Assembly (NCBI GenBank): GCA_964538235.1
Contig: CAZIFJ010000002.1
Location: 1 to 51,483, forward strand
Source of the DNA: Candidatus Woesearchaeota archaeon
GTDB lineage: Archaea; Nanobdellota; Nanobdellia; Pacearchaeales; GW2011-AR1
DNA length: 51,483 nt
Direction: 5' to 3'
In this document: piece by piece, positions 1-51,483 of the stretch
Layout of the letters: each line of letters starts with the position of its first letter
How positions within the stretch are numbered: the first letter of the stretch is position 1
Program-made: the position numbers and the translations under genes
The notes under the pieces: model-generated
Database searches by the model: none
What the model saw: the letters and a program-made list of their open reading frames with translations, nothing else
What the model was told of the DNA's origin: nothing

Positions 1-3
1 AAT

Positions 4-126
4 GTCACAAAACCTGCGGGTTTTAACCCCGCACTAAAGTGCGGGGCTTGTTCGTGGTTTTGTGGCCACCGAGAAATCCGCGACATACAAACCACGGGCT
101 AAAGCCCGCGGATTTAACGAGTGTTA
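4..126 (+). repeat. Type A nested-hairpin mosaic repeat (long form), at the window edge upstream of secF
   Basis: gtcacaaaacc..ggttttgtg outer stem encloses the hairpin ccccgcac-taaa-gtgcgggg. A second unit carries cacgggc-taaa-gcccgcg and ends aacgagtgtta. Collinear with 10308-10436 and the reverse complement of 19111-19197. GC-rich in an AT-rich background. The left boundary may be truncated by the window. Confidence 0.8.
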
Positions 127-153
127 AGAAGACTTTAAGCTTGATAGAATAAA

Positions 154-161
154 TTTAAATA
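154..161 (+). promoter_or_regulatory. Putative archaeal TATA box for secF
   Basis: tttaaata lies 25 nt upstream of the ATG at 186. The same ATTTAAA(C/T) motif recurs at similar spacing before many genes here. Confidence 0.45.
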
Positions 162-185
162 AGATATTTTATTTTAATATTTAAT

Positions 186-1058
186 ATGACTGAGAAAAAT
201 CTTTATGATAAAATTTACAGATGGATTTTGATAGTTCCTGCTTTAGTATTAATTTTTTCAATTTTTCAATTGGTTCAATTCTATAAAATTCATGGAGACA
301 TTATACAAAAAGATGTTTCATTAACTGGTGGAACAACAATAACTGTATTTGAAAAAGATATTTTTGTTAAAGACATTGAAGGAGAAATTAAAAAAGAATT
401 CCCTGATGCTTCTATTAGAGGAATTTCTGATATAAGGACGGGTAAACAAGAAGGATTTTTTGTTGATAGTACTATTGAAGCTCAAGAATTAAAAGAGGGT
501 TTGGAAAAAATTTTGAATTATAAATTAACTAATGAAAATTCTTCAATTGAATTTACGGGGGCGGCCTTGTCTTCTGGATTTTATCAGCAACTACAAAAAG
601 CAGTTTTTTTCGCTTTTCTTTTTATGGCTATTGTTGTGTTTATAACATTTAGAACATTCGTTCCGAGCATTACGGTTATTTTATGTGCTTTTACCGACAT
701 TGTTATGACTATTGCAACTGTTAATTTAATTGGAATGGATATTTCAAGCGCTGGAATTGTTGCATTTTTAATGTTAATAGGATATTCTGTTGATACAGAC
801 ATTTTATTGACAAGCAGGGTTTTGAAAAGAACTGAAGGAAGTGTCAATGAAAAAATATTTGGCGCATTTAAAACTGGAATTACAATGACTTTAACCTCTA
901 TCGTTGCTGTTGGGGCTTCTTTGATTATAATTTATAATTTCTCAGACGCTTTAAGACAAATATTTTCTATTCTTTTAATTGGTTTAGGATTTGACATATT
1001 CAACACTTGGATCACAAACGCATCTATAATAAAATGGTATGTTGAGAGGAAACAATGA
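186..1058 (+). CDS. secF: Protein-export membrane protein SecF
   Basis: 290 aa. N-terminal TM, a periplasmic-type domain, then a multi-TM C-terminal half (FAFLFMAIVVFITFRTF...LMLIGYSVDTDILLTSRVLKR) typical of archaeal SecF. The stop overlaps the secD start (ATGA). Confidence 0.88.
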   Translation: MTEKNLYDKIYRWILIVPALVLIFSIFQLVQFYKIHGDIIQKDVSLTGGTTITVFEKDIFVKDIEGEIKKEFPDASIRGISDIRTGKQEGFFVDSTIEAQELKEGLEKILNYKLTNENSSIEFTGAALSSGFYQQLQKAVFFAFLFMAIVVFITFRTFVPSITVILCAFTDIVMTIATVNLIGMDISSAGIVAFLMLIGYSVDTDILLTSRVLKRTEGSVNEKIFGAFKTGITMTLTSIVAVGASLIIIYNFSDALRQIFSILLIGLGFDIFNTWITNASIIKWYVERKQ

Positions 1059-2698
1059 GGCTTGGATGGAGGTTGTGGTTTCTTGGAATTGTCTTAATAA
1101 TTTCTTTAATTTCAATTTTACATGCTGAATCAACAATAAAATTAATTGTTTTTGTTTTATTAATAGGAATAATTTTATGTATTAATTTTCTGGAAAGCAA
1201 AACAAAATTATTTTTTATATGTTTAATTTTATTTGGATTAGTCATATTTTTAATAGCTAATTCTATTCAAGAAGGAGTTCTTGTGAAATCAGTTGAAAAG
1301 GATTCCCCTGCATTTCTTGAAGGATTAAGAGCAGGAATAATAATAACTGAAATTAATGGAGAAAAAATTTCTAAGATTGAAGATTATATTGATGCCTTTG
1401 ATAAAATTAATTTTGATTCTGAAGAAAAAAGAATTGATATAAAAACTTTGGACAGCGGCTATACTATTTTTGTCAACGAAACTCCAAAAATTTCAGTTGA
1501 AAAAATTTCTAAAACAAATATTAAAACTGGATTGGACTTAAGAGGAGGAGCAAGAGCGTTGGTAAAACCTGAAGCTGAAATTAGCGAACAGCAGTTAATT
1601 GATTTAATTCAAATAAGCAGAAACAGGTTTAATGTTTATGGATTAAGCGATGTTAATATTAGAGGAGTTAAAGATTTGGACGGAAACAAATTTATGCTTG
1701 TTGAAGTTGCAGGGGCTACTCCAACGGACTTGGAAGATTTAATTGCTAAGCAAGGAAAATTTGAAGCTAAAATAGGAAATAAAAGTGTTTTTGTTGGAGG
1801 AGATGAAGATATAAAAGATGTTTGCAGAGGGGATGCAAAATGCTCTGGAATTCAAAGATGCCTCCAAGTTCAAGGAGGATATGCGTGTGAATTTTCATTT
1901 GTAATTTATCTAAAAGAAGAAGCTGCAAAAAAACATGCAGACATTACAAAAAATTTAACTTTGGATTCAACAGGAAGATATTTATCTGAAAAACTTTATC
2001 TTTATGTTGATGATAGTGAAGTTGATTCTCTTTCAATTAGTGTTGGATTAAAAGGGCAAGTTACTACGGAAATTTCTATTCAAGGTTCTGGAACAGGAGA
2101 AAATCAAGAACAAGCTTTGAAAAATGCAAAATCAGAAATGAATAGGTTACAAACAATTATGATTACGGGAAGTTTGCCCTACACTTTAAAAATTGTTAAA
2201 TTAGATACAATTTCTCCTGCTTTAGGGGAGCAATTTGTTTATTTAATTTTACTTGCTGGAGCTGTTTCTTTAATACTTGTTAGTTTAATTATCTTAGTTA
2301 GATATAGAAAAATAAAATCTTCTTTTGCTTTGTTATTTACTTCTTCTTCTGAATTATTAATTATTTTAGGAGTTGCTTCGATTATTAATTGGAATTTAGA
2401 TTTACCTTCGATTGCTGGAATTCTTGCGACAATAGGAACTGGTGTTGACCAACAAATAATTATGTTAGATGAGGCAAGAGAAAACAAAAATTTGGGAATA
2501 AAAGAGAGAATGAAGAGAGCCATGTTTATTATTTTGTCTGCTTACTCTACTGCGCTTGTTTCACTTTTGCCTTTGTTTTGGGCAGGTGCAGGATTGTTTA
2601 AGGGATTTGCTTTGACAACTTTAATTGGAATTTCTGCAGGAGTATTTATAACAAGACCTGCTTTTGCTGAAATAATAAAAAGGATTGAAGAGGAATAA
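1055..2698 (+). CDS. secD: Protein-export membrane protein SecD with extra N-terminal TM segments and a PDZ-like domain
   Basis: 547 aa with the GLDLRGGARALVKPE motif and a C-terminal 6-TM bundle (IAGILATIGTGVDQQIIMLDE). An N-terminal PDZ-like stretch reads VLVKSVEKDSPAFLEGLRAGIIITEINGEKI. Confidence 0.85.
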   Translation: MRLGWRLWFLGIVLIISLISILHAESTIKLIVFVLLIGIILCINFLESKTKLFFICLILFGLVIFLIANSIQEGVLVKSVEKDSPAFLEGLRAGIIITEINGEKISKIEDYIDAFDKINFDSEEKRIDIKTLDSGYTIFVNETPKISVEKISKTNIKTGLDLRGGARALVKPEAEISEQQLIDLIQISRNRFNVYGLSDVNIRGVKDLDGNKFMLVEVAGATPTDLEDLIAKQGKFEAKIGNKSVFVGGDEDIKDVCRGDAKCSGIQRCLQVQGGYACEFSFVIYLKEEAAKKHADITKNLTLDSTGRYLSEKLYLYVDDSEVDSLSISVGLKGQVTTEISIQGSGTGENQEQALKNAKSEMNRLQTIMITGSLPYTLKIVKLDTISPALGEQFVYLILLAGAVSLILVSLIILVRYRKIKSSFALLFTSSSELLIILGVASIINWNLDLPSIAGILATIGTGVDQQIIMLDEARENKNLGIKERMKRAMFIILSAYSTALVSLLPLFWAGAGLFKGFALTTLIGISAGVFITRPAFAEIIKRIEEE

Positions 2699-2751
2699 AA
2701 TATATTTTTGAATATGATTATAATTAAAAAGCAAGTCTATTAAAATATTAT

Positions 2752-3591
2752 ATGATTAAAGGTCTTGTTTTTGGAACTGGCTTTATAGGAACGAGAATTG
2801 CAGAACATAAAGGATATAAAACTATCTCAAGAAGGTATACAAATGTTTTGCAATTAAGAGATTTGGAAAATTTTTTAGAAAATAAAAAACTAGAAGTTGT
2901 TATAAATGCTATTGGAGCAACAGGAAGGCCCAACATTGATTGGTGTGAAGATAACAAAAAAGAAACGTTAGAATCTAATGTTATGGCTGCCCAAAATTTA
3001 GGATTAGTTTGTGCGAAAAATAATATTTATTTTGTTCATTTGGGAAGTGGGTGCATTTATTACGGAGATAATAATGGAAAGGGATTTTCTGAAGATGATG
3101 AGCTGAATTTTTATGGACCGCAATTTTATGCAAAAACAAAAATACTTGCTGAGAAATTCTTAAAAGAAATTCCTTCTTTGATTTTGAGAGTTAGAATGCC
3201 CATTGATGATAGACCGCATGAAAGAAATTTAATTAATAAACTCTCAAAATATTCTAAAGTTATTGACGCACAAAATTCTATGACTACTGTTCCGCATATG
3301 TTGCTGGCTGTTGATAAACTTATTGAAAGAAAAAAACTAGGAATTTATAATTTAGTTAATCCTGGGACGATTTCTGCTTATGAAATTATGGTTATGTATA
3401 AAGAACTAGTTAATCCAAAGCATGAATTCGAGAAATTCTCTATTTCAGAACTTGATAAAAAAACAAAGGGAAAAAGGTCTAATTGTTATTTGAATTCAGA
3501 CAAATTAATTTCTGAAGGAATAAAAATGCCTGAGATTCATCAAGCTGTTGAAGAATGTTTAGAAAAATATAAAGATTATATTCAAAGATAG
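2752..3591 (+). CDS. NDP-4-keto-6-deoxyhexose 3,5-epimerase/4-reductase, NRS/ER-like (takes the RmlD position)
   Basis: 279 aa. Matches motifs I recall from plant NRS/ER and the RHM C-terminal domain: TGRPNIDWCEDNKKETLESNV, GSGCIY, FYAKTKILAEKFLK, LRVRMPI, NSMT, GIYNLVNPG, RSNCYL. First gene of the rml operon. Confidence 0.75.
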   Translation: MIKGLVFGTGFIGTRIAEHKGYKTISRRYTNVLQLRDLENFLENKKLEVVINAIGATGRPNIDWCEDNKKETLESNVMAAQNLGLVCAKNNIYFVHLGSGCIYYGDNNGKGFSEDDELNFYGPQFYAKTKILAEKFLKEIPSLILRVRMPIDDRPHERNLINKLSKYSKVIDAQNSMTTVPHMLLAVDKLIERKKLGIYNLVNPGTISAYEIMVMYKELVNPKHEFEKFSISELDKKTKGKRSNCYLNSDKLISEGIKMPEIHQAVEECLEKYKDYIQR

Positions 3592-3616
3592 ATATTTATT
3601 TAAAAGGAAAATAAAA

Positions 3617-4627
3617 TTGACAATCATGAGAGAAGTCAGAGATTTAATTATTACTGGTGGCTCCGGGTTTATTGGCTCTAATTTTATTCATTATGAACTA
3701 AGTAAATATGGTAATGTTAAAATCACTAATATTGATAAGTTGACATATGCTGGACAAGGAGATAATAATTGTGATATTGAAGGTGATGATAGATACGAAT
3801 TCATTCAAGAGGATATCTGTGATTTTGATCGGATGAAAGAGGTTATTAAGAAAGGCTCAGTAGTCGTTAATTTTGCTGCTGAAACTCATGTGGACAATTC
3901 CATAATAAATCCATTTGTGTTTGAAGAAAGCAATGTTAGAGGGGTATTATCTCTTCTTGAAGCCTCTAAATTAAATGAGGTCGCTTTATTTGTTCAGATT
4001 TCAACCGATGAGGTTTATGGTTCATTGGGTTTTGATGATGCAAGGTCGCTTGAAGGCGATTTGTTAAGACCTTCATCACCTTACAGCGCCTCAAAAGCAA
4101 GTTCTGAACATTTTTGCGTCAGCTATTATAGAACTTTTGGCTTGCCGATTATTATAACAAGGTCATCAAATAATTTTGGGCCATACCAATTTCCTGAGAA
4201 GGTCATTCCATTGTTTGCAACAAATTTTATTAGAGGAAAAAAAGTTCCTCTTTATGGAGATGGAAAAAATATAAGGAATTGGATCTATGTTGAGGATAAT
4301 TGTAGAGCAATTGACAAAATTGTTAGAAGAGGAGGTAGGATTGGGGAGGTTTATAATATTGGTGGTGAAAATGAAATATCTAATATTGAATTAACTAAGA
4401 TAATATTAAGAAAGTTTAATCTTGATGATTCTATGATTGAATATGTTCCAGATAGAAGAGGACATGATAGGAGATACTCCATTGATGATGGAAAAATTAG
4501 GAAAGAGATCAATTGGAAACCTGAATATAAATTTGATGAATCTCTTGATAAAACGATTGAATGGTATAAAGAAAATGAAAAATGGTGGGCACCTTTAAAA
4601 GATAAATCTGGAAAGAGAACAAATTAA
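3617..4627 (+). CDS. rmlB: dTDP-glucose 4,6-dehydratase
   Basis: GGSGFIGSNF Rossmann motif, STDEVYG, YSASKASSEH (YxxxK), RNWIYVEDNCRAI. The ORF-track start is TTG 3617. ATG 3626 (MREVRDL) is an alternative start. Confidence 0.92.
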   Translation: MTIMREVRDLIITGGSGFIGSNFIHYELSKYGNVKITNIDKLTYAGQGDNNCDIEGDDRYEFIQEDICDFDRMKEVIKKGSVVVNFAAETHVDNSIINPFVFEESNVRGVLSLLEASKLNEVALFVQISTDEVYGSLGFDDARSLEGDLLRPSSPYSASKASSEHFCVSYYRTFGLPIIITRSSNNFGPYQFPEKVIPLFATNFIRGKKVPLYGDGKNIRNWIYVEDNCRAIDKIVRRGGRIGEVYNIGGENEISNIELTKIILRKFNLDDSMIEYVPDRRGHDRRYSIDDGKIRKEINWKPEYKFDESLDKTIEWYKENEKWWAPLKDKSGKRTN

Positions 4628-5494
4628 ATGAAAGGAATAATTTTAGCTGGAGGAAAGGCAACAAGACTTGAGCCAGTAACAACGACAATAAGCAAGCAAA
4701 TTATACCGATTTATGATAAACCTATGATTTATTATCCTCTTTCAGCTTTAATGTTGGGAGAGATAAAAGATATTCTTATAATTTCTACTCCAGAACATTT
4801 ATGGTTTTTTGAGAGACAATTGGGTGATGGAAAAAAATTTGGAATGAATTTTTCTTATGCTCAACAAGAAAAACCTAAGGGGCTTGCTGACGCGTTCATT
4901 GTAGGAGAAGATTTCGTCGGAAAAGATAACTGCTGTTTAATTTTAGGAGATAATATATTTTATGGACATGATTTACCAAAAATTTTGAAAGAAGCAAGAA
5001 AAAAAGAAAATGGTGCTACAATTTTTGGATATGAAGTTCAAGATCCACAAAGATATGGAATTGTAGAATTTGATAAAAAGAATAGGGTTGTTTCAATAGA
5101 AGAAAAACCTAAAAATCCAAAATCAAATTATGCTGTTGTTGGATTATATTTTTATGATAATAAAGTTATAGAAATTGCAAAGTCATTAACTCCTTCTCAA
5201 AGAGGAGAGCTAGAGATAACAGATGTTAATAAAAGATATTTAGAACTTGGGGAGCTCGAGGTTAAAATTATGGGAAGAGGATTTGCTTGGCTTGACACCG
5301 GAACTTTTGATTCTCTTTATGATGCTAGCACTTTTGTTAAAGTTTTACAAACTAGACAGGGAAATAAAATTTCTTGTATTGAAGAAATTGCTTATAATCA
5401 GGGTTTTATTAATAAAGAACAATTAAGAATACTTGCTAAACCTTTGAAAAATTCCGATTATGGAGAATACTTATTAAGATTAGCTAAAGAATAA
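4628..5494 (+). CDS. rmlA: Glucose-1-phosphate thymidylyltransferase
   Basis: [39 protein letters not shown] is the canonical RmlA N-terminus. Also [24 protein letters not shown]. It starts immediately after the rmlB stop. Confidence 0.93.
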
Positions 5495-5524
5495 ACTTTT
5501 AAATATGAAAAATTAAAATAAGAT

Positions 5525-5971
5525 ATGTTACCGCGATGGCACATTTTATTTGGAGCAATTTTTACTTTTATTTTATACTATTTCAGTCCTAGAACTCCAA
5601 AATTATTTCTTTTTTTAGTTTTCTTTGCATCTTTTTTAATTGACTTTGACCATTATATTTGCGCTGTGTTAAAGACTGGAAGAATAAGTTTATTTGATGC
5701 TTTTGATTATCATAAAGAAATGTTAAAAAAAGAAGAACAGGAAATTAAAAAGAGAATTAGAAGAAAGGGAGACGATTTTCACTTTTTTCATACAATAGAA
5801 TTTCATATTTTAATTGCAATACTTGGAATTTATTGGATAGAATTTTTTTATATTTTTATAGGTATGATTTTTCATTCTTTGCTTGACGTATGTTCTTCAT
5901 TATATACAGAAAGGTTTCATAGGAGAGAATATTTCTTTTTTAATTGGGTTGGGAGGAAATTATTTAAATGA
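5525..5971 (+). CDS. Small integral membrane protein, possibly a DUF457/YdjM-like membrane hydrolase fold
   Basis: 148 aa with about 4 hydrophobic segments and a histidine-rich pattern (HILFG, DFDHY, FHFFH, FHSLLD). The family assignment is tentative. Confidence 0.45.
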   Translation: MLPRWHILFGAIFTFILYYFSPRTPKLFLFLVFFASFLIDFDHYICAVLKTGRISLFDAFDYHKEMLKKEEQEIKKRIRRKGDDFHFFHTIEFHILIAILGIYWIEFFYIFIGMIFHSLLDVCSSLYTERFHRREYFFFNWVGRKLFK

Positions 5972-6726
5972 AAAAGGAAAAAGTTTTGATTTTAGTTGTT
6001 GCTTATAATGCTGAAAAAACTATTATTAAATTATTAGATAGACTTCCTAAAGAAACAATAAATAATCTTGATGAAATATTAATCGCAGATGATGCTTCTG
6101 TTGATTCGACGTCTAAAATAGTCGAATGGTATAAAAAAGCAAAAGATGTAGCAAAGTTAAAAATTGTTAAGCATAAAAAAAATAAAGGTTATGGTGGAAA
6201 TCAAAAATGGGGATATAGATATGCAATTAAAAATAAATTTGATGTTGTAGTGATGATTCATGGAGATGCCCAATATCCTCCAGAATACATTCCTCAAATA
6301 ATAAAACCGATTTTAGAAAATAAAGCGGATTTTGTTTTTGGCTCAAGAATGGCCGGACATCCTTTAAAGGGAAGAATGCCTTTGTATAAATTTTTTGGAA
6401 ATATATTTTTGACAAGTGTTGAGAATTTTTTTCTTGGAACAAAATTAAGCGAATTTCATTCAGGTTTTAGAGCATATCGTGTAAAAACCCTTTCTCAATT
6501 ACCTTTAAAATTTAATTCTGATGGATTTCATTTTGATTCTGAAATAATTTTTCAACTTGTTGGCTCTAAAAAAAGAATTTCTGAAATAGTGATTCCTACT
6601 TTCTATGGAGATGAAAAATGCAATGTCAAAGTTATTAATTATGGATTAAATATTTTAAAGGAACTTGCAAAATACTTATTAAACAAATATAATATAAGAA
6701 GAGAAGAGAAATATGAAGTTGAATAA
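5968..6726 (+). CDS. GT2 glycosyltransferase, dolichyl-phosphate-sugar synthase-like
   Basis: ILVVAYNAEKTI...ILIADDASVDST...GYGGNQK..MIHGDAQY, the typical GT2-A fold with a DxD region. Overlaps the upstream stop by 4 nt. Confidence 0.8.
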   Translation: MKKEKVLILVVAYNAEKTIIKLLDRLPKETINNLDEILIADDASVDSTSKIVEWYKKAKDVAKLKIVKHKKNKGYGGNQKWGYRYAIKNKFDVVVMIHGDAQYPPEYIPQIIKPILENKADFVFGSRMAGHPLKGRMPLYKFFGNIFLTSVENFFLGTKLSEFHSGFRAYRVKTLSQLPLKFNSDGFHFDSEIIFQLVGSKKRISEIVIPTFYGDEKCNVKVINYGLNILKELAKYLLNKYNIRREEKYEVE

Positions 6727-6760
6727 TTAAATTTATAAAGTGCTACTTTATAGTAATTAT

Positions 6761-7669
6761 ATGAAACTAGAAAATGTTAAAGTTGATTTTCAAGTAAGTG
6801 GATGGATTAGTGAGAATGCTGAAAAAACTAGATTTGGATATATAGGAAAGGGCTTAATAAAATATTTAGAACCTCATCCTAAAACTTTGATTTATATTGC
6901 TGAAAAACTTTATTCTCGAGATGAAAATAGAGTAATATTTCTTCTTAATTATTTCATGCCTAAATACGAAAGAATTGTAAGTGAGGGTTCTGAGAATTGT
7001 AAGATAAATGGTTTTTCTTTAGATGATAATTATTTAGATACTTTTCTTGGTCTAACTAAAAATAAGGGAAAAAGCTGGCTTTATATTGTTAGGGGTATAG
7101 AATATTTATGTAATGAAGGTCATGTTATAGCTGCCGCAACAGATACTAAAATTAGACCTAAAGAAACATATTACTCAAATGGACCAAGTGTCAAAGAAAT
7201 TATAAAAAAAGAAAAAAATAAGTCTATATTAATTCCGGCACATCCTTTATTTAACGGAAATTTATTAACAAACTTAACTTTAAAATATATCCATGAACCT
7301 TCTGGAATAAACTTAGGAATTCAAGAAGATAAATTAAGAAAATATTCTTCTTATTGGGACGCTTTAGAGGCTAATAGCTCAAGCATGACTTTTAAACAAA
7401 CTAAAGAAGTAGAAAAAATTGCAGAAGAACTTGGCTTACCTACTATAAGTGATAGTGATGGTGATTTAGAAATGGCTTTGGGCTCTTGCAATTTATTTAG
7501 CTTTGTTGATTTTTCTAATCCTGAAAAACTAAGAAAAAGCCTGATAGATGGATTAAATAAAAGAAATGGAAATAATTATCATGAAATAAGAAAATTAGAA
7601 AGTGGATTATTTATACATAAATTAAAACATTTATTTATTAATATCCTACAAAAAAGAAAATATTTTTAG
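6761..7669 (+). CDS. Hypothetical protein (weak PHP-like pattern)
   Basis: Long ORF. The ORF track starts at GTG 6740, but a TATA-like atttataaag overlaps that codon and ATG 6761 follows about 20 nt later. IPAHP and SDSDGD are only loosely PHP-like. Confidence 0.5.
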   Translation: MKLENVKVDFQVSGWISENAEKTRFGYIGKGLIKYLEPHPKTLIYIAEKLYSRDENRVIFLLNYFMPKYERIVSEGSENCKINGFSLDDNYLDTFLGLTKNKGKSWLYIVRGIEYLCNEGHVIAAATDTKIRPKETYYSNGPSVKEIIKKEKNKSILIPAHPLFNGNLLTNLTLKYIHEPSGINLGIQEDKLRKYSSYWDALEANSSSMTFKQTKEVEKIAEELGLPTISDSDGDLEMALGSCNLFSFVDFSNPEKLRKSLIDGLNKRNGNNYHEIRKLESGLFIHKLKHLFINILQKRKYF

Positions 7670-8454
7670 ATTTTCTTAACAACAAATAAAATTATACTTG
7701 AGTTTTTTTCTGAAGTAAAGGCATTAGCAATTTTTATTAAATTAAACAAAAAATTATTAATTAAATAGAAAATAATTAATTTTAATTTATTTATTCTTAA
7801 ACTTTTAGATTTATTCGTTCTGGCAATTTTTACAATTAACCAAGTTAGATGGCGTTCTAATTTACTTCCTACTGGCTTTCTTAAAAGAACTTTGAATCCT
7901 GCTTCTTCTAAATTTTTTTGTAATATTTCTGGATTAAATCTTCTAAAATGACCTACAAATTCGTCGTCATCTTTCCAATAAAAATCATGAGTTGGAACAG
8001 TAATTATTATCCCACCATATTTTTTAACAACGCGATACATTTCTGCTATGCCTCTTCTATAATCTTTTACGTGCTCTAAAACTTCAGAACAGATAATAAC
8101 ATCAAAGCTATTATTTTTTAGATTTAAATTTGTAATATCCCCTTTCATCGCGTTCATATTCATTTTTTTTAGAAAGTCAACTGCCTCTTTCTCTAATTCA
8201 ATAAAAACAGTTTTTTCTATTAATGGAGAAATTGGAGAAATACCTGAGCCTATATCTGCTATTATAAAATTTTTTTCTAAAATATTATTCCTAAAATATT
8301 TAAAAAAAGATTTTTTAATTTGATGCTTTCTAAAAAGATAATTAAAAAGGTAATTTTTTAATTTAATATAAGAATCTGTATAAAAAAATTTTCCAAATTC
8401 ATTTTCTATTTTATTTTCCTTAATATTTTTCATTATCAATTCATAATTTATCAT
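7666..8454 (-). CDS. Class I SAM-dependent methyltransferase
   Basis: IADIGSGISP (motif I), FDVIICSEVLEHVKDY, VVKKYGGIIITVP. Paralog of 34533-35171. Confidence 0.8.
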   Translation of the reverse strand: MINYELIMKNIKENKIENEFGKFFYTDSYIKLKNYLFNYLFRKHQIKKSFFKYFRNNILEKNFIIADIGSGISPISPLIEKTVFIELEKEAVDFLKKMNMNAMKGDITNLNLKNNSFDVIICSEVLEHVKDYRRGIAEMYRVVKKYGGIIITVPTHDFYWKDDDEFVGHFRRFNPEILQKNLEEAGFKVLLRKPVGSKLERHLTWLIVKIARTNKSKSLRINKLKLIIFYLINNFLFNLIKIANAFTSEKNSSIILFVVKKI

Positions 8455-8531
8455 TATATAAATTTCTCTTTTTTTAATCTACTTAATATAATTTATAGAT
8501 AGTTATTTAAAATTATAATTGATATTATTAA

Positions 8532-10343
8532 ATGGTAGAAAATAATTCTTTTTTAGATAAGGTGCTTAACAATTTTATAAATTTTATTTATTCTCCTTCT
8601 AAAAAATATGAAAGAATATTAATTTTTTTAGTAATTATAGGTTTTATTTTAAGACTTGCGGCTGCCCTTAATTTAGATGTGCTTGCCGATGATATGGTTT
8701 ATGCTTCTCAAAGTGCAGGAATATTAGATGCAAAAGTTTTGTCTACTCACTCAAATCCTCCACTATTTTTCTATCTAACAGATATAGCTTATCAAATATT
8801 TGGATACACCACATTTGCTTCTAGATTTTGGCCTCTTATTTATGGAACTATGCTAATTATTATTGTTTTTTTAATTGGTAAATTTTTCTTTGATGAGAAA
8901 ACAGGACTCGCGGCTGCTTTTTTTGCAACTTTCTCTAATTTTTTGGTAAGAATGACTTTTACTGAGGCGGCCCTTATTGTTTTCTTTTTCTGTTTTCTTG
9001 GGGCTTATTTTGGTTTGATTTATTTAAAGAAAAGAGAGTTGAAGTGGCTTGTTTTGTCAGGGGTTGTTTTTGGCCTTGGATTGCTGACTAAATACAATAC
9101 TCCTTTCTTTATTATGTCTTTCTTGGTTTACTCTGCTTATTTTATTAAATCTAAAAAAGAAATTGTTTTTAGTAAAAATAATATAAAAAATTTATTTATT
9201 TTCATTAGTATTTTATTTTTATTTGCTTTGCCTTTCTTATCTTTTAATTATTTATTATATAAAGATAAGGGGATAGTTGATGTCTATTTTAGCAGAATAA
9301 TAAACTTAGAAAAAACTCAAGAACTTTATGGTGGGCTGGCTGGACAAGGAAATAGCTTCTTTGATAATTTATTAAATATAAAAAATTATGGAAATTATTC
9401 TTTGTTATATCATACAGATATAGTCATATTAATTTTTTCTTTATTTGGAATATTTTTATGGATTAAAGATAAAAGAAAGCATGAGCTTGTTTTTTTTATT
9501 ATATTTTTAGTTATTCCATTTGTTTTGCAAAGTGCTGGATCCCCTTTACAAAAACACTTTTCTTTTATGATAATATTATTTTCTTTACCAGCCGGATATA
9601 GTATTAATTTTATATTTGAAAAGATTTCTAGTTGGAAAATGATTTTTCTTATTGCTATTCTACTTTCTGCTTTTCTAATTTATAATCTAAATATTGCTTA
9701 TGGAACTCCACAAAACTATTTTTCTAAAAGTCCTACTTCACAATTGAAAAGTTGGATAAATAGTAATGTAGAAGAAAACAGTCTTATAGTTTTTGATTCA
9801 AGAATATATCCTGCAAGATCTATTTGGGCAGCAACACCTAAAAATTTTCTTTTATTAGATCAATTCTTTTCTTTCTATGAAATAAATCAAAATATTAGTT
9901 CTGAAAAAATACCAACAAAAATTCATATTGTAGAATGTGCTATTGATGATTGTGGCTTAGGATGGGTAAAAGACAACTCTGAATTTAATATTTCTTCTGA
10001 AAATGTTTTAAATGTTTTAAAAAATAATTCAAATTTGGAAGAAATTATTTATTTAAAGCAGAAAAATGAAGGTAAGGAAGAAATATATAGATTATATAAT
10101 ATAAATATCCCAATTCATCCTTCGCTTTTAGAACAGACTAAATTAATACAACAGTTCTATTTCACACCCTATCTATATAAAAATATGAATAATTATATTT
10201 TCTCTTTAAGTGATAAAAATATAATTATCAAAGATTTATCTCTACTAATAATTTATTTATCTATTTTCTTAACTTTTATATTTTTAGTATATTCCTCTCT
10301 TATAATTATCACAAAACCCTTCGGGTTTTCTACTCCACACTAA
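8532..10343 (+). CDS. GT-C fold membrane glycosyltransferase (ArnT/PMT, GT39/GT83-like)
   Basis: 603 aa. More than 10 TM helices in the N-terminal 400 aa with an early acidic loop (LDVLADDMVYAS), followed by a soluble C-terminal domain. The last 11 codons and the TAA stop lie inside repeat 10308-10436. Confidence 0.7.
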   Translation: MVENNSFLDKVLNNFINFIYSPSKKYERILIFLVIIGFILRLAAALNLDVLADDMVYASQSAGILDAKVLSTHSNPPLFFYLTDIAYQIFGYTTFASRFWPLIYGTMLIIIVFLIGKFFFDEKTGLAAAFFATFSNFLVRMTFTEAALIVFFFCFLGAYFGLIYLKKRELKWLVLSGVVFGLGLLTKYNTPFFIMSFLVYSAYFIKSKKEIVFSKNNIKNLFIFISILFLFALPFLSFNYLLYKDKGIVDVYFSRIINLEKTQELYGGLAGQGNSFFDNLLNIKNYGNYSLLYHTDIVILIFSLFGIFLWIKDKRKHELVFFIIFLVIPFVLQSAGSPLQKHFSFMIILFSLPAGYSINFIFEKISSWKMIFLIAILLSAFLIYNLNIAYGTPQNYFSKSPTSQLKSWINSNVEENSLIVFDSRIYPARSIWAATPKNFLLLDQFFSFYEINQNISSEKIPTKIHIVECAIDDCGLGWVKDNSEFNISSENVLNVLKNNSNLEEIIYLKQKNEGKEEIYRLYNINIPIHPSLLEQTKLIQQFYFTPYLYKNMNNYIFSLSDKNIIIKDLSLLIIYLSIFLTFIFLVYSSLIIITKPFGFSTPH

Positions 10344-10436
10344 AGTGTGGAGTTTGTTCGTGGTTTTGTGATTACCGTGGAAAATCGACAGGAATACAAC
10401 TCCAATCTAAAGATTGGAGATTTTCAACGAGTATTA
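10308..10436 (+). repeat. Type A nested-hairpin mosaic repeat (long form)
   Basis: atcacaaaacc..ggttttgtg encloses ctccacac-taaa-gtgtggag. The second unit carries ctccaatc-taaa-gattggag and ends aacgagtatta. Collinear with 4-126, with different but still complementary stems. Confidence 0.85.
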
Positions 10437-10449
10437 ATTAATTAATATA

Positions 10450-10456
10450 TTTAAAC
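10450..10456 (+). promoter_or_regulatory. Putative TATA box for the flippase gene
   Basis: atatttaaac ends 20 nt upstream of ATG 10476 and lies directly downstream of the repeat. Confidence 0.45.
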
Positions 10457-10475
10457 TCATATTTCATATTATATA

Positions 10476-12023
10476 ATGACTGAATATGAATTAAATTCAT
10501 CTTTAAAACTGCTAGCTAAAAGCTCAGTAATAATATTATTTTTTGTTATTATTTCAAAATTATTAACATATTTTTATAGAATAGTTATCGCTAGAAATTT
10601 TGGGCCAGAAATTTATGGAGTATATTCGTTAGCTTTTATTATTATATCATTAGTTGCGTCCTTAGCTTCATTGGGTCTTAGCGAAGGTCTCCTAAGATAT
10701 CTCTCTCTTTATAGAAAAGAAGAAGATTTGAAAAAAGCAAAATATTTGCTAAACTTAACATTGGTCGTTTCTTTTTTTATGTCTATTTTAGTTTCGTTAT
10801 CACTTTTTTTTCTTTCAGAATATATATCTTTAAATATCTTTAAAGAAGAAAAATTGGTGATCTTTCTTGGATTTTTTAGCCTTACTATTCCATTAGTTGT
10901 TTTTTCGGGAATTTTTCTCTCTGTTTTGAAAGCAAATGAAAAAATCATTACCTATTCATTCATTGTAAACATTTTACAAAATGGTATTAAATTTATCACA
11001 TTAATAATTTTAATATACTTCCAGATTAGTTTTAGTTCAATAATATATTCATATATATTTTCGGCCATCGTTTTATTTATTATATCATATAAAACTTCTG
11101 AAAGTTATATTCTAAAAATATTTAAAAGTCCTCCATTAAATAATAATGAGAAAAAAATTCTAGAAAATGATTTTTTTGAATACTCCTGGCCAATTATGTT
11201 TTTAAGCTTAACCGGAATGTTATTTTATTGGACAGATTCTTTTGTAATAGGATACTTTCAAGGCGTGGAATATTTAGGATTTTATAATGTTGCTTTTACA
11301 ATCGTTGGATTGTTAGGAATAGGTCCAGAATTGTTCATGCAGTTGTTTTTTCCTTTAATAATGGGGGAATACTCTAAAAATAACATATCAATTATAAAAG
11401 ACCTATCCAAACAAGTAGAAAAATGGATATTAATAATTAACATCCCAATTTTCATATTAATATTTTTATTTCCTGGTTCATTTATTAATATTTTGTTTGG
11501 GCAAGAATTTTTGGCTGGTGAAGAACCCTTGAGGATTCTTTGCATTGGTAGTATAGCAGCTTCCATCTTTATTCCCTTATCAAATAATCTTCTTTCTATG
11601 AAAGGAAAATCTAGATTAATACTTTACAATTTAATCTTGATATCTATTTTTAATTTTATAGCTAATATTCTTCTTGTTCCCACACTTGGTCTTAATGGTG
11701 CTGCTATTTCTACCACAATCTCTTGGATAATTCTCTCAATGATACTTATATTTCAGATAAAAAGACATCTTTTATTTATACCAATAAAAAAAGATATGAT
11801 TAAAATATTCTTTATATCTTTATTACCTACTCTATTATTAGTTTTAATAAAAGATTACATGAAATCGGATTATTATAAAATAATTCTCGCTGGTATAATT
11901 TTCTTGGCATTTTACACTATATTAATCATTTATTCTAAATGTTTAGATAAAAATGATTTAATGATTGTTAATGCTTTAAAAAATAAGATTTTCAGAGATA
12001 CCTTGAAGAAGGAAATTAAATAA
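10476..12023 (+). CDS. Wzx-like oligosaccharide/polysaccharide flippase (MOP superfamily)
   Basis: 515 aa with about 14 TM helices. N-terminal pattern KSSVIILFFVIISKLLTYFYRIVIARNFGPEIYG is typical of polysaccharide biosynthesis (Wzx/RfbX) proteins. Confidence 0.75.
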   Translation: MTEYELNSSLKLLAKSSVIILFFVIISKLLTYFYRIVIARNFGPEIYGVYSLAFIIISLVASLASLGLSEGLLRYLSLYRKEEDLKKAKYLLNLTLVVSFFMSILVSLSLFFLSEYISLNIFKEEKLVIFLGFFSLTIPLVVFSGIFLSVLKANEKIITYSFIVNILQNGIKFITLIILIYFQISFSSIIYSYIFSAIVLFIISYKTSESYILKIFKSPPLNNNEKKILENDFFEYSWPIMFLSLTGMLFYWTDSFVIGYFQGVEYLGFYNVAFTIVGLLGIGPELFMQLFFPLIMGEYSKNNISIIKDLSKQVEKWILIINIPIFILIFLFPGSFINILFGQEFLAGEEPLRILCIGSIAASIFIPLSNNLLSMKGKSRLILYNLILISIFNFIANILLVPTLGLNGAAISTTISWIILSMILIFQIKRHLLFIPIKKDMIKIFFISLLPTLLLVLIKDYMKSDYYKIILAGIIFLAFYTILIIYSKCLDKNDLMIVNALKNKIFRDTLKKEIK

Positions 12024-12963
12024 TTTCTTTATTTTTTTTAAACCAATCAATTGTTTTTAATAACCCTTTATCTATGTTCATATTGGGACTAAAGCCAATT
12101 TTTTTTATACATTTAGTACTATCAAGACATCTTCTTAATTGCCCTTCTGGTTTTTTAGAATCATATTCTATCTTTCCATTAAATTTATATATTTTACCTA
12201 ATTTCTCCACTAAATTTTTTATTGATATTTCTTCAGAGGAGCCCATGTTTAATGGTTCTAAATCTTCGTAATTTTTTATTGCTAAAATTATTCCTTTTGC
12301 AGCATCTTCCACATACAGAAACTCTCTTGATACATTTCCGCCACCCCATATTTCAATTCTATTTCTTTTTTTACAAGTTGCTTCATCAAATTTTTTTATT
12401 AAAGAAGGAATAACATGAGAATGTGAAGAAGAAAAATGGTCTCTTGGGCCATATAAATTAGCAAGGATTAAATAAATTCCTTTAAGCCCGTATTGTTTTC
12501 TATAGGCTTGCAATTGTACAAGAAGCATTTTATTTGCTATTCCAAGTGGAGCAAGAGTCTCTTCTGGGTATCCAGACCAAAAATCAGATTCTTTCAATGG
12601 AATTGGTGCTGAAAATGGATAAGCTAAAGCTGTTCCAATTGCAATAAATTTTTTAACATTATTTTTTCTTGCAACATCTATTAAATTCGCGCCCATAACA
12701 AGATTATCATAATATACTGCACCAATATTTTCTTTATTATATAAAATATTTCCTGCAGAAATAGCACAATGGATAATTAAATCTGCTTTAAACTTTCTAA
12801 ATAATTTTTCAATATCTTCTTTTTTTCTTAAATCATATTCCCTACTTCGGGGAATAAAGATATCTTCTTTAAGAACGCCCTCTTCTTTAATCATCTTTTC
12901 AATAAGGTGACTACCCAAAAATCCTGCTCCGCCTGTGACGATTATTTTTTTATAATTTAACAT
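12016..12963 (-). CDS. fcl: GDP-L-fucose synthase (GDP-4-keto-6-deoxymannose 3,5-epimerase/4-reductase)
   Basis: VTGGAGFLGSHL, ANLYGPRDHF..SHVIPSLIKKF, REFLYVEDAAKGI. These resemble the Fcl motifs NLYGPHDNF and SHVIPALLRRF. gmd is located nearby. Confidence 0.8.
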   Translation of the reverse strand: MLNYKKIIVTGGAGFLGSHLIEKMIKEEGVLKEDIFIPRSREYDLRKKEDIEKLFRKFKADLIIHCAISAGNILYNKENIGAVYYDNLVMGANLIDVARKNNVKKFIAIGTALAYPFSAPIPLKESDFWSGYPEETLAPLGIANKMLLVQLQAYRKQYGLKGIYLILANLYGPRDHFSSSHSHVIPSLIKKFDEATCKKRNRIEIWGGGNVSREFLYVEDAAKGIILAIKNYEDLEPLNMGSSEEISIKNLVEKLGKIYKFNGKIEYDSKKPEGQLRRCLDSTKCIKKIGFSPNMNIDKGLLKTIDWFKKNKEII

Positions 12964-13039
12964 AAATATAAAAAAATTTTGAGATTATATACTTTTGCAT
13001 AAAAACGCTAAAATTTATAAGCTATTTAAGCCAGCATCT

Positions 13040-13513
13040 ATGATGATAAAATTAAATGTTTGGAAAGATGCAAAAGAACCTCTAGAAGTTCTTGAAGATC
13101 AAAGAGGGATAATTGCAGATATTTTTTATAAGAAAAATATTAATCATGTTGCCATAATAAAATCAAAAGCAGGTGTTAGAAGGGGGGATCATTATCATAA
13201 ACAAACTACCCAACATATGTTAATGACAAGTGGTTCCTTGGTTTATGTTTATCAACCAGTTGATAAGAGTCAACCTGTAAAACATATATTAGCAAAAGAA
13301 GGGGATCTCGTTTCAACAGGACCTTTTGAAATTCATACTTTATTATTTCCAGAAGATAATGAATTTATTGTGTTCAGCGAAGGTTTAAGGGGTGGGAAAG
13401 ATTATGAAAAAGACACCTATAGAGTTGAGCCTTTAGTCCTTCCTTTAGAAATAAAAAAATTAGTTAGTAAAGACCCTTCTTTAATAAGAAAAGAACATAA
13501 AGTCAGAAAGTGA
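13040..13513 (+). CDS. Cupin-fold sugar isomerase/epimerase (FdtA/WxcM/RmlC-like)
   Basis: DQRGIIADIF...RRGDHYHKQTTQHMLMTSGSL...HTLLFPEDNEFIVFSE is a cupin pattern. Start set at ATG 13040, because the ORF-track TTG 12995 lies upstream of a TATA-like aaatttataag. Paralog of 35372-35821. Confidence 0.65.
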   Translation: MMIKLNVWKDAKEPLEVLEDQRGIIADIFYKKNINHVAIIKSKAGVRRGDHYHKQTTQHMLMTSGSLVYVYQPVDKSQPVKHILAKEGDLVSTGPFEIHTLLFPEDNEFIVFSEGLRGGKDYEKDTYRVEPLVLPLEIKKLVSKDPSLIRKEHKVRK

Positions 13514-13790
13514 GCTATAAGTATATTTTTTTATCTTGTTTATAATTTTTGTTGTTGATATTTTTTCAAATTCTTCAGGACAATATCTAGGTAAAATAAC
13601 AGATTCAACTTTATTGTCTTTCGCAATCTTTCTTCTTTCTTCTATTTTTCCACCAAAAAAACACCATTGTCCAGGATTCCAAATATAGTTCAAATCTTTT
13701 CTTTGTAGTAAAACTTCATATTTAGAAGTTAAAGGAATTAATACTGCGACATTATCTAATTTAACTATTAGTAAAAAAAGATACGTCCTA
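13481..13790 (-). pseudogene. Possible decayed Nudix-hydrolase remnant
   Basis: The minus-strand frame reads ..KLDNVAVLIPLTSKYEVLLQRKDLNYIWNPGQWCFFGGKIEE... The beta-strand plus GxW.FPGG-like start of a Nudix fold is present, but the REUxEE part of the Nudix box is absent. There is no ATG, and it overlaps the cupin 3' end. Confidence 0.3.
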
Positions 13791-13825
13791 TTTAAATATT
13801 TGTAATTTTAAAGTTATAATTAATT

Positions 13826-14920
13826 TTATAATAGTTTATGAAAATCGTTTTTAGAAATAATTTCTTTTGCTTTTTCTATATAATATCCTTTTTCTTTTAT
13901 AATATTAGGTTCGATTGGAATAATTCCGGTTTCTTCAAGTTTTTCTTTCAAATCTGCTTCAAGCATCATATATGCAACTTCTTTAAACTTAACTTTGGGA
14001 TCCCAACCGAGAAGCATTTTTGCTTTTGATGAGTCTCCAAGCAAAGCTGGAACTTCTGCTGGACGTTGAAATTGATGGTTAGTAATTAAATATTTTTCAT
14101 AATTTAGCCCTAATAAACTAAATGCCTCGTTTAAGAATTCTCTAACAGTATGAGTTTCTCCTGTTGCGATGACAAAATCATCAGGTTTATCTTGTTGTAA
14201 GATATTCCACATGGCTTGTATATATTCTCCAGAGAATCCCCAATCTCTTTTTGCATCTAAATTTCCAAGATGTATTTTATCAATTTCCCCAACAACTATT
14301 TTAGCAATTTCTTTTGTTATTTTTCTTGTGACAAAATTATATCCTCTTCTTGGAGATTCGTGATTAAATAGTATTCCATTCGCTGCAAATAATCCATATG
14401 CATTTCTATAGAGCCTAGTTAAATGATAAGCAGCAAGTTTTGCGATGCCGTATGGACTTTGGGGAAGCATTGGAGTTGTTTCGCTCTGTGGGGGTGGGGA
14501 AATACCGAACATTTCAGAAGATGAAGCTTGATAAAATTTACATTTTGATTTCATTTGTTTCAAAGTCTCAAGAATTCTTAGAACACCTAAAGTATTAATA
14601 TTCATGGTTGATTCTGCATTATCAAAACTTATTCCTACATGACTTTGAGAAGCAAGATTGTATATTTCATCAGGTTGAAATTTTTCTATAAGATTTTTAA
14701 TACTTAAAGAATCAGTTAGATCTGCATATTTCACAACAAAAGAAGAATTTAAATCATCAGAAGGAGGATATTTTTTTATTAAGTGTTCTATTCTATTAGT
14801 ATTTGGAAGACTCGCTCTTCTAATTATCCCTCTAACTTTATATCCTTTATTTAAAAGAAATTCTGTAAGATAAGATCCATCTTGCCCTCCAATGCCAGTA
14901 ATAAGAGCTACTTTCTGCAT
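13826..14920 (-). CDS. gmd: GDP-mannose 4,6-dehydratase
   Basis: MQKVALITGIGGQDGSYLTEFLLNKGYKVRGIIRRAS..NTNRIEHL, SSSEMFG, YGIAKLAAYH, GILFNHESPRRG. Canonical Gmd. Confidence 0.93.
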   Translation of the reverse strand: MQKVALITGIGGQDGSYLTEFLLNKGYKVRGIIRRASLPNTNRIEHLIKKYPPSDDLNSSFVVKYADLTDSLSIKNLIEKFQPDEIYNLASQSHVGISFDNAESTMNINTLGVLRILETLKQMKSKCKFYQASSSEMFGISPPPQSETTPMLPQSPYGIAKLAAYHLTRLYRNAYGLFAANGILFNHESPRRGYNFVTRKITKEIAKIVVGEIDKIHLGNLDAKRDWGFSGEYIQAMWNILQQDKPDDFVIATGETHTVREFLNEAFSLLGLNYEKYLITNHQFQRPAEVPALLGDSSKAKMLLGWDPKVKFKEVAYMMLEADLKEKLEETGIIPIEPNIIKEKGYYIEKAKEIISKNDFHKLL

Positions 14921-15001
14921 GAAAGTTATTAAAAAATAGGTTATTTAAAGATTTAGTAATTTTGAGCTATATAATAATTATAAAAAATAAAATAAAAGCT
15001 T

Positions 15002-15009
15002 TTTAAATA
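15002..15009 (+). promoter_or_regulatory. Putative TATA box for the SDR gene
   Basis: tttaaata lies 19 nt upstream of ATG 15028. Confidence 0.4.
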
Positions 15010-15027
15010 AATATAACATATTTTCTT

Positions 15028-15981
15028 ATGGTAAAAAAAACTTTTCTTATAACTGGAAACTGTGGTTATGTTGGATCCGTTTTGACAGAAGAATGTTTAA
15101 AAAATAATCATCAGGTAATTGGTTACGATATCCTAATGCATGGAAAAGAACATCTTAATCACTTAGAAAAAAATCCTAATTTAAAGATAATAAATGGAGA
15201 TATACGAGACCTTAATAAGATAGAACCTCTAATAAAAGAAAGTGATATTTTAGTTCATCTTGCAGCCATAGCTAGAGTTGATAATTGTATAAATTTAGAA
15301 AAAGAAATGGAGGATATTAATACAAATTCCAGTATTTCTATTGCTAGTCTATGCGATAAATACAATAAAAAATTTATTTTTGCTTCTAGTTGTAGTGTAT
15401 ACGGTCTTATGGATAATAACAAAGAAGTCGAAGAAAATTCCCCTCTTTTACCAACAACAATATATGCAAGAACAAAACTTGCGGCTGAAAAAGGAATATT
15501 AAATATTAATAAAAAAGCAATAATTCTTAGATTTGCTACGGCTTATGGTCAATCTCCTAGAATGAGATATGATTTATTTATTAATGAAATTATTAGAGAT
15601 GCTTATATTAAGAAAAAAATAGATCTATTTGACCCTAATGTTTGGAGATGTTATATTCACATAAAGGATATGTCTAAAGCAATTTTATTTTTTAGTAAAA
15701 AAGAAAAAATAGAGGGTAATATTTTTAACATTGGATCCAGAGAACAGAATTTAACAAAAGAAAAAATAATAGATGTAATGGAAAAAATTATTGGATATTT
15801 TGAAATTAATCTTATTAGAGATAAAAAAGACCCTAGAGATTATATAATTAATTTTAATAGGGCTTATTTAGAAGGATTTAAGGTTGATAAAAATATTGAA
15901 TTTGGGATAAAAGAAATGTTAGATAATTTAATTAAAAAAGAAATAGACCCCTATGATATTAAATTTACAAATTATAAATAG
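15028..15981 (+). CDS. NAD-dependent nucleotide-sugar epimerase/dehydratase (extended SDR)
   Basis: LITGNCGYVGSVL, ASSCSVYG, YARTKLAAEK (YxxxK). Confidence 0.8.
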   Translation: MVKKTFLITGNCGYVGSVLTEECLKNNHQVIGYDILMHGKEHLNHLEKNPNLKIINGDIRDLNKIEPLIKESDILVHLAAIARVDNCINLEKEMEDINTNSSISIASLCDKYNKKFIFASSCSVYGLMDNNKEVEENSPLLPTTIYARTKLAAEKGILNINKKAIILRFATAYGQSPRMRYDLFINEIIRDAYIKKKIDLFDPNVWRCYIHIKDMSKAILFFSKKEKIEGNIFNIGSREQNLTKEKIIDVMEKIIGYFEINLIRDKKDPRDYIINFNRAYLEGFKVDKNIEFGIKEMLDNLIKKEIDPYDIKFTNYK

Positions 15982-15985
15982 AAAT

Positions 15986-17200
15986 TTAATCTGGAATCAA
16001 AAATTTAATACTTGGATTAATTTCTAATAATTTTTCTTTTAATTGATCTGCAATATTCCAAGATAAAATAAGAGCATGCACATCATCATATTTTTTCAAT
16101 ATCTCATCACCCCGAATTGGTATCCTTGTTCCAGGGGTAAATTTTTCTTTTTTGTGCTCAGATGTGTCAGTAACATAATCTATAATATTATTATTTAAAT
16201 TATAAAAATTTAAAAAAGTATTTCCTTTTGCTGCGGCCCCAATGGCGATAATATTCTCCCCTTTATTTTTTATATTATAAATTTTTTCTAAAAATAAAAA
16301 TTTATTTTTATTTAAGTTTTCAATAAATTTATAATATTCTGTTGGATTAAATGTACCAATTCTTTCTTCTTCTGCAATCATTGACGATACTTTTTTAGAT
16401 TCTTCTTTAGTATAATCAATATGTTGAGCCATTATTCTTAATGATCCTCCGTGATAATCTACTATTCTAACCTCGACTATTTTCATTCCCGCCTTTTCAA
16501 GTAAGTTTTTTAAAGATTTAACTGTAAAATAACTTACGTGCTCATGATAAATTTGATCAAACTTCTTTTCTTTGAATCCTATTAACCAATAGGGCTGTTC
16601 AAAAATAAATATTCCATTTGGGGCGAGCACGTTTTTAACTGCTTGGGCAAAGTCTAATGGATTATCTGAATGATTAAAAACATTATTTGCAATTATTAGA
16701 TTAGCTTTTCCATAATTTTTTAAAATAACTTCGCTCGTTTTCTTGTCAAATAGGGTAGTCATTGTTTCTACATTTCTTTTTTTTGCTAAACCAGCCATGT
16801 AAGGGGAAGGGTCTACCCCCAAAACTTTTTTACCCATTTTAACAAAATGCTCTGAAAGATATCCATCATTTGACCCTATTTCCAAGATAAAACAATCTTC
16901 TTTAACTTGATTTTTAGATAATAATTCTAATGCAAATTCATCCCAATGATTTCTTGAAAATTCTGAATTTGAAGAAGTATAAGAATAATCATTACTTACA
17001 TATCTCTCTTTTGGATTTGTAACACACTTTGTTTGAATCTGACCACAATTTTTGCATAAATCGCATATTAAAGGATAAATCATCTCTCCTTCTCCTAATC
17101 TTTCTTTTGGTATAAATGTATCTGCAAATGGATGTAAACCTAAATCTATTATCGTAACAATCTCTTTAGAATTACATATTAAACAGGAAGATCTTTGCAT
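15986..17200 (-). CDS. NDP-hexose C-methyltransferase-like enzyme (Zn-ribbon + class I MTase + C-terminal domain)
   Basis: N-terminal Cys pairs CLICNS...CKNCGQ, then YSYTSS, ILEIGSNDGYL, ANNVFNHSDNP, YHEHVSYF, DYHGGSLR. Clear paralog of the C-terminal half of 35830-38133. Confidence 0.75.
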   Translation of the reverse strand: MQRSSCLICNSKEIVTIIDLGLHPFADTFIPKERLGEGEMIYPLICDLCKNCGQIQTKCVTNPKERYVSNDYSYTSSNSEFSRNHWDEFALELLSKNQVKEDCFILEIGSNDGYLSEHFVKMGKKVLGVDPSPYMAGLAKKRNVETMTTLFDKKTSEVILKNYGKANLIIANNVFNHSDNPLDFAQAVKNVLAPNGIFIFEQPYWLIGFKEKKFDQIYHEHVSYFTVKSLKNLLEKAGMKIVEVRIVDYHGGSLRIMAQHIDYTKEESKKVSSMIAEEERIGTFNPTEYYKFIENLNKNKFLFLEKIYNIKNKGENIIAIGAAAKGNTFLNFYNLNNNIIDYVTDTSEHKKEKFTPGTRIPIRGDEILKKYDDVHALILSWNIADQLKEKLLEINPSIKFLIPD

Positions 17201-17240
17201 ATTATAACTTATAGAAAAATAATACCTTTTAAATATTTAT

Positions 17241-17417
17241 ATCAAAAAAACAATGTGCCACCACACCTTAAAAGGGGTGGTTTGATTGGCGCTTGTTTTT
17301 TGGATGCATGAAAAATCTTTTATGGATTTTTCTGCACAGAGAATTGCCCTCGTCAGCAATTCTCTTGTGCTCACGGCACGCCTCGCCTTAAAAGGCGAGG
17401 TTTTCACGTGCTGTGAC
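17241..17417 (+). repeat. Type B nested-hairpin mosaic repeat, long form (177 nt, four hairpins)
   Basis: atcaaaaaaa terminus. Unit caatgtgcca-ccacacc-ttaaaa-ggggtgg-tttgat-tggcgcttg, then linker ttttttggatgc. A 63-nt extra block follows with the hairpins gaaaaatc/gatttttc and cacagagaattgc/gcaattctcttgtg. Then unit cacggcacg-cctcgcc-ttaaaa-ggcgagg-ttttca-cgtgctgtg, ending gac(at). Apart from the 63-nt block it is the reverse complement of 25411-25524. Confidence 0.85.
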
Positions 17418-17433
17418 ATAACCAAAAACATCT

Positions 17434-18615
17434 CTATTTTTTCAATGCGCGATCAAAAATATTTTTTAAATGAACAATTTTTTTATCAAATGAATATTTA
17501 TCTTTAAACATTTTTTGACATTCTCTGCTCATTTTTAATAATAGGGAGGGATTATTTATTAAAATCTCTGATTTTTTAGCAAGATTCTCTACTACTTTTT
17601 TATCTATGTTTAATATAGCTTCTGAAAAATTTTTTGATCTTACATTTGCTGGATAAGATGGTACATGTATTGGAATTCTATTTGATGGTTCAACATAAAA
17701 ACCTGTCTTTCCATTTACTATAAATTCTGACACTCCAAATGTATTTAGAGATATAATAGGTAAACCTTTCATAAATGATTCTAAAAAGGCCATAATAAAA
17801 TAGCCATAACCTGGCATTAATAAAATATCAGATTGTTCATAAATTTTTTTTAATTCTTCTATTGAAAGGTTTGATTCTAAAAAAGTAATATTTGGAATTT
17901 CTAAATAATTTCTCTTAATTTTCTCAGGAATTTTACATCTTATAATGAGCTTAATATTCTGGTATTTCTTTTTTAATAATTTAAAAGTTTCTAGTGCTTC
18001 TAAACCTCCCTTCATTAAAAACTCATCGGGATTGTTTATAGAGCCAATGAATAAAAAGGTTATTTCTCCTTCTCTTATCTTATTATTGGATTTTATTTCT
18101 TCGCTTGGTATGGCTGGATTAACTAATACTATTTTGTTGATTACTTTTTTTGAAAAATATTTTCTCATATAATATTTACAAAGTTTAGTATGAACAATAA
18201 TTCTTTTACAATATTTAGATGAAAGTGATTTTTCTATTTCAGATAAATTCTTTATAAAAACATTGTAATCATTTCCAGCCATACAAAATGGAGTATCAAG
18301 TATCTTCATTATCCAAGGTTTTTTCTCTTTAATTACAACTCCTGTAGAAAGAATTAAATCTATATCTTTAGGTGCGGGGTCGTAGTATAATTTATTCAAG
18401 ATTCCAAAAACATTAAAAAAAGATTTTACAACATTTTTATAGAAAAGTGTTATGATTTTTGATTTTTTTAACAAATTAATAAATTTAGTTTTTTTATATT
18501 CTCTATTTAAAATAAATTTATATCCTCTAGGAGGTTTATTTATTAAACATTTCATATATGTATGAATAGGTAAATTAGGGTAGTATATTTTTTTTATTTG
18601 ATTTAAATTATTCAT
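17434..18615 (-). CDS. GT4-family (GT-B fold) glycosyltransferase
   Basis: C-terminal pattern LLMPGYGYF..AFLESFMKGLPIISLNTFGVSEFIVNGKTGFYV is typical of glycosyl transferase group 1. Confidence 0.72.
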   Translation of the reverse strand: MNNLNQIKKIYYPNLPIHTYMKCLINKPPRGYKFILNREYKKTKFINLLKKSKIITLFYKNVVKSFFNVFGILNKLYYDPAPKDIDLILSTGVVIKEKKPWIMKILDTPFCMAGNDYNVFIKNLSEIEKSLSSKYCKRIIVHTKLCKYYMRKYFSKKVINKIVLVNPAIPSEEIKSNNKIREGEITFLFIGSINNPDEFLMKGGLEALETFKLLKKKYQNIKLIIRCKIPEKIKRNYLEIPNITFLESNLSIEELKKIYEQSDILLMPGYGYFIMAFLESFMKGLPIISLNTFGVSEFIVNGKTGFYVEPSNRIPIHVPSYPANVRSKNFSEAILNIDKKVVENLAKKSEILINNPSLLLKMSRECQKMFKDKYSFDKKIVHLKNIFDRALKK

Positions 18616-18651
18616 ATTATTGAACTAAATCCACATTTATATTCTTTTATA

Positions 18652-19083
18652 TTAATTTTTTATGAAAAATTTGTCTTTTTCTTTACCATAATAGGGGCCA
18701 TTTTTTAATTCATAAAAGAAAACATCATTTGTAAGTATTTTTATCCCATGCCCTCCGCCTAAATATACATAACAATCTCCAGGATTTAGTATTTCTTTAG
18801 CTATTAATTTATCATCAAGGTCATACATTTCTACTTCTATACTTCCACTTATCAACACAAACATTTCTTGTGTTTTTTTAATATTTCTATCTTGCGGCAG
18901 ATGTCTATGTGGGCCGCTAAAAGCGTGTCCTATGGGAAAATAAACTCCTGCAGCGACTTGTAAACACGCCTTATCTGGAACAAAAAAGTTCATTTTCCCT
19001 AATTCTCCCTCTCCATATCGATAAATTACATGGATAAGAATTTTAGGATTAATTTTTGAAAATATATTTTGCATAAAGTACAA
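18652..19083 (-). CDS. Cupin-domain protein (WbuC-like, polysaccharide-cluster associated)
   Basis: 143 aa. HRHLPQDRN..EMFVLISGSIEVEMYD..GDCYVYLGGGHGIKIL is a cupin motif pattern. Confidence 0.6.
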   Translation of the reverse strand: MYFMQNIFSKINPKILIHVIYRYGEGELGKMNFFVPDKACLQVAAGVYFPIGHAFSGPHRHLPQDRNIKKTQEMFVLISGSIEVEMYDLDDKLIAKEILNPGDCYVYLGGGHGIKILTNDVFFYELKNGPYYGKEKDKFFIKN

Positions 19084-19110
19084 TAAAATCGAAGATTTAT
19101 AAATATTTCA

Positions 19111-19197
19111 TAACGCTCGTTAAATCCGTGGGCTTTTAGCCTGTGGTTTGTTCGCCGCGGATTTCTCGGCTGCCACAAAACCCACAGGTTTTGTGAC
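19111..19197 (-). repeat. Type A repeat, short form (87 nt, lacks the inner hairpin of unit 1), inverted relative to 4-126
   Basis: The reverse complement reads gtcacaaaacc-tgtg-ggttttgtg-gcagccgagaaatccgcggcgaacaaac-cacaggc-taaaa-gcccacgg-atttaacgagcgtta. It lies between divergent gene starts 19083(-) and 19242(+). Confidence 0.8.
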
Positions 19198-19212
19198 TTT
19201 TATGAATATATA

Positions 19213-19219
19213 TTTAAAC
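19213..19219 (+). promoter_or_regulatory. Putative TATA box
   Basis: atatttaaac ends 23 nt upstream of ATG 19242 and lies directly downstream of the repeat. Confidence 0.45.
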
Positions 19220-19241
19220 TAACTTTAATCTTATTTTTTTA

Positions 19242-20870
19242 ATGAAAAAAAGAAAATTACTTTTTGCTGCATGGTCATGTAATAATCCTAAATATTATGC
19301 TTACTCAACTTGGAATACTCCCTTAAGAAATATTTTTCAAGAAGTTATAAGTTTTGATCCTCAAGAAGAAACTTATAGATATGGAAAGGAGATTATGAAT
19401 AAAAAATTCATAGAAATAATTAAATTAGAGAAACCCGATTATGTTTTTTTATGGCTGATTTATGAAGAGTTTTATATAGACACATTGTTAAAAATTAAAG
19501 AAATCTCTCCGAAGACAAAGATAATAAATTATTGTGGAGATGACGATATTCTATTTAGCACATATTCTATTTTTTATTCACTGTTTATAGATTATTTTTT
19601 CGTAACCCATCCTGAATTTATCCCAAAATATCTCAATAAGGCTTTTCTTTCTCAAGCCACGAACACAGAAATCTTTAAGCCATTAGATGTTAAAAAAAAA
19701 TATGACGTTACTTTTATCGGAACTCCTAAGGGAAACAGAATCTCTTTTATGAAATATTTAATTGATAATGGAATTAAAGTTAGGGTTTTTGGATCGGGCT
19801 GGAATAATTTTCCAGAATTTAAAGATCATTATGGCGGATTTATTGATTTAGAAAATTTTGCTAAAGTAATAAATCAAACAAGAGTTAATATTTGCTTCAC
19901 TAAAAATTACGAAGGCAGTTCTCATATTAACCAACATCCGTTTGAGGTTGCTGCATGCAACGCAATAAGCCTTGTTGAAAATAGTCCGGGTTTTTTAAAA
20001 TTATATAAAAAAGATAAAGAAATAATTACTTTTTCTTCTCAAGAAGAGTTATTAGAAAAAGTAAAATATTATTTAAGTCATCAAGAAGAAGGGAAGAAAA
20101 TCTCCCACGCAGCTTATGAAAGAACAATTAAGGACTTGTCAAAAACAAAAGAATTTGAAAAAATCTTTAAACAAATTTTTTCTGATGAAAAAAAAATTCC
20201 GAACAACCTCCAAAAACTGAAAGAAAAAGCATTTCCTCTGTCTGAGAAAGACTTGCTTATTAAAGTTGATGAATTAATCAAAAAATTAAAAGATTATGGC
20301 TATGTTTATTTTAAAACAAAGAACGGCAAATCTCTAAAATATAAAAAATACTTCTCAATCTTAGCTCTTAAATATTCAAGAAAACAAATTTGTTGCTCAG
20401 ATTATTATGTTTATTCTAATAAGATTGGAGATTATCTTGCATTATACATCTATTTAGCATTCAAGAAACTTAACGAAAAGCAATTTCGATCTCTTTTAAT
20501 TTTGGATCAAATGATGGTTACGAAGGAATTTTTTTTGAATAATATAGAAAAATTCAAGGAATTTTTTTCTGGCTCAAAAATTAATATTATCAATGAAAAA
20601 AATACGGCATTTATTACAATCCCTCTTGCAAGAACTAATAAAATCCCAAATATTGATTTTGAAACAATAAAAAAAATCATTTGGTCAAAATTTGAAATTA
20701 ATATTAAGTCTTTAATTCATCAGAAAAAAATTTTTACAGACCCCTATTTATTCCACTTAATAACTGAATATCTTAAAGGAAATACTTTTGTACTTAAGTA
20801 TTTAGCAGAAAAATTGATGAGTAAAACCAAGCCTGAAATAATTACCTATTTTTTGAAACTGAAAAATTAA
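19242..20870 (+). CDS. CgeB-like glycosyltransferase with an uncharacterised C-terminal extension of about 220 aa
   Basis: YDVTFIGTPKGNRISFMKYLIDNGIKVRVFGSGW...NICF...FEVAACNAISLVE resembles the CgeB/YkvP-type GT domain as I recall it. The C-terminal part has no recognisable motif. Confidence 0.5.
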   Translation: MKKRKLLFAAWSCNNPKYYAYSTWNTPLRNIFQEVISFDPQEETYRYGKEIMNKKFIEIIKLEKPDYVFLWLIYEEFYIDTLLKIKEISPKTKIINYCGDDDILFSTYSIFYSLFIDYFFVTHPEFIPKYLNKAFLSQATNTEIFKPLDVKKKYDVTFIGTPKGNRISFMKYLIDNGIKVRVFGSGWNNFPEFKDHYGGFIDLENFAKVINQTRVNICFTKNYEGSSHINQHPFEVAACNAISLVENSPGFLKLYKKDKEIITFSSQEELLEKVKYYLSHQEEGKKISHAAYERTIKDLSKTKEFEKIFKQIFSDEKKIPNNLQKLKEKAFPLSEKDLLIKVDELIKKLKDYGYVYFKTKNGKSLKYKKYFSILALKYSRKQICCSDYYVYSNKIGDYLALYIYLAFKKLNEKQFRSLLILDQMMVTKEFFLNNIEKFKEFFSGSKINIINEKNTAFITIPLARTNKIPNIDFETIKKIIWSKFEINIKSLIHQKKIFTDPYLFHLITEYLKGNTFVLKYLAEKLMSKTKPEIITYFLKLKN

Positions 20871-21666
20871 TAAAAGATTCATCCAAGAAAAACTTTTTTA
20901 TGAAATCTATTTTCATAAGAGAATTAAAATCAGCCGACATATTTTGAAATATTGTAATATATCCAACTAAATCTGGATGTGCTACCTCTTTTTTGAAAAT
21001 TTCTTCTCCATAATTCGGAAATAAGAGGTTATATCTATTTTTTTTTGAAATATTTGGTAGAACTATCTCTATAGAACATTCTTTATCCTCATACTCATCA
21101 AAAACAAATCGAGTATCATTTGGTACTTTAAAATCATCAATGACAATCAGAGCAGACTTTAAATTATTAGAAATTATTCGAAGCTCTTGTTCTAATGGCC
21201 ATTCATCAAGCCAGTGAGCATCTAAATAGAATAAAGTTTTATTTGTTAAAATATTTTTTTCACATAATTCTTTTAAAAATTCTGGAGAGCTTTGATTAAA
21301 AACCCAAACGTTATTAAATTGCTTTAAATATTTTTTTGCTTTTTTATAATTAAAAGTATCAATTTCACAAGTGTATATTTTAACATTCGGGAACATTTGT
21401 GCGAAAAGAGCTGTGGTAAATCCTCTGAATGTTCCAGTTTCAACGATCACATCAATTTTAAATTTCTCAACCAATCTTTTGAATAATTCTATTGCTATTG
21501 GATCTCCGTGCAAAGTAAATTTATATGGGGCAGTTTTCCAAATTATCTTTCCTATTTTTATTTTTAATTTTCTTAACAAAGTAAACTTTTTCAATTTCTG
21601 ATATGCATTGCTTTTTGTAAATTTTTTATAAATACCTCTAAAAAAATTTTTTAATCGACCAAACAT
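20842..21666 (-). CDS. Class I methyltransferase-fold protein (TylF/CmcI-like)
   Basis: VIVETGTFRGFTTALFAQMFPNVKIYTCEID...LIVIDDF. Its convergent 3' end overlaps the upstream gene by 29 nt. Confidence 0.55.
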   Translation of the reverse strand: MFGRLKNFFRGIYKKFTKSNAYQKLKKFTLLRKLKIKIGKIIWKTAPYKFTLHGDPIAIELFKRLVEKFKIDVIVETGTFRGFTTALFAQMFPNVKIYTCEIDTFNYKKAKKYLKQFNNVWVFNQSSPEFLKELCEKNILTNKTLFYLDAHWLDEWPLEQELRIISNNLKSALIVIDDFKVPNDTRFVFDEYEDKECSIEIVLPNISKKNRYNLLFPNYGEEIFKKEVAHPDLVGYITIFQNMSADFNSLMKIDFIKKFFLDESFINFSVSKNR

Positions 21667-21766
21667 TTTTTTACATGATTTTGTGTATTTTTAATTATTG
21701 CGACTCTTATGTATATTCTTTATTTGATCATAAAAAGTTTTTTAAATAAAGACTACGTCTTTTTCA

Positions 21767-22612
21767 ATGCCTATTGTAAAAGGAAGTAAGCTAAATAGTA
21801 ATCCTAAAGTTTCTGCAGTAATAGCTGCCTATAATGAAGAAATTCATCTGCCTGCATGTATAGAATCTTTACTTAAACAAAGTTATAAAAAAATAGAGAT
21901 TATTGTGGTTGAAAATGGGGAATCGAAAGACAAAACTTTTCAAATTGCGAAAGAATACGAAAAAAAATATCCTAAAAAAATTTTCGCTTTAAGTATTTCA
22001 GGTAAGCAAAAAGGTCCTGGAAATGCATGGAATTTTGGAATTAGAAAAGCAAAAGGAGAGATTATTCTTATAGTGGGGGCTGATCTTAGGTATGGTAAAG
22101 AATATATTAGAAAAGGAATTAAACCAATTATTAATGGAGATACTGTAGCAATAATGCATACAGAAGAAAAATGTGATAATGCAAAAAATCTTTGGGCAAG
22201 AGCTTTTTTTTATAAGAGAAGTTCTATACTTAAGCCAGGATTAAGCAGGATTTTTTCTCTTATAAGAAAAGATTATATAAGAAAACATCCGTTTAATCCA
22301 GAAGAGGGTTATGGTGACGATCAAACTATTTATCTTCAACAAGGAGCAGAATTTCCTGTTTTTAATTTAGAAGTTTATCATACTAATCCTGCAACTTTTG
22401 CAGATACTTGGAGTCATAGTCTTTGGGTTGGTCGTTCTATAAAAAATTCTTGGCTAATTATATTAATTCTTCCAATTTTTCCTTTTTACTCTTTATACAA
22501 AACTATAAAACATCTAAGAATAGATCCTTATTCCCCATTTATATTTTTTCTTCCTTTTTATTATTCTATTCGTTATTTTGCCTATTTGCTTGAAGCTTTT
22601 AAATCTTTTTAA
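21767..22612 (+). CDS. GT2 glycosyltransferase with C-terminal TM segments
   Basis: VSAVIAAYNEEIHLPACIESLLKQSY..IEIIVVENGESKDKT...LIVGADL. Confidence 0.78.
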   Translation: MPIVKGSKLNSNPKVSAVIAAYNEEIHLPACIESLLKQSYKKIEIIVVENGESKDKTFQIAKEYEKKYPKKIFALSISGKQKGPGNAWNFGIRKAKGEIILIVGADLRYGKEYIRKGIKPIINGDTVAIMHTEEKCDNAKNLWARAFFYKRSSILKPGLSRIFSLIRKDYIRKHPFNPEEGYGDDQTIYLQQGAEFPVFNLEVYHTNPATFADTWSHSLWVGRSIKNSWLIILILPIFPFYSLYKTIKHLRIDPYSPFIFFLPFYYSIRYFAYLLEAFKSF

Positions 22613-23720
22613 AAAAACTTCTTATAAATGTTGATATATATTCTAATTCAGAAGAACTCATAAATGGAAACAAAGGTAAGGAAAGCCCTCTATTTGACCA
22701 ATCTTCAGATATTGGAAAACTTCCTTTTTGATATTCAAGAAAAAGGAAAGGTTTTTGTAAGTGAATTGGAACTGGGTAATGAATACCTGTCTCTATTCCA
22801 TTTTGAAATAAATAATTTCTAAGTTCGTCCCGATAGTCGGTCTTTATAACAAATAAATGATATATATGCTCGTTTTTAGAATCTTTTTTTGGTAACTCTA
22901 TAGCATCTATTTTTTCAAGTCTTTCCGATAATTCTTGTGCAGATTTTTTTCTTGATAAATTCCATTCATCAAGTTTAGAAAGCTTAACAGAAAGTATAGC
23001 TGCTTGTAAGCCATCCATCCTTTTATTAGAGCCAATCACTTCATGATCATTTTTTTTAATTTGCCCATAATTTTGTAGAATCTTAATCTTTTTAATTAAT
23101 TCTTTTTCTTTTGAGACCACTATTCCTGCATCTCCAAAGGCGCCAAGATTTTTTCCGGGATACATACTAAAAGCGGCAGCAGTAGATTGTTGTCCTGGGT
23201 GTAAACCATTCCTTAAAGCACCATGAGCTTGTGCAGCGTCTTCTACAATATATATTTCATTTTTGCTTGGCAAATAATTGTAAATTTTCTCAATTTCTAC
23301 TTGTTGCCCATAAAGATGTACTGGAATAATTGCTTTCGTTCTTAAATTAATAAGTTTTTCTAATTTCGAAATATTCATTAAACCAGTATCACTATTTACA
23401 TCAACTAAAACCGGTCGCGCTCCTACAGAACATATAGCGGCAACAGTTGCATTAAATGTATTAGCTTGAGTTATGACTTCATCACCTTCTTTTATGTTTA
23501 AAGAAGATAAAATAAGTGTAAGAGCATCTAATCCATTTGAAACTCCCACAGCATTTTCAGAACTGCTAAAACCACAATATTGAGAAAAAAGTTTCTCAAA
23601 CCGAGCTACTTCTTCTCCTAAAATAAATGCATTATTGCTAATAACTCTATTCCAAACAAAGTCTAATTCTTTCTTTAAAGGTTCATGTATTCTTGTAAGA
23701 TCGTTAAATGGTATTTTCAT
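22599..23720 (-). CDS. DegT/DnrJ/EryC1-family PLP-dependent sugar aminotransferase (WbpE-like)
   Basis: NAFILGEEVARFEKLFSQYCG, GVSNGLDALTL, IPVHLYGQ, EDAAQAHGA, FSMYPGKNLGAFGDAG (PLP lysine context). Confidence 0.88.
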   Translation of the reverse strand: MKIPFNDLTRIHEPLKKELDFVWNRVISNNAFILGEEVARFEKLFSQYCGFSSSENAVGVSNGLDALTLILSSLNIKEGDEVITQANTFNATVAAICSVGARPVLVDVNSDTGLMNISKLEKLINLRTKAIIPVHLYGQQVEIEKIYNYLPSKNEIYIVEDAAQAHGALRNGLHPGQQSTAAAFSMYPGKNLGAFGDAGIVVSKEKELIKKIKILQNYGQIKKNDHEVIGSNKRMDGLQAAILSVKLSKLDEWNLSRKKSAQELSERLEKIDAIELPKKDSKNEHIYHLFVIKTDYRDELRNYLFQNGIETGIHYPVPIHLQKPFLFLEYQKGSFPISEDWSNRGLSLPLFPFMSSSELEYISTFIRSFFKKI

Positions 23721-24205
23721 TTCTTTTTTGCAGGATTCCCGTAAACAATTTCATGAGAATTAACATTTTTTGTGACTACACTTCCAGCACCTATAAAAGC
23801 CCTTTTACCGATTCGTATTCCAGGAAGAAGAGTTACATTTCCCCCAATACAAACTTCATCTTCAACAATAACAGCTTCCAGATTCCAAGTTTTTTTTAAA
23901 GTTTTTTCTACACTAGGATGTTTATCATTTAAAAAAGTTACTCTTGGTCCTACAAAAACATTATTGCCTATAATTGTGCCTTCACAAACAAATAAATAAG
24001 ATTGAAACCTACAATTATTGCCTATAATTGCTCCCTCCTTTATCTCGCTATAGCTACCTATACTTGTATTTTCTCCAACTTTACATCCATATAAGTTACA
24101 AAAATGCCAAATTCTAGAATCTTTTCCTATACTACAATCTTCTCTTATTAAAGAGTTTTTACCTATAGAATATTTTTTCTTATTAAAATAATTTGAAAAT
24201 ATCAT
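23717..24205 (-). CDS. Hexapeptide-repeat (left-handed beta-helix) sugar N-acetyltransferase (WbpD-like)
   Basis: Repeated [LIV]G..... hexapeptides (IGKNSLI, IGKDSRI, VGENTSIG, IGNNCRF, IGNNVFVG, IGGNVTL, IGKRAFIGAGSVV). 4-nt overlaps with both neighbours. Confidence 0.85.
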   Translation of the reverse strand: MIFSNYFNKKKYSIGKNSLIREDCSIGKDSRIWHFCNLYGCKVGENTSIGSYSEIKEGAIIGNNCRFQSYLFVCEGTIIGNNVFVGPRVTFLNDKHPSVEKTLKKTWNLEAVIVEDEVCIGGNVTLLPGIRIGKRAFIGAGSVVTKNVNSHEIVYGNPAKKK

Positions 24206-25206
24206 GAGATTGTAACCTGAGCGCCCCCATTTTGACGAGATTTTTCACAAGCTTCCAAAATTTTAACTGTTATCAAACCTTCTAGTCCAGAACTATTACA
24301 TTTCTCCAATGGGTTATTAATACATTCAATAAAGTGATTAAACTCCATTAATAATGGTTCCTTTATTTTTAATTTTGGAATATAAACATCTCCATCTCTA
24401 ATAGATGCTTGAAAATCTGAATACTCTCCGGTTTTTGGTTGGTAATCTACTCCTTTATCAAAAACTATTATTTTATTATCTATCTGGATGTCATCAAACT
24501 TAATAGCTTTTTTATTTCCACCAACTATAATTTGACGTTCTTTTGTTGCATGCTCCCAACTTGCATAAATTGTAGCAAATAATTTTTCTGGAAAGTTTAA
24601 AGATAATGCCACAATGTCATCTAAATAGCCATTATGAGAAATACCGTTACAATTTACTGAAACAGGATTTTTTCCTGCTAATAAACGAGTAATATAAATA
24701 TCATGAGATACCAAATCCCAAAGAGCGCTTACGTCAGTTCTTATTGGTCCTAGTCCTACTCTTCTACATTCAATATAACGAATTTCACCCAAATCGCCTC
24801 TTTGAATAGATTCTTTCATATACTGAATGCCTGAATTAAATCTAAATATTTCACCAACCATTAATATTACTCCTTTTTCTTTTGAAATTCTACAAAGATC
24901 TTCTGCTTCACCTAAATTAGGAGTAAGAGGTTTTTCTACTAATACATGCTTTCCATATTCAAGAAAATCTTTTGTTAATGAATAATGCGTTGATGTTGGA
25001 GTGGCGATTACTACTGCATCTAGATTTTTATCAGATAACATCTCATTATAATCTTCTACAAAAATAGTTTTGGGAGACATACGCAATCCTTCAGGTTCTC
25101 CTTTCAAATCAGAAATATACATAAAATTTACCAAAGAATTTTCTCCGATTATTCTCACATAATTTTTTCCCCAATAGCCACAGCCCACTAATCCAATATT
25201 AAGCAT
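24202..25206 (-). CDS. Gfo/Idh/MocA-family NAD-dependent sugar oxidoreductase (WbpB-like)
   Basis: MLNIGLVGCGYWGKNY Rossmann N-terminus, VVIATPTSTHY, HVLVEKPL. First gene of a three-gene overlapping operon. Confidence 0.85.
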   Translation of the reverse strand: MLNIGLVGCGYWGKNYVRIIGENSLVNFMYISDLKGEPEGLRMSPKTIFVEDYNEMLSDKNLDAVVIATPTSTHYSLTKDFLEYGKHVLVEKPLTPNLGEAEDLCRISKEKGVILMVGEIFRFNSGIQYMKESIQRGDLGEIRYIECRRVGLGPIRTDVSALWDLVSHDIYITRLLAGKNPVSVNCNGISHNGYLDDIVALSLNFPEKLFATIYASWEHATKERQIIVGGNKKAIKFDDIQIDNKIIVFDKGVDYQPKTGEYSDFQASIRDGDVYIPKLKIKEPLLMEFNHFIECINNPLEKCNSSGLEGLITVKILEACEKSRQNGGAQVTIS

Positions 25207-25314
25207 TTCTTTCTAAATATTATTGTTTTTTAAACATTTCTATTTTTTTAACTTTAGAGTTAATAATAAATATGTGAATGATATAATTTAACTCTCTTTA
25301 ATGTTACAATGCAA

Positions 25315-25789
25315 AGTAGTAATGTAATAAAAGTTGACGAAGCAATCAAGATAGAATCCCTAAAAGTAGAATTATTTGGAACTGGAAAGGCTTCAAGAAA
25401 ATCTCTTTATGTCACAGCACGTGAAAACCTCGCCTTTTAAGGCGAGGCGTGCCGTGAGCATCCAAAAAACAAGTGCCAATCAAACCACACCTTAAAAGGT
25501 GTGGTGGCACATTGTTTTTTTGATATTAAAGATGCTGCAAGGGAGTGTTATTCTTGCACTAAAAAATTATAAAAAATCTGAGCCGATTAATTTAGGTTTA
25601 GGAGAAGAAATAACTATCTGCGCACTTGCTCAAAAAATAAAAGAATTCATGAAATTTAATGGAAAGATTATTAGGGATACAATGAAACCAGAAGGTCCTT
25701 TGAGAAGATGTTTAGATAATACAAGGGCAAAAAAAGATATAGGATTTAAACCACGTATTAAACTAGAAGAGGTCTTAGAGAAACAGTAA
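25315..25789 (+). pseudogene. 5'-truncated, repeat-interrupted and frameshifted remnant of a second GDP-fucose synthase (fcl paralog)
   Basis: Frame 1 reads SNVIKVDEAIKIESLKVELFGTGKASRKSLYV, then the 114-nt repeat, then DIKDAAR. Homology then continues in another frame as GSVILALKNY...KPEGPLRRCLDNTRAKKDIGFKP. All of this is collinear with residues about 190-305 of the intact fcl (SHVIPSLIKKFDEA..IEIWGGGNVSREFLYVEDAAKGIILAIKNY..KPEGQLRRCLDSTKCIKKIGFSP). Confidence 0.8.
25411..25524 (-). repeat. Type B nested-hairpin mosaic repeat, short form (114 nt), inserted in the fcl pseudogene
   Basis: gtcacagcacg-tgaaaa-cctcgcc-ttttaa-ggcgagg-cgtgccgtg, agcatccaaaaaa, caagtgcca-atcaaa-ccacacc-ttaaaa-ggtgtgg-tggcacattg, tttttttgat. 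It is the reverse complement of 17241-17417 minus the 63-nt block. Confidence 0.88.
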
Positions 25790-25804
25790 AATGGTATTTA
25801 GAAA

Positions 25805-25918
25805 ATCAAAAAGTCTTTGCGTTTACTCCACACTAAAGTGTGGAGTTTGTTCGAGACTTTTGGATGCTCAAGATTCAACTCCATGCTAAAGCATGGAGTT
25901 TTAGTCAAGAATCTTGAC
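25805..25918 (+). repeat. Type C nested-hairpin mosaic repeat (114 nt)
   Basis: atcaaaaagtct-ttgcgtttac-tccacac-taaa-gtgtgga-gtttgttcg-agacttt, linker tggatgctc, then aagattc-aa-ctccatgc-taaa-gcatggag-ttttagtca-agaatctt-gac. It shares termini and linker with types B and D. 25824-25853 is identical to 10331-10360. Confidence 0.85.
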
Positions 25919-25970
25919 ATAAAGAAAAATTATAGATGATTTTATAACAATTTTAGTTTGGATACTAAGA

Positions 25971-26061
25971 GAAATTCTTTGAATTTCGATGTGCTCAGGA
26001 ATTTTATTCCTGACATGCTCAAGAACCAACACGCCAGTCACTTCAGTGGCTGGTTCTTGAC
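25971..26061 (+). repeat. Related three-hairpin array joined by GA(T/C)(G/A)TGCTC linkers
   Basis: gaaattc-ttt-gaatttc, gatgtgctc; tcaggaa-tttta-ttcctga, catgctc; aagaacc-aacacg-ccagtcac-ttca-gtggctgg-ttctt-gac. It ends 10 nt before the TATA box of the next gene. The left boundary is uncertain. Confidence 0.65.
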
Positions 26062-26070
26062 AGAACATTA

Positions 26071-26078
26071 TTTAAATA
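26071..26078 (+). promoter_or_regulatory. Putative TATA box
   Basis: tttaaata lies 20 nt upstream of ATG 26098. Confidence 0.45.
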
Positions 26079-26097
26079 ACTTTTCTGTTTTTATTTT

Positions 26098-27318
26098 ATG
26101 AAAATATTAGAAATTACAAACTATTCTGCAGGAATTTGTGGAGTTTGGAATAGAGTAAAAGAAGAAGCTATTAGACTTTCAAAATTAGGGCATAAAGTAA
26201 AAGTTTTTTCTTCTAATTTTGTTAAAGGAAGTAACGAAATCGCTAAATTCGGAGATAAAATTGGAGATGTGGAAATAAAAAGATTGCCTAAATTTTTACT
26301 TCGCAACCAGCAATCTCTAATTGAAATTTTTGAGAACGCAACAAGCAGAAGGGTATTAAACCAAAAAATTCCAATAAAAAGATTTTCTGCAACTAAAATG
26401 CCTTTTTCTGAAAGTTATATGATTTGGAATTCTTTAAATTTAAAAAAAGAAATAATTAAGTTTAAACCAAATATTATAATTGCTCATTCTTACAGGCACA
26501 CGCATACAATTATTGCTTCAAGAATTGCTAAAGAAATAGGTGCAAGATGTTTTTTAGTAACTCATGCCCCTTTTGGAGATGAGAATAGAAATTTTTTGGC
26601 AAAAATTTATTTGAGATATTTTTATGATCCTTTTATTGGTAAGAAAGTATTGAAACGATTTGATAAAATAATTGCTATAACAAAATGGGAAAATTCTTAC
26701 TTAAAGAAACTAGGTGTTTCTGAGGATAAAACTGAATACATCCCTAATGGAATTCCTGAAGAATTTTTTGATCGGAAAAAATCAAAAGAAGAAAATAAAA
26801 TTTTATTTTTAGGGAGAATTTCTCCTGTTAAAGATTTGGAAACTTTAATCAAGTCCTTTAAATTAATTAAAGATAAAAAGATTAAACTTGAAATTGTTGG
26901 ACCAGCTGAAGAGGGTTGCTTAATTAAATTAAAAAGATTGGTAGAAGAATTAGATTTGGGAAATAGAGTATTATTCTCTCCAGCTATTTATGATTTAAAA
27001 GAAAAAATAAGAAAAATTGATTCAGCTAAAATTTTTGTTCTGCCTTCCTTAAGGGAAGGAATGCCGCAAGGTTTAATTGAAGCTATGGCGCGCGAGAAAT
27101 TTGTTATATCTAGTAATAATGATGGTGGGAAAGAGCTTATTGAAGAGGGGAAAAATGGATATTTATTTAGGGTTGGAGATTATAAGGAGCTAGCAAGAAA
27201 AATTGATTTGGTTTTGTCTATTGATCAAGATAAAGTTAGGAAAGAAGCAAGAAAATCTGTTGAGAGATTTTCTTGGGATAAGATTATTATGGAATGGGAG
27301 AGAGTTATTGATAAATAA
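26098..27318 (+). CDS. GT4-family glycosyltransferase
   Basis: ILFLGRISPVKD, VLPSLREGMPQGLIEAMAREKFVISSNNDGGKELIEEGKNGYLF (E-x7-E region). Confidence 0.82.
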   Translation: MKILEITNYSAGICGVWNRVKEEAIRLSKLGHKVKVFSSNFVKGSNEIAKFGDKIGDVEIKRLPKFLLRNQQSLIEIFENATSRRVLNQKIPIKRFSATKMPFSESYMIWNSLNLKKEIIKFKPNIIIAHSYRHTHTIIASRIAKEIGARCFLVTHAPFGDENRNFLAKIYLRYFYDPFIGKKVLKRFDKIIAITKWENSYLKKLGVSEDKTEYIPNGIPEEFFDRKKSKEENKILFLGRISPVKDLETLIKSFKLIKDKKIKLEIVGPAEEGCLIKLKRLVEELDLGNRVLFSPAIYDLKEKIRKIDSAKIFVLPSLREGMPQGLIEAMAREKFVISSNNDGGKELIEEGKNGYLFRVGDYKELARKIDLVLSIDQDKVRKEARKSVERFSWDKIIMEWERVIDK

Positions 27319-27322
27319 AATC

Positions 27323-28081
27323 TTACTTTTCTAAATATTTAGTTTCGTCTTTTTGATTAGTCCAATAAAATCCTTCTTGTCTTAGTCTACATGACAGGCA
27401 AGTTCCGCAATGTATTGAATTTGAAGTGTAACAAGAGAATGTTTTTTTTAGAGGAACTTTCAACTTTAAAGCCAAATTAATAATATCTTCCTTATCTTTT
27501 TTTATTAATGGTGTGAGAATTTTTGGTTTTGAAATTGTTGAAATTGAATTTAATTTATTCATTTGATTTACATATTCTTTAGTTGTATCTGGATAAAATT
27601 CTTTTCCTTCATTTTTAAAACCGACAAAAATATCGCATTTTGTTTTATTTTTTTTATGCCAAGATGATTTGAGATCATCTTGGACATCCAAAACTCCAAA
27701 CAAATCGCGGACTTTTAGAAATTCTGACTCTGCCAAAGTCGTCGCATAATTTAAGAAAATTGTATTTCTTAATGGAACATACCATCTCAAACTTTCATTT
27801 TTTGTGTCTTTCAAATCTTTTTTTGTTAATTTATTGTACGATTTTTGGTTGTTTGTTAAATTAGATGAGAAATTTTTTAACCATTTAAGATCTACTTCTA
27901 AAAATTTTGCTCTTATTTCTCTTGCGCAAAATTTTGAAGCTTTTCTTTCTGCTTTAATAGCTCTTTGTCCATAATTAAAAAATAAAATTTCCAAATTGTT
28001 ATAATTTAATTTATTTTTTACATAATAAGCAGTTGTTACACTATCTATTCCTCCTGAACATAAAATTATTGCCGATTTCAT
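27323..28081 (-). CDS. queC: 7-cyano-7-deazaguanine synthase (archaeosine/queuosine precursor pathway)
   Basis: MKSAIILCSGGIDSVT PP-loop and the C-terminal zinc motif CYTSNSIHCGTCLSCRLRQEGF. Confidence 0.85.
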   Translation of the reverse strand: MKSAIILCSGGIDSVTTAYYVKNKLNYNNLEILFFNYGQRAIKAERKASKFCAREIRAKFLEVDLKWLKNFSSNLTNNQKSYNKLTKKDLKDTKNESLRWYVPLRNTIFLNYATTLAESEFLKVRDLFGVLDVQDDLKSSWHKKNKTKCDIFVGFKNEGKEFYPDTTKEYVNQMNKLNSISTISKPKILTPLIKKDKEDIINLALKLKVPLKKTFSCYTSNSIHCGTCLSCRLRQEGFYWTNQKDETKYLEK

Positions 28082-28131
28082 GATTAATTATCCTCACAAA
28101 ACTTTATAAATTTGTATTGTTCAGTTTTTTT

Positions 28132-28323
28132 ATGAAACTACTTGCTAAAGATTTGAAAAAGAATGATGAGATTCTTATTGGAGGAAAACAATTTTTTGTT
28201 GAGAATATAGAAATTTCTGATATTGGAAAGCAAGGTAAGAGAAAAGTTAGAATTGAAGTAAAAACAATGGGTGGAGAAAGTTTAGTTTTAATAAGACCGG
28301 AAGATTATCCTTTTAATGTTTAG
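28132..28323 (+). CDS. Stand-alone aIF5A N-terminal-domain-like protein (no C-terminal OB domain)
   Basis: LKKNDEILIGGKQFFVENIEISDIGKQGKRKVRIEVKTMGGES aligns by eye with the aIF5A pattern LKPG.YI.ID.EPC.IV.I..S.PGKHG.AKARIE.. Only 63-68 aa. ATG 28132 is preferred over TTG 28117, given the TATA-like ctttataaa at 28102-28110. Confidence 0.55.
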   Translation: MKLLAKDLKKNDEILIGGKQFFVENIEISDIGKQGKRKVRIEVKTMGGESLVLIRPEDYPFNV

Positions 28324-28364
28324 GAATTAGTTACCTTTATAAAATTGAACTTTAATTTATACTG

Positions 28365-29276
28365 ATGATAACTATAATTATAACGTCATTTAACGAACCA
28401 AAATCGACTTTAAGAGCAGTTAAAAGTTTTCTTAGACAAAAAATTAAAGAAGAATTTAAGATAATTGTTGTTGACCCTTTTCCCGAAGTTGAAGAATTTT
28501 TAATGAAAGAAATTAAAGATGAAAGAGTTGAGTTTTTTCTTGATCCTGGAGAAGGAAAGAGTTATGCTTTGAATATTTTATTTGAAGAAAAATGGAGCGA
28601 TAATAAAAATGATTTATTTGTTTTGACTGATGGAGATGTTTATGTTTCTGAAAATTCCTTGGAAGAAATAAAAAAAAGATTTAAAGATAAAAAAGTTGGA
28701 TGCGTGACTGGAAAACCAGTTTCTGTTGATGAGGCAAATAAAAAATATGGATTTTGGGCGAGGGTTCTTTTTTCTGGAATTGATAAGGTTAGAAAAAAAC
28801 TATCTAAAGAAAAAAAGTTTTTTGAGTGTTCTGGATATTTATTTGCGATAAGAAATGGTTTTTTGAGAAGTTTTCCTTTGGAGACTTCAGAAGATAGCAT
28901 TATTCCGTATTTATTTTGGAAAGAAGGATATAAAATTGAGTATGCTGACAAGGCAGAAGTTTATGTTAAAAATCCTTCTAATTGGAAAGATTGGAAAAAT
29001 CAAAAAATTAGGAATATAAAAGCTCATGAAAATTTGAATAAAATTGTTCCGAATATGCCTAGAACAAAATCTTTTTTTAATGAAATAAAAGAAGGGGCTT
29101 TTTTTGCTATTCGTCAAGCTAATAATTTCAAGGAATTTATTTGGATTTTAGAATTGTATTTAGTAAGGCTTTATATTTATTTTGTGGCGTTTTGGGAATT
29201 AAGTGGAATGAAGAATAAAAATTATAGAGATGGTTGGAGAGAAACTGAGATTAAATCTACAAAGCCAATGGATTAA
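28365..29276 (+). CDS. GT2 glycosyltransferase
   Basis: IIITSFNEPKSTLRAVKSFLRQ, FVLTDGDVYVSENS (DxD). Paralog of 31022-31912. Confidence 0.78.
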   Translation: MITIIITSFNEPKSTLRAVKSFLRQKIKEEFKIIVVDPFPEVEEFLMKEIKDERVEFFLDPGEGKSYALNILFEEKWSDNKNDLFVLTDGDVYVSENSLEEIKKRFKDKKVGCVTGKPVSVDEANKKYGFWARVLFSGIDKVRKKLSKEKKFFECSGYLFAIRNGFLRSFPLETSEDSIIPYLFWKEGYKIEYADKAEVYVKNPSNWKDWKNQKIRNIKAHENLNKIVPNMPRTKSFFNEIKEGAFFAIRQANNFKEFIWILELYLVRLYIYFVAFWELSGMKNKNYRDGWRETEIKSTKPMD

Positions 29277-29288
29277 AATTCTTTAAAA

Positions 29289-29870
29289 CTATCTTTCTTT
29301 TACATCTTCTTTTATCATTCTTATAATTTCTGGAAATTCAGATATTTTAAAATGACCATTTTTGTTTTCATAAATTATAATTTCTGCATTTTTTAATTTC
29401 TTTTCATATTTTTTAGCATGAGATATTGGAACTACGTCATCATCTTTCGAAAATAATAATTTAAGTTTTTTAGAATTCTTTTCTATTTTTGATAAATCTG
29501 ACTTTAGTTTAAATCCTCCCACTAAATCCTCTCCATCTAAAGTATTATCAAAAGGTGGGCAAATTAAATAAGTGGATAATATTTTTTTAGGAAAGATATT
29601 TTCTGATAGATATTTTGCTAGAAAAATTCCTCCTAATGATAAACCAATTAAAACTATATTATTTCTTAAGTAAGAAAAATATTTTTCAAAATGAATCTTC
29701 CACTCTTTATATTTTGAATTATCTTGCAATGGCATGCGCGGCTTTATAATTTCAAAATTCTTACCTATTCTTTTCTTTAGATAATTATCACTCCATTTTA
29801 TCTTTTCCCCAATAGAGATGGGTCTATTTTTTAAAAAATGAAGATAATCTTTTTTATTCTTAAAAGTCAT
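29289..29870 (-). CDS. Alpha/beta-fold serine hydrolase (YdeN/RBBP9-like)
   Basis: 193 aa with the nucleophile elbow LIGLSLGG, then SKDDDVVP and a C-terminal NGHF, consistent with a Ser-Asp-His triad. Confidence 0.6.
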   Translation of the reverse strand: MTFKNKKDYLHFLKNRPISIGEKIKWSDNYLKKRIGKNFEIIKPRMPLQDNSKYKEWKIHFEKYFSYLRNNIVLIGLSLGGIFLAKYLSENIFPKKILSTYLICPPFDNTLDGEDLVGGFKLKSDLSKIEKNSKKLKLLFSKDDDVVPISHAKKYEKKLKNAEIIIYENKNGHFKISEFPEIIRMIKEDVKER

Positions 29871-30042
29871 TCCACCATTGATAATAAATATTTGAGTTTT
29901 ATTTTTTTGTCATCTTTAATATTATTAAGACATATTTATTAATTTATCTTCTTTGTATTTAAATAAGAGAAAAAATATTCTGTAACTCTTTCTTATGGCT
30001 CATTTCAGATACTCTTAAAAATGCTTTTTATTCTAAATCTAT

Positions 30043-31035
30043 ATGGAAAATATAGTAATTATAAAACTTGGAGCGCAGGGAGATGTGTTGAGAACTTTGC
30101 CTTTAGCTAATGCTTTGAAAAAAAAATATCCTAAATCTAAAATAACTTGGATAACTAAAAGAGAGGCTGTTGAATTAATTGAAGGAAATAAAGAAGTTGA
30201 TAGAATATTAACAATTCCTTTAAGCAAAGAAGTTGATGAAAAATTTGATTTGCTTTATAATTTTGATATTGAAGATGAAGCGACTTCGCTTGCTGTAAAA
30301 ATTAATGCTGAAAAAAAATTTGGATTTTATTCTGAAAACGGATTTTTGTCAGCCTTTAATAATAGAGCAGAATATTATATCAATACTATTTTTGATGATG
30401 AATTGAAAAAGAAAAACAGAAAAACTTACCAAGAAATGATGTTTGAAGTTGCTGAAACAGATTATAAAAAAGAAAGATTTGAGATTGTTTTGAATGAAAA
30501 AGATAAAAAATTTGGCGATGAATTTGTTAAAGAAAATAAAATAAATAAAGAAAAATTAATTGGAATTCATATGGGCGCTTCTAAAAGATGGCCTTCAAAA
30601 GTGCTTCATGAAGAGAAATTAATAGAATTAATAGAACTACTTTATAAAAGAGGGTACTTTGTTTTGCTCTTTGGTGGTCCTGATGAGAAAGAAAGGCATG
30701 AAAAATTTTATAATGAAATGAATAATAAAAATTTTAAGATTTTCAAAAATAATGTAAATAATACGAAGAGAGAGCTTTTAGCTCTGGTCAATGTTTGTAA
30801 TATAATGATATGTTCAGATAGCTTATCTCTTCATGTTTCGATTGGACTGAATAAAAAAACTATTGGATTATTTTTCTGCACTAGCCCAGACGAAGTTGAA
30901 GGATATGGATTATTAAAAAAAGTAGTTTCTAAAAAATTGTATGAATTTTTTCCAGAAAGAAGCGATGAGTATAACGAAGAGCTTGTTAAGAGTATAACTG
31001 CTGAAGAAGTTTTAGAAGCTGTTGAGAATGACTAA
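30043..31035 (+). CDS. GT9-family glycosyltransferase (heptosyltransferase-like)
   Basis: IVIIKLGAQGDVLRTLPLANALKKKYPKSKITWIT is the hallmark N-terminus of ADP-heptose:LPS heptosyltransferase-type GT9 enzymes. Also GASKRWP and GGPDE. Confidence 0.72.
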   Translation: MENIVIIKLGAQGDVLRTLPLANALKKKYPKSKITWITKREAVELIEGNKEVDRILTIPLSKEVDEKFDLLYNFDIEDEATSLAVKINAEKKFGFYSENGFLSAFNNRAEYYINTIFDDELKKKNRKTYQEMMFEVAETDYKKERFEIVLNEKDKKFGDEFVKENKINKEKLIGIHMGASKRWPSKVLHEEKLIELIELLYKRGYFVLLFGGPDEKERHEKFYNEMNNKNFKIFKNNVNNTKRELLALVNVCNIMICSDSLSLHVSIGLNKKTIGLFFCTSPDEVEGYGLLKKVVSKKLYEFFPERSDEYNEELVKSITAEEVLEAVEND

Positions 31036-31912
31036 AATAAGTATATTAATTACATCTTTCAAAGAACCTAAAACTATAGGAAAAGCTATTGAATCTTTTT
31101 TGAAACAGAAAATAAAAAATTATGAGTTGATAGTAACTGCTCCCGACAAAGAAACATTAGATGTTGTGAAAATTTATTCTCAAAAAAATAAAAGAATAAA
31201 AATATTGAAAGATGATGGAAAAGGAAAACCAAATGCATTAAACAAAGCATTTAAGAAATTAAATGGAGAATATGTTATATTAAGTGATGGAGATGTTTAT
31301 GTTTCTGAAAATTCTGTTAATGAATTAGTTAAAAATTTTAATAAAAAAGATGTTGGAGGAGTTAGCGCGAGAGTAATTTCAACTAACAATAGAAACAACT
31401 TATTTGGGTATTGGGCTTATGTCTTAAGCGAGGGATTTCACAATTTAAGAGAAAAGGAAAATAAAATTGGAAAAAATATAATTTGTTCAGGATATTTATA
31501 TGCAATAAAAAGAGAATTATTTGAAAATATACCTGGAAATATTTTAGCTGATGATTCTTATATTTCATTTCTTATTAATTCAAAAAAATATAGGACAATC
31601 TATGAACCGAATGCAAAAGTTTATGTTAAATATCCTGATAATTTAATAGATTGGATAAAACAAAAGAAAAGAACTGCTGGAAGATTTTATCAACTAAAAA
31701 CTTATTTTAAAATTTCTAAAATCCATTCTTTTAAAGAAGAAATTTTTTCTGGAATAAAAACAATCTCTTTAATAAAAAATTTCAAAGAATTATTCTTCTT
31801 TTTATTTTTGATAGTTATGAGAATATACATTTGGATTCGAGTTTTTTTAGATTTTCGTTTATGGGGAAGAGATTTTAAAAAAACTTGGAAGAGAGTTGAG
31901 AGCACGAAATAA
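31022..31912 (+). CDS. GT2 glycosyltransferase
   Basis: ILITSFKEPKTIGKAIESFLKQ, VILSDGDVYVSENS. Paralog of 28365-29276. Overlaps the GT9 gene by 14 nt. Confidence 0.78.
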   Translation: MRMTKISILITSFKEPKTIGKAIESFLKQKIKNYELIVTAPDKETLDVVKIYSQKNKRIKILKDDGKGKPNALNKAFKKLNGEYVILSDGDVYVSENSVNELVKNFNKKDVGGVSARVISTNNRNNLFGYWAYVLSEGFHNLREKENKIGKNIICSGYLYAIKRELFENIPGNILADDSYISFLINSKKYRTIYEPNAKVYVKYPDNLIDWIKQKKRTAGRFYQLKTYFKISKIHSFKEEIFSGIKTISLIKNFKELFFFLFLIVMRIYIWIRVFLDFRLWGRDFKKTWKRVESTK

Positions 31913-31946
31913 AAAGAGATTTAAACTGAATTAAATACTATTTTTT

Positions 31947-33461
31947 ATGGATAATTCTGAAAAAGAAATTGAAGTGAAAAAACTTGCTCTGAAGAATTGG
32001 CTTAAAGATAAATATAATTTGGCGTTAGTTGGAATTTTGATTTTAGCTTTTGCTTTTAGGGTTTATTATTTTTTTCTTGCGAAAGAACAAGCTCATTGGT
32101 GGGACAGCTTAGCTTATGGGAGTTTAGCTAAAGAAATGATATATAATCTTTGGTCGGATAATGCTTTTATAATTCACGAATCAATTATCAGGCCACCATT
32201 ACTCCCATTATTATGGTCTATTTTATTAAGATTGGGATTTAACGATTCCTTGATTTTGTTTATTTTAGAAATTATTCCTTCAACTTTATCTATTTTTTTC
32301 TTATATTTAATTGGGAAGGAATTTTATAGTAAACGTGTAGGTATTTTTGTTGCTTTTCTTGGTGCTATTTCATGGATTCATTTATTTTATTCTGTTAGAA
32401 TTATGACTGATGTTCCTTCTCTTTTTTTAGCGATAGTTAGCATATACTACTTTTCTAAATGTAAAAATTCTATTTCTATAAAAAATTTCTTTCTTTCTAT
32501 ATTTTTTCTTTCACTTTCTGTACTAATGAGATATTCTTATGGATTAATAGGCTTTGTTTACCTTGTTTTTTTTATATTTGTATATAGAAATAAATTATTT
32601 ATTAATAAATCTTTTTGGATTGGTGGAATTCTAGGCATTGTACCAATAATTTTATTTTTTATAATTAATCTATCTAAATTTGGTTCTATTATGCCTGCGT
32701 TAGATGTTTATTCTGGAGATGCCCAAATTAAACCCTTTGCTTTTTATGTATTGGAATTCATTCCATATATTATTCAAAAAACTTTTACAATTTTTCTCTT
32801 TTTTGGAATTTCTATAGCTTTGTTTGATTTAATTTTAGGGTTTGGTTCAATAAACAAAATAGAAAAATTGAAGGCTCATTTATTTAATATTTTACTAATA
32901 TCTTTTTCATTATTCTTTTTTATATTTATTATAAAAGCTGCTGAAGACAGATATTTAATGATTCTTTTCCCTTCAATTTTTCTATTATCTTCTATCTCTG
33001 TATTATTTTTTTATGACTTTATCAAAAAATATTCTTATTTTCTTGCTAGTACTGTTCTAATAATTCTCTTAATGTTTTTTTTATATTCTCAAATTAATTT
33101 TTCGCAAAAAATTATTTCTGAAAAGAAGGAATCATTTATACAAATGAAAGAAGCATTTTTATGGATAAAAGATAATACTGAAAAAAAAGATATTATTCTT
33201 GGAGACTGGGCAGATCCATATGCAATATATTATAGTGAAAGAAAATTAGGAAAATTCCCAAAGAATTTAAGTGAACTTGAAGAGTTCTCATTAAAAAATA
33301 TAGATTATTTAACTTTAACAGCTGTTCATCAACCAACAAAAGAAGTTGTTCAATATACTGAACAACAATCTCAAAAAGGAAATTTAATACCTGTAAAAAT
33401 AATTTATTTTGATAGAGAACAAAAAAACCCTGCAGTGATAATTTACAAAGTAAAAAAATAA
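31947..33461 (+). CDS. GT-C fold membrane glycosyltransferase (ArnT/PMT-like)
   Basis: 504 aa with about 12 TM helices and a short soluble C-terminal domain. The architecture matches 8532-10343. Confidence 0.65.
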   Translation: MDNSEKEIEVKKLALKNWLKDKYNLALVGILILAFAFRVYYFFLAKEQAHWWDSLAYGSLAKEMIYNLWSDNAFIIHESIIRPPLLPLLWSILLRLGFNDSLILFILEIIPSTLSIFFLYLIGKEFYSKRVGIFVAFLGAISWIHLFYSVRIMTDVPSLFLAIVSIYYFSKCKNSISIKNFFLSIFFLSLSVLMRYSYGLIGFVYLVFFIFVYRNKLFINKSFWIGGILGIVPIILFFIINLSKFGSIMPALDVYSGDAQIKPFAFYVLEFIPYIIQKTFTIFLFFGISIALFDLILGFGSINKIEKLKAHLFNILLISFSLFFFIFIIKAAEDRYLMILFPSIFLLSSISVLFFYDFIKKYSYFLASTVLIILLMFFLYSQINFSQKIISEKKESFIQMKEAFLWIKDNTEKKDIILGDWADPYAIYYSERKLGKFPKNLSELEEFSLKNIDYLTLTAVHQPTKEVVQYTEQQSQKGNLIPVKIIYFDREQKNPAVIIYKVKK

Positions 33462-33462
33462 A

Positions 33463-34536
33463 ATGGATTTAACGAAAAATAATGAACCTTTAGTAGAAGT
33501 TATAATATTAACACATAATGGTAAGAGTAATCTTATAAAATGTCTTAGCTCTTTAAAAAAAACAAGATATTCTAACTTAATAGTAAGCGTTGTTGATCAG
33601 AACTCTCAAGATGGAACTTTTGAATATATAAAAAATAATCATTCATATGTTAAATTAGTTAGAAATAAAATTAACAAAAGTTTTTCTGAAGGTAATAATG
33701 ATATACTAAAAAAATCTAAAGCTAAATATTGTATTCTTTTAAATGACGATACTGAGCATCATCCTAATTGGATAAAAGAGCTTGTAAAAATTGCTGAAAA
33801 AGATGAAAAAATTGTCGCATTACAACCAAAAGTTCTGGATATGAAAAATAGAAAATATTTTGAATACGCAGGAGCTGCTGGAGGTTTTATAGACATTTAT
33901 GGATATCCTATATGCAGAGGTAGAATTTTTGATAGTGTAGAAGAAGATAAAGGACAATATAACGATGAAAAAGAAATATTTTGGAGTTGTGGAGTTGCTA
34001 TGTTTATTAGAAAAGACATGATAAAAAAAATAAATTATTTAGATGAAGTTTTTGAAAGCTATGCTGAAGAGCTTGATGCCTGCTGGAGAATGAATCTTTT
34101 AGGATATAAAATATTTTTTGTTCCAAATTCTATTATATATCATTTGGGTAGTTCTAGCTGGGGCAAGAAAAAAAATAATTTTAAAAAACAATATTTAATT
34201 CATAGAAACCATTGGATTGCTCTTCTTAAAAATACTCAAATAGAAAGATGGTGGAAAATTGTTCCGATAAAATTACTTTTAGAATTACTTACAATTTTTT
34301 CTTTTTCCTTTAGAGATCCTAATAAATCTCTGGCAACATTAAAAGCAAATTTTTGGATACTTTTTAATATCGTAATGATTATTAAAAAAAATAGAGAAAA
34401 TATTAAAAATAGAGCTATAGATGATAAAGATATTATAAAAAAAATGATAAAAACCAGCGTTGCATTACATTATTTCTTGGGGAGAAAAAGAAAAAAATTT
34501 GGAGATTATAAAAATTATATAGAAAATTATAACTAA
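33463..34536 (+). CDS. GT2 glycosyltransferase (rhamnosyltransferase/WbbL-like subgroup)
   Basis: VEVIILTHNGKSNLIKCLSSL, ILLNDDTEHHPNW, GGFIDIYGYP, CGVAMFIRK, AEELDACWR. Confidence 0.8.
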   Translation: MDLTKNNEPLVEVIILTHNGKSNLIKCLSSLKKTRYSNLIVSVVDQNSQDGTFEYIKNNHSYVKLVRNKINKSFSEGNNDILKKSKAKYCILLNDDTEHHPNWIKELVKIAEKDEKIVALQPKVLDMKNRKYFEYAGAAGGFIDIYGYPICRGRIFDSVEEDKGQYNDEKEIFWSCGVAMFIRKDMIKKINYLDEVFESYAEELDACWRMNLLGYKIFFVPNSIIYHLGSSSWGKKKNNFKKQYLIHRNHWIALLKNTQIERWWKIVPIKLLLELLTIFSFSFRDPNKSLATLKANFWILFNIVMIIKKNRENIKNRAIDDKDIIKKMIKTSVALHYFLGRKRKKFGDYKNYIENYN

Positions 34537-35171
34537 GTTTTTACAGCTTTTATTGCTATTTCATTTCCATTATCTTTATGAAATTTGTATTCCATATCTC
34601 TTAATTTATTAAAAAGTTTAGGATTTATTATTCTTCCTGTTGTATATTTTATCAAAAAGTGGATGTATAAATTCAATAATTCAAAAATTCCCCCACCAGA
34701 AAATATTTTTTCGATTTTAAATCCATTTTTTCTTAATAGATTTGATATATCTTTTATAGAATAATGTCTTTCATGTTGAACATACCTAACTGGATTTAGA
34801 TAACTCAACATTGTATCATTTGGTACACAAATTATAAATTTTCCTCCTTTTTCTAATACCCTATTTATTTCTTTTAACACTATTTCATGATCCTTAATAT
34901 GCTCTAAAACATCTAAAAGAATTGTCTGTGAAAGCTCTCCATTTCTAAAAGGAATTTTTGTTGCATCTAAGATTAATTTGTTTTTTGCTGAGTTTTTTTC
35001 TCCAAGATTCTTTTCATCAATATCTGAAGATATAAAATTTTTATTTCCTAAAAATAGAAAATTTTCTATCCATAAAACTTCCCCAGCTCCGATATTTAAA
35101 GTCTTTCCTTTTATTTTTGTTTCAATAAAAGAAGCGCAAATTCTTTCCCTTCCAAACAAATCATATTTCAT
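34533..35171 (-). CDS. Class I SAM-dependent methyltransferase
   Basis: TLNIGAGE, ILLDVLEHIKDH, VLEKGGKFIICVPN. Confidence 0.75.
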   Translation of the reverse strand: MKYDLFGRERICASFIETKIKGKTLNIGAGEVLWIENFLFLGNKNFISSDIDEKNLGEKNSAKNKLILDATKIPFRNGELSQTILLDVLEHIKDHEIVLKEINRVLEKGGKFIICVPNDTMLSYLNPVRYVQHERHYSIKDISNLLRKNGFKIEKIFSGGGIFELLNLYIHFLIKYTTGRIINPKLFNKLRDMEYKFHKDNGNEIAIKAVKT

Positions 35172-35371
35172 TTTATATTTGATAATACTCTGTAGATTAT
35201 TCTATCATTTATAAGCTTTTTTTATCGTCTGCAATTTTTTTATAAAGCTCAATGCTACCATTGGGATTATATTTAGGGTATATGATCTTTGTAGATATTT
35301 TTTTCTTTAGCCATTTTTTATATAATATACAAGACAACAATATTTTTAAAGTATTTAATTTTTGTTTTTTA

Positions 35372-35821
35372 ATGGATGAAAGAGAAGAAATTATAATTAA
35401 AGGTCAAACCCCGTTTATAGATAAAAGAGGGAGCATATATAATTATTATTTAACAGAACCAATAAATTGGATTGGTCTTATTACTTCTATTGGTAAAAAT
35501 ATTATGAGAGCGAATCATTATCACCCCGAACAAGAACAAAAAGTACTTGTTGTTTCTGGGAAATATATTAGTGTATATAAAGATTTAACCTTCCCTAATA
35601 GTCAAATAAAGCACAATCTTGTTAAAGCTGGAGACCTAGTAATTACACCTCCAAATGTAGCACACACTATGATTTTCTTAGAAAATACTATTTTAATTAA
35701 TCTTGTTAATGGAGAAAGAAAACATGAAAACTATGGAGAACACACTAAACCTTATGAATTAGTTAGACAAGAAGAAATACATTTTTATGTTTCAAAGTAT
35801 GGAGATATTCCATTTGCTTAA
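35372..35821 (+). CDS. Cupin-fold sugar isomerase/epimerase (paralog of 13040-13513)
   Basis: DKRGSIYNYY...RANHYHPEQEQKVLVVSGKY...AHTMIFLENTILINL. Start placed at ATG 35372, 20 nt after a TATA-like tttttaaag. The ORF-track ATG 35252 would add an implausible 40-aa hydrophobic leader. Confidence 0.62.
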   Translation: MDEREEIIIKGQTPFIDKRGSIYNYYLTEPINWIGLITSIGKNIMRANHYHPEQEQKVLVVSGKYISVYKDLTFPNSQIKHNLVKAGDLVITPPNVAHTMIFLENTILINLVNGERKHENYGEHTKPYELVRQEEIHFYVSKYGDIPFA

Positions 35822-35829
35822 TTGATAAA

Positions 35830-38133
35830 ATGAACAAAATAATAACAGAAGACATAAAAAAAATTGTTGAAGATTTAGGCAATTTAGGTGAACATTTTAA
35901 TGGAAAAGCTATCCTTATAACTGGCGGGGCGGGGTTTCTAGGGAAATATTTGGTGTTAACTTTGGATTATCTCAATAAGTTTGTTTTATCTACTCCCTGT
36001 AAAATAATTGTTTTGGATAATTTTATAACAGGTTTTAAAAATGCATTTGAAGATTCGGAATATATTAAAATTATTGAGCATGATATTTCAAAACCTATAA
36101 AAATAGAAGAGAGTATAGATTATATATTACATGCAGCAAGTATAGCTGCTCCTGTTTTTTATAATAAATATAAACTAGAAACGATTGATGTTGGATTCTT
36201 AGGTACAAAAAATATGTTGGAATTGGCTAAAGAAAAAAATATTAAAAGTTTTTTATTTTTTAGTACCTCTGAAGTTTATGGCAACCCTGATCCTAAATTC
36301 GTTCCAACACCTGAAACATATTTTGGAAATGTTTCATGTATTGGACCTCGTTCTTCCTATGATGAACCAAAAAGAATTGGAGAGACCTTATGTATGACTT
36401 ACGCTAATATTTATAATATTCCAATTAAAATTGTGAGACCATTTAATGTCTATGGTCCAGGTATGAGATTAGACGATGGAAGAGGTGCAATAAATTTTGT
36501 TGTTGCAGCTATTAGGGGAGAGAAGATTCCTGTATATGGAGATGGAAAAAACACTAGAACTTGGACATATATTTCTGACGCGATTACTGGATTTTTTCAA
36601 GTTCTTTTATCAGATCATAACAAAGAGGTTTTTAATGTTGGGTCAGATGAACAAGAAATAGAAATGAGACATTTAGCTCAAATAGTTTCAGGTTTAGTTA
36701 GTAGTGAGGAAAATAATTTAGAGATTCACAATGTTGAGGGACCTAATGAAGCATATAGTAAGGCAGAGGTTAGTAGAAGATGTCCCGACTTAACAAAAAT
36801 TAGAACAATGGTTGGCTATACCCCAAAAGTCAATTTAATATCAGGATTAAAAAGATTTATTAAATGGACAAAGGAAACTATAAAGGAACAAGAAAATCCA
36901 ATAGGGCTGCAAATAAAGTGTAGAGTATGCGACAATAAAGAATTGAAAAAAGTTATTTCCTTAGGAAAAAGTCCTCTTGCCAATAACTTATTATCTGAAG
37001 AGGATTTAGACAAAGAAGAAGAGCGATTCCTATTAGAAATGATGTACTGTAATAATTGTCATTTATGTCAATTATCTTATATTGTACCTCCTGAAAAAAT
37101 GTTTTTACATTATTTATATGTTACCTCTACAACAGAGACTTTTAAAAACCATTTTGATAAAATGGCTGAAGAAATAACCAATGAACTTAATCTAAAACGT
37201 AATGCACTTATTGTAGATATCGGAAGTAATGACGGGCTCCTACTAACTTGTTTTAAACGTAGGGGCATTAGAGTAGTTGGAGTTGAGCCAGCAAAAAATA
37301 TTTGCGACATTGCTAGAAGTCAAGGAATTGATACCTTAGAAGGTTTCTTTGATGAGAATATAGTAGAAGATATTTTAAAGATTAAAGGCAAAGCAGATAT
37401 AATCACGGCAAACAACGTATTTGCCCATGTCGGTAATATAAAGGAATTGACTAAGAATGTAAAAAATTTATTGAAGGAAAATGGTGTATTTATTATAGAA
37501 GTTCAATATATTTTAGATACAATACAAAAATTAACCTTTGATAATATCTATCATGAACATCTGTCTTATTTCAGTGTTATTTCACTTAGTGAATTTTTTA
37601 GAAGACAAGACATGGAAATATTCAAAGTTAAACATGTGGATAGCCATGGTGGATCTATTAGAGTATATATTCAAAAATCAAAAAGTAAGTTTGGGATAGA
37701 TAAATCTGTTGAAGAGTTTTTAGAAAGAGAGAAAAATTTTGGATTGGACAAATTTGAAACATACCAAGAATTTTCCCAGAAAATATATAAAATAAAGGAT
37801 AAAATAAAAGATTTTGTTGTGAGGGCTAAATCGGATGGCAAGAAGATTGTAGGATATGGGGCCCCAGCAAAAGCAACAACAATGCTAAATTTTTATGATA
37901 TCAATAAAGAATACATGGAATGGATAATAGAGGATAATCCACTCAAACAAGGAAAAATTGTTCCAGGAGTAAGGATTCCAATTAAAAATAAAGATTTCCT
38001 AGATCAAAATCTTCCAGACTATATTTTTATTTTAGCATGGAATTTTGCTGATGAGATATTAAGAAATAATGATGTCTATCATCAAAGAGGTGTAAAGTTT
38101 GTTTTGCCTTCTTCTGATTTGAGGATTATTTGA
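35830..38133 (+). CDS. Fusion protein: extended SDR (UDP-glucuronate decarboxylase/UXS-like) + NDP-hexose C-methyltransferase-like domain
   Basis: 767 aa. N-terminal half has ILITGGAGFLGKYL, STSEVYG, YDEPKRIGE, RPFNVYGPGM. C-terminal half has CRVCDN..CNNCHLCQ, YVTSTT, IVDIGSNDGLL, ANNVFAHVGN, YHEHLSYF, DSHGGSIR, homologous to 15986-17200. Confidence 0.82.
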   Translation: MNKIITEDIKKIVEDLGNLGEHFNGKAILITGGAGFLGKYLVLTLDYLNKFVLSTPCKIIVLDNFITGFKNAFEDSEYIKIIEHDISKPIKIEESIDYILHAASIAAPVFYNKYKLETIDVGFLGTKNMLELAKEKNIKSFLFFSTSEVYGNPDPKFVPTPETYFGNVSCIGPRSSYDEPKRIGETLCMTYANIYNIPIKIVRPFNVYGPGMRLDDGRGAINFVVAAIRGEKIPVYGDGKNTRTWTYISDAITGFFQVLLSDHNKEVFNVGSDEQEIEMRHLAQIVSGLVSSEENNLEIHNVEGPNEAYSKAEVSRRCPDLTKIRTMVGYTPKVNLISGLKRFIKWTKETIKEQENPIGLQIKCRVCDNKELKKVISLGKSPLANNLLSEEDLDKEEERFLLEMMYCNNCHLCQLSYIVPPEKMFLHYLYVTSTTETFKNHFDKMAEEITNELNLKRNALIVDIGSNDGLLLTCFKRRGIRVVGVEPAKNICDIARSQGIDTLEGFFDENIVEDILKIKGKADIITANNVFAHVGNIKELTKNVKNLLKENGVFIIEVQYILDTIQKLTFDNIYHEHLSYFSVISLSEFFRRQDMEIFKVKHVDSHGGSIRVYIQKSKSKFGIDKSVEEFLEREKNFGLDKFETYQEFSQKIYKIKDKIKDFVVRAKSDGKKIVGYGAPAKATTMLNFYDINKEYMEWIIEDNPLKQGKIVPGVRIPIKNKDFLDQNLPDYIFILAWNFADEILRNNDVYHQRGVKFVLPSSDLRII

Positions 38134-38206
38134 CGATTCTAAAATAATTTTTATAAAGTATTCTTCTAAACCAAAAGCTTAAATATAGCAATTAAGCCAG
38201 TTGATC

Positions 38207-38506
38207 ATGCCTGATATAGAGATCTATTGGAAACCAGAGGAACCTGTAGATTGTAGTCAAATCAGAACAGAAATTAGAGGTCATGATTTTTCAGAAAATC
38301 TTTCAATATCTGATAGAGCAAAAATAAATTTATTTTGGAATGAACAAGTTAAATCAACAAAGAAAGCAGGTAAAAATCTTCCATGGTATCAGGAAAGAGG
38401 GTTAGGAACTCTCTATGATACGTCAAAAGAAATTGTAAATTTAATACAACTAATTTTAAAGAGTATCTATTTACATCCAGGAGTTTTAATTCAGACAATA
38501 AATTAA
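38207..38506 (+). CDS. Hypothetical protein (may be the 5' part of a split gene)
   Basis: ATG 38207 lies 20 nt downstream of a TATA-like cttaaatata. No recognisable motif. The next ORF's frame is open from 38419, so the two reading frames overlap. Confidence 0.4.
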   Translation: MPDIEIYWKPEEPVDCSQIRTEIRGHDFSENLSISDRAKINLFWNEQVKSTKKAGKNLPWYQERGLGTLYDTSKEIVNLIQLILKSIYLHPGVLIQTIN

Positions 38507-38526
38507 GTTCACCAGCTTATGAATTG

Positions 38527-39066
38527 ATGCGTGTTTCTTCTGTTGGTGGTGTTGTTCAAAGTATTGATGGTTATACAATTATTCATAAAAGACCAAAGGA
38601 TGCAACACATGTTCCTGATGTATATGACGCTTCCATAGCTGGATTGGCCCACATAAATAATAATGAAATAGATTTTCAATTTTATCTCAAAAAAAAGTTC
38701 CCAGAATTAGAAATAAATTCAAGCGAGGTTAATTACATAAAAGCAACAGGGCTGCATAGTACTAAAGCACCAGATTTTAGTGGGATGTATACTTTCTTGG
38801 TCCAAACCAATTTAGAGCTAGGACTACTTGCAGAAAAAGCAAGAAATTCTTTTAAGAATAGATTTATTATAATTCCGCCAGGTGCACTGCCTGACTTTAT
38901 TGTAGATAATTATAAAGATAGTGAAATATCTTGTTTAGATGGAGGAGTAACGCTTGCTTCAAGTTTGCCACATCAAGAATTCTTAGAAACAATTGATAGA
39001 TGGAAACGAAAAGGAACAACAATAGAATTTGGACAATTGAAGGAGGGGATTTTTATACCAGATTAG
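38527..39066 (+). CDS. Hypothetical protein
   Basis: 180-aa ORF. RVSSVGGVVQSIDGYTIIHKR loosely resembles the first strands of a Nudix fold, but no Nudix box is present. Confidence 0.45.
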   Translation: MRVSSVGGVVQSIDGYTIIHKRPKDATHVPDVYDASIAGLAHINNNEIDFQFYLKKKFPELEINSSEVNYIKATGLHSTKAPDFSGMYTFLVQTNLELGLLAEKARNSFKNRFIIIPPGALPDFIVDNYKDSEISCLDGGVTLASSLPHQEFLETIDRWKRKGTTIEFGQLKEGIFIPD

Positions 39067-39111
39067 TATTTAGAATAGTAAGTTTTTTAAATTAAAGTTC
39101 AAGATAACAAT

Positions 39112-40026
39112 ATGTTAAAACAAAAAATAGCAGTCTTGGGCTCTGGAAGTATTGGGAAATTTCATGTTAGAGAATTCCATAATGCTGGATACGAAGTAAC
39201 TTCGATACTAGGAAGTTCTATACATAGTTCAAAGGCAAGAGCTGAAGAACTAAAAAAAGAATTTAATATTGGAGTTAGACCTTATTTTAATCTTGATACT
39301 CTTCTTAAAAATGAAAAGCTTGACGCTGTTAGTGTGTGTACTCCAGCAGAATTGCATTCTTATCAAGTTAGAAAATGTTTAGAGTCAAATTTACATGTAT
39401 TTTGCGAGAAGCCCTTTGTTTTTGACTCATTGGATAATAACTATGAAATTGCTAAAGATTTAATTAAATTATCTAAAGACAAAGGAAAGATCTTAACAGT
39501 TAATAATCAACTGGTTTCTATTTTAGAGCAATTTCCTAAACATCTTAAATTTGGCAAAATTAAAACTTTTTCTATATATATGGAATCTTCAATTAGAGAG
39601 ACCATTAAATTAATAAGTGAGGCAGTGCCTCATATGAATAGTCTTCTTATCAGATTAATTAGCGATAAAAAAATATCAAATATAAAATTTATAGATATTT
39701 GCGATGAAAGTGCTAAGATTAAATTTGAATACGGAGAATGCAATGTTGAATATAATTTCAAATTAAAAGAGGATAGACCTAGAAAATATAACTTTTCTAT
39801 AAACGATGTAAATTTTAATAAGGGGGGAAGCTATGAACAGCAGAAAATTATATATGGAAATAGATCCTTTAACATAGAAGATCCTCTTAAAATCTCTATT
39901 GAAAGATTTGTTTCAGCTTTGACTGGAGAGGGGAGACCATTAATTACAGAATATGAAATCTTAAAAAACGTTGAGATGCAAGATAAAATTATAAATGCCT
40001 ACTTATCTCAAAACCTTAAACATTGA
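39112..40026 (+). CDS. Gfo/Idh/MocA-family oxidoreductase
   Basis: KIAVLGSGSIGKFH Rossmann N-terminus, AVSVCTPAELH, HVFCEKPF. Confidence 0.75.
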   Translation: MLKQKIAVLGSGSIGKFHVREFHNAGYEVTSILGSSIHSSKARAEELKKEFNIGVRPYFNLDTLLKNEKLDAVSVCTPAELHSYQVRKCLESNLHVFCEKPFVFDSLDNNYEIAKDLIKLSKDKGKILTVNNQLVSILEQFPKHLKFGKIKTFSIYMESSIRETIKLISEAVPHMNSLLIRLISDKKISNIKFIDICDESAKIKFEYGECNVEYNFKLKEDRPRKYNFSINDVNFNKGGSYEQQKIIYGNRSFNIEDPLKISIERFVSALTGEGRPLITEYEILKNVEMQDKIINAYLSQNLKH

Positions 40027-40965
40027 TCCTGAAGAAATTATAGAGTAAACTATTGAATAGGTTGATACAAGATTTAAAGCTGGCTCTGAAAGAAAAGCAG
40101 TGTCTTTATATTTTAAGGTTTTGTAAATAGCAGTTAATATTGGTAAAATAAAAGAATTAGTATATGTCATCCAAAGAGCTGCTTTTGGCCAGTCTTTTTT
40201 AAAAGAAAACCATCTGAATTTTCTTGTTTCAACTATTGTACTATAAATCCTAATATTTCTTTTTCTTTTTCTCCATAATTCTTTTAAAGATCTTATTAAC
40301 ATATGTTCTATTCCTGTTTCTGGAACGAAAGCGAAATAATGGTGGCCTGAGTAGATAATATAAGTTGGAATTTCATTATCTGTAAGTTGTTTATGATTCT
40401 TTGCGTAATCTTCTACCAGTTTTCTTCTGTAAAGAAATAGGCCCTGTGGGGGTATATTATTCTTGTTACAATAACAAAGATAATATCCTTTTTCTCTTTT
40501 TTTAATTATTTTTTCTGGTCCTATTGTTAAAATTTTATAAATTGGGTCCCTCTGAAATGGATCGTAAGAGACGCATCTTGTTAGAGGGGGTTGATTTTTA
40601 TTAACTTTGAAGCATACAAAATTACCTGCTATTCTTTTATCTACTAAGAATGGATAGACCATTTTTTTTAGAAAGTCCGTTGTAGCTAACCTCATATCTG
40701 CATCAAGACACATAAAAAGTTCACCCCTCGCCTTCAAGAAACCTATTTTTCTTCCTGTTTCATTATCTTTAGCGCCGTTGTATAAAACTTTAGCTCCATA
40801 TTTCTTAGCGACTTTTATAGTATTATCTGTTGAATAATCATCGACTATAATTATTTCTATTTTGTTTTTTGGATAATCTTGTGAGGTTATTGATTTTAAA
40901 CAGACTTCTAAGTCTTTTTCTTCATTATATACTGGAATGCAAATGCTTACTGTCTTGTAGTTCAT
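40003..40965 (-). CDS. GT2 glycosyltransferase
   Basis: VSICIPVYNEEKDLEVCLKSITSQDY, IEIIIVDDYSTDNT, FMCLDADM. Confidence 0.8.
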   Translation of the reverse strand: MNYKTVSICIPVYNEEKDLEVCLKSITSQDYPKNKIEIIIVDDYSTDNTIKVAKKYGAKVLYNGAKDNETGRKIGFLKARGELFMCLDADMRLATTDFLKKMVYPFLVDKRIAGNFVCFKVNKNQPPLTRCVSYDPFQRDPIYKILTIGPEKIIKKREKGYYLCYCNKNNIPPQGLFLYRRKLVEDYAKNHKQLTDNEIPTYIIYSGHHYFAFVPETGIEHMLIRSLKELWRKRKRNIRIYSTIVETRKFRWFSFKKDWPKAALWMTYTNSFILPILTAIYKTLKYKDTAFLSEPALNLVSTYSIVYSIISSGSMFKVLR

Positions 40966-41049
40966 TTAAAAGGTTAATTAGATCTATATAAAAAATTATT
41001 GTCAGTTAAGATTAGCTGAGAATCTTAATGAAAAATATAAAAATATAAG

Positions 41050-41409
41050 TTATACCCTATGATAATCATCTGAAATTTCTACAGGTTTATTAAATTTGGT
41101 AGAGTAAATTTCTGAATATTTTATTGCTTGTTTCCTGAATTTATCTAAAATTTGCATTCTAGATCCGTCTTGGTTAATAAACCTACCAACCTGAATTTCT
41201 GCTCCATGTAAAAAAGGCATAAAGGAGTACCACCTTGTTTTAGCAATTATATCTAACTTATCATTAAACCTATGCAACCATCCATTCAGTTCTGTACCAG
41301 CAACAAGCCGATAGTCTCCAAAGAATCCTTTTCCAAAAGAAATTTTCAGTAGAGAGTTAATTTCATCCACTAGATGACTCTTTTCGAATTTGTAATTTCT
41401 TTCTTCCAT
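41050..41409 (-). CDS. Hypothetical protein
   Basis: 119-aa ORF in the same orientation as its neighbours. No recognisable motif. Confidence 0.45.
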   Translation of the reverse strand: MEERNYKFEKSHLVDEINSLLKISFGKGFFGDYRLVAGTELNGWLHRFNDKLDIIAKTRWYSFMPFLHGAEIQVGRFINQDGSRMQILDKFRKQAIKYSEIYSTKFNKPVEISDDYHRV

Positions 41410-41493
41410 AAAGATTCAATAAGGTTTCTAATTAAAAAGATTATTATCTTGAAAAATAGATATTAAGGCTATAACTTTATATGACTATGTTTT

Positions 41494-42276
41494 TCATTTC
41501 AACATTCCCCATATTAAGTCTCTAATAGGTTTTATTGGTTTTAGTAATTTATTAAAAGGAGATTTTACTATTCTCAATTGAATTATTGAAAATAACATTT
41601 GAAGAGACGATTTTCCCAATTTTATACTTCCTCCTTCAACTTCTTTCCATATTGTTGGAAGTTGCGCAATTTTATATCTTTTTTTATGCAACACATAAAG
41701 AACTTCTACATCGAAAGCCCATTGCGACATTTTCACATTATTAACAATTTCTTTAATAGAATTCCTTGTAAATATTTTTGCCCCGCATTGTGTATCCTGA
41801 AAAGGAATATGCAAGAATAACCTTACAATTAAATTAAATATTTTTGCAACAATTAATCTCCTAAAGTTAAATTTTGGAGTTATTTTAGATAAATTTGAAT
41901 AACGGTTTGCTATCGCACCATCATTTCTTCCGATATTTTTTATTAGATAATAAAAAGCTTCTGGTTGAGTTGCTAAATCTGCATCAACAAATCCAATTAT
42001 TTTGCTTTTTGTTTTTAATTCTTCCTTAAAACCTTCTATAACTGCATAACCCTTACCTCCACGAACTAAATCTAAATAATAAATCTCTGGATTATTTTTT
42101 TGAAATTTTTTTATTACACCAAGAGTATCATCCTTTGTGTTATTTATAACTATTAATATTCGGTAATTTAGTTTATCTTTTTTCTTTATATTATTAAAAA
42201 AATTTATATATGCTTCTAAAGTTTTTCCTATTCTTTTTTCTTCATTATAAGTAGGCATTACTATTGAAATATTCAT
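41494..42276 (-). CDS. GT2 dolichyl-phosphate sugar (mannose/glucose) synthase-like transferase
   Basis: ISIVMPTYNEEKRIGKTLE, ILIVINNTKDDT, GFVDADLAT, QCGAKIF, FDVEVLY. This is the typical DPM1/AglK-type pattern. Last gene of the aglB operon. Confidence 0.78.
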   Translation of the reverse strand: MNISIVMPTYNEEKRIGKTLEAYINFFNNIKKKDKLNYRILIVINNTKDDTLGVIKKFQKNNPEIYYLDLVRGGKGYAVIEGFKEELKTKSKIIGFVDADLATQPEAFYYLIKNIGRNDGAIANRYSNLSKITPKFNFRRLIVAKIFNLIVRLFLHIPFQDTQCGAKIFTRNSIKEIVNNVKMSQWAFDVEVLYVLHKKRYKIAQLPTIWKEVEGGSIKLGKSSLQMLFSIIQLRIVKSPFNKLLKPIKPIRDLIWGMLK

Positions 42277-43481
42277 CTTCTTAAAGCCAACAAAGAACCA
42301 ATTAAAAAGATTATGGAAGCAGAAAGGTAGGCAATAGAAAAGCTAAATAAACTATCTGAAAAAATATATAAAAGAATAATTTGAATTATTATAAAAACTG
42401 GAAGGAAAAAGCAACCTTTTGTTTTTCCTATAGAGAGCTTATAAAAAATTACTAAATTAGTTAAAGATAAGAAACTATTTCCTAAAGCCAAAATAAAAAC
42501 TATGTTTTTTATTTCTGGGAGATTTTTATTAGAAAATAAATTTATTATTTCATCTGGAAATATTTTAATTATTACTAAAGCAAATAAAATGCAAGTAGAA
42601 AGTAAAAGAATTGCTTTAGATAAATGTCTTCTTCTATCTTTCTTATTATTTTCTTCTCCTGCTGTAACTGGAAAAAGTGCTTTGCTTATAGGTTGAGTGC
42701 CTAAAAAAATTATTAAAGCGATAGTTGAAGCTATTGAATAAAGTCCATTGAGTTGCTCAGAGAAGAAAACTCTTGCAAGAAAAACATCAACATTAAAAAA
42801 TATAATAATTGAAGTTGTTGCGATTAAAACTGGAAAGCCATAATCTTTTATTCCTGAAATTAAATAGGGTTTCTGATTTTCAGATAGAATATCTCTTAAA
42901 AAAAATAATGATATAAAAATTGAGATAAATATTGCTAAAATTGCTCCAGAGACTGCTCCAAATAAGCCAAATCCTAAATTAACAAGAATTAAAGCCGTAA
43001 TTAATTTTAATATACTCTCGCTTAAAAAAGAAAATCCCAAAGAAAAAAATCTTTTCTGACCTTGTAAAATTCCACGGGCAACAGGAGAAAATATTGCGCC
43101 TAAGAAAAATAGACCATTAAAAATCAAAATTGTTTTATTAATTTTTAATAAAGGTGATAAAAATATTGAAGAAAAAACATAGATCAAAAATAAAACTAAT
43201 ATTACGGGTGTTAATTTTTTAACATAATTCGTAAAAAGCCATTTTAAATTTCCTTTATCTTTTTGTGTTGAAGAATATTTTGTAACAACTGTTTGGAGAG
43301 ATTCCATTAGAATTCCTCCAATATATAAAAAGAAAAAGAGAGTTTTTAATGCTCCATAGTCTTCTATTGATAAATTTCTCGCCATAAATATATGATATAA
43401 AAAATTAAATGCATTAAATGCCGCAAATAAAATTAAAAGAATTATACTTCCGCGAACAACTGGATTTTTTATATTAATCAT
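42273..43481 (-). CDS. Wzx-like flippase / polysaccharide biosynthesis membrane protein
   Basis: 402 aa with about 12 TM helices. 4-nt overlap with the downstream gene and a 1-nt gap to the upstream gene. Confidence 0.65.
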   Translation of the reverse strand: MINIKNPVVRGSIILLILFAAFNAFNFLYHIFMARNLSIEDYGALKTLFFFLYIGGILMESLQTVVTKYSSTQKDKGNLKWLFTNYVKKLTPVILVLFLIYVFSSIFLSPLLKINKTILIFNGLFFLGAIFSPVARGILQGQKRFFSLGFSFLSESILKLITALILVNLGFGLFGAVSGAILAIFISIFISLFFLRDILSENQKPYLISGIKDYGFPVLIATTSIIIFFNVDVFLARVFFSEQLNGLYSIASTIALIIFLGTQPISKALFPVTAGEENNKKDRRRHLSKAILLLSTCILFALVIIKIFPDEIINLFSNKNLPEIKNIVFILALGNSFLSLTNLVIFYKLSIGKTKGCFFLPVFIIIQIILLYIFSDSLFSFSIAYLSASIIFLIGSLLALRR

Positions 43482-43482
43482 T

Positions 43483-44484
43483 TTATATAAACATAATAAA
43501 ACCGATCATGATAACTGCTATTTGAAATCCCCAAATTAAAAAAACGACTTTTTTTTCTGTTGGTGACATTTTTAATTTTTTTAGAATGTAAATTGATAAA
43601 TGTGTTAAACCATAAATCTTTTCATATTTTAAATTTAATGAATTGTCCTTGTTTGGCTTTCCAAAACTTGATTTTATAAAATGTCCACGAGATTTTAAAA
43701 CTACTTCTAAAATATAGGGTAAAAAAAAGAAAACTGCTATTTTTTCAAAGTTGCCTAAAATTGAGGATATTGCGATTAATCCGCCAATTGGATAAGTCAC
43801 GACATCGCCTGGAAAAACTTTTGCAGGATAAAAATTAAAAGTTAAAAATGCTAATAAAGAAAAAACCATACACAAGCAGATTACTCCGAGCCAAAAACTT
43901 CCTGTTAAAAATGACACAATTGATAAAGAAGATAATATAATTATTCCTTGTCCTGCTTCAAGACCGTTAAAACCTGCTAAAAAATTATAAGTTGTTGTTG
44001 CTCCTACAATACCAATTGGAATTAATAATAAAGGATAAAATATTCCAAAGTCTAAAACTCCAAAAAACGGAATTGACATTGAGCTTTTTCCTGCGTTGAT
44101 TGCCATTAAAGGAATTGCTGAAACAGCAACGAGAATTAAGCGAGAACGTTTTGATAATCCACCTTTTTGCCAGCCAAGTAAATCGTCAACTAAACCGATT
44201 CCTGCAAGAATTATTAAAACATTTAATAAAGCGAAAATTTCAATTAAATAATCAGTTGATTTTAAATAAAATACTTTATATGCGACTAAAATTAAAATGC
44301 TTATAACAAATCCTAAAACTACAATTATTCCTCCAGAACCAGCAACTTTATTTGAAGAAAATTTATTCATGTCTTTCCAAACAAAATTTATCTGCTTTGC
44401 TTTTCTAATCCAAAACGGCATTAAAAATAATGTAATTAAAAAACTCAATAAAAAAATTGTTAGGATTATTATGTTATTTATCAT
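43483..44484 (-). CDS. aglH: UDP-GlcNAc:dolichyl-phosphate GlcNAc-1-phosphate transferase (MraY/WecA/GPT family)
   Basis: Polytopic membrane protein with GLVDDLLGW and YNFLAGFNGLEAGQG motifs, which are characteristic of GPT/AglH-type initiating phosphoglycosyltransferases. Confidence 0.8.
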   Translation of the reverse strand: MINNIIILTIFLLSFLITLFLMPFWIRKAKQINFVWKDMNKFSSNKVAGSGGIIVVLGFVISILILVAYKVFYLKSTDYLIEIFALLNVLIILAGIGLVDDLLGWQKGGLSKRSRLILVAVSAIPLMAINAGKSSMSIPFFGVLDFGIFYPLLLIPIGIVGATTTYNFLAGFNGLEAGQGIIILSSLSIVSFLTGSFWLGVICLCMVFSLLAFLTFNFYPAKVFPGDVVTYPIGGLIAISSILGNFEKIAVFFFLPYILEVVLKSRGHFIKSSFGKPNKDNSLNLKYEKIYGLTHLSIYILKKLKMSPTEKKVVFLIWGFQIAVIMIGFIMFI

Positions 44485-47345
44485 CTTGCAACATTTAAAA
44501 TTTTATTTGGAAAATCTAGATTTAGATATTCTTGATTTACTTTCATGTTTCTTGGATATTTAATCTCCCAAATTCTTATTGGACCTCTAAGACCTTCATA
44601 AAATATAATATCTTTACTAAATCCTTGTTGTTGACTTTTTATCTGTTCTACTAGAAAATCATCTTCTGAATGAACAAGTTTAAAGTTTGGATTGTTTTCC
44701 TTATAAAGATATAATCTTACTAATTGTGACTTTACTGTTCTGTTTGATAAATAAATCATTGCTCCATCTGAATCTAATTGACCATTTTGATAAACTCTCG
44801 GGAAGATATAAACTCCTGCTTCAATTCCTGACTTGAAGTCAATAAATTCTTTTTCAAAAGCATATCTTATAGGAACTTGATACTGTTTGCCCTGATAAAT
44901 AACAATTGCTATTGGATTTGAAGAAATGTTTCCTGAAGAATCTTTTTCTATCAAAATTCCGCCAACACCTGCCTTTCCTCCAGGAAGAAATATTTTTGTT
45001 TCATTTTGTTTGTAAGTTATATCTTCGTCGAGGGAAAATCCAGCGGGATATAAATAAATTGTTGAATTTTTTGTTTCTCTTACTTGTTGAGTATCTTTTA
45101 TTAAATTGGGAAGATAACTCACTCTATCATAATTTTCATCTGAACCAATAGAAGAAAAGGCCGAATATTTTCCAATGTCTGTTGAATCTATTAAAAAATG
45201 TGTTGTATTATGAGAGTATAAAAATTCTAAAGCATTTTGATTATCTGGACCAGTTAAAGCATGTCTTCCCATTAAATGATTCCAATATGTTATTGCATTT
45301 CCTCCGTCAAGAACTGTTGCTCTTTCTCCAATACTTTGAATCCAATATCCGTAATCCCACCAGTGACCAAAAACTGCATTTTGAGGAGTATTATCCCTCA
45401 CCCAAGACATTCCTTTTTGCCATTGCTGTGTGTAAATACTTGGAGCGTAATATTGAGCTTGCGTGCTTGTAACTTGATAATAAATTAATCCTGAATAAAG
45501 TGTTGATAGAAATATTATAACTGCAAATAAATAAATAAATATTTTATATGAACTCTCTCTTGAATTTATTGCCTTATTTGAAATTGAAACTACAAAATAA
45601 GAAACTAAAATTGAAACTGGTAGGACTAAAACCATAATTAATCTAACTGCCCCCCTTGCTGAAACTATTGCAATAAAAAACAAGATAAACAAAGAAATTA
45701 ATCCTGCTTCTAATTTTAAAAAATCCGATTCTTTATTTTCTTTATAATGAGAAAAATAATAATAGCCACAAGTATAAATAAAAATTAATAAACCTGAAGA
45801 ATAAAGTGCGATGCTTAATGGGCTTGTCCCATTAAGAGGGCTTTCGGGAGACAATCTTCCGAAAATCATTGAAAATAAAAATATAGAATAAGCTAAAGTG
45901 AGATAAATTTTTTCTTTTTTATTTTCTAAGAAATGAATGAGATTATAAAATAAATAAATTGAGCCAAAAATAAAAAGCCAGAGTAATATTGGTATATTTT
46001 TATTAAATATTGTCTTTACTGGACCGAAATCGGAAGACCACTCAGAAAAATATGGTTGACGATTTTCAGCTACTGTAACTCCTAATCTAGATGTTATTGG
46101 TTGAATTAAAGGTTGTAGTATTGAGCTAATTTCATTTGGAATAAAACTTGGACCAAAGAAAAGAGTAGCTAAAATTGCTCCTAAAATTATTGTTATAATA
46201 AATGCTATTAATGATTTTGGAATTTTATTTGTTAATTGAAAATCAAAATATTTTTTATCTTTTATTAAATAATAGATAAAAGCTGAAAAAATTGCTAGTG
46301 CTGGAATTAAAAATATTGTTGAAGATAAAAGGACTGATAATTTATATCTTGTTGAAAATGGAGTCATAAAAGCAAATGAAAAAACAAGCCATAAAAGAGA
46401 AACTAAAATTTTATTTTTATCTAGTTGTCCTAAGAAATAAGAAACAAATATTGTTAAACCGATAGTAAAGAATAGAAAAGCATAACCTCCCCAGACTAAA
46501 GCCATCATTGCTGTTGAAATACCTGCTAAAATTGAGACTAAAACTCTTTGAAATTTATTTCCAGATTTCCATGCATAGATAAAAAAGTATAATCCTAAAA
46601 ACATAAAGAAAAATGCTGCTGATTCTTTTTCAGGAATTCCTGCTATTGTTCTCGGCATTAAAGAAGGTATTACGACTAAAAAGAAAGATGAAATTAAAGC
46701 AATTATATTTGCTTGATTTTTTCCTGAGATTTCATAAAATATTATTCTTGTAAAAAGAAAAAACGAGATCACTGTTAAAGCAAACATAAAAACTGGGAAG
46801 AGTGCGGCTGATTGTTCTACTGATGTGCTTCCAAAAAATATTGCAATTTTATGAAACCATGCAATTAAATAAGGAAGGAAAATTAATTCTGCTTTTGTGT
46901 CAAATCCTAAGGGAACATATCGAAGAGTATCATTAACAAAAAGCGAGCCGTTCTCAACTATATATTTTGCCCAACGCAAGAATAAAAATGGGTCTAAATC
47001 TGGGCCTAATGTCCAACCATTTGTTGTAATGTCTCTTAATCTTGAAATATTACTTGACCTTATTTTTACTGATAAAAAAACAAGCCAGGCTAAAATTGTG
47101 TAAAAAGAAAAATTTAATTTATTGTCATAAGAAAAAAAAGCTGAAAGGAAAAATGCGAAAGATAATAAAATAAGAAGGTCTTTGCTAAAAAATCCTAAAA
47201 ATGGAATTGTAATTTTTATTAGAGCGAAGACATATGTCATTAAAAAAATTAGGCCTAAAATTAAAAATGAAGAAAAAAATTTGTCTTTTTTTAGCAAATT
47301 AATTATTTTTTGTTTTCTTTCCTCTATTAATCTATCCTCATCCAT
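44481..47345 (-). CDS. aglB: Archaeal oligosaccharyltransferase AglB (STT3 homolog)
   Basis: 954 aa with 13 or more TM helices, followed by HWWDYGYWIQSIG (WWDYG catalytic motif) and a large soluble C-terminal domain. Confidence 0.92.
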   Translation of the reverse strand: MDEDRLIEERKQKIINLLKKDKFFSSFLILGLIFLMTYVFALIKITIPFLGFFSKDLLILLSFAFFLSAFFSYDNKLNFSFYTILAWLVFLSVKIRSSNISRLRDITTNGWTLGPDLDPFLFLRWAKYIVENGSLFVNDTLRYVPLGFDTKAELIFLPYLIAWFHKIAIFFGSTSVEQSAALFPVFMFALTVISFFLFTRIIFYEISGKNQANIIALISSFFLVVIPSLMPRTIAGIPEKESAAFFFMFLGLYFFIYAWKSGNKFQRVLVSILAGISTAMMALVWGGYAFLFFTIGLTIFVSYFLGQLDKNKILVSLLWLVFSFAFMTPFSTRYKLSVLLSSTIFLIPALAIFSAFIYYLIKDKKYFDFQLTNKIPKSLIAFIITIILGAILATLFFGPSFIPNEISSILQPLIQPITSRLGVTVAENRQPYFSEWSSDFGPVKTIFNKNIPILLWLFIFGSIYLFYNLIHFLENKKEKIYLTLAYSIFLFSMIFGRLSPESPLNGTSPLSIALYSSGLLIFIYTCGYYYFSHYKENKESDFLKLEAGLISLFILFFIAIVSARGAVRLIMVLVLPVSILVSYFVVSISNKAINSRESSYKIFIYLFAVIIFLSTLYSGLIYYQVTSTQAQYYAPSIYTQQWQKGMSWVRDNTPQNAVFGHWWDYGYWIQSIGERATVLDGGNAITYWNHLMGRHALTGPDNQNALEFLYSHNTTHFLIDSTDIGKYSAFSSIGSDENYDRVSYLPNLIKDTQQVRETKNSTIYLYPAGFSLDEDITYKQNETKIFLPGGKAGVGGILIEKDSSGNISSNPIAIVIYQGKQYQVPIRYAFEKEFIDFKSGIEAGVYIFPRVYQNGQLDSDGAMIYLSNRTVKSQLVRLYLYKENNPNFKLVHSEDDFLVEQIKSQQQGFSKDIIFYEGLRGPIRIWEIKYPRNMKVNQEYLNLDFPNKILNVAR

Positions 47346-47382
47346 GATATTAAGGAAAAAACTAAGTATATAAAGTTTTCAA

Positions 47383-48240
47383 CTAAAAGATTACCGGCGT
47401 TATGTAAACTTCTATTAAGGCTGCTATGAATAAAACTCCTATGGATATAACTATCAAATTTAAAGAATCTTGGACGACTTCCCAAAATTTTGCAGAGCCG
47501 GTTTCATGACGGATAATTGCTATTGAGACCATTCCGCCTGCAAGAGCTACAATAAAGTAAGAGCCTATTTCTGGAATTCCGTGTATCATATATTTCAAAA
47601 CACCTAAAGGCAATGCGCTTATTTCTGAATCGGCAAAAATTCCAACTGCGGCTGCGATGACGCTTGCGTTCCAAGCTAAAATAAAAATTACTCCTGCTCC
47701 AAAAATTAAAGAAAATATTAAAGTAAAAACTAAAACATAAATATTATTAGAAAATATTGCAAACAATCTTCCTTGTCCAGTTGCATTTCCTGTTGGAGAA
47801 TTTGTAACTTTTAATCCGTGTTCTTTTACACAACTATCTATTGAAGAAGGTCTGTTAATTGCGCAATAAGTTTCTACTTGTGCTCTGAAACCTTGCTCTG
47901 ATGGAATTGTAATATACCAAAAAGAAAAAGCTACAACAAATCCTAAAAAAAGCCATAAAAAAACAGAAATTGCTTTTTTATGATGCCTTAACAAATCCAT
48001 TGTTTTTAGCCCCTTGATTGTTTCTTTCTCCTCTAACTTTATTGTATAATAAACAAATGGCATTGAAAACATAACAGTAAATGTAACGATTAAAATTCCC
48101 GAGTATTTTGATAAAACAATGTCTTTAGAAAAAATCCAATTAACTAAAAGAAACGCTAAACTTGCATAAAACAACCCAACAAAAAACATTTCCCAGGGAT
48201 GCCTTTCAGCTTTTTTAGGGTTCATTAACATTTCTAACAT
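47383..48240 (-). CDS. SpoIIM-like (DUF95) integral membrane protein
   Basis: 6 TM helices. YMIHGIPEIGSYFIVALAGG resembles the conserved SpoIIM-family helix. Confidence 0.6.
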   Translation of the reverse strand: MLEMLMNPKKAERHPWEMFFVGLFYASLAFLLVNWIFSKDIVLSKYSGILIVTFTVMFSMPFVYYTIKLEEKETIKGLKTMDLLRHHKKAISVFLWLFLGFVVAFSFWYITIPSEQGFRAQVETYCAINRPSSIDSCVKEHGLKVTNSPTGNATGQGRLFAIFSNNIYVLVFTLIFSLIFGAGVIFILAWNASVIAAAVGIFADSEISALPLGVLKYMIHGIPEIGSYFIVALAGGMVSIAIIRHETGSAKFWEVVQDSLNLIVISIGVLFIAALIEVYITPVIF

Positions 48241-48364
48241 TTTAATTTAATCCTTCCTTTTTTAAAAAATTTTCTATGAATAAACTCATATTATAAATTG
48301 TAAAAAAGAACTTATTTAAACTTAACTAAAATTTTCTGCTCTATTGAAAAGAGTTAAAGAAATT

Positions 48365-48970
48365 TTACTGAATTTTCCAAACTTGTAACTCTTCCATAAA
48401 AATTTTCTTTTTTGAAATAATTATTTTTTTTAGTTTTTGTTTTTTTAGTTCGGTAAGAATTCTCTTTTTTGGTGTTAGAGAAGATAATAAAAGAAGAATT
48501 ATTCCTTTTTTTAGCAAATATGATTTTACGTTTTTTAAAAATCTCAAAATTATTTCATCACCTTTTTTTCCTCCTGTTGTAATTAATTTACTTTCAGAGT
48601 CTTCTAATGAATCTTCTGGAAGATAAGGAGGATTAAAAATAATTAAATTAAACTTTCCTTTTATTTTTGAAAACAAATCTGATTTTATCACATTGTAATT
48701 TTTTGATGTCGAAGTGCTTGACAAACCTCGCACTTTAGTGCGAGGAGCACTTCGAGCATCCAAAAGTCCACGAAAAGGACTTTTTGATTTGAGAAATATA
48801 ATTGAATCATCATCTATATCCGAGGATAAAACTGATTTTGCTCCGAATTTTATCGCGACTTCTGTTTGAATTCCCGATCCTGCTCCTAAATCAAGAACTA
48901 TTTTTCCTTTTGCGAATTTTTTTACACATTCTTCTAAAAGATAAGAATCTTCTGATGGAGAGTAAATCAT
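48365..48970 (-). CDS. Archaeal HemK-related / Mtq2-like N5-glutamine methyltransferase carrying an in-frame repeat insertion
   Basis: IYSPSEDSYLL, VLDLGAGSGI, SSDID, IIFNPPYLP (NPPY). Residues 61-88 (KSKSPFRGLLDARSAPRTKVRGLSSTST) are encoded by repeat 48708-48788. Confidence 0.78.
   Translation of the reverse strand: MIYSPSEDSYLLEECVKKFAKGKIVLDLGAGSGIQTEVAIKFGAKSVLSSDIDDDSIIFLKSKSPFRGLLDARSAPRTKVRGLSSTSTSKNYNVIKSDLFSKIKGKFNLIIFNPPYLPEDSLEDSESKLITTGGKKGDEIILRFLKNVKSYLLKKGIILLLLSSLTPKKRILTELKKQKLKKIIISKKKIFMEELQVWKIQ
48708..48788 (-). repeat. Type D nested-hairpin repeat (81 nt) inside the methyltransferase CDS
   Basis: gtc-gaagtgct-tgacaaa-cctcgcac-ttta-gtgcgagg-agcacttc-gagcatcc-aaaagtcc-acgaaaa-ggactttt-tgat. 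48706-48788 is the exact reverse complement of 49423-49505. Confidence 0.9.
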
Positions 48971-49752
48971 ATTTTATTTTCTCTTATAAATTTAGATAAA
49001 ATTATTGACAAATATGGCGGGATAAATATTAAAGATATTATTTCATAAAAAGATTCTGGAAGAAATAATATGATTTCATTAAAAATAAAAAAGGCTAATA
49101 AAATTACCCCAACAGAAATATAATTATTTTTTACAAAATTAAAACTTTTTATTAATCCTTCTTTAAAGCTTAAATTAAAGATAATAAAATAAAAATTTGT
49201 AAAGGCTAAAAATATTATAAACCCAAATAAACCAATAAAATAAAAAATTAAAAATAAAATTTTTGCAGAATTTTCTGGAAGAGAAAAAATTCCGCCTATA
49301 AAAAAAGTTAAGTGAAAAGAAAGATAATTTACAATATTATAAAATACTAAAAATAGAAGAATAAAAAAGAAATTTTTCATAAAAAATTTATTTGCCTCTT
49401 TGAAAAAAAATTTCATTTTATTATCAAAAAGTCCTTTTCGTGGACTTTTGGATGCTCGAAGTGCTCCTCGCACTAAAGTGCGAGGTTTGTCAAGCACTTC
49501 GACATTATTTGAATTTTTTCCTGAAAGAGAGATAAGGCCTGCAAAAAAATAAGAAATAAGAAGTAAATTTCCTAGTGAGAAAATTACAAGCCAAGAGCTT
49601 ATTAAAAACCCTGATTTAAAAGATTGATTAATTTCTATTGAAACAGATGAAAAAATCGTGAGTAAAAAAAATAAAGTTGTACTTGGAATTATTAAATAAA
49701 AATTTTTATAAAAATAATAAAGAGATTCTCTGAAAAGATTAATTAAATCCAT
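48967..49752 (-). CDS. Polytopic membrane protein of unknown function carrying an in-frame repeat insertion
   Basis: 261 aa with about 6 TM helices. Codons 84-110 (VEVLDKPRTLVRGALRASKSPRKGLFD) are encoded exactly by repeat 49423-49503. Confidence 0.55.
   Translation of the reverse strand: MDLINLFRESLYYFYKNFYLIIPSTTLFFLLTIFSSVSIEINQSFKSGFLISSWLVIFSLGNLLLISYFFAGLISLSGKNSNNVEVLDKPRTLVRGALRASKSPRKGLFDNKMKFFFKEANKFFMKNFFFILLFLVFYNIVNYLSFHLTFFIGGIFSLPENSAKILFLIFYFIGLFGFIIFLAFTNFYFIIFNLSFKEGLIKSFNFVKNNYISVGVILLAFFIFNEIILFLPESFYEIISLIFIPPYLSIILSKFIRENKI
49423..49503 (+). repeat. Type D nested-hairpin repeat (81 nt) inside the membrane-protein CDS
   Basis: atcaaaaagtcc-ttttcgt-ggactttt-ggatgctc-gaagtgct-cctcgcac-taaa-gtgcgagg-tttgtca-agcacttc-gac. 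It is an inverted, identical copy of 48708-48788. Confidence 0.9.
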
Positions 49753-49753
49753 A

Positions 49754-50107
49754 TTATTTGAAGAAATTATTTATAAATTTCGTTAACTCTGGTTTGAAAA
49801 ATACGAGGGAGATTATTATTGTTAAAATTAAGATTAAAAGAATAAAAATAAGAATTATCCAAATTATTTTCTTTTTATTTTCTTTTGGAATTTCATTTAA
49901 ATTTTTCTGAGGAGATGAAATTTCAGAAAGTTTATTTTCTGGAATCTCGCTAATCAGTGGAATTGCTGCGCCATCTGTTAAGCTATTTGCCGCTTCTCTG
50001 ACTTCATTTGGATTATATCCTGCATTAATAAAAGATTGGATTGCCTCTTCTAAAGATTCTCCCCTTTCAATTGCAATTTTTATTCCTTCTGCTATTTCAT
50101 CATTCAT
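49754..50107 (-). CDS. Small tail-anchored membrane protein, function unknown
   Basis: 117 aa with an acidic helical N-terminal domain and a single C-terminal TM (IIWIILIFILLILILTIIISLVFF). Its start overlaps the RNase J stop (ATGA-type coupling). Confidence 0.5.
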   Translation of the reverse strand: MNDEIAEGIKIAIERGESLEEAIQSFINAGYNPNEVREAANSLTDGAAIPLISEIPENKLSEISSPQKNLNEIPKENKKKIIWIILIFILLILILTIIISLVFFKPELTKFINNFFK

Positions 50108-51438
50108 TTTAACTCCAACGATGCTCCATCCTGCATAAGATGAACTGATTTATTTAATTTATATCCTAACTCTTCTGCAACATTCACTCCAGCTGTTAAC
50201 ATATTTAAATCTCCATGAGAAGGAATAATATTTTCAGGATTTGTTAATTTTATTAAATCAATTAAATCCTCTCTTCCTCCGTGACCAGAAACATGAATGT
50301 TATCAAAAATTTTTACATTGTACTTTTTTAATCTTTTTCCTAAAGCTTCTCTGTTAACTTCACTTACTGGTGTTGGAATCGTCTTTGAAGAAAAAATAAC
50401 CTGATCATTTTGCGATAACTTTAATGGCAGTTGGCTTCTTGATAGTCTGTCTAAAATAGATTGAGGTTCCCCTTGGTGTCCTGTGCAGACTACTAGATAA
50501 TGTTTTTTATTTTTGTCAATTTTTTTCATAATCTTTTCCATTTGTTTTCTAAAATTAAACATTCTTATGTTATGTCTAAATGGAGCTTGATTAACATTTG
50601 CTGCGGCTGTTACATATTTATTTAAACTTCTTCCGAAAAAAACAACTTCACGATTTAATCTTCTGCCAAATTCTGTTATTGTTTTTAATCTTGCTATATG
50701 AGAAGAAAAAGTTGTTAAAATTATTCCGGAATTATTATTGTCATTATTGAACAGAACATTTTCTAAAAGAATTTTCGCAATTTTTTCAGAGGGTGTTTTT
50801 CTATCGTCGCGGGCATATAAACAATCTACAATTAGCGCTTTGACCCCTTGTCTTGCAAGTTCTTTCAATCTTTTATAATTTGGTTTATCCCCAAAAACTG
50901 GAGAATTATCTAACTTGTAATCATTTGCATAGAGAACAATTCCTTCTGGAGTATGAACTGCAATTAAAGCTGTTTGAATTGTTGAGTGAGTCATGTTGAT
51001 AAATTCAACTTTGTAATTCTTTTTTCCTCTTATGTGAAAAATTCCATTTGGCTTGACTGAAAAAGTTTTATTTGGAATTGTTTGATTTGAATCTTTCATT
51101 AAGACTTTTAATAATTCTATTGTGAAATCTGTGCCTACTACTGTTGCTTTGTATCTGTAAGAATTATATGGAACAGCTCCGACGTGATCTAAATGTGCGT
51201 GCGAAATTAAAATCGCGCAAACTTTTTGAGATAAATTTTTTCTTTGAAGATAAACATCGTCTGGAAGTGCGCCTAAATTTCTCATTCCTTTTTCTGTCGG
51301 AATTTTTTCTTTTTCTTCAACCGACATAATTGCAGGAAGATATAATCCTGAATCAAAAATAATCACGTCTTCTCCAATTTCAAGCGCAGTCATATTTTTT
51401 CCAACTTCGCTATAACCTCCTATTGCATGAATTTTCAT
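50104..51438 (-). CDS. rnj: Archaeal RNase J (beta-CASP metallo-beta-lactamase family ribonuclease)
   Basis: MKIHAIGGYSEVGKNMTALEIGEDVIIFDSG, ILISHAHLDHVGAVP (HxHxDH), beta-CASP region, HVSGHG, PSHGD. The size of about 444 aa is typical of archaeal RNase J. Confidence 0.88.
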   Translation of the reverse strand: MKIHAIGGYSEVGKNMTALEIGEDVIIFDSGLYLPAIMSVEEKEKIPTEKGMRNLGALPDDVYLQRKNLSQKVCAILISHAHLDHVGAVPYNSYRYKATVVGTDFTIELLKVLMKDSNQTIPNKTFSVKPNGIFHIRGKKNYKVEFINMTHSTIQTALIAVHTPEGIVLYANDYKLDNSPVFGDKPNYKRLKELARQGVKALIVDCLYARDDRKTPSEKIAKILLENVLFNNDNNNSGIILTTFSSHIARLKTITEFGRRLNREVVFFGRSLNKYVTAAANVNQAPFRHNIRMFNFRKQMEKIMKKIDKNKKHYLVVCTGHQGEPQSILDRLSRSQLPLKLSQNDQVIFSSKTIPTPVSEVNREALGKRLKKYNVKIFDNIHVSGHGGREDLIDLIKLTNPENIIPSHGDLNMLTAGVNVAEELGYKLNKSVHLMQDGASLELK

Positions 51439-51458
51439 TTTAAAAGAAAGAGATGTTA

Positions 51459-51468
51459 GTTTAAATAT
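51459..51468 (-). promoter_or_regulatory. Putative TATA box for rnj
   Basis: The minus strand reads atatttaaac, about 21 nt upstream of the ATG at 51438. It is the same decamer as at 10447-10456 and 19210-19219. Confidence 0.45.
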
Positions 51469-51483
51469 ATTATTAGAAAATTA

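Follow-up and report, generated by a model that had tools for sequence, protein, structure and literature searches.

Among the described systems closest to the repeat considered here are the PATEs of the IS200/IS605 family and the REP/RAYT elements. IS200/IS605 elements use a short T-rich target (TTGAT for ISDra2, TTAC for IS608); ISDra2 goes in 3′ of TTGAT and duplicates no target sequence (PMC8612924). The REPs, which are moved by an enzyme encoded elsewhere, are 20–40 nt long, are tagged GTAG or CGTC, and have been reported only in bacterial phyla (PMC3733652). The window analyzed here, a stretch of 51,483 nt from a tiny-genome Pacearchaeota archaeon, contains a modular repeat of nested hairpins, relatively GC-rich and present in at least ten copies. 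This repeat is widespread in related DPANN archaea and belongs to no named family.

Copies in the window and their architecture

The core form of the repeat is approximately 112–124 nt long and is arranged as AT–hairpin 1–AT–GC–hairpin 2–C–AT. Each nested hairpin, a unit of 40–60 nt, has an outer stem that varies and an inner stem rich in G+C; the loop is A/T, and the T-rich internal loop, present on one side only, is conserved. TCAA...TTGA stands at the base of both hairpins and, together with ATCAAAAA, GCTC, and GACAT, makes up the tags of the element; the termini, linker, and one-sided loops are conserved across copies. For types B, C, and D, the termini ATGTC... and ...TTTTTGAT, the linker TTTTGGATGCTC, the TAAA or TTAAAA caps, and the one-sided T-rich loops listed in the initial annotation are all present.

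Two copies, B2 of type B (25409–25524, minus strand; 119.6 bits, E = 3e-26, z = −9.2) and the intergenic type C copy (25805–25920, plus strand; 120.4 bits, E = 2e-26, z = −8.15), are full 116-nt two-hairpin elements. The former interrupts a decayed GDP-fucose-synthase-like gene fragment (25309–25800), breaking the frame and introducing a stop. The other type B copy, B1 (17241–17419, F orientation on the plus strand; 72 bits), matches B2 at 93–100% and has approximately 64 extra nucleotides in its linker, inserted as two mini-hairpins (about 17308–17371). The type D copies, D1 (48706–48788, minus strand; 74.9 bits), which has a short hairpin 1, and D2 (49423–49505, plus strand; z = −7.7), are 83 nt long, 100% identical, inverted with respect to each other, and 634 nt apart. 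Three hairpin-2-type modules form an array (25971–26065, plus strand; z = −6.5); these read GCTC-stem...stem-GACAT/GACAG without the usual inner stem, and are joined by GA(C/T)(A/G)TGCTC.

The type A copies are A1 (1–126, plus strand; 28 bits, z = −4.25), a mosaic cut by the window start in which a hairpin-1-like module, CACAAAACC...GGTTTTGTG, accompanies an inverted second module; A2 (10308–10436, plus strand; 35 bits, E = 2e-6, z = −5.4), in which AT...AT surrounds the first module, whose inner stem recurs unchanged in copy C; and A3 (19111–19197, minus strand; z = −3.9), which is reversed and has a truncated first hairpin. The stop codon of a PMT-like ORF (8532–10343) lies inside A2. Type A has a 29-nt inner part of hairpin 1 in common with copy C, but differs in its outer stems and in the inversion of the second module, and the covariance model gives it just 28–35 bits. 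It is a related but distinct mosaic, only a cousin of types B, C, and D. All nine of the copies originally listed are present, with coordinates that were exact or off by a few bases, but a tenth, decayed copy inside the QueC gene (27656–27728, minus strand; 29 bits, E = 6e-5, z = −4.4) had been missed. The element consists of one or more hairpin modules, which have been shuffled between copies.

When folded as single-stranded DNA, every window copy is more stable than its shuffled counterparts (z = −3.9 to −9.2; 0/200 shuffles as good). A covariance model, a check which the initial annotation had suggested, was built from 24 copies; it matched B2, C, D1, D2, and B1 at E = 1e-15 to 1e-26. In a set of 28 distinct copies drawn from many genomes, 98.1% of the pairing cells pair, compared with 76.9% in shuffled and 34–45% in slid controls, and 26 of 38 pairs exhibit compensatory changes, which are found in all four helices. 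An example within a single genome is AAAAGCACG/CGTGCTTT versus AAAAAAACG/CGTTTTTT. The bases common to the internal loops and termini are invariant, and hence give no covariation signal for a loop–terminus link. The strong stem covariation noticed at the outset is confirmed by these figures, which support selection on structure rather than on sequence.

Distribution and mobility

Extending the search beyond the window, as had also been suggested, recovered more than 150 further copies, and all of those with known taxonomy derive from Pacearchaeota, Woesearchaeota, or Nanoarchaeota MAGs. In the genome scan, 27/27 structured matches were in DPANN MAGs; none of the 78 matches to viral contigs was real. 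One MAG holds at least 40 copies; in MAG VGKP01, there are 48 model matches within 230 kb, and 12 copies have an identical score. The syntenic loci of 21 relatives (200 kb) gave two matches, both weak. Contigs end inside copies, and another assembly breaks within D2. In nine related genomes, the orthologous methyltransferases differ by the absence of precisely the 27 D1 codons, and the orthologues of the membrane protein lack the D2 segment. The reconstructed empty site for D1 reads CTCAA-ATCAAAAA-ATTAC; a search for an empty site at the DNA level found none. The elements are mobile, since orthologues lack the insertion, copies are identical, and bursts are lineage-specific, a conclusion toward which the initial annotation had leaned. 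The family is one of small non-autonomous mobile DNA elements, so far found only in DPANN archaea (Pacearchaeota, Woesearchaeota, and Nanoarchaeota), which enter new sites, both intergenic and coding, and have given rise to bursts of identical copies in some genomes.

Junctions, orientation, and copies inside genes

AT bounds every copy on both sides. In the flank following GACAT, position +2 is A in 95% of 109 insertions and position +1 is A or C in 86%. On the opposite strand, these positions read T-N-A-T, the apparent target, and adjoin the GTC end (T at −4 in 95%, AT invariant); the other end is TGAT. The left end of the element, ATCA, is similar to its right flank, AT(A/C)A, and tandem copies share one AT, giving the junction GAC-AT-CAAAAA. 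Terminal symmetry is limited to 4–5 nt (TCAA/TTGA), each end pairs within its own hairpin, and there are no terminal inverted repeats. The initial annotation saw no consistent target-site duplication; the junctions are nevertheless not featureless, given the AT...AT and T-N-A-T signature. A 2-bp target duplication and a shared crossover dinucleotide would each account equally well for the AT at the two ends.

In VGKP01, 24 of 29 neighboring copies have the same orientation (6/6, 9/9, and 4/4 on three contigs), although its genes are strand-balanced, and orientation is maintained over tens of kilobases whatever the direction of the genes (relative to neighboring genes, 31 same and 40 opposite). 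Orientation correlates with GC skew (r = −0.56), which is itself confounded with the coding strand. In the window, orientation is mixed (neighbors: 4 same, 4 different).

Taken as a 2-bp target-site duplication, with TCAA...TTGA at both hairpin bases as minimal terminal inverted repeats, the AT found on either side of every copy would suggest a conventional cut-and-paste MITE mobilized by a DDE transposase (e.g., IS630/Tc1-like). For one Woesearchaeal genome, a published census requiring inverted repeats and duplications gives a density of 105 MITEs per Mb (PMC11602168). We consider this origin unlikely. TIR-type MITEs have terminal inverted repeats of ~10–30 bp plus a target-site duplication, whereas here terminal identity amounts to 4–5 nt and each end instead makes up one half of its own hairpin. 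Recognition of duplex ends leaves the compensatory changes in all four helices unexplained, and coherent orientation over tens of kilobases would not be expected. IS630 and Tc1 elements target TA rather than AT, and no DDE transposase is present among the window ORFs.

Alternatively, the AT could be the crossover dinucleotide shared by a circular intermediate and its target, the repeats being folded recombination sites for a site-specific recombinase, either tyrosine (as for integron attC) or serine (as for IS607). The stems of attC sites covary, too, with conservation of structure and of short base motifs. By our own comparison, the base of hairpin 2, GCTCAAG...CTTGA, agrees with RYYYAAC...GTTRRRY at 6/7 positions; the tandem junction has the expected look of a circle junction, and the likeness of right flank to left end points the same way. 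This explanation is nonetheless rather improbable: copies are dispersed in both orientations, some of them in ORFs, and do not form the cassette arrays next to intI that are bounded by attC sites with RYYYAAC...GTTRRRY cores. The unpaired regions of the DPANN repeat are one-sided loops of 7–10 nt rather than single extrahelical bases, and the window contains no recombinase gene.

The very strong covariation and the T runs which follow the hairpins on one strand would also be expected of a structured RNA family, selected as small RNA genes or as cis-acting terminator or stabilizer hairpins, with repetition as a secondary matter; bacterial REPs do act as RNA elements (PMC3733652). Orientation relative to neighboring genes is, however, random (16/14/13/12), and there is thus no role tied to transcription. 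Rfam searches of the whole window assigned nothing at gathering thresholds or at E values up to 10 (the best weak matches scored 15–18 bits against thresholds of 39–100). Mismatches of G:T (13) and A:C (8) exhibit no strand asymmetry and therefore, as G:U versus A:C, no RNA-strand preference. The element is missing from the syntenic loci of the 21 relatives, and identical copies reside within coding sequences in both orientations. Selection as RNA is accordingly very unlikely to account for the family.

Approximately 5% of the copies are in frame within genes, with 7/110 in long ORFs, one of these being a GyrB mini-intein. Outside the window the host proteins are this GyrB intein, an E2 acyltransferase, and PIMT; within it there are three such copies, which had gone unremarked. 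D1 contributes 27 in-frame codons to a HemK-like methyltransferase gene (48365–48970), D2 lies in frame inside a membrane-protein gene (48967–49752), and in QueC (27323–28081, minus strand) the decayed copy corresponds to some 24–26 extra residues relative to solved QueC proteins, QueC being matched in two stretches. All copies inside long ORFs are stop-free and comprise whole numbers of codons, though just 25 of 150 element reading frames are open. The net length is 3n in 63/110 copies and 37/70 clusters, counts which are not corrected for shared ancestry. Gene-borne copies would persist only when the insert amounts to whole codons with no stop among them, which may be the reason that 3n lengths predominate. 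That such copies are instead introns (bulge-helix-bulge or self-splicing) removed from the mRNA is scarcely credible, even though the elements are highly structured and some lie in genes that are essential (gyrB and queC, for example): most copies are intergenic, inspection of the junctions revealed no bulge-helix-bulge motif, and splicing would impose no frame constraint, so that whole-codon, stop-free copies are a signature of translation and survivorship.

Proposed mechanism and relationship to known systems

We think it probable that these non-autonomous hairpin elements of DPANN archaea undergo single-strand, HUH/Y1-type movement and that their survival in genes depends upon frame. The element would move as folded single-stranded DNA, with a hairpin-recognizing enzyme of the HUH/Y1 type acting in trans, as in the "peel and paste" of IS200/IS605 or in REP/RAYT. 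On the strand reading GTC...TTTTTGAT, integration would occur directly 3′ of the T-N-A-T target; since the element's own end is TGAT, a resident copy would offer a target, and head-to-tail tandems would therefore share one AT. The enzyme presumably reads shape together with the conserved unpaired T-rich motifs, which would be why compensatory changes preserve the stems. A single orientation over tens of kilobases would follow if insertion were tied to one replication strand.

Some observations count against this mechanism. No mobilizing enzyme was found among the window ORFs or those around the copies. Orientations in the window are mixed, the identical D1 and D2 being inverted only 634 nt apart; the cleavage points would fall in paired stem bases, unlike in IS608; and, as noted above, the mismatches lack strand asymmetry.

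In agreement with the initial annotation, none of the 50 window ORFs encodes a transposase or recombinase. HMM and phmmer searches of six-frame ORFs in ~1.5 Mb around the copies did not place a Y1 transposase, TnpB, or RAYT beside any element. For RAYT, a gene usually flanked by REPs, there was no phmmer match in 1.0 million residues of surrounding ORFs with an approximate E. coli RAYT sequence as query. The search for an IS200/IS605 TnpA proposed earlier did reveal a single Y1 family in these lineages: a fragment at the start of VGKP01000006 (L362), a further occurrence in L392, and a full 574-nt IS in L394 (964–1537), equivalent to 485–1060 in L396. The hairpin loops of this IS are CTTG or TCTTG and its ends TCTGTT...TTCAC; its motif is absent from the window. 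This DPANN IS200-type Y1 element was rejected as the parent because its hairpins and ends differ from those of the repeat. Literature text searches likewise disclosed no described family matching the repeat, and with the Rfam result this upholds the original view that it cannot be assigned to one.

A further reading, which we offer tentatively and regard as doubtful, is that the repeats constitute an undescribed class of hairpin-module mobile DNA in DPANN archaea. Its mobilizing enzyme would not be a recognizable IS200/IS605 TnpA or RAYT but perhaps a hairpin nuclease acting on single strands, either encoded by the host or very divergent; modules may recombine freely, and length may be tuned to 3n so as to colonize coding sequence where genomes have scarcely any intergenic DNA. 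Were this so, essential proteins would be steadily supplied with inserted peptides.

The resemblance to REP/BIME sequences, Rickettsia palindromic elements (RPE), and archaeal MITEs proposed in the initial annotation holds. Like integron attC sites, which are read as folded single strands, the repeat conserves hairpin structure, unpaired bases, and short motifs while its stems covary; attC sites, however, border cassettes that are arrayed in order next to an integrase, whereas the DPANN repeat is dispersed, two-hairpin, and without a cassette. Pneumococcal BOX elements are similarly modular (boxA, a variable number of boxB, and boxC) with stable hairpins and no identified transposase, but are unrelated in sequence, intergenic, and bacterial. 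RPEs are likewise palindromic repeats of ~100–150 nt in a small, A+T-rich, reduced genome, and some are in frame in apparently functional genes, adding a predicted peptide segment, as here. The likeness is one of behavior, the sequences and hosts being unrelated and only ~5% of DPANN copies being in genes; we know of no covariation of the present kind in RPE stems.

With REP/BIME/REPIN sequences the repeat shares short palindromes, a conserved stem-base tag, genome-variable stems, mosaics and arrays, high copy number, and an occasional location in genes; movement by an enzyme encoded elsewhere is probably a further likeness. It differs in its archaeal hosts, in its longer units, in having TCAA...TTGA, ATCAAAAA, and GACAT in place of GTAG or CGTC, and in that no RAYT-like ORF was detected around the DPANN copies. 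Relative to IS200/IS605 PATEs, its hairpins extend right to the ends, are nested, carry large one-sided loops, and are unlike each other; the window copies are of mixed orientation, and no cognate tnpA with matching ends was found. In common with PATEs, it has no terminal inverted repeats, an imperfect hairpin at each end, a size of ~100–200 nt, an apparent short T-rich target (here T-N-A-T) which its own end resembles, and, in the one well-sampled genome, strand-coherent orientation. Its geometry matches that of IS200/IS605 PATEs or REP/RAYT elements and would be consistent with single-strand transposition.

Copies in the window and anatomy of the element

The window has a G+C content of 24–33% and its gene content is that of a protein-glycosylation island, with SecD/F, sugar-nucleotide epimerases and dehydratases, many glycosyltransferases, flippases and STT3/AglB; QueC, an RNase J-like protein and a HemK-like methyltransferase are also encoded. 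Its host is a Pacearchaeota archaeon, the RNase J-like protein being 65–82% identical to those of Pacearchaeota MAGs, and contigs identical to that of the window are present in ENA ERZ27284378 and SRR8863434. A tRNA scan revealed no tRNA genes in the window.

The initial annotation had listed nine copies of a GC-rich hairpin repeat. All nine are confirmed, and the list was incomplete: a covariance model, the kind of check that annotation had proposed and here built from 24 copies, adds a decayed copy at 27656–27728, giving ten copies in the 51-kb window. This model matched the B (17241–17419 and 25409–25524), C (25805–25920) and D (48706–48788 and 49423–49505) copies at E = 1e-15 to 1e-26, and scores the type A copies (1–126, 10308–10436 and 19111–19197) at E = 1e-4 to 1e-6. 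The two D copies are 83 nt each, 100% identical and mutually inverted; the two B copies share 93–100% identity, and the type A copies 78–88% in pairwise comparison. The observation that the window lacks a transposase also holds, with no transposase or recombinase among the 50 ORFs scanned. Rfam, which had been named as a further check, contains no described family with a meaningful match, either to the whole window at the gathering threshold or to 25380–26090 in a permissive search.

The anatomy rests on 24 distinct copies aligned with one another, on the RNAalifold consensus and on how well each column of the model alignment is conserved, and is given in F orientation, defined as the strand reading 5′-ATCAAAAA...GACAT-3′. 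The core reads, in order, AT, hairpin 1, AT-GC, hairpin 2 and C-AT. The 5′ side of hairpin 1 consists of CAAAAA plus a variable outer stem, an A, the inner stem CCNNNNC and a TAAA or TTAAAA loop; the 3′ side consists of GNNNNGG, an unpaired TTTG-led loop and the outer stem plus TTTTGG. Since ATCAAAAA pairs with TTTTGGAT, hairpin 1 extends to the extreme terminus. Hairpin 2 comprises TC plus outer stem, an inner stem with its loop, GG, unpaired TTTT(A/C)GTCA, the outer stem and GA; TCAA...TTGA forms the base of both hairpins.

The types depart from this core in their modules. In type D, hairpin 1 is cut down to the outer stem alone, the linker of B1 (17241–17419) carries two additional mini-hairpins, and the array at 25971–26065 consists of three modules of the hairpin-2 type. 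Type A shares 29 identical nucleotides of hairpin 1 with copy C, has different outer stems and carries its second module inverted. Additional TCAAGAAT...ATTCTTGA mini-hairpins sit at several positions, and in the element-rich Pacearchaeota MAG VGKP01 two types of hairpin 1 and two types of hairpin 2 are present in all four combinations. The modules of the element recombine.

The structure is under selection. Folded as single-stranded DNA, every copy in the window gave a z-score between -3.9 and -9.2, matched by none of 200 shuffles. In an alignment of 28 distinct copies, which was fitted to the model, standard pairs fill 98.1% of cells, against 76.9% in column shuffles and 34–45% with slid partners; both sides have changed in 26 of the 38 pairs (237 such cells versus 72 expected). 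The observed values on four of five covariation measures were reached by no shuffle; on the fifth, further standard pair types, 118 of 500 shuffles reached the observed value. An independent analysis with MAFFT and RNAalifold found 24 of the 38 pairs compensated. Mismatches (G:T 13, A:C 8) favor neither strand.

Mobility, copies inside genes and distribution

The element is mobile DNA. The copy at 48706–48788 (D1) lies within the HemK-like methyltransferase gene (48365–48970), and its 27 codons are absent exactly from nine orthologues, the remainder of the alignment being continuous; LLDARSAPRTKVRG would be an example of a peptide of this methyltransferase, were the insert translated. The reconstructed empty site, CTCAA-ATCAAAAA-ATTAC, codes for LKSKN as in the orthologues. 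The segment corresponding to D2 (49423–49505) is likewise absent from orthologues of the adjacent membrane protein (48967–49752), and this copy has only AT in common with its flanks. The QueC of the window is approximately 26 residues longer than solved QueC structures, precisely at a match to the model, and B2 (25409–25524) breaks, out of frame, a decayed fragment resembling GDP-fucose synthase.

The latter region (25309–25800) is the remnant of a GDP-L-fucose-synthase-like epimerase gene, of which only the C-terminal half is present, interrupted by B2; a second frameshift seems to lie near 25770, where ...KLEE is followed by GLRETVKWYLEN in another frame. The PMT-like ORF at 8532–10343 has its stop codon within A2 (10308–10436), so that its final approximately 11 residues are encoded by the repeat. 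The inverted identical pair D1/D2, 634 nt apart (48788–49423), flanks the junction of two same-strand genes, and recombination between the two would flip the intervening segment; gene order and orientation here are those of the orthologous loci, which means that no inversion has happened.

Copies lie within long open frames in 7 of 110 cases, the hosts of in-frame copies including a GyrB mini-intein, the linker of an E2 acyltransferase and a protein-isoaspartate methyltransferase. The GyrB gene (L038, 449–2941; JBBTAL010000076, a Nanoarchaeota MAG) carries the mini-intein CFSGETEV...VHN/S with a 116-nt copy in frame, that is, one mobile element nested in another within an essential gene. No more than 25 of the 150 reading frames of the element are open, which rules out a designed coding capacity and indicates that in-gene copies are survivors. 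A profile of the commonest open frame found, among 5.8 billion proteins, only nine "hypothetical proteins" of 40–68 residues, all of them intergenic copies wrongly called as genes; such calls arise because the reverse strand begins with ATG and is sometimes open. These public annotations (P0001–P0009) include FJZ18_03070 and FJZ18_01640 of VGKP01. A bulge-helix-bulge intron was rejected, as no such motif could be drawn and the need to stay in frame points to translation. An H/ACA-like reading, prompted by an ACA after each hairpin, also fails on inspection: the internal loop lies on one side only, and both K-turn and K-loop are missing.

The length, both ATs counted, equals 2 modulo 3 in 63 of 110 copies, and the split at cluster level is 37, 19 and 14 of 70 clusters, both counts being uncorrected for ancestry. 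Tentatively, if the target supplies one of the two ATs, the net insertion would amount to complete codons for most elements. Stems and loops vary in steps of two, and the periodicity is therefore not built in; 3n lengths would make sense where genomes have very little non-coding DNA.

A pattern scan of a genome collection yielded 120 matches; the 27 with full architecture are all from Pacearchaeota, Woesearchaeota or Nanoarchaeota MAGs. A metagenome scan added approximately 85 loci, for 110 distinct insertions overall. For one 23-mer of a single subfamily, VGKP01 has 36 occurrences, JBBTBG01 9 and JBBSYO01 6, and the covariance model finds 48 copies in 230 kb of VGKP01, 12 of them with an identical score. 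In 21 related genomes, 200 kb syntenic with the right end of the window contained two weak matches only. Viral carriage was rejected, none of 78 IMG/VR pattern matches having the element structure. Spread between domains was rejected as well: over two stretches (L388 1–7974, L376 1–503) the 'Candidatus Liptonbacteria' contig VGJV01000002 is 100% identical to contigs of VGKP01 (L386, L373), the same DNA being deposited under MAGs of two domains, and on this identity the match looks like a binning error. A contig from SRR8863434 (L122) terminates at window position 49476, and VGKP01 contigs 16, 22, 24 and 31 begin or end within copies; assemblies thus break inside the repeat, which limits the contiguity of DPANN MAGs.

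Insertion site, orientation and candidate mechanism

AT borders every copy on both sides. In the flank 3′ of GACAT, position +1 is A or C in 86% and +2 is A in 95%, while +4 to +6 are A-rich; the left flank is weakly A-rich. Read on the opposite strand, the element GTC...TTTTTGAT stands immediately 3′ of T-N-A-T, and its own end is TGAT. Head-to-tail tandems have one common AT (L027, L084, L267), as expected if the end of a resident copy is used as target. No DNA-level empty sites were found among the collected loci.

Copies show no preferred orientation with respect to the genes beside them. Within VGKP01 contigs their orientation is coherent (6/6, 9/9, 4/4 and 4/5, with one mixed contig), and 24 of 29 neighboring pairs agree (approximately 3e-4 under a coin-flip model). 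Genes at these loci are strand-balanced, and those immediately next to copies are 31 same versus 40 opposite. Orientation and local GC skew are correlated (r = -0.56; the G-rich strand is GTC...TGAT), skew being confounded with coding strand. Coherence is absent from the window.

IS200/IS605 and REP/RAYT systems rely on a Y1 HUH enzyme that acts on folded single strands at the replication fork. The features of the element match such "peel and paste" or REP/RAYT logic, by which it would probably move: no terminal inverted repeats, end hairpins whose shape is kept by compensation, conserved unpaired motifs, a one-sided, short T-rich target resembling the other end of the element, tandems and domain-scale strand coherence. 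ISDra2 and IS608 insert without duplication 3′ of TTGAT and TTAC, respectively (PMC8612924). A 2-bp duplication made by a DDE enzyme, or the crossover dinucleotide of a site-specific recombinase, would account for the flanking AT equally well. For IS200/IS605 or REP/RAYT logic, Y1, TnpB and RAYT queries of approximately 1.5 Mb around copies found no cognate enzyme and gave two results only. One, the only full tnpA and tnpB pair (an IS605 at L243), was rejected, the locus having no significant model match and looking bacterial; the other is a 63-residue Y1 fragment that opens a VGKP01 contig. A general Y1 search returned relatives from Sulfolobales and Helicobacter only.

The VGKP01 fragment is a member of a small family of IS200 type that is present in Pacearchaeota, Micrarchaeota and Diapherotrites. 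The full element, defined by two copies (L394 964–1537 = L396 485–1060), is 574 nt long with a 146-aa TnpA as sole product; the family also occurs at L392 (about 2290–2841) and L362 (1–230). Its ends read TCTGTT...AATACC-CCGCAG-CTTG-CTGCGGGG and ...CCGCAG-CTTG-CTGCGGAG-AGGTTCAC, with hairpins of CCNNNNGG or CCGCAG stems, a (T)CTTG loop and a right end TTCAC. As parent of the repeat it was rejected: it has other hairpins and termini, the window does not contain its motif, and assignment of the repeat to any specific IS200/IS605 lineage is thus not established. Gene callers begin the IS200-type ORF at an internal ATG (101–111 aa), and database members of the family are mostly fragments on short contigs; at L392 1975–2045, minus strand, a gene judged tRNA-like by eye precedes the left end of the IS200-type element by approximately 250 nt.

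Autonomous copies were sought and rejected, the ORFs between paired copies being ordinary genes, and VGKP01 contains no lone hairpin-1 start or hairpin-2 end beside a gene. Guide-like pairing of the 5′ end with the hairpin-1 loop was dismissed, the matching TCTGAT being found in only one of four ATCAGAAA variants; no association of loop base with flank base +1 was visible by eye.

Significance and comparison with known systems

We rate the element as a structured, non-autonomous mobile element. DPANN genomes, of approximately 1 Mb, are usually called streamlined; ten copies of a selfish element in 51 kb, and more than 40 in one MAG, bear on their evolution. The element also affects assembly (contigs break in copies), binning (one Pacearchaeota contig was filed under a bacterial MAG) and annotation (copies are called as 40–68-aa "hypothetical proteins"). 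In-frame copies, one within the GyrB intein, and the 3n excess make adaptation of mobile DNA to extreme coding density testable. The family offers a large body of natural covariation data on a DNA hairpin presumably recognised by a protein, and is a clear target in the hunt for a new hairpin-specific DNA enzyme.

Text searches of the literature for the conserved motifs or for DPANN repeats found no relevant account. REP superfamilies are reported from bacterial phyla only (PMC3733652), and a MITE census gave 105 MITEs per Mb in one Woesearchaeal genome, the MITEs themselves not being described (PMC11602168). The family is an archaeal counterpart of REP/RAYT and Rickettsia palindromic elements. 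Its behavior mixes traits of PATEs, REP/BIME mosaics, Rickettsia palindromic elements and modular BOX elements; the defining sequence features of these four are absent from it.

Follow-up and report, generated by a model that had tools for sequence, protein, structure and literature searches.

Inverted copies of a hairpin-forming, probably mobile DNA element lie in frame in two adjacent genes of a DPANN archaeon

The window analysed here is a stretch of 51,483 nucleotides from a Candidatus Woesearchaeota archaeon (contig CAZIFJ010000002.1). Near its end, two adjacent genes on the minus strand, one for a HemK2/MTQ2-family methyltransferase and one for a polytopic membrane protein, each contain one arm of a perfect inverted repeat. 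The two arms (copies A and B, Table 1) are probably, with a likelihood of about 0.8, copies of a mobile DNA element that is non-autonomous and forms hairpins. As had been proposed in the first-pass annotation, the two genes read opposite strands of one and the same element in frame, and both ORFs are intact.

An exact inverted repeat in two adjacent genes

A repeat search of the window showed that positions 48706-48788 and 49423-49505 are 100 % complementary (83/83 nt) across a spacing of 634 nt, which makes the pair the longest inverted repeat of the whole window by a wide margin. The perfect reverse complementarity noted at first pass was thus borne out, and it was found again in a second contig, ENA ERZ27284378 k139_31621 (7986 bp), which is 100 % identical across 2606 nt and carries both copies in unchanged orientation. 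Because of this identical second contig, the pair is very unlikely to be an assembly artefact. The 83-nt identity is made up of an 81-nt net insert plus a shared AT dinucleotide, and the net insert is 81 nt, or 27 codons, in the methyltransferase and the membrane gene alike. The element has a GC content of 46 % vs 21 % in the flanking DNA, and 0 matches to its 20-nt core hairpin are expected (100 shuffles). Copies A and B both scored 76.9 bits with the covariance model R1; for copy A, a fold of -43 kcal/mol (z = -8.4) was predicted.

Table 1 Features of the inverted pair and further copies of the repeat family in the window
Feature	Position	Strand	Remarks
Element copy A	48706..48788	-	Minus strand reads ATCAAAAAG...CTTCGACAT; net 81 nt, methyltransferase codons 62-88, peptide SKSPFRGLLDARSAPRTKVRGLSSTST
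Element copy B	49423..49505	+	Exact reverse complement of copy A; fills membrane-protein codons 84-110, peptide VEVLDKPRTLVRGALRASKSPRKGLFD from its other strand
Segment between arms	48789..49422	.	634 nt, 21 % GC; contains 3' part of membrane gene, gene junction and first 60 methyltransferase codons
HemK2/MTQ2-family protein (glutamine) methyltransferase gene	48365..48970	-	201 aa, intact; conserved GxGxG, D51, NPPY
Polytopic membrane protein gene	48967..49752	-	261 aa, intact; 4-nt overlap with methyltransferase start
Degenerate 65-nt copy in QueC gene (27323-28081, -)	27656..27720	-	About residues 121-142, FLKVRDLFGVLDVQDDLKSSWH; third open frame of the family
116-nt full two-module copy in decayed epimerase-like gene fragment	25409..25524	-	Frame kept (114 nt net), stop codon in that frame; 70.3 bits
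116-nt full two-module copy, intergenic	25805..25920	+	80.6 bits
179-nt composite copy, intergenic	17241..17419	+	Two extra hairpins (about 60 nt) after GGATGC; 15 nt downstream of glycosyltransferase stop codon
Related hairpin-repeat subfamily, ends ...GTGACAT	2..126	-	Very start of contig
Further member of GTGACAT subfamily	19108-19197	+	
Further member of GTGACAT subfamily	10307-10437	+	Provides last 11 codons and stop of ORF 8532-10343

Insertion sites in the two proteins

The methyltransferase scores 112.7 bits against TIGR00537 (cut-off 87) and carries the NPPY catalytic motif, N113-P114-P115-Y116, which is invariant in the alignment of its relatives (A1); these features place it in the HemK2/MTQ2 family. 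Its match to the profile is broken into two stretches around the insert. Copy A extends from the third base of codon 61 to the first base of codon 89. The in-frame insertion described at first pass stands, but its proposed length of 28 residues does not: the net gain is 27 residues (62-88), K61 being encoded by the host except for its third base. The segment is absent from 16 of 18 methyltransferase relatives. Without codons 62-88 the protein reads LKSKNYNVIKSDLF, where the ortholog has LKQKNIPCIKSDLF, and the reconstructed empty site, in which ...CTCAAAT is directly followed by CAAAAAATTAC..., aligns straight over the junction with five relatives. At the DNA level, an alignment of four orthologous genes (MAFFT) contains a single clean gap of 81 columns. 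In the AlphaFold (AF2) model of the methyltransferase (pLDDT 80.9), the sole segment below 50 comprises residues 69-89, and the insert forms a coil in the loop that leads from helix 54-63 to strand 91-95.

Copy B occupies codons 84-110 of the membrane protein exactly (49423-49503), as had been claimed, together with 2 nt of codon 83. The syntenic orthologs of this protein are 224 and 239 aa long, and a syntenic ortholog belongs to the DUF7847 family. HMMER retrieved 122 relatives, the majority of which match in two stretches divided at the insert; residues 84-110 are absent from all 40 relatives in one comparison and from 23 of 24 in another. In the reconstructed empty junction, ...TCAAATAAT is joined to AATAAAATG.... 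The AF2 model (pLDDT 91.1) is of low confidence at about residues 81-110 only, where the insert makes up a loop between two long helices.

Among the points that the first-pass annotation had left to be checked were whether the 27-codon segments are lineage-specific and whether the methyltransferase insert sits in a surface loop. Orthologs lack both segments at the protein level and at the DNA level, and the methyltransferase insert is a low-confidence loop in an otherwise confident model. In both proteins the inserts are the only low-confidence stretches and are modelled as coil between regular elements. In the assembly of the nearest relative, the repeat family is present (L099) but neither of the two gene sites is occupied; both insertions would be later than the split from the nearest sampled relative. 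A same-species allele with an empty site was not found, the protein cluster consisting of this sequence alone and two scans of JGI metagenomes being empty. When reconstructed empty sites of other copies were tried, matches at other loci were obtained for the methyltransferase site only.

The length of both loops varies in some relatives: P0078 and P0102 have another insert on the scale of 27 residues, and P0181 has one of about 30 residues. These variable-loop inserts are copies of a second repeat family. In another lineage (L009), this second, unrelated, AT-rich two-hairpin family is present in the very same loops of both proteins. As these loops have been invaded by two unrelated element families in both proteins, they can be regarded as tolerant of insertion.

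The repeat family and its distribution

A full copy of the GC-rich element is about 110-120 nt long and consists of two nested-hairpin modules in the order ATCAAAAA-module 1-TTTTGGATGCTC-module 2-GACAT. The 83-nt version appears to be derived from it by loss of the inner hairpin of module 1. At least eight related copies are present in the window (Table 1); they measure 65-179 nt and have no ORF of their own, so that the element is small, non-coding, multi-copy and non-autonomous. Module 1 lies directly upstream of module 2 in 38 of 40 module-2 copies, and the idea of independent modules that share an AT was rejected on this ground. The degenerate copy in the QueC gene scored 31 bits with R1 (E = 3e-6); both the QueC profile TIGR00364 and the structure PDB 3bl5 are interrupted at this copy, which adds about 26 residues.

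Members of the family are widespread among DPANN genomes (MAGs), namely those of Woese-, Pace- and Nanoarchaeota, and 0.68 Mb of DPANN loci contained 91 module-2 matches. In other DPANN genomes, copies lie in frame in the genes of LeuRS, a GyrB intein and an M10 peptidase. Use of the same reading frame leads to near-identical peptides in other genomes: DVEVFDKPRTLVRGTLRASKSPRK..GLFD is found in L019 and a similar peptide in the LeuRS of L122. The behaviour like that of Rickettsia palindromic elements (RPEs) that had been suggested from the window is supported by these in-frame copies in other housekeeping genes. Open frames are about twice as frequent in family copies as in shuffled sequences. 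The enrichment of lengths of 3n across the family is mild (37, 23 and 19 in the three length classes), and a general 3n length rule was therefore rejected. The insert peptides gave 0 candidates in a set of 5.8 billion proteins, and two scans of IMG/VR for viral carriers gave, among the matches listed, chance matches only, none with the hairpin design. Numerous family copies are situated at contig ends, and for this reason the repeats explain many contig breaks.

Hairpin structure and mode of mobility

In the stems of the element, 95.7 % of the alignment cells are paired, both-sided changes occur in 14 of 21 pairs and 156 cells are compensatory; covariation as high as this was obtained in 0 of 500 shuffles. 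Only about six cells are G-U, and both strands of the element fold equally well. The near absence of G-U pairs combined with strong covariation points to a palindrome that acts at the level of DNA. No match at or above the gathering score was obtained with Rfam 15 in the whole window; a known RNA family was ruled out by this result, the scarcity of G-U pairs again arguing for DNA.

Clear terminal inverted repeats were not found: the ends, ATCAAAAAG and the reverse-complemented ATGTCGAAG, match at 5 of 9 positions. All copies have an AT at either boundary (AT...AT), and the reconstructed empty site keeps one AT, although the constant AT may be element sequence; because it is constant, a target-site duplication is indistinguishable from element sequence. 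The upstream flank always ends in AT and is otherwise merely AT-rich. An all-against-all BLASTP comparison of 1070 ORFs from 115 element-bearing loci yielded no candidate for a partner transposase, no family occurring in more than four loci. Beside the other copies in the window, no transposase was detected among ten ORFs; Pfam scans of such neighbouring ORFs recognised only glycosylation and transport genes.

In the proposed course of events, each copy would have been inserted at an AT dinucleotide with the addition of exactly 81 nt. Copy A would have entered the methyltransferase at the surface loop that connects helix B to strand 3, and copy B, in the opposite orientation, the upstream membrane protein at its interhelical loop. 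For mobility, the DNA hairpins would probably have to be recognised by an enzyme supplied in trans. A wider reading is put forward tentatively, as somewhat less than an even bet: across the DPANN clade, elements specified by hairpins, devoid of terminal repeats and moved by a putative hairpin-recognising enzyme may as a matter of routine enter the surface loops of essential proteins, thereby forming a steady source of new protein segments. The finding in L009 of the second, unrelated family at these very positions in both proteins fits this wider reading.

Age and fate of the inserts

The perfect identity of copies A and B may reflect two very recent insertions. Gene conversion between two older insertions, by way of recombination or repair, is a rather unlikely source of this identity, even if the copies are a mere 634 nt apart and exact scans with variant-specific words revealed no third copy of the 83-nt variant in GTDB genomes or JGI metagenomes, so that a proliferating master copy is not demonstrated. 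Little can be concluded from the lack of further copies, however, the source genome being known only in part, and the copies at 17241-17419 and 25409-25524, which are 8 kb apart, are also 93-100 % identical, which suggests that the family has recently been active in this genome.

As the genomes are compact and gene-dense, many insertions would hit genes, and only those that are 3n long, free of stop codons in the frame of the host gene and located in a tolerant loop would be expected to survive. The short 83-nt variant is open in three of six frames, which makes it most likely that transcription and translation of the inserts take place and yield predicted disordered, basic loops of 27 residues. 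Removal of the inserts before or after translation, such that the proteins never carry the loop, is very improbable. Archaea are able to splice bulge-helix-bulge introns from mRNAs by means of the tRNA splicing endonuclease, the intron of the cbf5 pre-mRNA of Crenarchaeota being an example, and the element is strongly structured as RNA. In the predicted folds, however, each module pairs with itself and no single helix unites the 5' junction with the 3' junction, which leaves no bulge-helix-bulge, a motif in which the junctions would lie in 3-nt bulges on either side of a 4-bp helix. In addition, no copy in an intact gene departs from a 3n length or has a stop in the host frame, and the stop-bearing copy lies in a decayed gene, a pattern that in part is a selection effect of case finding; it is expected under translation and unneeded under splicing. 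As to removal after translation, the 27 residues contain no intein motifs.

A function of the inverted pair as a switch or regulator, either through inversion of the enclosed segment or through a long-range RNA duplex of 83 bp that would control methyltransferase expression, is scarcely credible. The perfect arms flank the gene junction, the genes overlap and are probably co-transcribed, and in the predicted minimum-energy fold of the co-transcript the arms pair over 83 bp with -163.5 kcal/mol vs -39 and -43 for the local folds. The inversion considered at first pass is physically feasible, but it would destroy both genes, since 60 codons at the start of the methyltransferase and 151 at the end of the membrane protein would come to lie on the wrong strand. 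Moreover, no recombinase is encoded in the adjoining ORFs (RNase J, a 117-aa protein, SpoIIM and STT3), and the orientation is unchanged in the one further contig. Against the RNA duplex, local hairpins are favoured by co-transcriptional folding, and the repeats are absent from orthologous operons, which would make any regulation new and accidental.

That the segments are ordinary lineage-specific loop expansions or an assembly artefact instead of a mobile element can be dismissed: both loops do differ in length among some relatives (P0078, P0102, P0181), but the other inserts there are repeat copies themselves, and the exact complementarity of the two segments in DNA, their deviating GC content, the presence of the same sequence family in other genomes, at more than 90 sites, the 81-column gap and the identical second contig refute both notions.

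Comparison with known repeat systems

The DPANN element constitutes a new family of a known, RPE- and MITE-like kind and is an archaeal counterpart of the intragenic selfish DNA of Rickettsia. RPEs are palindromic repeats inserted in frame in Rickettsia housekeeping genes (Ogata et al. 2000, as summarised in PMC10969869). As far as that summary describes them, RPEs and the DPANN element have in common that they are short palindromic repeats, that the genome harbouring them is reduced and AT-rich and belongs to an organism obligately associated with a host, that they lie in frame in unrelated housekeeping genes and add peptide segments at positions compatible with the fold, and that no associated transposase is known. 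The DPANN repeat occurs at many sites, including in-frame positions in genes whose orthologs lack the segment (among them those of QueC, LeuRS, the GyrB intein and the M10 peptidase), and, in the two modelled proteins, in surface loops. The likeness is one of functional class only, the host being a DPANN archaeon. Unlike the RPEs of the same summary, the element measures 83-120 nt instead of about 100-150 nt and is spread over several DPANN orders instead of one genus; it also has a two-module design of nested hairpins with conserved single-stranded motifs, and one variant is read from both of its strands, in two adjacent genes.

Prokaryotic MITEs such as Correia, ERIC, QMITE1 and the Sulfolobus SM elements (PMC11602168) are likewise small, non-coding, multi-copy and dispersed, differ in presence among relatives and are occasionally fused in frame to genes. 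The DPANN element deviates from them in the lack of convincing terminal inverted repeats across the whole element, in the absence of a parent insertion sequence from the loci searched around the copies, and in a flanking AT that is indistinct from element sequence. In a 2024 census, a woesearchaeal genome was among the archaea with the highest MITE density, intragenic copies being left undiscussed (PMC11602168). The statement at first pass that such behaviour is rarely reported in archaea fits the literature searched, in which a 2024 review of MITEs gives only bacterial examples of in-frame fusion.

With the REP/BIME (RAYT) elements and the palindromic elements derived from IS200/IS605, the DPANN element shares its definition by a DNA hairpin and not by terminal repeats, its modular or mosaic make-up and the Watson-Crick-only covariation of its stems, which is expected if the hairpin itself is recognised. 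Unlike REP/BIME, it has no GTAG or CGTC tag in alignment A4, and copies are also located inside genes. The hairpins and the lack of terminal repeats would fit an IS200/IS605-derived element; the flank ends in AT, and neither a Y1 transposase nor a TnpB gene was seen near any copy examined. The G+C-rich palindromic clusters of yeast mtDNA are another case of GC-rich hairpin repeats in an AT-rich, compact genome, coding regions included, and they too have short constant flanking nucleotides. As far as the account in PMC2800124 goes, the same holds for the repetitive hairpin elements of sponge mitochondria, GC-rich hairpins that have invaded an AT-rich, compact genome including its coding regions. 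Both mitochondrial cases are organellar and offer an analogy only, their sequences being presumed unrelated.

Significance

So far, in-frame selfish palindromes have essentially been a matter of Rickettsia, plus scattered bacterial examples. With several DPANN lineages displaying the same behaviour, the phenomenon recurs in reduced, host-dependent genomes of both prokaryotic domains. The repeats account for odd extra loops in DPANN proteins. The Watson-Crick-only covariation of the stems, together with the conserved motifs of loops and linkers, provides a clear recognition target and a guide in the search for the enzyme.

An inverted repeat read in frame in two adjacent genes

A repeat search of the window yielded, as its longest inverted repeat, a pair of 83-nt arms (48706-48788 and 49423-49505) that are 100 % complementary and separated by 634 nt. 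The 83-nt element has a GC content of 46 %, compared with 27.6 % for the window and 21 % for the DNA between the arms, and zero chance matches to its 20-nt core were expected (100 shuffles). The arms lie in two neighboring genes, for a methyltransferase and a membrane protein. Codons 62-88 of the former read the element as SKSPFRGLLDARSAPRTKVRGLSSTST and codons 84-110 of the latter read its opposite strand as VEVLDKPRTLVRGALRASKSPRKGLFD; the 83-nt identity comprises a net insert of 81 nt and a shared AT. An assembly artefact is very unlikely because a second contig (ENA k139_31621, 7986 bp), 100 % identical over 2606 nt, carries both copies in unchanged orientation. The perfect inverted repeat and its stop-free reading from opposite strands, both put forward in the first-pass annotation, were thereby borne out.

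Features of the two host genes and copies of the repeat families
Feature	Position	Strand	Remark
Methyltransferase ORF	48365-48970	-	201 aa, intact
Membrane-protein ORF	48967-49752	-	261 aa, intact
Full copy	25409-25524	-	116 nt
Full copy	25805-25920	+	116 nt
Composite copy	17241-17419		179 nt
Related subfamily copies	2-126; 10307-10437; 19108-19197		
Decayed in-frame copy	27656-27720	-	65 nt; in QueC gene 27323-28081; covariance model
171-aa protein spanning family copy	L019		DVEVFDKPRTLVRGTLRASKSPRK..GLFD; same frame as membrane protein in window
Leucyl-tRNA synthetase with family copy	L122:5652-8000		
GyrB intein with family copy	L062:452-2947		
M10 peptidase with family copy	L126		
Second-family copies	L009:3871-3935, 4966-5030, 13597-13665		

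Both segments are missing from orthologs

The methyltransferase belongs to the archaeal HemK2/MTQ2 type (TIGR00537, 112.7 bits; cut-off 87), and its match to this model falls in two stretches with the break at the insert. Its relatives, from Pace-, Woese-, and Nanoarchaeota MAGs, are mostly 174-180 aa long. In their alignment (A1), 16 of 18 have a gap across the insert and the catalytic positions GxGxG, D51, and NPPY are all invariant. Removal of codons 62-88 gives LKSKNYNVIKSDLF, where an ortholog has LKQKNIPCIKSDLF. The reconstructed empty site could be aligned over the junction to the corresponding gene in five relatives (69-73 % DNA identity), and MAFFT placed one single 81-column gap in an alignment of four orthologs. 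Residues 53-87 correspond to six residues of the solved Mtq2 structure 3q87. In the AlphaFold model (pLDDT 80.9), the sole segment below 50, residues 69-89, is a coil that links helix 54-63 to strand 91-95. In L003 and L007, loci of relatives, prefoldin and an IF-2B-family gene separate the methyltransferase from SpoIIM; only a 124-nt spacer (48241-48364) remains in the window, so local gene order has been rearranged.

The membrane protein itself had no match in Pfam; its syntenic ortholog in L003 is a DUF7847 protein. Gene order (RNase J, small protein, membrane protein, methyltransferase) is conserved; two further relatives have a shorter membrane gene or none at all. Syntenic orthologs of 224 and 239 aa are without residues 84-110. 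A full HMMER search returned 122 relatives, most with a two-stretch match broken at the insert, and the insert columns were empty in 23/24 and 40/40 relatives in two alignments. Confidence in the predicted model (pLDDT 91.1) is low only at approximately residues 81-110, which form a coil linking helices 48-80 and 108-155. The earlier suspicion that both segments are inserts, in the methyltransferase possibly in a loop, agrees with these results.

L009, a groundwater contig (ENA ERZ909605) of another DPANN genome, carries in-frame copies of a different two-hairpin repeat, which is AT-rich, ~95 nt long, and unrelated to the first, with the parts AGAGAATTTCGA...TCGAAATTCTCT, then GACAATTTGC...GCAAATTGTC. 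The copies lie in PRPP synthetase, in the methyltransferase loop that holds the insert in the window, and, in the membrane protein, likewise in the same loop as well as at the N-terminus; they encode the motif ..NFDN....EFSNGQF... A similar peptide forms the extra loop of a relative, P0181, on whose 7.5-kb contig no repeat was detected. Judged from these sequences, both loops seem to tolerate insertions readily.

Architecture and distribution of the element family

Copies in the same orientation share the plan ATCAAAAA - module 1 - TTTTGGATGCTC - module 2 - GACAT, in which each module has an outer stem that encloses a GC-rich inner hairpin closed by a C-TAAA-G loop; a bulge rich in TTTG/TTTT follows. 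The 83-nt variant resembles a full copy from which the inner module-1 hairpin is missing; the corresponding full-length form of 113 nt, with a nearly identical module 2, occurs in L019 and L039 (a Pacearchaeota MAG). In the composite copy, ~60 nt directly after the conserved GGATGC linker form two additional hairpins, which suggests nested insertion or modular growth.

In scans of GTDB genomes, the core hairpin and the two-module pattern turned up, frequently at contig ends, in dozens of MAGs from Woese-, Pace-, and Nanoarchaeota. The window itself starts inside a copy (1-126) and many MAG copies lie within ~100 nt of contig ends; the assembly of DPANN bins seems to break often at these repeats. 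A module-2 covariance model gave 91 matches in 0.68 Mb of element-bearing DPANN loci, and modules 1 and 2 almost always occur together. Rfam had no match in the window, and IMG/VR scans gave no true family members among the matches listed.

Among 34 distinct module-2 copies, 95.7 % of stem cells are paired, both sides have changed in 14 of 21 pairs, and 156 cells are compensatory. The covariation score of 0.563 exceeds that of shuffles (0.19; none of 500 as high) and that of slid structures (0.095 at most). Since the stems covary strongly, G-U cells number only ~6, and both strands fold equally well, we read selection as probably acting on the DNA palindrome, not on RNA.

In-frame copies in other genes

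The LeuRS of L122, a DPANN enzyme of the bacterial type (best PDB match Thermus 2v0c), has a lineage-specific region of ~184 residues behind the editing domain, and the copy lies inside it. In L062 (Nanoarchaeota MAG H32-bin105_1), a copy is in frame within an intein interrupting DNA gyrase B, and one selfish element therefore resides inside another. The decayed copy in QueC encodes ~22 residues and uses the family's third open frame; the matches to the QueC profile and to PDB 3bl5 break at this point, where the window protein has ~26 additional residues. The minus-strand full copy keeps the frame and introduces a stop in an N-terminally truncated, frameshifted remnant (25340-25789) of an NAD-dependent sugar epimerase or GDP-fucose-synthase-like gene. 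The final 11 codons (ITKPFGFSTPH) of ORF 8532-10343, a PMT_2-type glycosyltransferase, and its stop codon come from the subfamily repeat at 10307-10437. Three of six frames are open in the 83-nt variant, a number reached by ~10 % of shuffles; the mean per family copy is 1.19 vs 0.58 in shuffles. In-frame behavior appears to be general in the family.

Origin of the pair and comparison with known elements

The best-supported reading is that a nonautonomous, hairpin-defined mobile element inserted twice, each time at an AT site. Both insertions would be younger than the divergence from the closest relative sampled, whose assembly carries the family, yet has both gene sites empty. A length of 3n, the absence of stops in the host frame, and a position in tolerant loops probably explain why they were retained. 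No transposase or other recurrent gene was found beside copies in 115 element-bearing loci or among ten window ORFs next to copies. We infer both the mode of transposition and the translation of the inserts from sequence; the perfect identity of the copies may reflect either recent insertion or gene conversion.

That the inserts are bulge-helix-bulge introns is unlikely because the predicted fold does not bring their junctions into one helix. At first pass it was remarked that the pair could promote inversion; an inversion switch has no support, as both genes would be disrupted, the neighboring genes scanned include no recombinase, and k139_31621 shows the same orientation. If the operon is co-transcribed (minus strand, 48695-49515), the arms are predicted to form an 83-bp duplex (-163.5 kcal/mol) around the methyltransferase start codon; a regulatory effect is speculative.

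The likeness to Rickettsia palindromic elements, noted at first pass, holds: copies are in frame in several unrelated genes and absent from orthologs. The element also behaves like in-frame MITEs covered by a review (PMC10969869). By two MITE hallmarks, terminal repeats and a parent insertion sequence, it does not qualify, and the tags of REP elements are missing. A 2024 census recorded for one Woesearchaeal genome a very high density of MITEs and says nothing of intragenic copies; candidates resembling proteins were filtered out (PMC11602168). In the literature searched, such in-frame elements have not been described in DPANN, in keeping with the first-pass remark that they are rarely reported in archaea. 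The element is a new family, and its in-frame palindromic or MITE-like behavior is itself already known.
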